From Phoronis australis (taxonomy: Eukaryota > Animalia > Phoronida), in assembly GCA_002633005.1 (NCBI GenBank), contig NMRA01000790.1, forward strand, positions 1 through 64,000: a stretch of 64,000 nt of DNA. The letters are read 5' to 3'. Position numbers and translations under genes: made by a program. Shown here in pieces: positions 1-64,000 of the stretch; positions within the stretch are counted from its first letter, which is position 1, and every line of letters starts with the position of its first letter. The notes under the pieces were generated by a model, which saw only the letters and a program-made list of their open reading frames with translations, ran no database searches and was not told the DNA's origin.

Positions 1-1463
1 TCACGGTGTGACAATAACGGACTCTGCGCGTGCGTATTACTGGAATTATTAAGGGAAGTTACTGACAGCAACCCGTTTACCAACATGAAAAGGAATTCTT
101 TAGAATTGTAGGAGAAATTACATATTAATTTTTTGATGACCTTTCCACTAATTGACCTCTTCCGGTGCATTATGAGCCCCGAGGAGGGAGTAATTGTTAA
201 CTCGATTAAAAATGTGGTTAATGCTAATAATCACAGATGTTTTACTTTAAGCACTTCAGAATACAAGATGAATCAAGTGATCAACCTTTCAGAAAAAAAT
301 GCACCTAATGACCTTATGGGTGCACCAAATGACCTGAAAATTTAGAATTCAAACTCAATCGCACTTAGTAAACAGATACCTAATTGTGATGACTCTAGCT
401 CAAAATTTTAGTTTGCACTCAATGACCTTTGAGCTATTTTTTTCTGATTGGTTAGGCCTATTGCAAAGTAAAGTAGGGTATTCAATTGGCATGTTGACTT
501 ACACCAGTGTGCTGAAATTGAAAAGAATTCCTTGAAAAACGTAAGAGATATAACATGTTGAACGTTACATAACCTTTGCACTAATTGACCTTGTCCGGTG
601 CATTTTAAGCATCTTTAGGAAAATTATTGCAAAGCCCCTAGAAAATGTGTTTAACGCTGAGAATCACAGTTGTCTAACGGTTGACACACCAGAATACTTG
701 CTGATTGATAAGGTTAAATTTTCAGAAGAAAAGTGCACCTGATGACCCCATGTTTGCACTAAAAGACTGAAACTTTGGATTCCGAATTGAATTACATATA
801 TCAATCAGACCTGTCAATTTGAAGTGTCTAGCTCAAAATTTTAGTTTGCACCTAATGACCTTTGACCTATTTCACCCGATTACTTAGAAAAGTAATTTTT
901 TAAATTGTCATGTTGACTTATACCAGTGCACCGAATTTGAAAAAGATAGCTTTAAAACTGAAGGAGGAGTAGCAGTTTGAAAATTATATGACCTTTGCAC
1001 CAAACGACCTCTTCCGGTGCAATATGGAATATGATTAAATAACCAATCAAAATTTATCTACTGTCAAAAGTCATATGCTGAATTTAAAGACCGTACCTGC
1101 ACCCAATTTGGAGTTATTAAGCCTCAAATTTGGTCGGCAGAAGAACAAGAAAAAGAATAAGAATAAGAATAAGAATAAGAACAAGAATAAGAATAAGAAC
1201 TAGAAAGATTATTGTCACGGTGTGACAATAACGGACTCTGCGCGTGCGTATTACTGGAATTATTAAGGGAAGTTACTGACAGCAACCCGTTTACCAATAT
1301 GAAAAGGAATTCTTTAGAATTGTAGGAGAAATTACATATTAATTTTTGATGACCTTTCCACTAATTGACCTCTTCCGGTGCATTATGGGCCCCGAGGAGG
1401 AAGTAATTGTTAACTCGATTAAAAGTGTGGTTAATGCTAATAATCACAGATGTTTTACTTTAA
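1..1463. repeat. Tandem repeat with ~1214-bp period, probably a non-autonomous Helitron/Helentron-like (HINE-type) element; second unit cut off by the Kolobok end
   Basis: Bases 1-250 recur almost identically at 1215-1463. An internal subrepeat 'gacctt(t)gcactaattgacctcttccggtgca' occurs near 138, 571 and 990. The unit boundary has an (AATAAG)n microsatellite followed by the hairpin ttattgtcac-ggt-gtgacaataa. The repeat is seen directly; the family is inference. Confidence 0.6.
1141..1200 (+). repeat. (AATAAG)n microsatellite
   Basis: aagaataagaataagaataag... seen directly. Confidence 0.9.
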
Positions 1464-1713
1464 AAGGGAACTGTATTTTATTATTAATAAATTTTGGCTG
1501 GTTTTCTATGAGTTGTTGATTAATTTCACGAATAATTCAACATCAAAAAGTAAACGTACATTTTTTAAATTTACTTTAAAAAATTGGTTGAAAGAGTTCT
1601 GTAACCATCTGCTTTGAGCGCTGCTTCTAGCTACGTATTTGGCGGGGTCAAAGTTAGTCAGCGCCATATTTTAGTGTGGTGTTCGTTGTCGGAATAAGAA
1701 ATTTTATTGTGAA

Positions 1714-2051
1714 ATGTCGGGTCGCCAGGGATATCTGTTTGAGCCTGAAGCAACACAACGTAACACCCAGTCGTCGTCATCGTCAGAAGAAAACAATTTT
1801 GTACAACCATCTTGCGTCTGTAATTTACACTGGTGTGACTGTGGGCAATGCGGACTCATGCCCTCAGAACTCGAATGCGTTTGCTGCCTTGAAAAAAGTG
1901 AGTTCAACGTGAAGAAATCTTCAACTCAAAATTGCCTTTGTGATACGGAAGACTTCAAGAAAGTGTGCCTTGAGCCTGTTGTCTTGGAGGTCATGTTGGT
2001 TTCTTTGAGAGAATTGATTAGAGAACAACTCAGAGGAACAATCACAAACAG
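1714..2051 (+). CDS. KolX: KolX (P2X7 C-terminal-like Cys-rich protein), exon 1
   Basis: MSGRQGYLFEP...WCDCGQCGLMPSELECVCCLE...F.KVCL...VL matches the YxFEP and WCxCGxC..M...ECxCC motifs. Donor AG|gttagt, phase 2. Confidence 0.85.
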
Positions 2052-2938
2052 GTTAGTTGATCATGTCTGCAGCAGGTGACCTTTCCTTTTTGCAGTGGTT
2101 AGTTATAATCCGCTCACCGACTAAGAGGTTTTCACATCGTCAAAAATATATTTTACCCTTAAAATTATCACTTAAAAGGATGTTACTTTATTAGACTATC
2201 CTTTCTGATTCTGTGCAAATTTTCGATGAAGCATGTCTGTGGGAATTAGTACGACTTTGGCGAAGAATTCCAACTCCACTTTATTGGTCGCCGTTAAATT
2301 TTTTACCGCGCGCGCCATAACCACAACGTATTTCAGCTGAGTCACGTGAGTTAGGCAAAGGCTAGCGCGAGACTGACGCGTGACACTTGTAAAATAGCAT
2401 GACAGATAACGGGTCGAATTTGTAAGATTTGTGTTGCTTGGATTTTTATTCGTCAACAGGCGTGATTTCACGTAACTTCCTCATAATGGCACCCGGTGAG
2501 AGAAACTCGAGCGAACTGCGACAGGTTTTCATGGACAGATTTTCATGGACATGTTCAAGTTATGTTGACTAAATAATTTACAGTCATGGTATAAGTCAAT
2601 AAATCCCGGTGCATGTACGCATATTTCATTCGATTTTATTCACTGCATTTTCTGATGAGTAACTATGAGGCTGGAATATCGCATCTCACCAGCATGCCTG
2701 CAACATTCATAGCGATGGAATTGCCTAGGATAGAAGTAGATCTACAAAGTTGGGAGAGGGTTGACATTAGTTGGAGTGCACTTTGCAATGAGGAAGCCAC
2801 TTCCCCGTTATTTTTCATTACAATAAAACCCCTACTCACAGCTGGCGCAGGTTATTTTGGAGATCGAAACTCTTATTTTTTGTTTAAATATAGCTGCTGT
2901 TGTTAGCTTCAACAATTTATTTTCATTATTTGTTACAG

Positions 2939-3116
2939 ACAGTATAGGTATGCAGCGTACAGGAGCTTTACATGGTGGATCTATGGGAGACTAGGACGAA
3001 AAACCAGAAAAGTCATACCAGCCTGCTGTGTTCTCGCAATCAGGAAAAAGTTCCCGGCACCAGATGGTGTCTGTGAAGGATATGCAGATCCAGAGCTATC
3101 TGATGATGAACTGTAG
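2939..3116 (+). CDS. KolX: KolX exon 2 (spliced protein 171 aa, open frame)
   Basis: Acceptor tgttacag|A is phase-compatible with exon 1. It translates RQYRYAAYRSFTWWIYGRLGRKTRKVIPACCVLAIRKKFPAPDGVCEGYADPELSDDEL*, matching the R..AYR...W....LG...R..IPxC....IR..FP motif. Not in the ORF track. Confidence 0.85.
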
Positions 3117-3991
3117 TTTTACAAATTTCACATAATTTTTGACATGATGTTTCTTCTACTGTCAGGTAAATCACACTGATGGTCCACCTTTGAAAGTCAA
3201 TTGTGTCACGGGCTAAAATTAAACTTTCTGGTCACTTAACAAATGCAAACTGAGTCTCGGCGTGTGCAATGGGATATTTAGTTGTGCAAAATAAGAAACA
3301 TTCATCAAAATCTAACCATGTTTGATAAATATATGCATTCTCTTCTCTCTATTTCACACATTTTATCGTTATGAGTGGCAATTTTAAAAATTCAAATTTT
3401 TAATGGTCAAAAATTGACAATTTTATGTCATAAAATATGCAATTGTTTTGATTTGATTAGGAATAACTCAAAGCACTCTCAGAGTCTCTTAGATGATGTT
3501 GTACTTCATCATTCAGAAGTTGTAAGGTTTTTTCTAAAACTGAATGTGGTTGCAAAATTTGTTATTTCTGTGTTTTTAGCCTCACCTACAGCAGTGGATG
3601 GTAAAAAGTAAAGTTAAAACAAAACAGCAGAATATATTAGCCTAGGCAACACAGCATATTATTCAATATCCAAGCAAACCAAAAGTTTGGTAATTCTATT
3701 GAAGAATGTTGGTAAAGGGCCAAAGGCTAAAAAAATGAAATGTTCGTACCCTCAAGTGAATTTCGTTAACATAAATGGTGATTGCAAATGAAAACGTTGC
3801 CTTTTAAATAACAATATGGCACTTATCATCATGAAAGACAAATAAATGACCATAAAACATAATGTTATATTGTGATGCAGAAACAAAGCTGCATTGTTCA
3901 TACCATGATTTTAATAAATGACATATTACTTGGTAAGTGAGTAACGTCGATCACCGACAGTTTCCTACCTAAAAATGTTAGGTTAAAAGGA

Positions 3992-4837
3992 TTTTTATTA
4001 TGCGCCCACATGTGTGGGTGCACATTGCCGTCATCAGTGGTTCTCTGCCGCTGTATCTTCATAAACCCCTCATAGGATCTTGATGAGATTTGGCATATGT
4101 ATTTCTATGAAGCTTACGATGGATGCTGACAAAATGAATGCCTATCCCAGTACTGGTGTGCCCCCTAGTGGTAATTTAAAATTTTTCTCTGTATCTTCAG
4201 AGGTCCTCAACTTATTTTTATAAAACATGTCAGATAGGCATCTACTAGTGAGATGACGCTAGGTATCCTTACATTGTCAGATGGATTCTAGGTATTTTGC
4301 ACCACATAGTGGCCATTTTTACTCTTCAAGTCTGTTTTTGGCGTCTGCCCCCCTGCCAAATATATATAAATGTTCATACTGTGAAGAGGATGGCTGACAA
4401 TGATTTTCTGACGACTTTGACTATCATGGCTCCTCATAGTGGATGTTTTGTTTGTTTTTCGCCCATTGCTGTATCTCCTGAGTACTCTGTAGGATCTTTA
4501 TTAAATTTAGCAAGTGTACTTATATGAAGTTGACAACGGAAGATGATGACTGACAGTTTCATTGTTTACTCTGTTTCTGTGAACTTCCCTGATGATTTTC
4601 ATGAAATTTGGTATATGACTTTCTATTAAGGAAATGATAACATGTTCCTGTTCTTGAATGGATTCGATTTATGGACTTTTGTGGAGCCTCCTATTGGCAG
4701 TTTTTTTATCAAAGATTGTATCTCTCTAATCTGCAGCAGGATAATTATTAAATTTATGATAAAAATAAACACTCTTAGATGCAAACCGTTCGTGATGCAG
4801 TCCAAAGCGCATTACAATGCTCCACGTTGCTTTTGTT
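3992..4837. mobile_element. Degenerate non-autonomous HINE/Helentron-like element nested in the Kolobok
   Basis: Starts tttttattatgcgcccaca..tgggtgcac (hairpin). Internal repeated 'tgatgagatttggcatatg / tcatgaaatttggtatatg' motifs. Ends gcgcattacaatgc...ttttgtt. Boundaries are approximate and the family is inferred. Confidence 0.35.
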
Positions 4838-7451
4838 ACCAATGCTTTTGTTTTGAGTGAAATATTTGCATTGGTATAGTGTTTATAACACTAAATTTTA
4901 ACATGGCTGTTTTCAACGAATGACACATGAATTGGATAAAAGTGTACTAAAATGTTTACCATGATGCACAATAATTAACAGCCAAATTTCATTTACGTCT
5001 TAAATGGTCTCCAAGATATGGCGCTTTGAAATATTGGAGGCCACGCCCATTTCTTTCTGGCCCTCGCGAGTTGAAATCCGATGTTGGAGGCTTCCAACTT
5101 CAAATGTTTGTGTTGATTGACAGTATATTCGATCACTAGTATTCACCCAACAAATCTCATAACTGAACAGAGTGGGTATTGTTATCACGAATCCTGAATT
5201 TTACAGTTGAATAGCCTCAGAATTTTATATGAAAGCAATTAGGCACTTTAAATGACAAAAAAATTATACTCTTGTTTTTAACTTTAAAAAGTAATAAATA
5301 ATACATTTTGACGGTCAGTGTTGGAGTTATGTGGCACTAAAAAGTAACTCATACTTGTCATTAATCTGCAGTTTTTAATGACCCACTTGTGTATAATGAT
5401 TAACAAAAATAATGCATCTTCATGGTCATTACATTGGTTATAAGTCTTGATCGTTTTCAGCCTAAAGTTATTGGGTTTACTCTATGCTTGGACATAAAAA
5501 GTTTTAAAGTACATAATGATGTGATATAAAATGACAACTGTGGATGAGTGTCCATACAGTTGGATATTGTTTCGAGACTCAGCACCACTTTTATTCCTAA
5601 AGCATGGTACAAGTATATTGCTGAAATTAATGGCAATGTTGCAATAGACAAAGTTTTTATTGTTATATTTTGCTGAAATTAATTTGTTTATCGGGCAGGA
5701 TGCTGTTCAAGAGTTCCATTGGAACAATTCCCAAGCATGCGTTATTTCTGAAAGTGTGGACCTTCATTGTGATTTACGCGTTTGCATAGCACCCATGAGT
5801 GAAGCATTGTTATATGGTGGACCTTTACAATTTTGCCATCTGTGATTCATATTTCATTTTTCTGCGTACGCATATTCATATGTGTGTGCATATTGCCATC
5901 ATCTGTCTGGGCTTCTGGATTTCCTAAACCTAGTCTATGAGAGAGACGACACCACCTTCCTATTTTTTGCAAGGTATAACCCATTATGAACCATCTAATG
6001 GCCACTTCGTGATACCGATGAACACCCCTAGAAGCATATGTACTGTTGCGGTGCAATTATAGGTGCATTTCAACACTATGCATTGCTCTTGTGTAAGTGA
6101 AAAGCCTTACTATTCATTATATACTCATCATAGGTGTTACATGTATGTAGAGCTAGGTTTTATCGGCTGTTTGGCATTTTCATAGAGGCTGCCTTTGTAG
6201 CTGTTAACTCTTTATTAGCAGGTTGTTGAATCTACAGTAGAATAGGAGAAAGAAACAGACAAGTAATATCGACATGCTGTGTCATTGCAATCGGTAAGGG
6301 CTGTTCCAGCAAAATCCGTATGTTAGGGGGGAAGGCAGATGAAAAATATTAATGGGTGGACAACTTTATAGCAGACACCTGTTGTGCAACCAAATTAGAA
6401 TGAAAATTACAGCAACATTGAACTGGTTTTAACACATTTTAGAAATTCTTAATAATTTCTTAATAACAATTATGAGTCATATAGACAAATTCCAATATTC
6501 CGTGGGCCTGCCATTTTTTGCCTGTCAATTATCCCAAGAAGCAGTTGACAGATCATGATGAAATTTGGTATAGAGGTACTTGGCAGGGATGCACCAGCAC
6601 CAGTCAAATGTTGAGAACAGATTTGGCTAATGTGGTAATCCATGCTGGCGGTTTTACTTTCTTACAATCCATTTTTTGTGTGGTGTTTCTCAAAAACTGC
6701 TTGATAGATCACAATCAAATTCGATGCAGAGGTATATGATAATGCATCTGCACCAGTCAATTTCTGGACACATTTGGCTGCCATTGCACCCCGGTGGCCA
6801 TTTTACTTTTTGACAAGACAGGTTGTCACAAAAACTGCTAGGCACAACTGGATGAAATTTGGCACAAAGATATATGTCCGTGATTGATGCACTGACAGCA
6901 GTCAATTTTCGTTTCAATTTGACCACCCTACTGTCTGCTCCAGGTTTCGTTATATGACAAGACACATAGTAACAGATCATGATGTGTGACCTAGAGGCAG
7001 TTTGTTTACACGTGTTGCTCCCTATATTACGAATTTTAAAGTAATGAGTACAACATACATTTTACTGGCACAGCCCTAAGAGATTTCTTACACCAAAGTG
7101 TGAATACCAAGGAAACAGTGATCCCATGTCTGACACCAGGCTGTAGCAATGACATAGTTTTGAGTTATTTACATTGATGTCAACAGTTTTACTACCATAG
7201 CCTTTTGTACATAGATTTCAGAACTTTATCATACAGTTTCATCAACATTTAAGAACTTGTTTTAATAAATACCTGTATAACCATATCAGGTCTCTGCAGT
7301 CATTTTAATATAAGTAAACATAACTGCTGCATTTACACAATTCGGCTTCAGGGAATGTGGACTTTTAAAGACTACAAAACCCATTTGCTAGTAGACAGGT
7401 CAGCCTCGTTGGTTTTGCTTGTTGACTTTCTGTATCTGACACTGATGATCA

Positions 7452-7576
7452 TCAGTTTCTGAATCGTGACACATGATTGCTGATGGCTTCTTCTTTAGAT
7501 GGCCTCTCCTCACTTCCAATTGATCGGTTAGCTAACTCGGGCACTTTGATGCAATCTTTCTGGCATGCTACAACTC
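7452..7576 (-). CDS. Kolobok transposase, terminal exon
   Basis: Acceptor ttttcaacag|GA, phase 1, matching the previous donor. Translates GVVACQKDCIKVPELANRSIGSEERPSKEEAISNHVSRFRN*, a P.KEE.I..H.SRF-type C-terminus. Confidence 0.75.
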
Positions 7577-7955
7577 CTGTTGAAAAGAAGTTTTCTGATA
7601 AAAATTAAAGAAGTGATTTTAAAACTAACCAATATTAAGAAAATGCTGAACAAAACTGGAGGCAAGCCAGAAATCAAAATGAAATTCTCTTCTAAAATGT
7701 ATACACAGTTCTACAATTTCACCCGGTGCTCCTTCACAGTAGTTATTTATTTAAAAAAATTAAGTAGCTGGTTAAACAATGTCACACACTATACCTCGAA
7801 TGATCCTTCATTTTCGGGACCAAAGCAGAAAGTATGAGTTATCCATTTGATGGTTTATTTAAAAAAAGTCACTATTGACAAAACGATGGTTTATGCTATG
7901 AGGGAATATCCAAGGTATGCTTACATTGCCAAGTTGTATGTTCAAAAGGTATTAC

Positions 7956-10900
7956 CTTCCTCCACCCTGTCAATGACAGCATCCATCAGACTGTCCCTGA
8001 ATGAATATTTCTTGGCCACGGTGATTTTTTTTACAATGTACGACTTGCTGGCCTTCGACCATTGCATTTTCCAGCGAGGCACTCCCCCCTTTGTCATGGC
8101 CTGGACTCTGTCCACATTGAGGTTGTTGTCCAGGGCTGCCAACATGGTGCGTGCTACATTTCCTTCATAGCTGAAGGATATCCTTTTGGGGACATACTTC
8201 AAGAGCACATTGTGATACACCTCCAAGTTCCCAGTATGGCAAAACTTAGTGAGCTGTAACAAAAATACATGAATCATAAAATAATTACCTGCACATCAAC
8301 ACAGGTACAATAGTTGTGTATGCATCTGTGAGCAAAAATTCAGATTTAAAAAGACGTGGTTTTGGAGGTGAAAAGTGCAATTAAAATTATCTCTATGAAA
8401 TTGAAAAAGAACTCTCTAAAATATATGTAAATCATTTGAAAATTTGCTGAAAGTGTTTCCTCCAAAATTTCGCCAATTCTCAACAAAAATTACTTTGCCT
8501 GGACTAGACATTAAATAAATAAAGCAGTGTTTTCACAAGATGGCTATAGTTGTGGAATGGTGACAACCGTTTTGCAGTTGTCTGGCCCCGACTCCTATGA
8601 GATTAATAGATAGAAAATAACAGACAAGTAACATAATAAAAAAATTCACCATTTCAAGCTAACATCAACAGTTGCATTAACCAGAGTTTTCAATGTGTAT
8701 ATTTACCTGTTTCATGTCCTTCAACAAGGTTCTGTCAGTGACAATGGCCTGTAAAGCCTTGTGTGCAGGTGATCCAGGTTTCAACCAGGCTCTCTCAATA
8801 TCGGGCTCGTGCTCACACATGTGAAACTTCGCTGATGCTGTCCATGAATGCATGTTCACAACATGCCTCAAAATTGACGTCCAGCGCTCCTGTGAAGAAA
8901 AATAATCTGTAGTTTCAATTAGCTTGGGATTTGAAGCAGTCAACAACTGTCAGAGTAGTATTTAGTATCATGATCAGTCCAGTTGTCAAAAAATGGTGCA
9001 TGTCACTGTTGAAAGTAACATGAACTGTTCTAGTGATGTCATACATCAAAATCTGACACAGTGGTTTTTGAGGTGTCACATCGTCCAGAAAAAGTGACTA
9101 CACTATTTGACCACATAAATACATGTGGGCGGATAAAAATGAGAAAATTACCTCCTCAATGAATGTTTGTGCAAAGCAAACACAAAAATATGGGCAAGGT
9201 ACGGTGTAAGGCAATTAATCATAATTTCAATTATAACTTGTTTTACAGTAAATTTTGACTGTATTTTTCTTTATGTGAAAGATAAAACACCTTCAACTCC
9301 ACACCATCTCCATTGCATGTTTCGGCACTCCACCAAAAATGATTCACAATTGACTTCACCCATGGCTGAAGCTCACGGTTCTCAGCTTTTTTTTGCAGCT
9401 CTGGTCAGCTTCTTGCCCACTCCTTTGCCTGTGTGCCACACATCAAACTGGTGGTCCGTGTCTGGATACTTTTCCTATATCTCTTTTGCAATCTGTGGGT
9501 GGCGGTCGGTAGCCAAGATCTGAATACGAATATCAGCGTCCTGAAGTTATACAAAATGCTAACCCTGATCAAGTTTTTAATTGGCAGAAGATGAGGGGGT
9601 AGCTATATAACTGTTGATAACACAGGACCATTACGAAGATCAAGGTATGACGGGAGTCTCGCGGCTACCATTGCTGACATTGGAGCACTTTATATTTAAA
9701 ATAAATCATGGAGTTAAAACTGANCTTGATACGAATATCAGCGTCCTGAAGTTATACAAAATGCTAACCATTATCAAGTTTTTAATTGGCAGAAGAGGAG
9801 GGGGTAGCTATATAACTGTTGATAACACAGGACCATTACGAAGATCAAGGAATGACGGGAGTCTCGCGGCTACCATTGCTGACATTGGAGCACTTTATAT
9901 TTAAAATAAATCATGGAGTTAAAACTGAACTGTAGGCAGTAATATGGATGACAAAAACAGTATCAAATCCTTACAGTTAAATCTTGAATGCATCGCCTCA
10001 AGCCCTCAATCTCCATATTATATGAGTTATTGACTTCAGTCACTTTGACCACGTTGGTAGTTAGCACCTGATTTCCTGTTGGCTCCATCAAGGTGTATGT
10101 CCCATATGTTGCGCAGTGACCTGGGCTGTCGCACCGACCATCCCCAATAACAACCACGCCATCTGGTCCTCTAAATTCTTGTTGTCAAAAAATTAGATGC
10201 ACTAGATTTGTGTAAAGTACAGTAGTTTTTAAAGAGTTGATGAATTTTCTAAAAATTCTTTGTCAAAGTTCTGGTAATAAAAAATAAAGAAAACATAAAA
10301 ATATTAGCATATCCTATGAAAATTAGCAGCTTAATTATTTTGTCCAAAATTTCGATGAGAACATATTTTTTGGCATTTTTTAAACAGCTGTATGTATCCA
10401 TTTGTAAAAATAGGCACTCAACAGACAATGTTCTAGTGGAGATACCACGTGACCTTCGTACACACTTCAATCCAATCATGAGAAGTCAAACATTTCATTT
10501 TGTTCCAGTACTTCTGAACAATAGACTAGAATTGATAATTAATAGCGTATTACAATCCCTATGGATTTATTTGGAGAAATCAACCACTATTCATTGACTG
10601 CCATTCTATAATGGCACTGCGATATGTGATACTGCTGGATAACAACGACATCGCAGTATCGTTGACATTATTGAAGAATGCTGTTGACATCATGCAACAA
10701 TAGAAGTTATGCAATGGATAACTTTTGAAGTAATCTTAGACTCAGGCTGATGTCTGTATGTTTTTTAAACAACTGAAAATGTAAATGTGAACATTTTATA
10801 AATTCTTTATATTAATGTTTTGAAAACAAAAATGAGATAGCCTGTTAATTGCTCAATACACACCTGCCAACAACACTTGTTGATGATACACCCACATCTC

Positions 10901-11245
10901 TTTCACGGCTGGCAGGAGGTAGTTCTTTTGTATGTTATAAAACGTCTTCTCACATAAGATTTTCAATCTCAATGTATCCGCAATCTCGGATATTGTACTG
11001 AACGTATTTCCGGAAAACAACACGGATCCGGCCAGCATGATGTTTCCCATGGCTGACTGTCCGATGACTGGCTGGCTTTTCCACACATAAGTGTGGTGGT
11101 TGATACATGTGGCCATAATGACCAACAAAGTCCCTCTATATTTAACATCCAGCTCTACTATCGGTGCACAGCAATTGGGGTCAACAATACATTTGGCAAA
11201 CAATTCTTTTAACGCTGAACCAAATACCAGGTACTGGAAGTTGGT
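7956..11245 (-). pseudogene. Kolobok transposase exons, duplicate copy A (10864-11245, 9975-10177, 9291-9540, 8707-8889, 7956-8253)
   Basis: Motifs GDGRCDSPGH, TDRH, FDVWH, W..SIVNHFWW and HTGNLEVYHN, with GT-AG boundaries. There is an in-frame TAG at 9475-9477 and an A8 run at 9387-9394 where A7 keeps the frame. Confidence 0.8.
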
Positions 11246-11534
11246 NCCAGAAATCAAAATGAAATTCTCTTCTAAAATGTATACACAGTTCTACAATTTC
11301 ACCCGGTGCTCCTTCACAGTAGCTATTTATTTTAAAAAATTAAGTAACTGGTTAAACAATGTCACACACTATACCTCGAATGATCCTTCATTTTCGGGAC
11401 CAAAGCAGAAAGTATGAGTTATCCATTTGATGGTTTATTTAAAAAAGTCACTACTGACAAAACCATGGTTTATGCTATGAGGGAATATCCAAGGTATGCT
11501 TACATTGCCAAGTTGTATGTTCAAAAGGTATTAC

Positions 11535-11832
11535 CTTCCTCCACCCTGTCAATGACAGCATCCATCAGACTGTCCCTGAATGAATATTTCTTGGCGACGG
11601 TGATTTTTTTTACAATGTACGACTTGCTGGCCTTCGACCATTGCATTTTCCAGCGAGGCACTTCCCCCTTTGTCATGGCCTGGACTCTGTCCACATTGAG
11701 GTTGTTGTCCAGGGCTGCCAACATGGTGCGTGCTACATTTCCTTCATAGCTGAAGGATATCCTTTTGGGGACATACTTCAAGAGCACATTGTGAAACACC
11801 TCCAAGTTCCCAGTATGGCAAAACTTAGTGAG
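11535..11832 (-). CDS. Kolobok transposase exon (catalytic E region), copy B
   Basis: ttacag|LTKFCHTGNLEVFHNVLLKYVPKRISFSYEGNVARTMLAALDNN...VEE|gtaata. Confidence 0.85.
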
Positions 11833-12284
11833 CTGTAACCAAAATACACGAATCATAAAATAATTACCTGCACATCAACACAGGTACAATAGTTTTGTAT
11901 GCATCTGTGAGCAAAAATTCAAATTTAAAAAGACGTGGTTTTGGAGGTGAAAAGTGCACTTAAAATTATCTCGATAAAATTGAAAAAGAACTCTCTAAAA
12001 TATATGTAAATCATTTGAAAATTTACTGAAAACTTTTCATCCAAAATTTCACCAATTCTCAACAAAAATTACTTTGCCTGGACTAGACATTAAATAAATA
12101 AACCAGTGTTTTCACAAGATGGCTCTAGTTGTGGAATGGTGACAACCGTTTCGCAGTTGTCTGGCCCCGACTCCTATGAGATTAATAGATAGAAAATAAC
12201 AGAGAAGTAACATAATAAAAAACTCACCATTTCAAGGTAACATCAACAGTTGCATTAACCAGAGTTCTCAAAGTGCATATTTAC

Positions 12285-12464
12285 CTGTTTCATGTCCTTC
12301 AAGGTTCTGTCAGTGACAATGGCCTGTAAAGCCTTGTGTGCAGGTGATCCAGGTTTCAACCAGGCTCTCTCAATATCGGGCTCGTGCTTACACATGTGAA
12401 ACTTCACTGATGCTGTCCATGAATGCATGTTCACAACATGCCTCAAAATTGACGTCCAGCGCTC
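12285..12464 (-). CDS. Kolobok transposase exon, copy B
   Basis: ttcacag|ERWTSILRHVVNMHSW...CKHEP...WLKPGSPAHKALQAIV...KDMKQ|gtaaat. Confidence 0.85.
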
Positions 12465-12870
12465 CTGTGAAGAAAAAATAATCTGATTGTAGTTTCAATT
12501 GGCTTGGGATTTGAAGCAATCAACAACTGTCAGAGTAGTATTTAGTATCATGATCAGTCCAGTTGTCAAAAAATGGTGCATGTCATTGTTGAAAGTAACA
12601 TGAACTGTTCTAGTGATATGTCATACATCAAAATCCGACAGTGGTTTTTGAGGTGTCACATCGCCCAGAAAAAGTGACTACACTATTTGACCACATAAAT
12701 ACATGTGGGCGAAAAAAAATGAGAAAATTACCTCCTCAATGAATGTTTGTGCAAAGCAAACACAAAAATATGGGCAAGGTACGGTGTAAGGCAATTAATC
12801 ATTATTTCAATTATAACTAGTTTTACAGTAAATTTTGGCTGTATTTTTCTTTATGTGAAAGATAAAACAC

Positions 12871-13118
12871 CTTCAACTCCACACCATCTCCATTGCATGT
12901 TTCGGCACTCCACCAAAAATGATTCACAATTGACTTCACCCATGGCTGAAGCTCACGGTTCTCAGCTTTTTTGCAGCTCTGGTCAGCTTGTTGCCCACTC
13001 CTTTGCCTGTGTGCCACACATCAAACTGGTGGTCCGTGTCTGGATGCTTTTCCCGCATCTCTTTTGCAATCTGTGGGTGGCGGTCGGTAGCCAAGATCTT
13101 GATACGAATATCAGCGTC
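12871..13118 (-). CDS. Kolobok transposase exon (TDRH / FDVWH), copy B, with a -1 homopolymer frameshift
   Basis: cttcag|DADIRIKILATDRHPQIAKEMREKHPDTDHQFDVWHTGK...PWVKSIVNHFWWSAETCNGDGVELK|gt. The exon is 248 nt, with A6 at 12967-12972 where A7 keeps the frame. Confidence 0.8.
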
Positions 13119-13347
13119 CTGAAGTTATACAAAATGCTAACCATTATCAAGTTTTTAATTGGCAGAAGAGGAGTGGGTAGCTATATAACTGTTGATAACA
13201 CAGGACCATTACGAAGATCAAGGAATGACGGGAGTTTCGCGGCTACAATTGCTGACATTGGAGCACTTTATATTTAAAATAAATCATGGAGTTAAAACTG
13301 AACTGTAGGCAGTAATATGGATGACAAAAACAGTATCAAATCCTTAC

Positions 13348-13550
13348 AGTTAAATCTTGAATGCATCGCCTCAAGCCCTCAATCTCCATATTATATGAGT
13401 TATTGACTTCAGTCACTTTGACCACGTTGGTAGTTAGCACCTGATTTCCTGTTGGCTCCATCAAGGTGTATGTCCCATATGTTGCGCAGTGACCTGGGCT
13501 GTCGCACCGACCATCCCCAATAACAACCACGCCATCTGGTCCTCTAAATT
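13348..13550 (-). CDS. Kolobok transposase exon (first catalytic D), copy B
   Basis: caag|(E)FRGPDGVVVIGDGRCDSPGHCATYGTYTLM...EVNNSYNMEIEGLRRCIQDLT|gtaagg. Confidence 0.88.
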
Positions 13551-14237
13551 CTTGTTGTCAAAAAATTAGATGCACTAGATTTGTGTAAAGTACAGTAGTT
13601 TTTAAAGAGTTGATGAATTTTCTAAAAATTCTATGTCAAAGTTCTGGTAATAAAAAATAAAGAAAACATAAAAATATTAGCATATCCTATGAAAATTAGC
13701 AGCTTAATTATTTTGTCCAAAATTTCGATGAGAACATATTTTTTGGCATTTTTTAAACAGCTGTATGTATCCATTTGTAAAAATAGGCACTCAACAGACA
13801 ATGTTCTAGTGGAGATACCACGTGACCTTCGTACACACTTCAATCCAATCATGAGAAGTCAAACATTTCATTTTGTTCCAGTACTTCTGAACAATAGACT
13901 AGAATTGATAATTAATAGCGTATTACAATCCCTATGGATTTATTTGGAGAAATCAACCACTATTCATTGACTGCCATTCTATAATGGCACTGCGATATGT
14001 GATACTGCTGGATAACAACGACATCGCAGTATCGTTGACATTATTGAAGAATGCTGTTGACATCATGCAACAATAGAAGTTATGCAATGGATAACTTTTG
14101 AAGTAATCTTAGACTCAGGCTGATGTCTGTATGTTTTTTAAACAATTGAAAAAGTAAATGTGAACATTTTATAAAATTCTTTATATTAATGTTTTGAAAA
14201 CAAAAATGAGATAGCCTGTGAATTGCTCAATACACAC

Positions 14238-14997
14238 CTGCCAACAACACTTGTTGATGATACACCCACATCTCTTTCACGGCTGGCAGGAGGTAGTTCT
14301 TTTGTATGTTATAAAACGTCTTCTCACAAAAGATTTTCAATCTCAATGTATCCGCAATCTCGGATATTGTACTGAACGTATTTCCGGAAAACAACACGGA
14401 TCCGGCCAGCATAATGTTTCCCATGGCTGACTGTCCCATCACAGGCTGGCTTTTCCACACATAAGTGTGGTGGTTGATACATGTGGCCATAATGACCAAC
14501 AAAGTCCCTCTATATTTAACATCCATCTCTACTATCGGTGCACAGCAATTGGGGTCAACAATACATTTGACAAACAATTCTTTTAACGCTGAGCCAAATA
14601 CCAGGTACTGGAAGTTGGTGAAAGCACTGTCGACGGCTTCATCTTCCATTGGAAAATCGTCCTCTTCCTCACTGTCCATGTGATCATCAGGTTGAAATGA
14701 AGACTCCAGAGACGAAGATTCTGAAGAGCTGTCGTCACTGGTGGTTTCTTCCTCTTCAGGTGATGGGGGATGCAGTTGATTGCAGCAAGGTGCAACACAC
14801 TTGGGAGCTTCACCATTACAACATGGAGCTGCACACTTAGAAGGGGGAGGTGGTAGTGGCATTGGTGGTGTCTGCGTTGCAACAGTCACCATCACTGGAC
14901 ATGGCGGTAATGGCGCTCGTTCCTTTGTACAACACATTTCAGGCGGAGCTTCTTTATGCTGTGCCTCTTTCAACTCTTTTTCAGCCAATGAATGAGC
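14238..14997 (-). CDS. Kolobok transposase exon (Pro/acidic linker and zinc-ribbon region)
   Basis: ttttag|AHSLAEKE...YLVFGSALKELF..C...C...GT......CINHH...WKSQP....GNIMLAGSVLFSGN...LLA|gtgtgt. The phase-1 donor fits the next exon. Confidence 0.85.
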
Positions 14998-17900
14998 CTA
15001 AAATGTGACATCTAATCAAGGTTGTTTCAATTAACTGACTATGAGCAACAGTAATGAAAGATGAAAGATATTAAAATGAAGTTTAAAATTTTTTGTCATA
15101 TAGCCCAATTTTAGACGAATGAGACTTTTAATGACCATGGAAGCATACTCTCAAGTTCCGTAAATTATTTGCTTTCAACAAATTGCAATACATCTCAATA
15201 CCTCCATTACCTCATGGCAATCGGTGACTGTGTGCTACCAAAGATTCTTGGCAAGCCAAATGTTTGGATTATTTTAGCTAAACTAGATTTATTACATGGA
15301 TAACTCAATTACAAATTACTTACCAAGGCAAATTAAATTAATGCACCAGATGAAGAGTGACAAGCAAACAGAGTAATTTTTTACATTTTTGGTGTGACTT
15401 CAACCTATGACACCTCAAATCGAAACTGTGGTTATCATATTATCATAAGCATTCTTATCTAATATGCACTACAGCTATTAGTACTTAATGATATATCATA
15501 AATATTCTTTCTTAAAAATCTTAACTAGTACTTATGATAAAGGTAAAATTTGTGTCCAGGTATTTATAAGCTTACCACAAATTTAATCTCAGTTTCATAA
15601 ATGCCCGCAGGATGAGATATTGTTATACAATGGGAAACCAAGTGTGAAGTCAATTCATAAATGTAATGAGAGATATTTAATTCTCAATATGAAATCACTG
15701 CCAGGTCAATCAACAAGTATTTTGCAACGTTTAAAGAGTTCACCAGAAGGTCAATTAGGTTCAGTTACAAAAACCTGGAGAAATTGTGTTAGTGACTTAT
15801 CCTAACTTAACTAAATCTTAAGTAATAAATAGCACTAGTTACTGATACACTGCAGGATTCTGGTTACTCTTAGCAATTCTGACAAGCCATACCCAGACAG
15901 CAAGTTACCCTAGAGCAAATTGAAACAGAAGACAAGTGCATCCTTCCCCAAACAGCACATGTGTGAATGTTGCCAATGTAAGTTGTACTGTACCCCTGAA
16001 GGAAAGTGTGTAGTTGAACTACACAGCAATAACAAATTGTTGATAATCATTTTCACCTTAGCAACATTTCACAACTGGTACTGAAACATTATGAAGGGAT
16101 GCACTTGATTAGAAGAACAGGGTAAACTATTGCACAGCCAAGTCAAGTTGGCTCTAAATAATTTTTCTGTGAAGGTAACTTCTCGTTGTTTCTCTAGTTC
16201 AACTTATGCTGAGCAACCGCCATCTGGTTACAGCTTGATACTACCTGTTTTCTGACCAAACTAGCTTATATCTTCACTGCATATAGTACTATAGGGATGT
16301 TAATATCAACTCAGGCCATCATGTCAATGCAAACACAGTAAAATTCTATTGTCTGCAATCAACATAAGTGATGTGAGCATCATAATCAAAGGACTAAGAC
16401 ATCATGCTGTAAAATAAAAAATTCTCTTTGAATTATAACAATTAATACACCAAGGAATAATAAAGGGTAAAATTATGTGTTTTTTTGCAATAATTCAGCA
16501 ACTGTATAAAATTCCTCTGAAAACTTGTTTCCTTACTGACAAGACCCTACTAGGAAATATTGTCAAAATGTTTCATGTTCCCTAGGATGTCATGAAAAGA
16601 TAAAATGTTATGTTTATGAAGAAACAGCTCTATAAGGTGGATGAAACAAGAACACACAAAGACACCTTATAATTTTTACATGACTTTGTCATGAATATCC
16701 ATTTGTCCAGAACATGGTACCGATACCATTGTTTTGTTACAATATATTCCAATAGTACACTCTTAATTTCTAAACAATTAAGATTGCTTTTAAACTCACA
16801 ATCTAAAATGACCCCAAAGAATCACAGATTCATCTACGATCTAAAATTGAAAATCTGTAAAACTTCAGAAAAAATTAAATCTAAACTTCTATTGATACTA
16901 TAGCTAGAGCAGGGACACACTGATAATGCTCCGAAATCAACACACATAAATATTAAAGTAATGTATCTGTATTATTTGGACACCACGCACAAAGTTTTTC
17001 CTAAAACGGGTCTGCAAATTCCAATGAAGTATCCAACTAGGTACAGAAAAATAATAGTCAGTCCTAGGTCAAAGAAGTGAAAAGCAATCTTTATAAAGGG
17101 TCGGTATTCACGAGTGCAAGGCCACCAATAGCATATGCGTACATGTAGTTCACAATTGGTGTGCATTGTGTAGTGCTTACCTAAAACAGAGTGGCAGATC
17201 CTATTCTATTCCAATTTTCCAGACTTTTTTAGCGATTTACTATTTGAACTAGCACATGCTTGATAGCACCTGCATTGTCGTTAATTTGTTCATATCGAGA
17301 GTCAATTTTAAGCAGTTTTAAAATGGGCAAGGGTTTTCTGTTCCAGATTACTACGTATGTCACAGGGTATGCCAGACACTTCTTCAGGATACGTTGATTT
17401 AAAAATTCACTGCAACAACATATACTGTCTCCAATTGACCTGTTAACAATAATGGAAGAGGCTTCCCCTTTTCCTGGATTACAACTGCATTATGCAGGCC
17501 ATTTCCACATACTGATTCAACAATTCATTACAAATATGTACTCAAGTTAATTGACATAAAGAATGAGAGGGCTTCCCCTTCAGTGGTGGCGCACCATAGA
17601 GGGTTGGGTTGTTATAGCCCTCCACTTCTTTCAGTGCTACGCGGCACATGGCGTAAATGTATAAGAGGTGCACCACAGGGGGGCTGAGGGGGCTTTAGCC
17701 CCCCATTTCTTTCAGTTCTGCGCCGCCCATGCCTTTTCAGGTTTTCCAAGAAAACAATGGGCACGCCGGCCACAAGGGATTAGGATAGCGCAGCCACAGT
17801 AATAATGCTAATGGGTAACAATTTCTCAACAAAAAATCGTTGGTCAGTCAGTGGCAGGCCTCTAGCACTCTAACTGAGACTTCGTACTAACATCGCTGTA

Positions 17901-18196
17901 GCGTAAGAAGTTCAAGTGGAGTTAGCGGCGGTTTACAAAGACAAAATTGTCGACTACAATATCCAGCTCGAACATAACATAATCCTAAATATACGAACAT
18001 AGCCAGCCAGTTTACTTCATGGTTAGACAGATTTCCAAACCAAAACACTCTAGCTAAATACACGCAACGATACAAGAACGGGATGTGCGAAGATAATACT
18101 AATATTAGTCACGCCAGGTATTTGATATAAAGATCGCTAGAAGTTGAAATAAACTCATAAAACAGTGTTATATTATAATCGGAAACTGCAACATAC

Positions 18197-18587
18197 CTCT
18201 TTCTTTTGCCGCAATTCTTGCTTTTCTACTGGAAGAGACTTGTTTCTCCCCCAACGAAGTTGGTCTCGCATTCACCGTGGCTCTATCGGCGTGGAGAGTC
18301 ATGCCGAAGTCAAACTGTGATGGAACCGCCGTCTCCCTCAACATCCTCCTCGGTTTCGTTTTCATTATTTCTGCCCTAATGTCCTTCACATAGTCATCAT
18401 CAAAGAAATGGTCGCTACAAACCCGGCTATGCTTATTCACGGACGGATTCTTCAGCTTCATAGCTGCCACCCACGACTTCAACAATGGTACGTTACGCAG
18501 AGGCAACCGATGGTATGCGATGTCCCTTCCCTTACAAGACCGGTTTTTTGAGGAGTTTGAACAACCTGGTGCCATACAAAAAGGCAT
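18197..18587 (-). CDS. THAP DNA-binding domain, first exon of the Kolobok transposase
   Basis: MPFCMAPGCSN...YHRLP...W...VCSDHF...L..TAVPS is a C2CH THAP signature. Likely donor G|gtatgt. It lies ~280 bp inside the right TIR. Confidence 0.88.
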
Positions 18588-18874
18588 GGCGAACCTTTTA
18601 CAACACTTTAGTCAACTATAAGAAAATAAGGACGACTGATACAAAGATAAACTCTTCACAATATAGCATAAGAAATGAATACGAAAAGCAGCCGAAACCA
18701 CGCCGGTCACGTCACTGACACATCAGCCAATCAACGATCGATTTCAGGATTCAGCGTTTTGACCATAAATACTAATCGGCTTTTGTTTGGCGCGCAAGTC
18801 GGGCAAATGTGAGTTTTATTTGTTGGTTGGAACCGATTAACTGCAACATTATTTTGACTACAGTCCCCTTTTAA

Positions 18875-18948
18875 GGTCGGTGACCAGCAAACTCAAGGTC
18901 CCGGGTTCGACTCCGTCCTCGGTTTCCCGCCAAATCGTTATCTCACTA
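18875..18948 (+). mobile_element. tRNA-derived (SINE-head-like) fragment truncated at the Kolobok TTAA
   Basis: ttaaggtcggtgaccagcaaactcaaggtcccgggttcgactccg contains a Pol III B-box GGTTCGACTCC (18904-18914) in a T-arm-like context. The 5' acceptor and A-box part is missing. Confidence 0.5.
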
Positions 18949-19694
18949 NAGTCGCCGACTTTATCACGACACCACTGAGTGGGTGACGTCATCGAACGTG
19001 GAAATAGAATACTTAAATGAGCACGCGCAACAATCGCATGTTCAGCAAAGGGCATTGCACCGACACTTATACGCTATGAAAAATAAGACGCATAATTTCC
19101 ATAAAAACGATATTTTAATTTGGTGAAATTTTTCTCTCGTGTTCTCTCACTTGTAAATCACCGATCTCTAATTTGAATGCAGGTGTCGTGTGGTCGGGAT
19201 CCTTTGACTTGAGCATTATAGTCAGTTACTAGTGGTAACCTACTTTAGCAGACGATATATTCCCGGTCGAAGCTTAGCATGATAAAATGTGTAGTAAGTT
19301 ATAATAGTTGCTAAACCTTAATGTATAGATTCACTTTATTTCTGTTTTGTTTTATTTTTCAATTGGTTTTGAGTGAAAGCATTGTTTTACAAAAATATCT
19401 CGGCTTTTCTTCAAAGGTCACGACCTCCGACCCCGGGCCTCTGACATACATATAGAAAGTAGTTACAAAGCCGAGGCGAGTCGAGAAAGGTAGTTCGATT
19501 TATTGCAATGTTTCTCGTTCAGTATGTGGCGATAATTCTCCAAAATCCACTCGGGCTCTAGATAATGGGGGATAACGACTTCGCCATGCAATAATCTATA
19601 TATATATATATGTATCGTATATATGTATATAACAACTTCACAGAGGACCAACATACGGCAGAGTGAAATACATACACAAAGCGTACCGAGAGTG

Positions 19695-20481
19695 TGTAAT
19701 GGCTTGTGAGAGAGGGGTAAAGAAGACGTCTTTACTTGAACACCACTTTATTGCGGACTGACTAACTACTGTTCAACAACATGTTTTTGCAATACACAAG
19801 ACCACATGCATATGAGTGGCATTTCGTAGAACTGTTTGGCAAGACTTATATAATAAACCATTCTAACTAATTCTGCCATATAAGGTAAGTGGTTGCGTTC
19901 CAAAAATGCTTGTCTGCGAATGTTTCGGTACTTCTTGTGGCCATAGTGTTCATCAAAACATTTCAAAACCACCTCTAAATAATACCTGTCTTCCGGCGAC
20001 AAATCAAATGTATTAAACAATTTGACAACATCTGCCCCAAGGAAATGAAGTAAAATGTTTACTTTTTGTTTACCTGACGCATCCTCATGTCCGCTTGCAA
20101 TCAGGTAAATGTCAAATCGCTGTCGCCACTTGCTCCAACTTTCTCCTGTTTTGTCAGTCTCTAGCTGTACAAACGGTTCTGGTCTAGCTTAGCAGCCTTT
20201 GTTTAGAACAGTAAGCAACAACTGAACAAAAAATCGCCAACTCCTGACACTATGTAATGGCTTGTGGAGAGAGGGGTAAAGAAGACGTCTTTACTTGAAC
20301 ACTACTTTATTGCGGACTGACTAACTACTGTTCAACAACGTGCTTTTGCAATACACAAGACCACATGCATATGAGTGACATTTCATAGAACTTTTTGGCA
20401 AGACTTATATAATAAACCATTCTAACTAATTGTGCCATATAAGGTAAGTGTAGTTCCAGTACAAATCACAATACTATTACA
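19695..20481 (-). mobile_element. Internally deleted Gypsy-type LTR retrotransposon
   Basis: Full LTR at 20253-20481 (TGTAAT...ATTACA) and partial LTR at 19695-19891. 5-bp TSD GAGTG at 19690-19694 and 20482-20486. PBS-like tagtgtcaggagtt at 20239-20252 on the - strand. Paralogous empty sites 'cgagagtggcatagatgaa' at ~27781 and ~49260. Confidence 0.88.
19892..20200 (-). pseudogene. gag: Gag N-terminal fragment
   Basis: PEPFVQLETDKTGESWSKWRQRFDIYLIASG...KVNILLHFLGADVVKLFNTF...VLKCFDEHY...RQAFLERN, a typical Gypsy Gag start. It is truncated into the LTR. Confidence 0.8.
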
Positions 20482-21570
20482 GAGTGGAATAGATGAAATG
20501 ATTGCAAGACAATATTCTGCTTATCAAGCGACACCAAACTAAAAGACAAACGGGAAATTTCTTCGGTTTTTAGGCACTTGCATTTATAAAATCCGCTGTC
20601 GGGCATTTGGGCATATTTCATTCAACAAAATTCGCTGTCTGTACATCTTTGTTGCAGGGAACATTTCACCTTAAAATGTTTTGGCTTAGACCTAGATGAC
20701 AGGCTTTGTACCCTCATGTCCCGCTTTCGATCCCATTGTTCCGTTTTTTTCGTTCTTGAACGTTGACCGTGACAGCTATGCAACAGGTGTCCAAAATAAC
20801 ATTGTCTCTTTTAATAAATATTGTTGTTTTCCAAAGTCCACTTTTTTAGTACATTGCAATCATCAAAATTAAGTTTTGTTCCACTGTGTTTTGTTTACGA
20901 TAGCCTACACTACATTCATCAGGATCAAAAACTTTTATTTTCTGAAGGAAATAGTTGATGTCTATACTTTTCAAATTCTTTTGTTGAATTTTATTTCATT
21001 CTTTCAATGGCAAACTTCAGTTGATTACAACACATTGCAACTACTGTCTCTTTGTTGAGAGGCCTCAACCTCTATTGGTTAACCTTTTTGGGGAACACAG
21101 TTGGGCAACAGGAATTACATGTAAGTGCATCACACTTTACCGGTGTGATCTTAATAACTCCTCAGAAAGCAGTAAAGTTCTGGAACAACGTGATTGAATT
21201 TTGCATATGTCTCGCAGACTACAGCGACAATTGGCAACATTACCTCCAATAAAATCATAAAGCGCAACAGACATTGTTGGATGATGGCTATGATTAATTT
21301 AGCTTGAAAGCCTGAGAACCAAGTATGTATTCTCAGATATAGAAACAATGTTTGTTTAATATGAATAAGTACCACATATATTGCATGTTTTGCCAAGAAA
21401 TTTCCTCATCTTTTGATGTTATTAATGTTTGTCTTTTGCATTCTTGCTCGACTTCGGAGGCCAAAATCGGAACACATTAGACTAAAAATTGCCTTCATAT
21501 GCGTTTCTTTCTTTAATTATGTTACTCCATGCAATAGGGATGTTTACTTGTGTTAATGTTCTTTTCACAG

Positions 21571-21669
21571 AACGGACGTACTCCACTTCATGCAGCAGTA
21601 TATTTTGGCGAAGCAAGCCACTTAAAGGTACTGCTAGAGCATAATGCCAATGTGAACGCCCTGGATAAG
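21571..21669 (+). CDS. Single-ankyrin-repeat exon E1 (33 aa, phase 0/0)
   Basis: ttttcacag|NGRTPLHAAVYFGEASHLKVLLEHNANVNALDK|gtacag; 99 nt, open. Confidence 0.9.
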
Positions 21670-23963
21670 GTACAGTAGTCATTGTGTGAAATATAAATCG
21701 ACATACGAAGCAATCTGTTGTCTTCTTCTAAAATTGTGTTTACCTCTTGACGTTGGATATTAAGGTTTTATCGAACCTTATATATTGACATTCATTCTAA
21801 CTCATATATCAGTAAAAATATATTTTCTGAAAGAAAATGGTAAAAAATTGCAAAAATATGTTTTATGTGGATGTGCTATTGTATTCATTATGTTAACATC
21901 ATTTTGAATCAAAATTACAAGGAAGATCAATTCCATACCAAAATAACCTCTTAGAGAATTTCAATGAATTCCTTTTTAAATGAAAACATCAACCTCAAAA
22001 TATGTTGTAGGAATTTTTAGTTTACTCTGTTTGTTTTGTTTCTACACCAAAGTTACTCATAAAGCGTAAGATATTTTTGTAAAAATTGCAATCGTATTTG
22101 TCATACATGCAGAGTTCGCAAAATGTAGTTGTTTAAAAACAGAATAGCAACAAAGTAAATGGCAGAATTAATAAAATAACGAAAACGGGTACATTTATGA
22201 AACATGTGGTACGGATAATGGAAATTCTTTGCTGCATTACACTCACTTAAATCATGAGTAACGATTAACATGATTGTGACAGTCAAGCCCAATGTAAATT
22301 CGGAAAATATACTTGAAACAAGCATAATCAAAGAAATCAATTATGATTGATCTAAGGCCCGTCAACATCTCAAACCCCACACACCAAAACCCCCTCGATC
22401 CACAATGCCCTTGACCCCCAACCCACAACCCCTCTAACCAGTCTACGCAAGCTCGACTTTATCTAAACATACAACAAGCGCTGACTTGCAGGAGCACGCG
22501 TCTGGCTGTGAGCTCGGCGGGCTTTTTCCTGTTTTTGAAACTGAGAGAGTTGATTCGGAAAGTTTTAAAGCCACAAAACAGAAAAAACAACCTACGGTCC
22601 CAAATCAAATAATATCAGAGACCCACTAACATTACATATCGTATCGTTCCGGGCAGAGTGTAATCGTCTCGTCTGCTCTTCAGAGAATTACAGGTTCAAG
22701 CTATTTTTGGACATGAGCAGGGGACCACGAATATGTATTGAAAAAAAATCAAGTGAACTAAAAAGCAATCCAGAGTTAGTTTTAGTATTTTGTAAAGGAG
22801 TATACCTCACAAAAATTTAATGAATATGAGAAATTATATGTATACACGTTATTATACACTCTCCCTAAGTTCAGTGCAACAAGGTCAATGGTAGACACTC
22901 GTGGAACTATTTCCCAGGCAGCCTGGAATCTTTATGAAGATTGCCGTCAAAATACAGCTAGATTGTGTACTGAGCCCCCTTAGACCCCGAAATTTCACAC
23001 ATTCCCGTGTAGTTCTGCTCGTAACCTCGTCATTAAACTTAAATCAACACTTAAACCTAACGACCGCTTGGGGTGCTTGCAAAATTAGGAAGTCAACCGA
23101 GACTCATCTTGCTCGGTGAAGCCGTCTTCAAGTGAAAAACAATCTGAACAGCGTCATTTTCTTGCATAAGTCTCTGCCTGTTGCACAAAGAAAATCTGTC
23201 GTCGTTTTCAAAGCAGTACGGTCGTGACACATGCACGTACCATTTCTATAGCGACAGATCCGCAGCAGCAAAATTTATTCTGAAATTTCGTTTGTAACAA
23301 ATGAAACCAGTTAGATTGCATTTTTAATGACCTTAATTTTGTGCCAGATTTCGTTTAATCAGTTTTTACCCACGTCTTTGCCAAGCTGTATATTTAGAAT
23401 ACAGCTTTGCAACAAAGATAGCTACCTCTGTGACAACGACAGAGATCTCACAATCCGCAATTTCTTACGCCACTTTCTATTTTTACCACCAGTCTTGAAC
23501 CAGAGTAGATTTGTTTAGCCAAGTCTTATGCTAAAGTCACTCAATGGCAATGTACTTAAATTAGGCAATGTGAAAAAAGAGTAAGGATACCTCTATCTCA
23601 GCAGGCCGTGGGTCAAAGGGGTTGTGGGTCATGGTCACGGGGTTGTCAAATGTCCTGGTCGAGGGGGTTTTGCAATAATCTGCATAATGTCCTGGGTTGC
23701 ACTTTGGATCTGGCAACTATGAATACTACTCACCTTTTGCATTACAATAGACACATAGTAACCCAGTGTCAAAGATTTTATTACCAGCTTCTTTGGGTTT
23801 GGGGAGAAGTGAGCGAAGACGGGTGGCAATGATAATCGTTTATCATTAGTAGCAGTGATTTCTGCCATTTAAGATAGTACTCAGTTTATTTGTCGGGTTT
23901 CTTACTTTAAATTTTTTACTCCATGCAATTGCGATGTTAACTTGTCTTAATGTTTTTTCACAG

Positions 23964-24062
23964 GTCGGTTGTACCCCACTTCATCGAGCAATTGAGAACG
24001 ATTATAAAAGCAAAGTAGAGGTGCTGCTAGAGCATAATGCCAATGTGAACGCCCTGAATAAG
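23964..24062 (+). CDS. Single-ankyrin-repeat exon E2 (33 aa, phase 0/0)
   Basis: ttttttcacag|VGCTPLHRAIENDYKSKVEVLLEHNANVNALNK|gtacag; 99 nt, open. Confidence 0.9.
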
Positions 24063-27000
24063 GTACAGTAATCATTGTGTGAAGTATAAATCGACATACG
24101 AAGCAATCTGTTGTCTTCTTCTAAAATTGTGCTTACCCCAAATTTTATCTTGAGTTGGATATTAAGGTTTTCTCGAACCTTGTAAATATTGACCTCCATT
24201 CTAACTCATATATCAGTAAAAGTGTATTTTCTGAAAGAAAATGGTCAAAGATTGTAAAAATATGTTTTATTTTGATGTGTTATTATATTTATTATGTTAA
24301 CATCATTCTCAAACAAAATTACTAGGAAGATCAATTCCATACCAAAATAACCTCTTGGAGAGTTTCAATGAACCCTTTTCAAATGAAAACTTCAACCTCA
24401 AAATAGCTTGTAGGAATTTTTAGATTACTCTGTTTGTTTTGTTTCTACACCGAAGTTACTTGCAAAGTCTAAGATATTTTTGTAAAACATTGCAATCGTA
24501 TTTGTCTTACATGTAGAGTTCGCAAAATGTAGTTGTTTAAAAACAGAATAGAAACAAAGTAAGTGGCAGTATTAATAAAATAACGAAAACAGGTACATTT
24601 ATGAAACATGTGGTAAGGATAATGGAAATTCTTTGCTACATTACACTCACTTAAATCATAAGTAATGATTAACATGATTGTGACAGTCAAGCCCAATGTA
24701 AATTAAGAAAATATATTTAAAACAGGCATAACCAAAGAATTATGATTGATGTAAGGCCCCCTCGACCCCTCAAATCCCACACACCAAAACCCCCTCAATC
24801 CACGATGCCCTCGACCCCCAACCCGCAACCCCCTCGACCTAGTCTACGCACGCTCGACATTATCTAAACATACAGCAAGCGCTGACTTGGAGGACCAACG
24901 AGTCTGGCCGTGAGCTCGGCGGGCTTTTTCCTGTTTTTGAAACTGAAAGAGTTGATTCGGTAAGTTTTAAAGCCAAAAAAACAGAAAAAACAACCTACGG
25001 TACCAAATCAAATCAAATCAGAGGCTTACTAACATTGCATATCGTATCGTTCCGGGCAGAGTGTAATCGTCTCGTCTGCTCTTCAGTGAATTGCAGTTTC
25101 AATTTGGACATTAGCAGGGGATCGCAAATATGTATTGAAAAAATGTCAAGTGAACTAAAAAGCAATCCAGGGTTAATTTTAGTATTTTGTAAAGGAGTAT
25201 ACCTCACAAAAATATAATGAATATGAGAAATTATATGTATACACGTTATTATACACTCTCTCTAAGTTCAGTGCAACATGGTCAATGGTAGACACTCGTG
25301 GAATTATTTCCCAGGCAGCCTGGAATCTCTATGAAAATTGTCGTCAAAAATACAGCTAGATTGTGTACTGAGCCCCCTTAGACCCCGATTTTTCACACAG
25401 CCCGTGTAGTTCTGCTCGTCACCTCGTCATTAATGTTAAATCAACACTTAAATCTAACAACCGTTTGGGGTGCTTGCAATATCAGGAAGTCATCCTAGAC
25501 TCATCTTGCTCGGTGAAGTCGTCTTCAAGTGAAAAACAATCTGATCAGCGTCATTTTCTTGCATAATTCTCTGCCTGTTGCACAAAGAAAATCTCTTGTC
25601 GTTTTCAAAGCAGTATGCTCGTGACACGTGCACGTACCATTTCTATAGCGACAGATCTGCAGCAGGAAAATTTGTTCTGAAATTTGGTTTGTAACAAATG
25701 AAACCAGTTAGAGTGCATTTTTAATGACACTAATTTCGTGCCAGATTTCGTTTGATCGGTTTTTACCCACGTCTTTGCGCCAAGCTGTATATTTAAAATA
25801 CAGCTTTGCAACAAAGATAGCTACTTCTGTGACAACGAGAGAGATCTCACAATCCGCCATTTCTTACGCCACTTTCTGTTTTTACCACCAGTCTTGAACC
25901 GGAGCAGATTTTTGTAGCCAAGTCTTATGCTAAAGTCACTCAATGGCAATGTACTAAAATTAGGCAGTGAGTTTTAAGATACTACTCAGTTTATTTGTCG
26001 TTTCGCGTTGTCTCTCTTCATTGTTTGAATGGTAAAATTCAGTGAAATACAAGAAAGAAAAGGGACATGGGACCCACTGCAACTACTGTCTCTTTGTTGA
26101 GAAACCTCAACCTCTATCGGATAGACTTCTTGAGTAACACAGTTGAGCAACATGACTTGCGTGCACCACCCGTTACCATAGTGGATTTAATAACCCCTAT
26201 AAGGAAGCAATGAGTGAACTTCTAGAATTATCTTGAGTTTTGCGGAAGATTAAAAACGAGTTGTGCGAAACATCTATAGAAGATTAAATTAAACAAATGT
26301 GAAGTGAATCAAATAAAGGATGGGAAGTAAAAAGTGAAACAAACACACAGTGAGCCAAAACGATATGTCAGTGGAAAGAATAATTTGACACACAACTTTT
26401 TGTTAATTATTAAAAACGAGTTGTGCGAAACATCTATAGACGAACAAATTAAACAAATGTGTAGTGAGTCAAAAAGTGATGGGAAGCAATTAATGAAACA
26501 AACACACTGTCAGCCAAAACGATATGTCAGTGGAAAGAATAATTTGACACTCAATATTTTTAGAAAACTGTTTGTTAATACTATTTAATAAAAGGTTGGT
26601 TTAATGGGAAGTTAACGTAAATATCCTATATAAAGGCATGACGGACTCGGAAAAAAACACATACCATGGTTGAACGATTTTCACTCTGAATGCAATAATG
26701 CTGAAGGTTTCAAGTGAAAATAGACCGGAAGTGTTACTGTGCACATATATATTCAATAGTTTAAACATTTGTTAAATATCCAATACAAGGCATAAATCAT
26801 CAAGTGAAGACCTTATGTATCATTTCCTATTCCATTACATGTATGTGTTTTCTCTCATTGCATTAAATATACCTGCTTTTGATATTCTAAAATTGCTGCT
26901 TTCGGTATGCAAAAGCATGACATTTTCTTCGTAAACATTTGAAAGCCTGTCACTACGTTCAAACACGGTGATTGGTATATGAGAGACAAACTAGGACCAC

Positions 27001-28301
27001 ATACACACAGTTTTAAGCTGAATGTGAAAGATAACCTCTAGAGAGATTTTTTATTTCTTTTCATTTTCTCGGGAAATACCCCTTAATAGATAATTTCTAT
27101 ACATACATATAGTGACTCCAACAAGTAAGCCTACACGTAGTATGCTTACCGCATGCTGATGATATTGCAGGTATTGCAAGTGCACCAAGACAGTTATAAC
27201 AACGAAAAAAATTGATGAAACGAAATTATGAGATTCAGAAACTGGGATCCTCTAGAGAGCGTTAAAAATTGTCGCGTAATTTCCAAATTGTGTTTAAGAT
27301 TAGCACGAAACAGCAACTTGGGTGAATCTTGCTAAACATTTTTTAGGGCCCCAGCATATAGTGGATAATGTCAGAGAGTTTATCTCTGTACTAAAATTAT
27401 GTGCTTTGCAAAAATGAGAGACAGAAGGAGAGGAGTGGAAGAGAGAGAGAGGGATAGGGAGAGGATAGGGAGACATGTATTCTCGCAACAAAACTTCTTT
27501 CAAGCAAGTCTCATTCAACGGCAAGCTATTTTCTACTTTCCTAAGCTGCACGCATATTTTCTTGAGTTGCCGGGCAGCACGTCTAGTCCCGCTGTCTAAT
27601 TCGCACATGAGAGTTCCAAAACTCATAACACCAAGTGGAGACAACTTCGATTCGTAGGTACATGTATTAATATGTGTAACGTTATGTGAATATGTATATG
27701 TATCTTATATACATGTATGTATATAACCCCTTCACAGAGGACCAACATACAACAGACTGAAATACATACACAAAACGTATCGAGAGTGGCATAGATGAAA
27801 TTATTGCGAGACATTAATCAGCTTATCAAGAGACACCAAACTAAAAGACAAAAGGGCTTTTCATCGGTTTTTAGGCACTTGCATTGACCCATTGAACTCT
27901 AAAAACCACTGTCGGGCAGTTGAGCATCTTTCATTCAACAAAAACCGCTGTCTGTACATGTTTGTGTGTTGCAGGGAACATTTCACCTTAAAAATGTTTT
28001 GGCTTAGACCCAGATGCCCAGCTTTGTACCCCCATGTCCCGCTTTTGATTCAATTGTTCCCTTTTTGGTTGTTGAACGTTGGCCGTGACAGTTATGCAAT
28101 AGGTGTCCAAAATAACAATGACTCTTTTAATAAGTATTGTTGTTTTCCAGAGTCCACTTTCTTTAGTACATTGCAATCATAAAAATTAAATTTTGTTCCA
28201 CTGTGTCTTGGTTACGATATCATACATTACATGCATCAGGATCAAAAACTTTAATTTTTCGTAGGAAATAGTTGATGTCTATACTTTTCTGGAAAGACCT
28301 G

Positions 28302-28549
28302 GGGCCCGTTCCAACAAAACTGACTTAGCTAAGACAAATCTTAAATTTTAGTAAGTTTTAAGATAAGACTTAAATTTGTCTCGAAACCGTTTCAAGAAAG
28401 AGATCTTAAGTTTGAATTAAGTTTTTGATAAAAGTTTTGTCTTAATTTTAACTATCTTACCGGATATGGAAGTTTCAAAGTATGGAAGTTAAGACAAATC
28501 TTAGACTTAAGTCAAAAATGAACTTAAGTCAGTTTCTTGGAACGGGCCC
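28302..28549. mobile_element. PIF/Harbinger-type MITE (248 bp)
   Basis: TIR GGGCCCGTTCCAA(C/G)AAA(A)CTGACTTA. 3-bp TSD CTG at 28299-28301 and 28550-28552. Empty site 'aatacctgcact' in paralogs at ~31401 and ~53806. Confidence 0.85.
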
Positions 28550-30103
28550 CTGCACTATAACTCGCGTGATGACTTATCCACCTTAGATGTACCTTTCAAA
28601 ACTAGGTGATGGATGCTGCATACTTTCGATTGATTAGAAAACCTTTACTTCCAAATTTGAGATAGAAACTTGGAGTAGCTTATCTTGTTTTTTTTTGTAA
28701 ATATCACTCCTTAAAAATTGCATTTGTGTCGAACCGCACCAAAAGTCTAATTAATTATAATATATTAACAGTCGTAATGGTTTTGCTGTTCATTTTTATA
28801 ACACATTTCTGTTTCATTTCCAATTTTATGTCAATATTACACGCTGATATTTTTTCATATTTTGGTAACAATCTTGGTTTTTAGAAACAATAAAAAATAA
28901 ACTGATTAGTTATGTCGGTAGGTCAGTTACTGTATCTACGTTCAGTTGAGAGTAGAGTTTTGTTCCGAAAGTATGAACGCAACGGAATAAAGACTGAACA
29001 AAGAAAAGTGTCGTGCATTTAACAGATTCTGTATAGTTATGCAAAATGAGTTTTTTTGTATTTTCTTGCTTCTATTATAGTCATCAGGAGGTGACAATGG
29101 GCTTTATGTGATATGACAAGTCGGTTGTAAAACGATAGAGTTCCAAAAAGTTTAAAGGGCCGTAAATCCCGTTACACACAACGGAGCAAAGGAATGCAAA
29201 TAACTATCTCTCCAAGATCGGTGTTGTCATTCCAGGGAAAGAATTTCCTGTATTGCGTTAGTATTATTACGAGAAATTTGATTTTAACATTCAACTGCCT
29301 TTCCAACAATCAGGATTTTTCGTTGGTAAACCACCATTGGTATTAAGCTAAAATAATTTCTTTAGTTAAACCTTCTACTGCTACTATTACCGATCTAAGT
29401 CCCACTGGATGCATGACATTATTATGCCCTACAAGGCATTTTGGAACGGACAACTATGAATGCTTCTTACCCTACTTGGATTATAATAGACACAGTGTCA
29501 CGAGTTTAATTTCCAAATTCTTTCGTTAGATTTTATTTCATTGTTTCAATGTTAAAATTCAGTCGACTACAACACATGGCAACTACCGTCTTTTTTCCGG
29601 AAGCCTCAAGGTAAACCTTCTTGGGCAAACACAAATGGGCAACATGACTTAAATACATCACCCCTTACCGGTGTGATCTTAATAACCCCTCAGAAAGCAG
29701 TAAAGTTCGAGAAAAACGTGATTGATTTGTGCATATGTTTAGCAGACTACAGCGACAATTGGCAACATTACCTCCACTAAACTCATAAAGCGCAACAGAC
29801 ATTGTTGGTTGAGGGCTAAGATCAATCTAGCTTTAAAGCCTGAGAACCAAGTATGTATTCTCAGATGTAGAAACAATTTTTGTTTAATATGAGTAACTAC
29901 CACATACATGTATATTGCATGTTTTTGCCAAGAAATTTCCTCATCTTTTGATGTTATTAATGCTTGTCTTTCGCATCCTTGCTCAACTTCAGAGGGCAAA
30001 ATGGGAACACATTAGACTAAAAATTGCTTTCAAAAGGATTTCTTACCTTAATTTTTTACTCCATGCAATCGCTATGTTAACTTGTCTTAACGTTTTTTCA
30101 CAG

Positions 30104-30202
30104 GACGGTAGTACCCCACTTCATCTAGCAGCTATACGTGGACCCACAGGCATAGTAGAGGTGCTGCTACAGCATAATGCCAATGTGAACGCTCAGGATA
30201 AG
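30104..30202 (+). CDS. Single-ankyrin-repeat exon E3 (33 aa, phase 0/0)
   Basis: ttttttcacag|[33 protein letters not shown]|gtacag; closest to the ankyrin consensus. Confidence 0.92.
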
Positions 30203-30262
30203 GTACAGTAGTCATTGTGTGAAGTATAAATCGACATACGAAGCAATCTGTTGTCTTCTTCT

Positions 30263-31335
30263 GTTGAATTTTGTAACATTGGGATTGTTGTAGCTCCATG
30301 CAGGCAAATATCGTTTCCTAAGGACATCGTAGATTGGGCATTCGATAACAAAATGATATTCTGACTCGACATATGTCCTAACACAGAGAGTGCATAACCT
30401 TTCTGTTCTACCCTTTTCAATCATTAGTGGATGCACTGAACATCTCAATCTTACAATATCAGATCTAACATTTACATTGTCAATTACAACTAAATAGTTT
30501 TCAAAACATAGATTTTACTTAAAAATTCTGTAAGTTTCCAGCTTAAACGAATTGTTCAAAATATTTTGCCATTTTTGCTGATCAATATCTTTGCATCTTT
30601 GATTAAAAAGTGATATGAAGCTTGTCTCAGAACCAACACCCTGATAATACCATGCTTCTCCAAAACCAAACTGAAATAGCAATTTCTTAACATCATTAAC
30701 CCAGCACGGTTTATTAACATTTTCCGTCATGTTGTACTGCCATTCAAAGCTATGATATGTAATTTTTGACTCATCGGTTCTTAATAGTTTTAACCAATAT
30801 TTCATACTTCTAGGAAGTCAGTAAGCAATCAAGGAGTAACGACCCATCTCACCTCTAGCAGTCGATGAAATTGCCGTGCTAGGCAAATTTAAAATTTCTT
30901 TACACAATTTTATGTGGACTATTTCAATACATTCGTAATCAATAAAACCCCAGATCTCACAGCCATAATGAAGTATCGGCAATATTTTACAATCGAATAA
31001 TTTTAAACTAACTTCAACAGAGAGTGCATTAAGACCATTGACATTTTTTCTCATTAAATTCACTGCCTTAGTAGCCTGTAATGATAGTGTTTTCTCTGCG
31101 CAAGACCACGAACCTTTCGTGGTAAACATTATCCCTAGATGTTTATATGCATTTACTATATTAACAGTATTCCCATCATACGTCCATTTTTCATACGATC
31201 GTAACATTCCACCTTTTCTGAAAACAATTATCTTAGTCTTCGACATGTTAACGATCAATTTCCATTTCTGACTATACTCATATAAAATGTTCATTTTTTT
31301 CTTCAGTCCTTTCACACTATAAGAAAATAAAACAT
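30263..31335 (-). mobile_element. Non-LTR retrotransposon (LINE) ORF2 fragment, RTE-X-like, truncated at both ends and disrupted
   Basis: Post-YADD RT region LYEYSQKWKLIVNMSKTKIIVFRKGG...YKHLGI...LFDCKILPILHYGCEIWGF, then KYWLKLL, and a C-terminal CTLC...EYHFVIECPIYDVLR zinc knuckle. Split over several ORFs. Clade assignment is tentative. Confidence 0.85.
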
Positions 31336-34122
31336 GCATACATTGGGATCAAAAACTTTTAATATCTCAAGGAAATAGTTGATTTCTAAGCTCTTATGAA
31401 ATACCTGCACTGCAACTAGCGTGTTAATTTATACACATTACATGCACCTTTCAAAACTCCGTGCTGGATTCTGCACTTTTTCTATTGATTAGAAATACTT
31501 TAATTCCAAATTCGGGATAGAAGCTTGTAGGAGAATATCGTATTTTTGGTAAATATCACTGCATTTAAAATATAATGGTGTTCAACCTCACCAAAAATCA
31601 ATTAATTATAATATATTAACATGTATAATTTTGGATGAAGCCTGGCTAAATTATCCATAGCGATGTGGCGGATTCATGTTCCTAATCTCTTGTCTCTGTA
31701 GGTTAGACATCTTTTGAATCAGGTGTAATGACTTTGCTGTTCATTTTTATTAAAACTTTCTGGTTTATTTCCTTTTTATGTTAATATTTCTCATTGCTAT
31801 TTTTCATAATTTGGAAACGTACAAAAAATTCCTACAAAAAATGATAATTTATGAATTACTTTTTGCTTCTGGTATAATCGTCACAAAATGACAATGGGCT
31901 TTCTTGTGATATAGCAATGTTCTTGAGAAATGACGGAGTTGCACACACCGGATCAAAGGAATGTAAACAACTCTCACGCAGGAGCAGCGTGCAACCTTAG
32001 CGGCTATGAGATTGAGGTTGGCATTCCAGGGAAAGATTTTTTTGTATTGCAGTAGCACTATTAAGGGAGATTTAACTTAACATTTGCGTGTAACCGATCT
32101 GTGGGCGTTGGTGACCCTGCCTGTCCGAAATCATGATTTTTCGCTAGTAAATAACCATTTGTATGAAATATATTCATTTAGCGGTCCCAGTTAAACAAAG
32201 ATGCTTTTGATACAATATCCGATCACAATCCCATTGGATACATGACGCATTATGCCCTACAAGGCATTTTGGAACTGGCAACTATAAATTTTCTTACTCT
32301 AATTGAATTACAATAGACACAGTGTCAGAAGTTAAATTTTCAACTTCTTTCGTCGAATTATTTTCATTGCTTGATTGCCAAAATTCATTTGACTACAACA
32401 AATTGCAAATACTGTCTCTGTTGAGAGGCCTAAACCTCTACTGGTTAAGCTTCTTGAACAACGCAATTGTGCAACTTGACTTACGTGTACATGTAACTGC
32501 ACCATCGCTTACCAGAGTGATCTTAATAACCTCTCAGAAAGCAGTGAAATTTAGTAGAGCCGGGCCATTGGTAGCCACTTTGGGTAATGTTTCCGTGGCA
32601 ACGATAGCGGGCACACAATATGCCATTTCAGATCACGTTCTCACGTCATTTTCTGTTTTCAATCACCAGACTTGAGCCAGAGTAGGCCCGCTTGTAGGTA
32701 CATGTATGTCTCATTGGAATGTCACTCAGCGAGGTAATAAGATTATGAAATATGATCAAATGGTAAAAAATGGCTGAACTACGGCAGGTCGTGAGTCGAG
32801 GAGGGCGTGAATCGGGGAGGGGGGGGTTCTCTAGGGGTGTTGTTGTTGAGGGTGTTGGGGGGGCTTTAGAACAATCCGTAGAATACATGTATGTCCTAAA
32901 GTGAAAATGTCCGGTTATAATTACGCACAAATTTTGTAATCTTAAATGCAGTCCACACACAGGCCTATCCTACAACAAGTAAGTCCTGAAACGAGTTGCC
33001 GCTAGGTTGTAAACTGTCTAATAATACTTACCTCGCTGGTGACAACTTACTCCACGTTTTCGATGTAGGGTAATTAATGTTCCATGGTAACCTGCGCCAC
33101 TTTTAATCATTGTGAGGTCGCAAAGTGTGGTAAAACGTAAGGAGTTATTAGTTTCGTATTCTTGTCAGCTGTCCTTTGTCATGGAAAGAGCGACAACTTC
33201 CACCTTACCTTTGTTATCAAGTATCTGGGTTTTTTTCTTCTCGGCTTAAAAGTCGTATCAGTTGCACTTGTGCAAGTTATTATGGAATATACTGAGTGCG
33301 GATGAGACTGTGTGATCGGCGGATTTTGATACACTTTAAAACGTCAAAGTTTTCATCACGTCATTATTCTGTTGTTTTTTTTCAAGAAGTGAAGACATGG
33401 CAACAAAAGGATATAGCGCAAGTTATCTACTGTGGTCTTAAAACCAGAACATCTCATTCGCAGGAAAGTTCTCGAGAAATTTGCAGTGCCATTCTATGTG
33501 AACTACCCATGTTGCACATACTGCATATTCGTTCATACCATAACTCATCCGTATTGTTGGGAGACTCAAATGCCCCATGGGTAATGCAATGCTTCATGAG
33601 AGAAATGCAAGAAATCAATTCTACTTGAGAATGCCTTGAATGCTTTTGGTCTATTTTGTCACAAATTCAGTGAGGTTCATCTTCTTTCCTCTCCCTCAAC
33701 TTACTGTTTACATTAATTTTTCTAAAATTATACGTGTAGGTCATGTAACCTCACTTACATGTGCAGTTATGACTGCAATTTTTTTCAATATTACATTTAG
33801 GTCATTCTGTAAAAATTTAGTAAACTTCGAAGGAGTTTTGTTCGACGGAGTAGAAATCTTTAATTGGTAATTGCATCATTTCCAAGTCGATTTTGAGTCG
33901 TGTTCAATGCAATGGTTTGTAATTGTAATTGTCAGGGATTGTATAACTTGTAGATACCGCGATTAAAGTATTGGATTGGGGACTACATTGATTGAGTCCA
34001 CTATGTACATTTTTGTTTTTGGCCACACGTTAACATGTTGAAGTGAGGACCTTGTACGTTTTCAAATGTGTCAACAGCTTTTGTTGGGCCTGCCATTTAG
34101 AAAATTTGGACTTTTCAAGTAC

Positions 34123-37100
34123 AGAAATTAGTTGATCAATCTCGTTGTTGCGGAACCGTTCCGCATATGGAACCATTCCGCAAATAATAATTTTGTGACC
34201 CTCACAATTTTTAAAAAATTTTCTTGCAGATTTCAGTTGAAATATATTCTATTCTCAATAGCATATCAAAATATCAATGTGTCAACATTAACAATGATTT
34301 ATGAGTGGGGAACTTGCTGAATGGTTTGTGATGCAGAAACCTACCTCAAGAAGACTCGAGAAAAATTGACATCTTGTATATGCCATTTTACCTCTTTTGA
34401 CAGAACCTTAACACAAGTAATGAAATATTCAAATCTCAACGTACAACAAGCATTAATCATAAAAGTATCAGAATATGTACCCTAACAATAATTAATTAAT
34501 AAATGTGACAGTTGCGGAACCATTCCGCATGCCGAAACATTCCGCAAACAATACTTTTGTGACACTCACAATATTTAAAAAATTTTCTTGCACATTTCAG
34601 TTGAAATATATTCTATTCTCAATAGCATATCATAATATCAATGTGTCAACATGAACAATGATTAATCAGTGTGGAACTTGCTCAATGGTTTGTGATGAAG
34701 AAATCTACCTCAAGCAGACTCGGGGAAAATTGACATCTTGTCTATGCCATTTTACCGCTTTTGGTAGAACCTTAACAAAAGCCATGAAATATTCGAATCT
34801 TAACGTACAAAAAGCATTAAACATAAAAGTATCAGAATTTCTACACTAACAATAATTAATTAATAAAAGTGACAGTTGCGGAACCGTTCCGCAAACAATA
34901 CTTTTGTGATCCTCACAAGTTTTAAAAAATTTTTCTTGCACATTTCAGTTGAAATATAGTCAAATCTCAATAGCATATGGAAATATCAATCAGTCAACAT
35001 GAACAATGATTTATGAGTGCGGAACTTGCTGAATGGTTTGTGATGCAGAAACCTACCTCAAGCAGACTCGGGGAAAAATCAACATATTGTCTATGGCATT
35101 TTACCGCTTTTGGTAGAACCTTAACACAAGCCACGTAATATTCGAATTTTAATGTGGAACAAGCATTAAACATAAAAGTATCAGAATTTCTACGCCAACA
35201 ATAGTTAATTAATAAAAGTGACAGTTGTGGAACGGTTCCGCATGCGGAACTGTTCTGCATGGGGAGTGATTTCCCAAACAAAATGGTTTTATGGGGTATT
35301 TCTTTTCACCAATCATCTTAAAATGCATTCCATTATCAATGCCACTTAAAACTTTCGATGTGACAACCCTAACAGTAATAAGTTGATCAATGTCATAGTT
35401 GCGGAACCGTTCCGCATGCGGAACCATTCCGCAAACAATACTTTTTTGACACTCACAATTTTTAAAAAATTTTCTTGCACATTTCAGTTGAAATATATTC
35501 TATTCTCAATAGCATATCAAAATATCAATGTGTCAACATGAACAATGATTAATCAGTGTGGAGCTTGCCCAATGGTTTGTGATGAAGAAATCTACCTCAA
35601 GCAGACTCGGGGAAAATTGACATCTTGTCTATGCCTTTTTACCGCTTTTGGTAGAACCTTAACAAAAGCCATGAAATATTCGAATCTTAACGTACAAAAA
35701 GCATTAAACATAAAAGTATCAGAATTTCTACACTAACAATAATTAATTAATAAAAGTGGCAGTTGCGGAACCGTTCCGCATGCGGAACCGTTCCGCAAAC
35801 AATACTTTTGTGATCCTCACAAGTTTTAAAAAAATTTTCTTGCACATTTCAGTTGAAATATAGTACTCTATTCTCAATAGCATATGGAAATATCAATGAG
35901 TCAACATGAACAATGATTTATGAGCTGGGAACTTGCTGAATGGTTTGTGATGCAGAAACCTACCTCAAGCAGACTCGAGGAAAATAGACATCTTGTGTAT
36001 GCCATTTTACCTCTTTTGACAGAACCTTAACACAAGTCATGAAATATTCAAATCTTAACGTAAAACAAGCATTAAACATAAAAGTATCAGAATTTCTACC
36101 CTAACAATAACTAATTAATAAAAGTGACAATTGCGGAACTTTCGCATGCGGAAAAATTCCGCATGGGGAGCGATTTCCGAAACCGAATGGATTTGCGTGG
36201 TATTTGATTTCACCAGTCAACTTAAAATGCATTCCATTATCAATGCCACTTGAAAGTGTTGATGTGAAAATCCTAACAGTAATTAGTTGATCAATGTGAC
36301 AGTTGCGGAGTCGTTCCGTATGCGGAATGGTTCCGCAAACAATACTTTTGTGATCCTCACAAGTTTTAAAAAATTTTTCTTGTAGATTCCAGTTGAAATA
36401 TACTCTACTCTCAATAGCATATGGAACTATCACTGTGTCAACATGAACAATGATTGATCAGTGGCGAACTTGCTGAATGGTGTGTGATGCAGAAACCTAC
36501 CTCAAGAAGACTCGCGAAAAATTGACATCTTGTCTATGCCATTTTACTGCTTATGGCAGAACCTTAACACAAGCCATGAAATATTCAAATCTTAACATAC
36601 ATCAAGCATTAAACACAAAAGTATCAGAATTTCTACCCTAACAATAATTAATTAATATAAGTGACAGTTGCGGAACATTTTTGCATGCGGAACCGTTCCG
36701 CAAACTATAGTTTTGTGAAGCTCACAATTTTTTAAACTTCTTACACATTAAGGTTGAAATATATTCTATTCTCAATAACACGTGAAAATATCAATGTGTC
36801 ATCATGAGCAAATAATTAATCAGTGGGGAACTTGTTGAATGGTTTTTGATGCAAAAACCTACCCCTAGCAGACTCAGGGAAAAATTGATATCTTGTCTAT
36901 GCCATTTTACTGCTTTTGGTAGAATGTTAATACATGATACGGAATATTCAAATGTTAATGTGTAACAAGGATGAATCATAAATGTATAAGAATTTGTACC
37001 GTAACAATAATTAACTAATAAATGGAACACTTGCGGAACCGTTCCGCAGGATGTCAATTTTATATTATAATATTTCCCAGTTAAATGGTTTTCTTACATC

Positions 37101-40100
37101 AGTGTTAGAGCACATTTTATTTTTCCATGATTTTTGGATACCTCAGAATTGAGCATTTTGCCTTCTATGCAAAAATTTAATCGGAAAAATAAATTTTTAA
37201 AAATTTTTTCTTTAATGTCCTGTGTATGTGCAATGACATGAGCAAAAAAGTAGGGTTTCCCAATTAGTTTTCAAGCTACAGGTATCTTAGCTCAAACAGA
37301 AAATTCACTTTCTCAAAAATATGCTAAATTACACAACTACAGCTGTGATTCACCTCATGATGATTTTGCCCTATCGATGGTAATGTGAAAAACGTTTAAG
37401 TTAAAGGGAATAAACTAACGAAACAAATTTCATCGTAAGTGAATTAAAATTTGCTGGTGTACAACGAATTAAGATGTAGTCATGTATAGTGTCTACACTT
37501 TTGTTTGTTAAAGAATTTATTTAGGAATGAGTAGAAAGTAAAAATAATAAAGTACCATTTGAATGACCACGTGATTCAACAGCCTAAAGATGGTAAAATA
37601 TTGTTCTTGTTTAAATAAGTTTGCAAAAATGTGGCTGCCATAGTTTTGGGTTCTCCTTGTTATATCAGCAGATTCCACAATTTAGAACAAAAACAATTGC
37701 CAAAGTTGCCATTTTTCCAGTTTAACAAGTAGCGAAGTAAATGTTTTCATTCTTTTTACTTTTGTTGAAAATTTGACAAAATAAAATTTTACTGTTCCAC
37801 CATATTGCGTTATAAATTGAGGAATCTTTACTTCAATGTATAGAGACCCTATCACTCTAACCAAGGTGTGGGAAATCTTTCTTAGCCACTGAAGTTAAAT
37901 TGCCAATCTCCTGTTGTCCTCTGCATGGTAATGTGATGCAAACAGAGCAATAAATGGTCAATACAGCTTGGAGGTCAACCTGCCAGTGTGTCAACTGGTT
38001 TATAAGAGTTGGACTTTGATTCAGAGATTTTGAGATTGTACACCCATAAATTAGGAGCCTGGTGAAAAGCAATGGTGTAAAGTAGAGGTTTAAAGATGGT
38101 GAAAAGTAAAAGTGAATAGAAAGAAAAGAAAAAAATACAAATTTATCAAAGACAGAACAACAAATTTCAGGCCAAAAGAATCCTCAAATATAACACATGA
38201 ATTGAATGTAGAGAATACAATGCTTTTGTGACAAACTTGTTCACTGTTTTGGGTACTACAGTTGCTTATACTGGTATGAAAAATATCCATGAAAACTCCA
38301 GCATAGAATGAACTTAAAGTTAATAAGTTATTATGCACCTAAAATACTTTAATTCTAAGGTGATTGCATTAGAATTAAATGGTCAAGTTCTAAGAAAAAA
38401 TGAACAATGACCTAGCAGTGTGCATAAACATTTTTAGGAATATATGATTAGTTGCTTAAATTTACTATCCCTCTTGGTGAGTGACTGTCTATTCTCAAGC
38501 AGTTCTTTAGTAGACCTGGCAAAGCCAACAATGCAGGGTATTAACTGATGTTATCAGGCTTGGCCTGAGCTAACTAATTCGATTACATAACTGGATACCA
38601 CTGTGGGGATAGTACTGGTTTTGAAATGAAATGGGGATGGTCAACCACCATTAGATATGACTGTTGAACTGCATATCTGATCCATATGAAAGTCTAGATT
38701 CATCAGCATCAATCAGTTTCACAACAGGCTAGTAGTTCATTTGTCACTTGCAATGTTAGTTTTTTCACTCTCATTAATGTTTTCACCAGAATTAGTGAAG
38801 GTGGTGTGGGGTGCCCTTGCCAGTTCTTGTAGTCAGTCTTAAATAAACAGAATTTGAGAAATTTCACTCACTCACTCTTACAGACATTCACACACATAAT
38901 TTGAAAATGGTGATAACAAAGATAATAAAAATACCAATAATAATAACACCAATAATAATAACACCTGGTAATTCTGATATTACTAATAGTAATTAGAACA
39001 ATAAAAAACATGTAGTAACAACTGCTATTATCACTATTTAAACGGCAGAGAAAACTGAGACTGTTGGGCTCTGGAAATGAAATAATATTATACCCCTATG
39101 GATATGGAATTGTGTGGTATTCAAAAGGCGTGGGTAATGAGCTTCGATTTTTAAAAGAATTTTGACAGCGTTGTATAGATATAGAAAATCAAATATGGCA
39201 AGAAGCTGTAAATTAGATGCATAGCAATTTTTCAAATTACATCTTAAAAAGGAAAATATTAGACATAGAGAAACCGTGTATGAGGTCTCCACTGGTGCAT
39301 ATTAGATGCACAAATCATTCGCTGATTATAGAATGATAAAGCTGGGACAACATTTTGAATGCTGAGAGAAGTTAAACTTCATTCAAGTTGGGACATTCGA
39401 AAAATTGAAATCAAGTACCTGACTTTTCAATTGTGTCCCCAGGCCTTAGAATTAGTTTTGAGATTCCAGTTGTCTCTTGAGAACTGTCCATATATTTTTC
39501 AAAAGTTATGCAAGCAAATGAAGAGCCAAGTGAAAAGAAATGTTGTGAAGTTCATGTTTTTGCTAATACGTGTAAACTGTCTGTACTAAACGATGATCGA
39601 ATGTGAACATAATAATGGGAATGAGCTCCACAAAGCCATTGGTTCTGGAACCATTCTGCTTGCGGAACAAATCCGAAACAGTAACATTGTTCAACTAATT
39701 ATTGTTAGGATTGTCACGTTGATACTTTCAAGTGGTATTGAAAATGGGATGCATTTTAACTTTATTGGGCAAAACAAAAACCCCGAAAAACCATTCTGTG
39801 TGGAAAATCGTTCCGCATGCGAAACGGTTCCGCAACTCACATTTAGGAAATAATTATTGTTAGGGTAGAAATTCTGATACATTCATGTTTATGCTTTTTG
39901 CACACTAAGATTTGAATATTTCCTGTCTTGTGTTAAACTCTACCATGAGCGGTTAAATGGCATAACCAAATGTCAATTTTTTCCGAGTCAGCTTGAGGTA
40001 GGTTTCTACAACACAAACCATTCAGCAAGTTCATCACTGATTAATTATGGTTCATGTTGACACATTGATCTGTCCATGTGTTATTGACAATATAATGTAT

Positions 40101-42094
40101 TTAAACTTTAATTCGCAAGCATGAATTTAAAAAAATGTGAGCTCCACAAAACCATTGTTTGCGGAACGGTTCAGTAACTGTCATATTGACCACCTAATTA
40201 TTGTCAGGATTGTCAGATTGATACTTTCAAGTGGCATTGATAATAGAATGCATTTTAAGTTCATTGGGCAAAACCAATACCAAGCAAAACCATTCTGTTT
40301 GGGAAAACGCTCCCCATGCGGAATGATTCCGCTTGCGGAACGGTTCCGCAGCTGTCGCATTGATCAACTAATTACAGTTAGGATTGTCACATCGATACTT
40401 TCAGGTGGCATTGATAATGGAATGCATTTTCAGTTGATTGGTGAAATAAAAACCCCGCAAAACCATTTTGTTTCGGAAATCGCTCCCCAAGCAGAATTTT
40501 TCCGCATGCGGAACAGTTCCCCAACTGTCACTTTTATTAATTAAATATTGTTGGGATAGAAATTCTGATACTTTGATGTTTAATGCTTGTTCCACATTAA
40601 GATTCAAATATTTCGTGGCTTGCGTTAAGGTTCTACCAAAAGCGGTAAAATGTCATAGACAATATGTCGATTTTTACCCGAGTCTGCTTGAGGTAGGTTT
40701 CTGCATCGCAAATCATTCAGCAAGTTCCCCACTGATTAACCGTTGTTCATGCTGACACATTGATATTTCCATATGCTATTGAGAATAAAGTATATTTCAA
40801 CTGAAATGTGCAAGAAAAATTTTTTAAAACTTGTGAGGATCACAAAAGTATTGTTTGCGGAACGGTTCCGCAACTGTCACTTTTAATAATTCATTATTGT
40901 TAGAGTAGAAATTCTGATACTTTTATGTTTAATGCTTTTTGTACGTTAAGATTCGAATATTTCATGGCTTGTGTTAAGGTTCTACCAAAAGCGGTAAAAT
41001 AGCATTAACAAGATGTCAATTTTTCGCCCGAGTCTGCTTGAGGTAGGCTTCTTCATCACAAACCATTCAGCAAGTTCCCCACTGATCAATCATTGTTCAT
41101 GTTGACACATTGATATTTCCATATGCTATTGAGAATAGATTATATTTGAACTGAAATGCGCAAGAAAATTTTTTTAAAACTTGTGAGAATCACAAAATTA
41201 TTGTTTGCGGAACGGTTCCGCATGCAGAACGGTTCTGCAAACGTCACATTTATTAATTATTGTTAGGGTACATATTCTGATACTTTTATGTTTAATGCTT
41301 GTTGTACGTTAAGATTTGAATATTTCATGGCTTGTGTTAAGGTTCTGCTGCCAAAAGCAGTAAAATGTCATAGACAATATGTCGATTTTTCCCCGAGTCT
41401 GCTTGAGGTAGGTTTCTGCATCACAAACCATTCAGCAAGTTCCCCACTGATGAATCATTGCTCATGTTGACACATTGATATTTCCATATGCTATTGAGAA
41501 TAGAGTATAGTTCAACTGAAATGTGCAAGAAAATTGTTTTAAAACTCGTGAGGATCAAAGAAGTATTGTTTGCGGAACGGTTCCGCATGCGGAACGGTTC
41601 TGCAACTGTCACATTGATCAACTAATTACTGTTAGGATTGTCACATCGATACTTTCAAGTGGCATTGATAATGTAATGTATTTTAAGTTGATTGGTGAAA
41701 TCATATACCCAGCAAAACCATTCTGTTTGGGAAATCGCTCCCCATACAGAACCATTCCGCATGCGGAATGGTTCCGCAACTGTCACATTGATCAAGTAAT
41801 TATTATTAGGATTGTCACATTGATACTTTCAAGTGGTATTGATTATGGAATGCATTTTAACTTTATTGCTCATGAGAATTAAAAATTTGCAGAACCGTTC
41901 CGCATGTGGAAGCCTTCTGCAACCGTCACATTGATTAATATATTATTGAGAGTGGGCACATTATACTCTCAAGTACTATTGAGAATGGAATGTAATTTAT
42001 GTTTATTGGGCCGGGAGAAAATTAAAAATTTTAGTCCTGTGCTAAACTTTTCTGTTTGTGGAACTCTTCTGGAACTTTCACATTGATTTTTAAA
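34123..42094. repeat. ~8-kb foldback-like structure: satellite array (34130-37050), unique spacer, same satellite inverted (39645-42085)
   Basis: Units of ~364 bp and ~172 bp each start with the palindrome GCGGAAC-C-GTTCCGC (starts 34150, 34514, 34878, 35227, 35401, 35765, 36133, 36305, 36670, 37033). The right arm is the reverse complement. Absent from the paralogous block at 58490-59398. Confidence 0.88.
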
Positions 42095-42942
42095 AATATT
42101 CCCATTCTTACAAATTAATAAGATGTTCCCCGGCACAGCAGTCACGATATTCTGCCGACAGATCAAGACTGGGTTAAACAGCCTATACATGTAGCAGTTA
42201 CGTAAATAGCAATGGTAGTTAAATTTCAGAAGACTGGAAATGACTTCTTTATTAAAGACATACTTATGCAGTTTTACAATTGTAAAATGAAGAACCCGTT
42301 TATTAGGCAATTATGTGAATGAAGCTCTTATTTCAAAAATAGAATGGAAGGAAGGGCTGGAAGTGGGAGACAGGATGTTGTGGAAGTGGTAACACGCCAT
42401 TGTTTAAGAATACTGTCTGATGCTGCAATAAAACAGAATCTGTATCAAAGGGTGGTCGATGAAATAATTAGTTTCTATGTTTTTTGGGTGTACGTCGTTG
42501 TTGTACTGTGGCGGCAAAGTCAATTGAATTTAAGCGATTAACGTGTTTCTCAGACTGGAATCGCAAAATACACAGAAGGACCTCCTTTTCCACAACAATA
42601 CATTCTTTCCTTTTTCATTCTTGTTTTTGGTTTCGTCCCCGTTAGTATGTACACCCTAATTTTAGCAGTCAGTAACCCCTGTTGAAGAAAGTTTTTTGTT
42701 TAGAGGGCATTTGATAATGGATTTTTACAACAAGAATTGTTAAAGAAAACCTAGAACTTGCAGACTGGATTTTTAGAATATTTTTCCTAACTTACAGTGT
42801 GTTATTGCGATGTTGGCGCAGAAATCATGTAATTACCGTGAGCTAATATCTGTAAATGCAGCACACTCAGCAACGTCCATTAAAATGACTCCTTATTGAT
42901 TGTAGATCACCCTGACTTGAGCACCTATTTTGTAATTCACAG

Positions 42943-43050
42943 CGCGGTCGTACCCCACTTTTCGAAGCAGCAGGAGCAAGCCTTTATTTCACTGAACCCA
43001 ACATGAAGTTGCTGCTAGAGCACAAAGCCAACGTGAATGCAGTGAATAAG
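42943..43050 (+). CDS. Single-ankyrin-repeat exon E4 (36 aa, phase 0/0)
   Basis: taattcacag|RGRTPLFEAAGASLYFTEPNMKLLLEHKANVNAVNK|gtagga; 108 nt, open. Confidence 0.87.
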
Positions 43051-44573
43051 GTAGGAAACAGTGGTGTGACAGGATTCAAAGTAAAAATGACATACCAGTC
43101 TGTTATTTTGATCGATACTTTTTGTTGACGCCTATTATTTCAGGACGTTTGATGTTGTGTACAGTGTAGCGTGCCTTTGTAATTAATGTTGGGAGCATTA
43201 ACATATTACGCCGTGAGTTGAGGGGGATGAATTTTGGAAAAGTTGACGATTTTTGAATGAAGGAGGTGGGAGGTTAAATTTATGGTGATGTCATCATGTG
43301 GTTTATTAGAACATCTCCATCACAGTACATATGGTTGGAAAACTGGTACACCTGTAGCAGAATCTGTCAATTTTTCGAAACCTACTGTTTCAAGCTTCAA
43401 AAAGTTGGTTATTTTTCACTAGGCTTATCTTATAAACACAGACAAACGGCAGTTTTACTTCATCACTGCCTATCACTGAGAATATTCATAGTGATGAAAA
43501 GCATAAGAGCTGGATTAGTTCTTCCAGCATCAGACGCGTTCATGTTTTTCGGGTGATGCGATGTACATTGTGACTTTGTTATGCATATACATGTATGCAA
43601 TGTTACGACAAAATATAATGTATTTCGTTATTCCATTATATGACAGAGTTTTTACTGCGCTCTCACGCTATTCCTCAAGTTTCATTGTTTAATGCCAAGT
43701 TTGCTCCACTGATGGCTGCTTCAGTTGAGACTGGGTTGAGAGTAACAGAAGACGATAGTGTTGTAGCATAGTATTGGCGACATATAAAGAGTTGTTATGA
43801 ATGATCAACAGTAATATTTCACATTTAATAACATTTCGCATTAATTGGAAGTTTCGGACCCAATGAATCTTTACACTGGACTTACTACATGTATTGGTCC
43901 AAGACCTTAAATTTCAAACAAGTTGTTAAAGTTGTAATGCTCAAAGGTTATAATTTTGTGTCATAGTGGAACATTCACTATTTGTATTTTTAACTTGATG
44001 AAGTGTAAATGAATTCATAGTGAGGTTTCTTGTGCAAACAATCCCATGAGTGGTCAACAAAGTTAAACTGCGGTTACTCGGACGTTCCAGGACCACCTTC
44101 GGGAGAACATAATGTTGATCTTTTTAGCACATACTCTTTGTACGCTATGAACTGTATGTTAGGGATTAGAGAGTGGTTTGCATTTCGACTAGACCAGGGA
44201 TCCGAGTCTTGCATGCTATCGGCGTGAATGCGAGCTTCAGCATTAAGTACTGTGTAAGTTCCTAACAACTTTTGAATATTGTATAATCACTATTTTATTC
44301 TGCTATTTCTACACATTTTATCATGCTGTTGTTTCCATGTGGTTAGAGGGTGACCTGAGTGAGTGTAACTTGATTTGACGGTCAGTAGAACACTTGGCAA
44401 CCAACCGCACTGCATCTTACTTGGTACTGTCACGCACGGGCAGATGACGATACTTTGTTCGTACACCTGTCAACTTCGACACCTTTGCATTTAATTTAAT
44501 TGCTAAAACTCGCGTTTCGGGAAAACACGTTTCATTGATTTGTGTAAAATCAATGGAAGCTGATTAAAAGTCC

Positions 44574-44991
44574 ACCATCACCACCACCACCACCACCAAT
44601 GTCCACCGTCATCATTATCACCATCATCATCACATCATCAACATCACCGTCATCATCACCATCGCCAACATCATCATCGTCATCATCATGATCATCATCA
44701 TCATCACATCATCAACATCACCGTCATGATCACCATCATCATCATCATCATCATAATCATCATTATCATCATCATCACCGTCATCATCATAATCATCATT
44801 ATCATCATCATCACCGTCATCATCATAATCATCATCATCATCATAATTATGATCTTCATCATCGTCATCACAATCATTATTACCATCATCATCACCACCA
44901 TCATCATAATCATCATCATCATCATCACCATCATCACCACAACACCATCACCGCCCTCACCATCACCATCATCATCATCAGCACCATCATC
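44574..44991. repeat. Imperfect (CAT/CAC)n trinucleotide microsatellite
   Basis: catcatcatc... seen directly; it explains the poly-M and poly-I ORFs. Confidence 0.95.
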
Positions 44992-47900
44992 AATGTATTT
45001 TAGGCCGTTGCTTTATTGCCACAAGGCTTCGCTAATGCGTTGATTCCTATTTCCATGTTTTGCATGACATCGTTTAGATATTTTGGACCTATTCAAATAA
45101 CTCTGAAATGGCAAAATTAAAAGCAATAAACATTTATATTAGTTCAAGTTTTTGTAGCGGGGCAATCCTTGGAGGACATAGGAAATTATCACCTGGCTAT
45201 AATGTACATGGTCGATATTGATACTTCATAACTCAGCTGGGGCATACAATAGTACAATTATCACTTTTGATACATGTACATAAGAGCACTAACACAAACT
45301 AAATCATTTGAGTCCCTTTGCTTAGGAGCTCCCAGAATGTTTAGAGATTTTGTGGTATGTAAACCACTGCATAATTTGGAGGTTCAAAATCTAGTATCAA
45401 TCCAGATATCAGTCTAGGTTTTTATAAAGGGAAAAATTTCTGTACAGTGTAAGCTCATTTAATTTTCCACACGAAAATCAATTTCAGAACCCCAGTAGTT
45501 CAAAAGATCACCACTTCTTAGTCCACAAAATATCAATTTATTTTAGGCTGTTGCTTAATTGCCACAAATCTTCGTTAATTGCTATTTTCATGTTTAGGGT
45601 GACATTGTTTTGACATTTTGGACGTATTCAAATAAATCTGAAATGCCAAAATTAGAAGCAGTAAGCATTTAACATTATTTGAAGTTAAACGCTGCAATCG
45701 GCGAAGCGCTGTCTACAAAACACCAGGTCGATATTTATACTTCTCAGCTTCGCTGGGGCATACAGTGGGCGCAACTATGGTCAACGTACACTGGATTAAC
45801 TCAAACGCATATTTTTGTGATCTTTTCACATGCCAAAATGCCACGTCGTTACCGGAATGTGAAATAATCCAAGCACTGCAGTTTCTTTAAGTGCGTGATG
45901 TGGTGGGGTCCTCCAATTGATGAAATAGCGAACAATACATCTCAGCATTTTCGATTGCCTGTGCTGCACTGGGACCATCCTCATCAGAGTTTGAGCTGCA
46001 TGCTCTGCCCTTCTGTTGTGAAATGCTCTACCTATCTTTCCGACCTTTTGTTGAAGTTAGTGCGCAGCCCATTGCACAATAAAAGTCACTCCATCGTTGG
46101 ATACCTGATTGCATTTTTTCACAATGGGAAATCAATGGATGAATATAAATACCTTAAAGTGATGTGCATAACATTTTCTTTGTTCCGCTGGGCACAGCTT
46201 GTTCTGAACCCAGTCTAAGCAAGAGATGATTGTGGAGAGGATAAAGGAGATTTGGAGAAAGTCTTTTACTGCTTTACATTCATTAAAATCATAACTAATG
46301 ATTAACATGATTTCTACAGCCAAGCCCAATGTAAATTGGGAATTATATTTGAAACAGGCGTGATCACTACAATAATGATTGATCGAAAGCCCCCTCGACC
46401 CCTGGAAGCCCGCACACCAAAACCCACTGGCACACACCTCTATCCACGACGCTCTTGACCCCCTACCCGCAACCCCCTCCACCCAGTCTACAGAAACTCA
46501 ACTTGATCTAAATATAGAACAAGCGCTAACTTGCAGTACGAACTAGTTTGGCTGTGAGCAAGGCTAGTTTTTTCCTGTTTTTCAAACTGAGAGAGTTGAT
46601 TCGTTAAGTTTTTAAGCCAAAAACAGAAAAAAAACAACGGTATCAAATCAAATCAAATCAGAGACCTACTGTACCAACATTACATATCGTATCGTTCCGG
46701 GCAGGGTGTAATCGTCTCGTCTGCTCTTCGGAGAATTCCAGATTCAAGCTATTTTTGGACATGTGTAATAGGATCACGAATACTTATTTTTTTCAGTTTG
46801 AAAAAATATGAAGTGGACTAAAAAGCAATCCAGAGGTATTTTTAGTATTTTGTTAAGGAGTATACTTCACAAAAATATAATGAAAATGACAAACTATGTG
46901 TATACACGTTATTATGCTCTCTCCCTAAATTCAGTGCAACATGGTCTATAGTAGTCACTGTGGAACTATTTCCCAGGCAGCCTGGAAGCTTTATGAAAAC
47001 TGTCGTCAAAATACAGCTAGATTGTGTGCTGAGCCCCCTTAGATCCCGAAATTTCATACAGCCCGGGTAGTTCTCGTCAGCTCGTTCTTAAAGTTAAATC
47101 GACACATAAATCTAACGACCGGCGGGGGTGCTTGCAAAATCAAGAAGTCAACCGATACTCCTCTTTGTCGGTGAAGCCGTCTTCAAGTGAAATACAGCTT
47201 TGCACCAAACATAACTACTTCCGTGACAACGACAGTGAACTCACAATCCGCCATTTCTTACGCCACTTTCTGTCTTTACCACCAGTCTAGAGCCAGAGCA
47301 GATTTGTGTAGCCAAGTCTTATGCTAAAGTCACCCAATGGCGATGTATCAAAATTAGGAAATGTGAAGAAAGAGTAAGCATACCTCAATCTCAGCAGGCC
47401 GTGGGGTCAAAGGGGTTGTTGGTCATGGTTCATGGGGTTGTGGAATGTGGAGGTCGAGGGGTGTTGCAATAATCCGCATAATGTCCTAGGTGCCACTTTG
47501 GATCTGGCAACTATGAATACTACGTACTTACTCTTTTAGATTACAATCGACACTTAGTAACCTAGTGTCAGAGATTTTATTACCAGCTTCTTTGAGTTTG
47601 GGGAGAAGGGAGCGAAGATAGGGGGCAATGATAATCGCTTCGAATTAGCAGCAGTGATTTTTAAGATACTACTCATTTTATTTGTCGCTTAACGTTGACC
47701 CTCTTCATTGTTTGAATGGCAAATTTAGTTAACAACAAAAGAAGAAAAGGGACATAGGACCCATTGCAACTACTGTCTATTTGTTGAGAGACCTCAACTG
47801 CTATTGGATAGCCTGCTTGAGCAACACAATTGAACAAAATGACTTGCGTGCACCATTCCTTACCATAGTGGCTTTAATATCCCCGATAATGAAGCAAGAA

Positions 47901-50732
47901 GTGAACTTCTAGAATCACCTTGATTTTTGCAGAAGATGAAAAACGAATTGTGCGAAACATCTATAGACGATCAAATTAAACAAATGTATAGTGAATCAAA
48001 TAAGTCACGGGAATAATTAGTGAAAGAAACGCACTGTGAGCCAAAACGATATGTCAGTGGAAAGAATAATTTGACACTCAATATTTTAAGAAAACTGTTT
48101 GTTAATACTATTTAATAAAAGATTGGTTTAATGGGAAGTCAACGCAAATATCCTGTATGAAGTCATGGCGGATTCAGAAAAAAAACACATACCATCGTTG
48201 ACAGAATTTCACCCTGAATGCAATGTTGGTGAAGGTTTCGAGTGAAAATGAACCGGCAGTGCTACTGTGCTCATATATATTCAGTTGTTTAAAAACATGG
48301 TAAATATCCAATACAAGGCAAAATTCATCAAGTGAAGACCTTACACTGTATGTATCATTTCCCATTCCCATTATGTGTTTTCTCTCATTGCATGAAACAT
48401 ACCTGCTTTTGATATTCTAAAATTGCTGCTTTCGGTATGCAAAAACGTGACATTTTCTTCATAAACATTGAAAGCCTATCCATAAGTCCAAAGCGGTTAC
48501 TTGTGTATGAGAGTCACACTAAGGTCACATACACAAAGTTTTAAGCTGAGTCTGAAAGATGACCTCTAGAGATATGTTCTTATTTCTTTTCATTTTCTCG
48601 GGAAATAGTCCTTAATAGATAATTTCTGTAGATACATATAGTGACTACCACATGTAGGCCTACATGTAGTATGCTTACCGCATGCTGATGATATTGCAGA
48701 TATTGCAAGTGCACCAAGACAGTTATAACAACGAAAAAATTGATGAAACGAAATTATGAGGTTCAGAAACTGGGATCCTCTAGAGAGCGTTAAAAGTTGT
48801 CACATAATCTCTAAATTGTTTTTAAGATGAGCTCGAAACAGCAACCTGGGGGACTCATGCTCAACATTTTTTAGGGGCCCAGCATATAGTGAATAATATC
48901 GAAGAGTTTCTCTCTATACTAAAATTATGTGCTTTGCAAAAATGAGAGACAGAGGGAGAGGTAGAGGGAGAGGAAGAAGGAAAGGGAGATATTTGTACTT
49001 GCAAGAGAACTTCTTTCAAGCAAGTCTAATTCAACGATAAGCAAATATTTTCTTGATTTGCCGCGCAACACGTCTAGTCCCGCTGTCTAATTCGCACATG
49101 AGACTTCCAAAACTCATAACACCAAGTGGAGACAACTTCGATTCATAGGTATTAATGTGTGTAACGTTAAGTAAGTATGGATATGTATCGTATATATGTA
49201 TATAACCCCTTCACAGAGGACCAACATACAGCAGAGTGAAATACATACACAAAACGTACCGAGAGTGGCATAGATGAATTCTTTGCGGACATTATTCTGC
49301 TTATCAAGCGACACAAAACGAAATGAACAAACTTGACATTTCCTCGGTTTTTAGGCACTTGCATTTACCCATTCAACTATAAAAACCGCTGTCGGGCGAT
49401 TAGGGCACCTTTCATTCAACAAAAAACGCTATCTGTACATGTTTGTGTTTTGCAGGGAACATTTCATCTTTAAGAGTGACTCCATATAAAAACCAACAGC
49501 TAGAGTCTATATCCAAAATGACAGATTTTTTTAAACTTAGCACATTAGTTTGGTTTGTTAAGATGTAGAAAAACCTTACTTTTTAGAATATTCATTTATT
49601 ATTTCTCTTTTGATGACCTGTAACTACATTTTGCGTCAAAATTTAGCGTCGAAGTAGGCGTGTTTGAATGCATTTTACTAAGGCGTATGGTAAGGTCAAC
49701 ACAATTGATTGATGCGAATTGAAAGGGTAATGGGTGAATAATTTAATGGCATAACTTTCAAAATCCATTTTTAAATATGTATGTCTTGATTTTGTAAGGC
49801 AAAAATGGCTATGTTGCAGGTTTTCGCTGAAGCCAGTTTCGGCCAAATTTGGAACTCTGTAGCAGCCATAACGCACCTTTCCAGAAATTGACCTTATAAT
49901 AATTTGTTCAGTCATTCCTAACCTGTTCATAATCTAAAATAAAAAATCTTGCCTCTACAGTAGTTTGTGCCTACGAAGCATTACAATCTGTCCTATTTGC
50001 ATGTTCTCAGTTGTCTCTGCAACCGATAGAGGGCTCTTGGAACATATAATTAGCTTGCAAAACACGACAGAAAAACCTTGTATTTTGAAGAAAAGGCATA
50101 CAGCATTACTAAATACCATTCACTGAAAACGACATTGATGATTATTGCTTATTACAAAAATATGTACGTAAATCTACTGGCATGCGTGCTTCTTAATGAT
50201 AGATGACACAGTAACACGAACCGTAACACGAGGACCTTGCTTTAATTCAAGACTTCGCGAGATATTGCCCTGCATTTTAAATGTGAACACGTGGTTTTGG
50301 ATAAATTTTAGAGAGGTTCTAGTGTTACTGAACTCATCGCTGCCTTACTCTTGTTTTCTATCTGCCTTGTTCAAGCCACAGGCAAAGGAAGGCACCCAAG
50401 CTGGATATGGCCCCCTGTTTAGAGCAAAAAATCCTTCAACTCGTCAATAGTCATTGTAACTTTGAGTTCATATTGTAATGTCCCTGCTGGTTGCTACAAA
50501 TTTTAGTCGCCACCAGTCGCCATAAATCTGGTGTTCCCCCCACTCACCGGGCACGCTAACGCTCAATATTTCTGACATTGTCATCATCAGTGGTATAAAA
50601 AGGCTGAAACGTTCCCAGTCAATAGAAAATAATTCACGAGAGACAATTTTATTAATGACTCACTCATGACAGACACGAAGTAAACAGAAGTAACGGTCTC
50701 GACTTCATAGCAAACACACTGAGTGACTGACT

Positions 50733-50786
50733 CTGTGGCGTAGCAAGGGGTGGTCAGTGGGGCCCAAGGTGCTCGCTATGCCACTG
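50733..50786. mobile_element. 54-bp hAT-like mini-MITE nested in Sola3
   Basis: TIR CTGTGGCGTAGC / CAGTGGCATAGC. 8-bp flanking duplication GACTGACT / GACTGTCT with one mismatch. Confidence 0.5.
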
Positions 50787-52099
50787 GACTGTCTAGTGTA
50801 ATTGCATCTCAACTGCAAACTATAATTAACTACGATAATACATATAACATATGACGAGCACGGTAAAACTCAAATTTTGATAAAAACAAGCTACTATTAA
50901 CATATCGATATCTCTGTTCCTCTTTCACTCTCATAACTGCTTTTAATTCTGTACAGCCACATTTCCACCCTCGGCTACTAGGACACATTTTGCCCCTGAC
51001 GTGGCCACCACAATTTCACAATAGACCAGCACCTGGCAATCCTCAACCACTGCCTCTCACCTAATTTGCACTCGGCCGCCACTGATTTCTGCCCCCTGAT
51101 GCTACCCATTTGACTCAAGTTGCAACTTACACTTGTTTCGGCCATGGACCATTCTGTCTCTCACAACCAAACACTAAGGCCCTGGCCACTATTCATTTGG
51201 GCCTCAGCAGCCAGTCATTCAGCCCCTGGCCAGCATCCATACTGACTTGAACTCTTCCTAGCTACCACTCATTCTCCTTCAGATGCCACCCACTTGTTTC
51301 AATTCATCCAAACCCTTATGATGTCGATATTTATTTGTGTTTCTAACAGATCACTAATTGTTAAAATGATACCAATACCTAAGAATGAACACATCTTAAG
51401 ATTTTTCATAACAAGATAATCCAACTAATAACTAAACTTCAACTTTTGTGCACTCTCAAGCACAGCTACAGACACGTGACAATATATGTACTTCCACTTT
51501 TAACTTTCCTGCCCATTTGGTTAAAAAACTTTCGTAAAAGTATCCTATAAGTTATTACCATATAGTTACTTGAGCTGAGCTGTAGATATTGTCCATTTTA
51601 TAATTCCGAGTTTTGTTCTAAATTCCCTCACTGATCGATGCGAGTGAAACAAAATTAACAATCCAAAACTGCTACAAACCAGCTGCTGACCTTCACCAAC
51701 CAGTCATAATTACCAGCAACTACACAAGACAAAGAAAGCACCAATTTCAAGAGCTTCCCATATCTTTGACTGGTTGTTATGCTACAAAACTAGGCTAAAC
51801 GTTGAGCTCATTTACCACTTCATTCAGTAAATCTGACGACGTAACAGCATCTTCAGCAGAAATAGAATCATCACCAGCATTGCTGCAGACAACCTCAAAA
51901 ATCCACCAATTTGCTATTCACTAAACATCACAGGTAAACATTTTCCCAGTGGGTTTTCGTAATGTTTTCTCCATTTTGGCACTTCCGAGGGTGAACGTTT
52001 TTATCTGACTTATCTCCTTCATCGAATATGTTCGTCATTCGTCTCATCCACACTGTACTCTGAGGCTGCGTCAATTGACGCTCCGGTTCTTGTATCTGA

Positions 52100-52735
52100 A
52101 AGCATTTCTGACCACTGTCGTGCGATGTGGTCATACGTGGTATTCCTCAGTAAATGTTCGGTGTGGTTATCTAATTCTGCGTCTGTAGCAAAAAAATCGA
52201 CCAACCTTGCTGGGTACAAGGGAACTTTTGTTGAGGCTCTTCACTAGATGCAATGCCAACCTTAACTCTTCGTGTTGAAAACCCGCCATGTCTAGAGATG
52301 TGTATTTTAGAAAAATAGGTTTCCCATTTTCTCAGTATTTGTAAGAAATTACCGTCACCTACATGGAATGATTTCCACACGCAAATTCCTTGGGTGGAAT
52401 AGTGGGAATTGGGGAATGTGCTTATACCAGGAACTGAGTGTTTCGGAAAAGACTTTGTTGCATTGACTGAATATGCATACACATACATGTAACATCCCTT
52501 CACACGGCCACTGGAAAGTAATGCATCTTTCAAATCCAGAAAGTTTATGATATTGTTATCTTCGGCTACAAAGTACTTCGCATGTTGTTTGAGTGGAGCA
52601 GTCTTGCGATCACAGAGATTCTTTCCATTCTGACTGTCACTAAAGTCATATCTCGAAACAGAAATGCCGGTAGAATGTGACAAGGCAGGAGGAGAGGATC
52701 AGAGTGGTAACATCCAGCATAACCTGACTCTTCCA
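52100..52735 (-). pseudogene. Sola3 transposase fragment
   Basis: SGYAGCYH (degenerate SDNAGCYH), then RYDFSDSQNGKNLCDRKTAPLK and a later C...GW...F...ELDNH zinc-finger-like part. Frameshifted. Confidence 0.75.
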
Positions 52736-55653
52736 TCACTGGTCCTGTTCAATCAGAAATTCACCGACTCGGGGTAGTACGAATCCGTACTCTGGCACAG
52801 GCCTTGCTTTGTGAGGTACTTTCCTGTATTTCAAATGTTCAGTGGTGTCTTTGACATGACTCACTAAAGCCCAAAGCTTTTGTGATAGTATTTTTTGCAG
52901 AATAAACTCTAAAGGGACATGAAGTTTGTTCAAATGGTCTGTAAACTCTGCTCGTCATTTCCAAACCATTAAAATAAACAGTTTTGCAAGACAATTTTCA
53001 CTAAAGTGTAAACTTGAGGCAAGATTTTTTATTGCTCAGTCATCAAGACTAACTCTTTAACTGTATGTTCTAAACGTCCCATAAGGCTACAAGGTGTTTT
53101 ATGGCATTAAGAAGGTCACAAAAACGGCCACTAAATTAGCCCCAAAATGTGGTTTGGGGATTATCTCCCCTGTCTAGCACAACTCTCAGATTTTAATAAA
53201 TGGCACAAAATTATGCAAGGTATACGTTGGTTATTTCAGCCACCAAAATATAGTTTTTGATCTATTTTGTATGTTACTCAATTTTGTTGCTGAAAACAAT
53301 ACGATTTTTGAGACGGCTAATATGCCCAATTGTGCCACTTTGTGTTCTCATGCTCCAACGGCGAAATTAGGGGTTATTGAGTGCACAGAAATTGGCATTT
53401 GGGTTTTTGTTAGGATGCCTACCCATGTACAAAAATTAAATTGTTTTGCATTTTGACTTATAGACTGATTTTTGAAAATCTACTGTTTTTTATATGGACT
53501 GCCTCTTAACTGATTTGGCTTGGACCCAGATGTCCAGCTTTGTACCCTCATGACCTGCTTTTAATCCAATTGTCCCGTGCTTTCGTTCTTGAACGTTGAC
53601 CGTGACAGCTACGCAATAGGTGTCCAAAATAAAAATGTCTCTTGTAATAAATATTGTTTTCAAGAGTCCACTTTCTTTAGTACATTGCAATCAAAAAATT
53701 AAGTTTTGTTCCACTGGGTCTTGTTTACGCTAGCATGCACTACATACATCAGGATCAAAAACATATATTTTCTGATGGAATTAGTTGATTTCTAAGCTTT
53801 TTTGAAATACCTGCACTACAAATAGCGTGATGATTTATTCACATTACACGTACCTTTCAAAACTACGTGATGGATTCCGCACACTTTCTGTTGTTTAGAA
53901 ATACTTTAATTCCAAATTCAGGATAGAATCTTGCAACAGATTATGGTATTTTTCGTAAATATTACTGCATTAAGAATATAATATGGTGTCAAACCGCTCC
54001 AAAATGCAATTAGTTATAACATATTAACATGTATAATTTTGGATGAATGCCTGACTAAATCATCCATAGCAATGTGACGGATTTATTTTCTTAATCGCTT
54101 GTGTTTGTAGGGTAGACATCTTTTGAATCAGGTGTAATGGCTTTGCTGTTTATTTTTATAAGACCTTTCTGGTTTATTTCCAATTTTATGTTAATATTTC
54201 TCGCTGCTATTTTTCATATTTTGGCAACACTCTTGGTTTTTAGAAATAATAAAAAATAATTTAGTCTCGTACTCAAAATGATAATTTATGAATTAATTTT
54301 TGCTTCTGGTATAATCGTCAAAAATGACTATGGGCTTTCTTGTGATGTGGCAATTTGGTTGAAAAATGATGGAGTTGCAAAAAGTTTTAATGCCACACAC
54401 AGGAGCAAAGGAATGCAAACAACTCTCACGCAGGCGCAGCGTGCAACCTCAGCGGCTGTGAGATTGGGGTTGGCATTTCAGGGAAAATTTTCTTTGTATT
54501 GCAGTAGCACTATTATAGCAGATTTGATTTTAACATTTGCGTCTAACCGATGCGTGGGCGTTGGTGACCCTGCCTGTCCAAAAAAACAGGATTTTTCGCT
54601 AGTAAATAACCATTTGTATGAAATGTATTCATTTAGTGGTCCCAGTTAAACAAACGTGCTTTTGATACAATAACGATCTAAGTCCCATTGGATGCATGAC
54701 GCATTATGCCCTACAAGGCATTTTTGAACTGGCAACTATAAATATTTCTTTCCCTAATTGGATTACAATCGACACAGTGTCAGGATTTTAATTTTCAACT
54801 TCTTTTCTTGAATTATTTTCATTGCTTGAATGGCAAAATTCATTCGACTACAACACATTGCAACTACTGTATGTTGAGAGGCCTCAACCTCTACTGGTTA
54901 ACCTTCTTGAGCAACACAATTGGGCAACTTGACTTACATATACATGTAAGTGGACGTCCAATTACCAGAATGATTTTTATACCCTCTCAGAAAACAGTGA
55001 AATTTAGTAGAGCTGGGCTATTGGTAGCCACTTGGGAACTGTTTCCGTGACAACCATAGCGGGCTCACAATGCGCCATTTCAGATCACGTTCTCACGCCA
55101 TTTTCTGTTTTCAATCACCATACTTGAACCAGAGCAGGCTCGCTTGTAGGTATGTCTTATGGGAAAGTCACTCAGCGAGGTAATAAGATTATAAAATATG
55201 AACAAAACAAAAAAATGCCTAAATTGCCACAGGTCGTGAGTCGAGGGAGCGTGAATCGGGAGGGGGGGTTGTCTAGGGGTGTTGTGGTCGAGGGGGTTGA
55301 GGGGACTTTAGAGAACAATCCGTAGAATACATGTATGTCCTAAAATACAAATGTCCGGTCATAATTACGCACAAATTTTGTAATCTTAAATGCAGTCCAC
55401 ACACAGGCCTATCCTAGAACAAGTAAATCCTGAAACGAGTTGCCGCTATCGTAGCTTGTAAAATGTGTGGACGCTATTTAAAGGCTAATGCCACCCGATT
55501 TAATTAGTCTTTTTTACCGTCTTAATCGGTCTGGGGCCACATCGGCTCGTACACGGTCGACCTTACCTTGTCGAGAGGTGTCGCGTTAGCCTGTGAGGAA
55601 GGTAAGAAAGTCCGCAGCGACGTCAGTGGTTCGTATGCAGAGTGAATTCCGCC

Positions 55654-56013
55654 ATGGTGTGGTGTGTCGTTCCTGCCTGTTCGAACTATGAAGCGGCGAG
55701 GAAAGCGGGTACATCGTTTTTTCGATTTCCTCGAGAGCCCGAAATGCTTCGGAAGTGGCTCGCGGCAGTGAAAAATGACAAGTACGGAGTTCATACCAAG
55801 TACGAGGCCGTGAAACATCTCCGTGTCTGTGGCCGACATTTCGTGGACAGTGATTTCACTGACGAATTCCGGCTTGCCAAACAGCTCATGCCAGGGCAGA
55901 AAAAGCAACCGAGGCTGAAGTCAGATGCTGTGCCTAGTGTGTTTGCGTTCGGCAGGCAGGAAGCAAAGAAACGTGGATCAGTTGTTTCCATTATGGTGCA
56001 GTTAGCGCACTGA
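55654..56013 (+). CDS. THAP-domain ORF (truncated Kolobok transposase)
   Basis: gccATGG Kozak context. MVWCVVPACSN...FFRFP...W...VCGRHF...LKSDAVPSVF is a complete THAP domain. It runs into antisense KolX sequence and stops. Confidence 0.8.
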   Translation: MVWCVVPACSNYEAARKAGTSFFRFPREPEMLRKWLAAVKNDKYGVHTKYEAVKHLRVCGRHFVDSDFTDEFRLAKQLMPGQKKQPRLKSDAVPSVFAFGRQEAKKRGSVVSIMVQLAH

Positions 56014-56200
56014 CACCATGAGACGGTTTTCGGAACTATCCATGTGCTCCATTGTTTGTGCACGTTCACGGCGCCTCTCTAATACTTCTTGATCAGTGTA
56101 CTCTAGCTGGTTCGAACTGATATCCTGAGAAAACTAACGATCTACCTGGGAAGTCTTCGTCAGATGAGTACTCCTCCAAGTCGGGATTGCGAGTTGCCAT
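55981..56200 (-). pseudogene. KolX: KolX 5' remnant
   Basis: MATRNPDLEEYSSDED...GYQFEP/EYTDQEVLERRR.../SWCQCANCTIMETT, with two frameshifts; truncated at the deletion junction. Confidence 0.75.
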
Positions 56201-56751
56201 GTTGACGTTTATTACTAAGCGTTCTGTTTCAAAATGAATTATTCTCACCCTAACCAATACTTATATATAAAACTGAAAGAAAGTGTGTCCCATTAGATGC
56301 AATTTGTAATGCCTTTGGAGTGTTCGTGAGTGCAAATGATTTGAGAAGCCAGCAATGAATAAATCACTGCGTTACCGGCTTTAGGTGCAATAAAACTAAT
56401 TTGACCGGACACCGAGGCCGTGTGAGCGCAAGCAATTCAGTGTTTGCTGACAGAATCTGTTGTGAAACAATAACTCGATATTCCATCCCACGGCCAGGTG
56501 TTAGGGGAATCTTTGTTTACTTATACATTATTCAAATAATGATTGTCAATGTGCAGCTTCTGCCCTGGCGGTTCTGTGGCCAAACGGGAACCTGAATTCA
56601 CGGCCCCCGACGAGCAGGCCTTAGTAGATTTGCAGTTTCGTGGCTTCACCAAAATAATCACGTGCACACTACTTCTTTAGCTCACTAGTATAGTACTTTC
56701 TTGACTTCAAGCTTAGTTTCCAACTTTGGCTGGTTAGTGTTCGTGATGTCT

Positions 56752-56860
56752 TCAGTCCGGTCGCGACGGGCCTGATTGGGTTCCGAGCCACTGGCCGGGA
56801 TAACGAGTCAGTCCGGCCGCGACGGGCCTGATCGGGTTCCGAGACACTGGCCGGGATAAC
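56752..56860. repeat. Two-copy GC-rich direct repeat, 56-bp period
   Basis: tcagtccgg(t/c)cgcgacgggcctgat(t/c)gggttccgag(c/a)cactggccgggataac at 56752 and 56808. Confidence 0.9.
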
Positions 56861-59800
56861 AAGCGTTTTTTGTGTTTAGAACTAAAAACACAAGTCTAAA
56901 CAACACAGATCTAGGTCCTACTGTCTGTATTTCACGGAAAAATACTTAGAATTTATCTCCGAACAGAACAAGAACTCCTGATACGGACCTTGGTAAATTG
57001 GACTGCCGAAATTTGTTGGCTACGGTGTGTCCAAATATCAATAAATCCGTAACAGTGAAATAAGACAACACGTTTTTATAAGAACTCGGTGTATTTTTAA
57101 GGGTTTTACATCGATGTTTGATCATTCATTGGTGTTAAACGATGAGTTCAAGCGATAAGCTGACACCAGTTACCCGTGTTGTGAACTGCTGAACAGACTG
57201 CGTGTGAAACCGATGACGTCAGTGGAAAATTTCATCACCTCCGTCTGCCGTCAGGTGTCAGGTAACGCAACCGTACGTGCCGCTATCGAGGAGAACTACT
57301 CGATCTAAATTGATACAAATTAGGTTGTTTTTTGGGTGGCATGCTCCTTTAAACTGTCTAATAAATTACCTCGCTACTTACTCCACGTTTTCGATGTAGG
57401 GTAACTAATGCTCCTACGCCGCTTTTAATCGTTTTGAGGTCGCAAACTATGGTAAAACGTAAGTAATTATTAGTTTCGTATTCTTGTCAGCTGTCCATTG
57501 TCATGCACAGTGCGACAACTCAGGTTCCGCCTTACCGTTGTTATCGAAAATCTGCGTGAATCTGTTTCTTCTCGGCTTAAAAGTCGGATCAGTTGCACTT
57601 GTGCAAATTATTATGGAATATACTGAGTGCAGGTGAGACTGTATGATCAGCAGATTTTGATACACTTTAAAACGTCAAAGTTTTCATCACGTCGTTATTC
57701 TGTTTTTTTAAAGTAAAGACATGCCAACGAAAGGATATAGCGCAAGTTATCTACAGTAACTGTGGTCCTAAAATCAGAACATCTCATTCACACGAAAGTT
57801 CTCGAGAAATTTGCAGTGCCATTCTATGTGAACTACCCATGTTGCGCATACTGTATATTCGTTCATACCATTAGTCATCCGTATTCTTCGGAGACCCAAT
57901 TGCCCCATGGGTAATGCAATGGCACATGAGAGAAATGCGAGAAATAAATTTTACTCGAGAATGCGTTGGATTGTTTTGCTCTATTATGTCTTACATCAGT
58001 CACAAATTCAGTGAGGTTCACCTTCTTTCCTCTCGTTCAAGTTATTATTTCCATCAAGTGTACTAAAATTACACGTGTAGGTCATGTAACCTCACTTAAA
58101 TGTGCAGTGATTGCTGCAATTTTTTCAATAGTACATCTAGGTTATAATTCTGTAAAAAATTACTAAACTTCCAAGGAGTTTTGTTCAACGGAGTTGAAAT
58201 CTTTAATTGTTAATTGCCTCTTCTCCAAGTCTGTTTTGAGTAGTGTTCATTACAACGGTTTAAACATGTAATTGCCAAGGATTATGTAACTTGTAGATAG
58301 CACGATTAAAGTATTGGATTTGGGACTGCATTGATCGAGATCACGTGTACATTTTGGATCTTGGCCACACGTCAACATGTTGAAGTGAGGACCTTGTACG
58401 GTTTCAGATGTGTCAACAGTTTTTGTTGAATCCACAATTTTTACATCAGTATGGGGCGTGCCATTTAGAAAATTAGGACTTTTCGAGTACCATGGGTCAT
58501 GTTTTTAGCCTTCTAGTGTGAAATCAATCATAGATATTTTACGATTTGTATGCAGCAGTGAATCTATGTTTGATGCAAGGGTCCCCTACATTGGGCAATT
58601 GCTAATAACCTGCAATCCGTGCAAAAAACGAGCTTTTTCCTTAAAACATTTACCGCTACAAAATTTGTGACAATTAGTTCTTCTCATCCCGCATGAGAAT
58701 TGTACACGTATTACAAGCTGAAGGCGTGAACGTATCACGAAGCAAAGCCATTCTCTAAGGGCATTACTGACCATTTGATGAGGAGGGACCTTACAAAAGA
58801 AAGCATGGACAATACATGGGAATGATGGAGTTGTGTGCATCATTGCAAATATTTATAGCGAGAGTAAAGTTAATAAAACTTTCGCGTTCAACTCCCAACA
58901 AGACAAGGACGTTCTGTAACATGATCTGAAGAGATTACAAAATAAATGTTCCGTCCTTGACATTATTGTGCGCCTTTTTATTCCTTCCACGTCCGTCTTA
59001 TCCCAAGTCTATGCCCATATTACATGATGCACGTTTCGCTGAAATCTGCCGTTGTTTTCAAATAAACCATCCCGCCGAGAAACTGTTCGTCATGAAGTCT
59101 GAACACTATGGGTTACATTATTAGCTTAGAGATTTTCATTTTGAGAATTTTTAAATAGCATATTTATACGTGATATCAGACCTAATTAACATTTTAAATG
59201 TTGAAAACCGATAATAAGCCTGATTTTAAAGGTTAAGAAGATAGCTTGCTTGAATATAACCCTACTTCATTGATATATTCAAATTAAAAAGTGTTGAACA
59301 TTAGTTGCACATTTGGCTCTCGACTGTGAAGTATCAAAGACAGATGACGACGGTATCGTAAAATTCGTATGAAATTCAATCCGGAAATTTTATCGACAAT
59401 ATTCTCATTCTTACAAATTAACAAGAGGTCCCACGACAGATCAAAAATGGGATAAACAATCTAAACATGTAGCAGTTACGTTATTAGCAATGGTAGGTAA
59501 ATTTCAGCAAACTTGAAATGACTTCTTCATTACTGTTTTTTGGTATTGTGACGTACTTTTGCAGTGAAGCCTTATTTTTTCAAAAAAAGTGATGGGAATA
59601 TGGGGCTGAAAGTGAGATGCAGGATGTTGTGAAAGTGGCAACACGCCATTGTTTAAGAATACTGATACTGTAATAAAACAGAAGCTGTATCAAATGGTTG
59701 TTGGTGGAAAATGAAATTTCTATATTTTTTGGGCGTACGTTGTTATAGTACTGTGGCGGCGAAGTCAAATCAATTTAAGCGATTAACTAACTTCTCAGAT

Positions 59801-60194
59801 TGGAATCGCAAAGTGCAAAGAAGGTCACCCGTTTCTAAAACAACCCAATCCTTCCTACATGTAATTCATTGTTGTTTTTGGTTTCGTCCTCGTCAGATAT
59901 TACATCCTACACTTAGCAATCAGTAACACCTGTTGAAGAAATTTTTCCTTTAGAAGGTGTTTTATTTGTGATTTTTTGCAAAATAAATTGTTTAAGCAAA
60001 CCTATAACTAGCACATTGGAATTTTTATGAATATGTTTGCTAACTTACTGTGTTCTATTGCGATGTTGGCGCAGGAATCGAGTAAATACCGTGAGCTAAT
60101 ATCTGTAAATGCAGCACACCCAGCAACGTCCATTAAAATGACTCCTTATTGATTGTAGTTCACCCTGACTCAATACCTATTTTCTAATTCACAG

Positions 60195-60308
60195 AATGGT
60201 TGTACCCCACTTCACGCAGCAGCACCAGAGAAACCATTCCTGTATTACTACCCAGAACGGGTAAAGTTGCTTCTAGATCACAAAGCTAACGTGAATGCAG
60301 TGGATAAG
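60195..60308 (+). CDS. Single-ankyrin-repeat exon E5 (38 aa, phase 0/0)
   Basis: taattcacag|NGCTPLHAAAPEKPFLYYYPERVKLLLDHKANVNAVDK|gtagga; 114 nt, open. Confidence 0.87.
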
Positions 60309-61988
60309 GTAGGAAACAGGTAGTGATGTGACAGGATTCAAACTAAAAACGACATACCAATCAGCCTGTTATATTTATCAATACTTTTTGTAGACATCAA
60401 TTATTTTAAGACGCTCTATATTGCTGCACAGTATAGTATGCCTTTGTACTTAATATTGGGAGCATTACTATATTACATCATCAGTTTAGATAAGTTTTTG
60501 AATGATGGAGGTGGGAGGTTAAATTTATTGTGACGTCATCATGTGGTTTATTGGAATATCTCCATCACAGTATATACCATTGGGAAACTGGTTCACCTAT
60601 AGCAGAATCACTGCTTTTTCAAGCTTGGAATATTTGGTTATGTTTCACTAGGCTTACCTTATAAACTTGCGTTCAGACAAACGATAGATTTACTTCATCA
60701 CTGCCTATCACTGGAAATAATCACAGTGATGAAAAGCATAAGGGCTGGATCAGTTCTTCCAGCGTCAGTCAGACGCGTTCATGTTTTTCAGGTGATGGGA
60801 TGTCCATTGTGAGCTTGTTATGCATATATATGTATGCAGTGGTACGACAAAATATAATGTGTTTCGTTATTCCATTACATGACAGAGTTTTTTACTGTGC
60901 TCTGATACTAGTCCTCAAGTTTCATTGTTTAATGCCAAGTTTGCTCACCTGATGGCTGCTTCAGTGGAGACTGGGTTGAGAGTAACATAAGACAATAGTG
61001 TTTTAGCATAGTATTTGCGACATAGAAAGAGTTGTTATAAATGATCAACAGTAATATTTCACATATACATGTAATAACATTTCGCATTAATTGGAAATTT
61101 CGGTCACAATGGATCTTAACATATGCGTTACTATTGGTCCAAAGCCTCAAAGTTCAAACAAGCTGTTCAAGTTGAAATGCTCAAAAGCATAATTTTGCGT
61201 CATAGTGGAACATTCACTATTTGTATTTTTAACTTGATTAAAAGTAAATGAATTCATAGTGGGTTTTCTTGAGCAAACAATCCTATGTGTGGTCAACAAA
61301 GTTAAACTGCTGTTATTCGGACGCTGCAGGACCACCTTCGTCATATAATGTTGACCTTTTTAGCACATACTCTTTTTACACTATGAAGTGTTCATGTATG
61401 TTAGGGATTAGGGAGTGGTTTGTATTTCGACTAAACCAGGGATCCGAGTCTTGCATGCTATCAGCGTGAATGCAAGCCTCAGCATTAAGTACAGTGTATG
61501 TTCCTAACAACTTTTGAATATTGAATATTCACTATTTCATTCTGCTATTTCTACACATTTTATCATGCTGTCGTTTCCATGTGGTTAAAGGGTGACCTGA
61601 GTGAGTGTTGTAATGTAACTTGATTATAATGTCAGTGGAACACTGGGCAACCCATAGCACTGCATCTTACTTAGTATTGTCACGCACTTGGGGAACTGTG
61701 TCCGTGACAACGATAGCGGGCACACAATGCGCCATTTCAGATCACGTTCTCACTCATTTTCTGTCTTCAATCACCAGACCTGAGCCAGAGCAGGCTAGCC
61801 TGTAGGTATGTCTTATTGGAAAGTCACTCAGCGAGGTAATAAGATTATGAAATATGAACAAAGTGTAAAAAATGCCTGAACTGCCACAGGTCCGTGAGTC
61901 GAGGAGGGCATGAATCGGGGAGGGGGTTGTCTAGGAGTGTTGTGGTCGAGGGGATGAGGTGGCTTTAGAACAATCCGTAGAATAAATG

Positions 61989-62315
61989 TACAGCACACAT
62001 CACGAATTTTTGGCCGACCGGTCGGAAATTGGTCGACGACCGGCCGTCGACCGGTCGGCAAATTAGCCGACCGGTCGGCTAAAAATTAGCCGACCGGCAG
62101 CCGCCCGCAGTGCCGACTCATAAAGCGACCCCACAGCCGACCCTTCAGCCGACCCTTTAGCCAACCGGCCATCAGGCGACCAGCTGGTCGGCTGCTATTG
62201 TTAGGCTAGAGTAGCAGTTGCGTAATAGGTTGTCAGGCTCATACCACTTTGCGTGTCGATGCATATTCGTCTTAGCACAGGGTCAAATAAATTAACCTAG
62301 TTTTGCTGTCTCGGT
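61989..62315. mobile_element. Terminus of a probable DNA transposon with palindromic subterminal repeats (possibly EnSpm/CMC-like)
   Basis: Paralogy with 55330 and 32890 stops at 'aatgta'. A cluster of GCCGACCGGTCGGC-type palindromes follows. The other end is hidden by or lies beyond the gap. Confidence 0.4.
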
Positions 62316-63222
62316 NNNNNNNNNNNNNNNNNNNNNNNNNNNNNNNNNNNNNNNNNNNNNNNNNNNNNNNNNNNNNNNNNNNNNNNNNNNNNNNNNNNNN
62401 NNNNNNNNNNNNNNNNNNNNNNNNNNNNNNNNNNNNNNNNNNNNNNNNNNNNNNNNNNNNNNNNNNNNNNNNNNNNNNNNNNNNNNNNNNNNNNNNNNNN
62501 NNNNNNNNNNNNNNNNNNNNNNNNNNNNNNNNNNNNNNNNNNNNNNNNNNNNNNNNNNNNNNNNNNNNNNNNNNNNNNNNNNNNNNNNNNNNNNNNNNNN
62601 NNNNNNNNNNNNNNNNNNNNNNNNNNNNNNNNNNNNNNNNNNNNNNNNNNNNNNNNNNNNNNNNNNNNNNNNNNNNNNNNNNNNNNNNNNNNNNNNNNNN
62701 NNNNNNNNNNNNNNNNNNNNNNNNNNNNNNNNNNNNNNNNNNNNNNNNNNNNNNNNNNNNNNNNNNNNNNNNNNNNNNNNNNNNNNNNNNNNNNNNNNNN
62801 NNNNNNNNNNNNNNNNNNNNNNNNNNNNNNNNNNNNNNNNNNNNNNNNNNNNNNNNNNNNNNNNNNNNNNNNNNNNNNNNNNNNNNNNNNNNNNNNNNNN
62901 NNNNNNNNNNNNNNNNNNNNNNNNNNNNNNNNNNNNNNNNNNNNNNNNNNNNNNNNNNNNNNNNNNNNNNNNNNNNNNNNNNNNNNNNNNNNNNNNNNNN
63001 NNNNNNNNNNNNNNNNNNNNNNNNNNNNNNNNNNNNNNNNNNNNNNNNNNNNNNNNNNNNNNNNNNNNNNNNNNNNNNNNNNNNNNNNNNNNNNNNNNNN
63101 NNNNNNNNNNNNNNNNNNNNNNNNNNNNNNNNNNNNNNNNNNNNNNNNNNNNNNNNNNNNNNNNNNNNNNNNNNNNNNNNNNNNNNNNNNNNNNNNNNNN
63201 NNNNNNNNNNNNNNNNNNNNNN
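62316..63222. other. Assembly gap (N run)
   Basis: Continuous Ns. Confidence 1.
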
Positions 63223-64000
63223 CCCCCCTAAATCCGCCTATGCACTCCAACAAACAAAAATAGGCACATATCTTGAATTTGCACAAAACTAGAAAGGAAA
63301 ATGTCAAAAGTAAAGTCGAGCTCGATTTCAAGTGTAAAGATTGTGGCCCGTGTCCTGGTGTTATGTGAGTCACGGACCGCAACGTGACACATGCAATTTT
63401 GCACCTTGGATCACGACGAGTCAGGTTGCACATTCATTATACCATTTGAGCAAGGTTACCAAGAATTTACGTCTTGCGATCGAGTAGATACCGATGTGAC
63501 TTGTATGATTTGACTATGACAACTGTCACTCAAACAGGGGGCATTCAGACGTGGGGTGCCGAAACATTTCCATAAGATTAAAGTGCTTAAGATCACCAAT
63601 TTCATATGACATAGGCCTACTCAACAACAACCCCACCACTCGATCATATGTCAAATTAGAACATCCGCAAACACTAACTGACGACACAGGACAACCAATC
63701 ACAGTTGTAGTCATCCCTCATTGCGTTCATTGTAAAAAGTCGTCAGGTATTGCTGCTCGTTTTCTCAGGTTTGTGGTATGACAAAAAATGGCGATCCGAG
63801 GTGTTTGTTATTGCTGTGGCACGTCGTGACTCTTTTCACTTTTACGCGCAACAACAAATCGCGGATATGGCACACGTTTGTACCAGAAACTCGCGCGTTA
63901 GTAACATGCGGACACACTGGCTCTGACTGTGTTCCTACGTCGATCACACTCATGTCCCTGGAGCCAAGAAATTTTAATTTTTCATCTAGGTTTTCGTTCA

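Follow-up and report, generated by a model that had tools for sequence, protein, structure and literature searches.

The ways in which invertebrates produce varied recognition molecules are a standing question. Brown algae are already known to have shuffled receptors with one exon for each repeat, and fungi to have selected ankyrin arrays. The Ectocarpus ROCO-LRR and NB-ARC-TPR proteins are presented, in the portions available of the two accounts, as candidate immune receptors (PMC3341825; PMC11378527). For the fungal ankyrin NLRs, the available part of the source assigns the sites under positive selection to the beta-hairpin and to the inner helix (PMC4986451).

The locus described here lies in a stretch of 64,000 nt (the window, in whose positions all coordinates are given). 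Like the Ectocarpus genes, so far as the partial account describes them, it has one repeat per phase-0 exon, with gain and loss through rearranged intron-plus-exon segments; unlike the LRR and TPR repeats treated there, those here are ankyrin repeats, in what is likely an animal genome (PMC3341825). We think it fairly probable that the window falls in the middle of a gene family with many copies, in which a one-exon-per-repeat ankyrin binding domain is diversified in the germ line under selection for changing targets, the product being a putative recognition, and probably immune, protein.

Cassette exons and their duplicated intron blocks

A reading made from the sequence only had proposed five open exons of phase 0-0, bounded by AG and GT and each encoding one ankyrin repeat. 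This was borne out: E1-E5 all lie on the + strand, with cag immediately upstream and a terminal AAG followed by gta, every length is divisible by three, and 5/5 match Pfam Ank PF00023 above its gathering cut-off of 21.1 (scores of 23.9-44 bits). Three exons of 99 nt are of type A, namely E1 (21571-21669, +; 33 codons, phase 0-0), E2 (23964-24062, +) and E3 (30104-30202, +), the last having its upstream intron in common with E1. Two are of type B: E4 (42943-43050, +; 108 nt, 36 codons), which has three extra codons in the helix 1-helix 2 region, and E5 (60195-60308, +; 114 nt, 38 codons), which has five. The exon-end pattern is matched five times in the window, where 100 shuffles gave an expectation of 0. 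When the two strands of the window were searched with profiles, no sixth cassette appeared, no reversed or inactivated cassette in the introns, and no ankyrin exon in the 21.5 kb that precede E1; Rfam gave 0 matches. A transposon-like ORF lies upstream in the window. A structure model of a single repeat, with a pLDDT of 62, was too poor for use. Ankyrin genes commonly have each repeat in an exon of its own, and our literature search found no paper on this point.

E2 sits in a duplicate of E1 and its downstream intron that is 2.1 kb long and has a period of 2.4 kb, 21503-23570 being 90% identical to 23897-25969. On a larger scale, a first unit (22221-44437, unstranded) comprises an intron block with E2 and E3, followed by satellite arrays and the E4 block; it is collinear at 81-86% with a second (46257-61687, unstranded), which ends in the E5 block. 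The second copy is without the 2.06-kb E2 module, 47191-47687 directly joining 47643-48087 and skipping 23896-25957, and without the 3.0-kb E3 module, 53508-53813 joining 53743-55466 and skipping about 28302-31336. The presence and absence of E2 and E3 show cassettes being gained and lost together with duplicated intron blocks, which supports this part of the earlier proposal, and such exon gain and loss between paralogous segments is a mark of exon-shuffled receptors of the Ectocarpus type. That E1 and E2 are two haplotypes assembled in series was judged unlikely, because no N lies between the copies, because they diverge by 7.7% as against 1-3.5% in an N-bounded upstream duplicate, and because RNA contains joints from type A to type A. 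On the diversifying-family reading, unequal exchange between the repeated intron blocks would add or remove repeats while leaving the frame unshifted.

Divergence of the cassettes and probable selection

The counts given in the sequence-only reading were reproduced. In the three pairs among E1-E3, the first 60 nt of the downstream intron differ at 2, 1 and 1 positions, whereas codons 10-17 (a hypervariable block at 21598-21621, +, in E1, corresponding by alignment to the last part of helix 1 and the turn that leads into helix 2) differ at 15, 16 and 16 of 24 nt. The rest of the exon differs at 7-12 of 75 nt, a comparison for which the 24-nt block was chosen after the fact. Between E2 and E3 there are 14 amino-acid differences and one synonymous codon among the 19 conserved. 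Across E1-E5, codon 3 (CGT/TGT/AGT/CGT/TGT) and codon 8 (GCA/CGA/CTA/GAA/GCA) vary at positions 1-2, with position 3 fixed.

The contrast between exon and intron survives against a corrected baseline of 8-13%; the value of about 2% implied by 60 nt was an understatement. The long E1/E2 intron block diverges by 7.7% (114/1482 sites), the E1/E3 upstream intron by 11.9% (68/573) and the block shared by E4 and E5 by 11-17%. Along the E1/E2 block, differences per 60 nt range from 2 to 9, with 2 at the low end.

Six face codons were picked after the DARPin design. At these codons the three E1-E3 pairs show non-synonymous differences at 7/14, 7/14 and 7/15 sites; tested against intron divergence of 0.077-0.12, this gives P values of 3e-5, 5e-4 and 1e-3, for pairs that are not independent and with an assumed baseline for E2/E3. 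Framework codons carry non-synonymous differences at 1-2 of 40 sites, which is below intron divergence for E1/E3 (1/40, P 0.04) and not significantly lower for E1/E2 (P 0.18). On our preferred reading, purifying selection would preserve the stacking framework, and with it the compatibility of the cassettes, and positive selection would change codons 1, 3, 8 and 10-18. Among these codons is the turn that follows helix 1, which varies in length as well and would enlarge the usual concave binding face.

A rival reading, which we consider unlikely, dispenses with positive selection: an old, weakly constrained surface would have been left to vary while patchy gene conversion homogenised the framework half and nearby intron, so that the face of an ordinary scaffold protein would only seem accelerated. 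Whole-exon dN/dS agrees with it, being about 1-1.5 and not significant, with dN above dS by Fisher test in none of the three pairs (P 0.28-0.77). Framework synonymous divergence from E1 (3-4 of 14 sites) also exceeds intron divergence, though not significantly (P 0.08-0.09), and set against it the face test becomes weaker, with P values of 0.015 and 0.08. Furthermore, third positions differ as well in codons 11-14 of E2 and E3, and the face is more variable than the framework in 8/8 comparator arrays with enough repeats (8 of the 10 examined). These points must be set against E2 versus E3, where framework synonymous differences occupy 1/14 sites and face non-synonymous ones 7/15 (P 4e-5), and against E1-like RNA reads that retain E1's private silent base in codon 2 yet differ from it at 8-12 positions; the listed variants matching the counts of those reads are all non-synonymous.

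More generally, 3 of 31 RNA variant entries on E1 are synonymous, where a fraction of 0.25 was expected (P 0.034); for codons 1-18 the count is 1 of 21, with a P value of 0.018, and 13 of the 31 fall in codons 10-17. Omission of three entries (3 reads, one run only), which have as many supporting reads as a 1-nt insertion there, shifts the two P values to 0.061 and 0.037. The site-change bias originally claimed is supported as a non-synonymous excess in the variable half; whole-exon dN/dS is not significantly above 1.

Transcription and splicing of the cassette family

Members of the ankyrin cassette family are transcribed, and in the RNA one cassette is spliced to the next, head to tail. Three RNA runs under the same species label, of which about 19% each was read, place 138 reads on E1 (46, 50 and 42), all from one strand; first-mate depth on + is 0 in 28/28 bins. 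Reads of E1-like cassettes begin and end at the E1 splice sites, and RNA depth is 0 in 9 bins upstream of the exon. Among the 17 loose-end entries listed (of 18) for these reads, all are other ankyrin cassettes and none is a non-ankyrin neighbour exon; cassettes of this family are therefore spliced into a tandem-repeat mRNA, with joints of 99-nt period in 22 reads and one contig. One repeat per phase-0 exon with tandem splicing, here seen in family members, is again the Ectocarpus-type arrangement. E3-like reads likewise lie on a single strand in 3/3 runs (position 30149).

The expectation that spliced transcripts use these cassettes thus holds for the family. E1's own variable base, the reference base at 21605, appears in 0/50 RNA reads, and that of E3 at 30149 in 0/45, which points to other alleles or paralogs as the source of the reads. 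A multi-copy family is likely, being supported by four bases at position 2 of E1 codon 8 within run X6 and by DNA run X1, where three contigs across the variable block depart from the reference and additional depth is free of their changes. The same variant types recur in two or three of the three RNA runs, which fits germ-line copies.

It is rather improbable, in our judgement, that alternative splicing, whether by skipping or by mutually exclusive use, makes a further choice among the cassettes, one locus giving many combinations as in Dscam or the brown-algal ROCO genes. Such choice would be helped by the phase 0-0 of every exon and by the likeness of the splice sites, and type-A ends do join E5-like starts (4, 13 and 11 reads in the three runs, with 1-2 mismatches to E5 in 30 nt), though type-B E4 precedes E5 in the window. 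However, another haplotype or paralog explains this join equally, because the block before E5 has empty type-A slots. The same neighbours also recur across runs with matching counts (for one upstream end, 4 reads in X6 and 7 in X7), which fits a fixed order, and type-A cassettes are joined both to one another and to type-B-like ones, which is not the pattern of mutually exclusive, Dscam-like use.

Improbable as well is that the family is real but the window copy silent, recently dead, or pieces of more than one gene: the missing window bases at the diagnostic sites, introns packed with transposon fragments and satellite, and the lack of an ankyrin exon upstream of E1 in the window, when in RNA another cassette precedes E1-like exons, would suit this, yet 5/5 exons keep an open frame and intact splice sites despite 8-17% intron divergence, the E1/E3 framework is constrained as given above (E1/E2 not significantly), and the RNA came from other samples, DNA run X1 likewise being without the E3 reference base.

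Family searches and comparison with known systems

Protein searches returned generic ankyrin proteins only, with no family member or orthologue; among 271 retrieved proteins, the ranking listed no repeat above 44 bits on the exon profile and no annotated family member. An Atlas look-up of E5 gave only generic ankyrin clusters, and metagenome contigs yielded 0 matches to the DNA pattern of the exon ends. Among the titles and abstracts found, in a search that covered a minority of subscription papers, none concerned a hypervariable ankyrin family of animals with one exon per repeat.

A bolder reading, which we regard as speculative and unlikely, would make the array part of a large, individual-specific cassette library in an animal, with the turn after helix 1 as a CDR-like loop varying in sequence and length; exon shuffling and alternative splicing would then yield a repertoire of intracellular receptors, comparable to Dscam or VLR but made of ankyrin repeats. 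For the diversifying family that we favour, the array lends itself to testing and supplies natural sequences to those who design ankyrin binders, an interest limited by similar arrays in other invertebrates and protists.

Several features can be set beside described systems. First, Ectocarpus repeats are under diversifying selection according to the available text, and such selection may act on the cassettes here, as supported by counting tests that weaken with harsher baselines; unlike what that text reports, the window has no reversed or dead cassettes and no ROC-COR or NB-ARC domain was seen (PMC3341825). Second, the locus resembles fungal NLRs such as Podospora Pa_3_8560, as far as the sections available describe them, in its conserved ankyrin framework and repeat-number variation, and differs in that each repeat is a separate exon within multi-kb introns (PMC4986451). 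The high-conservation class defined in those sections requires repeats more than 85% identical, which E1-E3 fail (13-14 of 33 residues differ); variation here also goes beyond helix 1 into the turn that follows, and neither NACHT nor NB-ARC was seen (PMC4986451). Indeed, 0/11 other ORFs scanned in the window match a NACHT, NB-ARC, nSTAND or effector domain.

Third, the top-scoring animal arrays include Haliotis caspase-nSTAND3-ANK (Haliotis rufescens XP_048241358.1), Haliotis nSTAND3-ANK and Lingula ANK-TIR (Lingula anatina XP_013388856.1). These share a conserved framework with strong variation at positions 3, 11 and 12, to which some arrays add 1 and 8, a likeness that may go no further than the ankyrin fold. 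Variability at positions 13-17 is 0.13-0.52 in eight comparators, compared with 0.87 in E1-E3, the latter from three sequences only. Fourth, as in DARPins, in the excerpts available of their description, the modules are self-compatible units of 33 residues in which the framework is fixed and residues of the beta-turn and helix 1 vary (PMC8683736, PMC8229355). The proposed DARPin-like face accounts for part of the variation; the most variable codons, 13-17, depart from it, since positions 13-19 are nearly fixed in the DARPin repeats aligned (PDB 6mol, 5leb) and hypervariable here, with insertions of 3 and 5 residues. By analogy, the array may work like the brown-algal one-repeat-per-exon receptors and the fungal ANK-NLR arrays. 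It would add to these a locus, likely of an animal, whose cassette family is transcribed and in which the two designs come together, with visible gain and loss of exons and a loop that varies outside the usual binding face.

Ankyrin exons and the intron blocks that carry them

Five forward-strand exons each encode one ankyrin repeat: E1 (21571–21669), E2 (23964–24062) and E3 (30104–30202), all 99 nt and referred to as type A, and the type B exons E4 (42943–43050, 108 nt) and E5 (60195–60308, 114 nt). All five are preceded by cag, followed by gta and a multiple of three in length, and each exceeds the Pfam Ank cut-off. E1–E3 have acceptor and donor flanks in common and E4/E5 have a separate common set, with 3 (E4) and 5 (E5) extra residues between the helices. 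The counts made on these exons in the sequence-only reading were all reproduced, and DNA and protein profile searches revealed no sixth cassette on either strand of the window.

The exons are carried by repeated intron blocks. The E2 module duplicates E1 plus 2 kb of downstream intron (90% identity), E1 and E3 share upstream intron (~85%), and a large unit, 22221–44437, is repeated at 46257–61687 with 81–86% identity. The latter copy is without the 2.06-kb E2 and 3.0-kb E3 modules, the alignment running straight across both. The window thus itself records cassette gain or loss, which bears out the earlier claim of cassette duplication; since every exon is phase 0-0, the frame is preserved. We infer unequal exchange between the intron blocks as the cause.

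The introns are large and of the GT-AG type, and they hold fragments of THAP and RT-like transposons as well as arrays of satellite, a setting that points to a likely invertebrate animal source. THAP or Cys-rich/transposase-like ORFs lie at 1675–2079 (+), 14227–14997 (−), 18168–18611 (−) and 55606–56013 (+); two contain a THAP domain and the others have no Pfam match. They presumably resemble Kolobok-type DNA transposon genes, and one search found no relatives. At 7667–14619, duplicates that are 96–99% identical, contain transposase-like ORFs and are delimited by single Ns at 9724 and 11246 are probably two haplotypes placed in series by the assembler. Upstream of E1, an ORF fragment that we take to be Gag-like (19766–20188, −) has no Pfam match. 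A SINE-like or MITE-like repeat of 250 bp and very high copy number (28299–28550) has much RNA from both strands and no Rfam match. Directly behind E3 sits a broken RT-like (LINE) fragment (30212–31348, −), copies related to which give RNA from both strands; the likeness of E3 to the downstream intron of E1/E2 stops at 30262. A satellite (34147–42031) lies in the E3–E4 intron; its units measure ~364 bp, contain 17-bp near-palindromic motifs and form two arrays of opposite orientation.

Selection and the position of variable codons

The neutral baseline of the sequence-only reading proved too low, as the shared introns diverge by 7.7% (E1/E2), 11.9% (E1/E3) and ~13% (E4/E5; both flanks pooled). 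Codons 1, 3, 11, 12, 31 and 33, which we take to be the face positions of DARPin design, nevertheless carry non-synonymous differences at 7 of 14–15 sites in each pair, an excess over intron divergence with P values of 3e-5 to 1e-3; the pairs are interdependent, and a baseline of 0.12 was assumed for E2/E3. Framework codons differ at 1–2 of 40 sites. With the E1 framework synonymous divergence as baseline the face test is weaker (P 0.015 and 0.08). Among RNA variant rows, 3 of 31 are synonymous versus 0.25 expected (P 0.034), and 1 of 21 within codons 1–18 (P 0.018); these values become 0.061 and 0.037 without three rows that are possible alignment artefacts of 3 reads. Over the whole exon, dN is not above dS (P 0.28–0.77), which counts against selection. 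A rival account, in which the variation is neutral and conversion has acted on the framework, would sit well with the whole-exon result and poorly with the face-codon excess, and is improbable. Judged from these substitution patterns, positive selection on the cassettes is likely, and the locus is probably under diversifying selection.

Alignment to solved DARPins places codons 1, 3, 8, 11 and 12 on the beta-turn and inner helix, the same surface that is under positive selection in Podospora NLR ankyrin repeats (PMC4986451). To this extent the suggested DARPin-like face stands. Codons 13–17, however, show hardly any change among the DARPin repeats aligned and are variable in the window cassettes, the variation being 0.87 in E1–E3 (three sequences) versus 0.13–0.52 in those comparator arrays (8 of 10) that contain sufficient repeats. 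The lengthening of E4/E5 falls in this segment, and RNA contains additional versions of it. This loop is the most distinctive feature of the locus and a candidate ligand contact; a single-repeat structure model was uninformative on it. Three unnamed proteins among the protein-search matches (P0144, P0146 and P0160) have up to 62 matched ankyrin stretches; repeats of 33 and 35 residues alternate in them, and their insertion falls at the helix1–helix2 position at which E4/E5 are lengthened.

Tandem-repeat mRNA of the cassette family

Four DNA runs contain 0.28–0.33 of the window's sequence words, and three raw RNA runs that carry the species label of these DNA runs were baited with E1 at 80% likeness, ~18–19% of each being covered. 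The RNA runs gave 46, 50 and 42 E1-matching reads, all of one strand, which would be sense for a library of the usual stranded type. No depth is present in the 9 bins upstream of E1, and directly past its end depth drops from ~24–31 to 2–5. All 17 listed of the 18 loose-end rows are ankyrin cassette sequence (4 preceding-repeat ends, 8 extensions into a following repeat, 5 alternative variable halves), with no attached non-ankyrin domain among them. Joints with a 99-nt period occur in 22 reads and one contig, and 4, 13 and 11 reads join a type-A end to an E5-like start (1–2 mismatches in 30 nt). Thus, members of the cassette family are made into tandem-repeat mRNA.

The E1 base at 21605 is carried by 0 of 50 reads, and the E3 base at 30149 by 0 of 45 and is absent from the DNA run X1 too; the matching reads stem from other alleles or paralogs. 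Tandem splicing is accordingly a finding on the family rather than on E1 and E3 themselves. Codon 8 position 2 shows four bases within one RNA run (one or several animals), and X1 (likewise one or several animals) has three non-reference contigs plus further depth over the variable block of E1, codons 10–17; the family is therefore likely multi-copy. We consider combinatorial splicing in addition to germ-line diversification unlikely. That the locus is a silent copy, as the missing E1 and E3 bases might suggest, is slightly less likely still. The tandem joints rule out strictly mutually exclusive use of cassettes in the family, and recurrence of the same variants from one RNA run to another speaks against somatic diversification.

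At 21670–21770, 5, 1–2 and 2–3 reads per run continue into the downstream intron (upstream, 0); they differ at six positions, one altering the in-frame stop at 21676, and may be splicing intermediates or the terminal exon of a paralog. At 21638, three reads of RNA run X5 exit the exon ~nine codons early, in frame into another cassette start, which reflects either a truncated cassette or misalignment.

A probable germ-line-diversified family and its known counterparts

The observation is real, and the locus is expressed as a family. On balance, we favour as reasonably probable the reading that it is part of a family of ankyrin binding proteins diversified in the germ line. Repeat number and order would then change as blocks are duplicated and deleted, purifying selection would hold the framework in a form that lets cassettes stack together, and positive selection would rewrite each repeat in its first half. 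By analogy, an immune role is putative, in line with Haliotis caspase-nSTAND3-ANK and nSTAND3-ANK and Lingula ANK-TIR, which are among the top-scoring arrays and whose likeness lies in the ankyrin fold.

We do not file the locus, known from its ankyrin exons, as an NLR, since its repeats fall short of the 85% internal identity of the highly conserved NLR repeat class (PMC4986451). No animal ankyrin case of such design was found in the largely open-access literature searched. The design matches that of the Ectocarpus ROCO-LRR and NB-ARC-TPR genes (PMC3341825; PMC11378527) and that of the ankyrin arrays under selection in fungal NLRs (PMC4986451).
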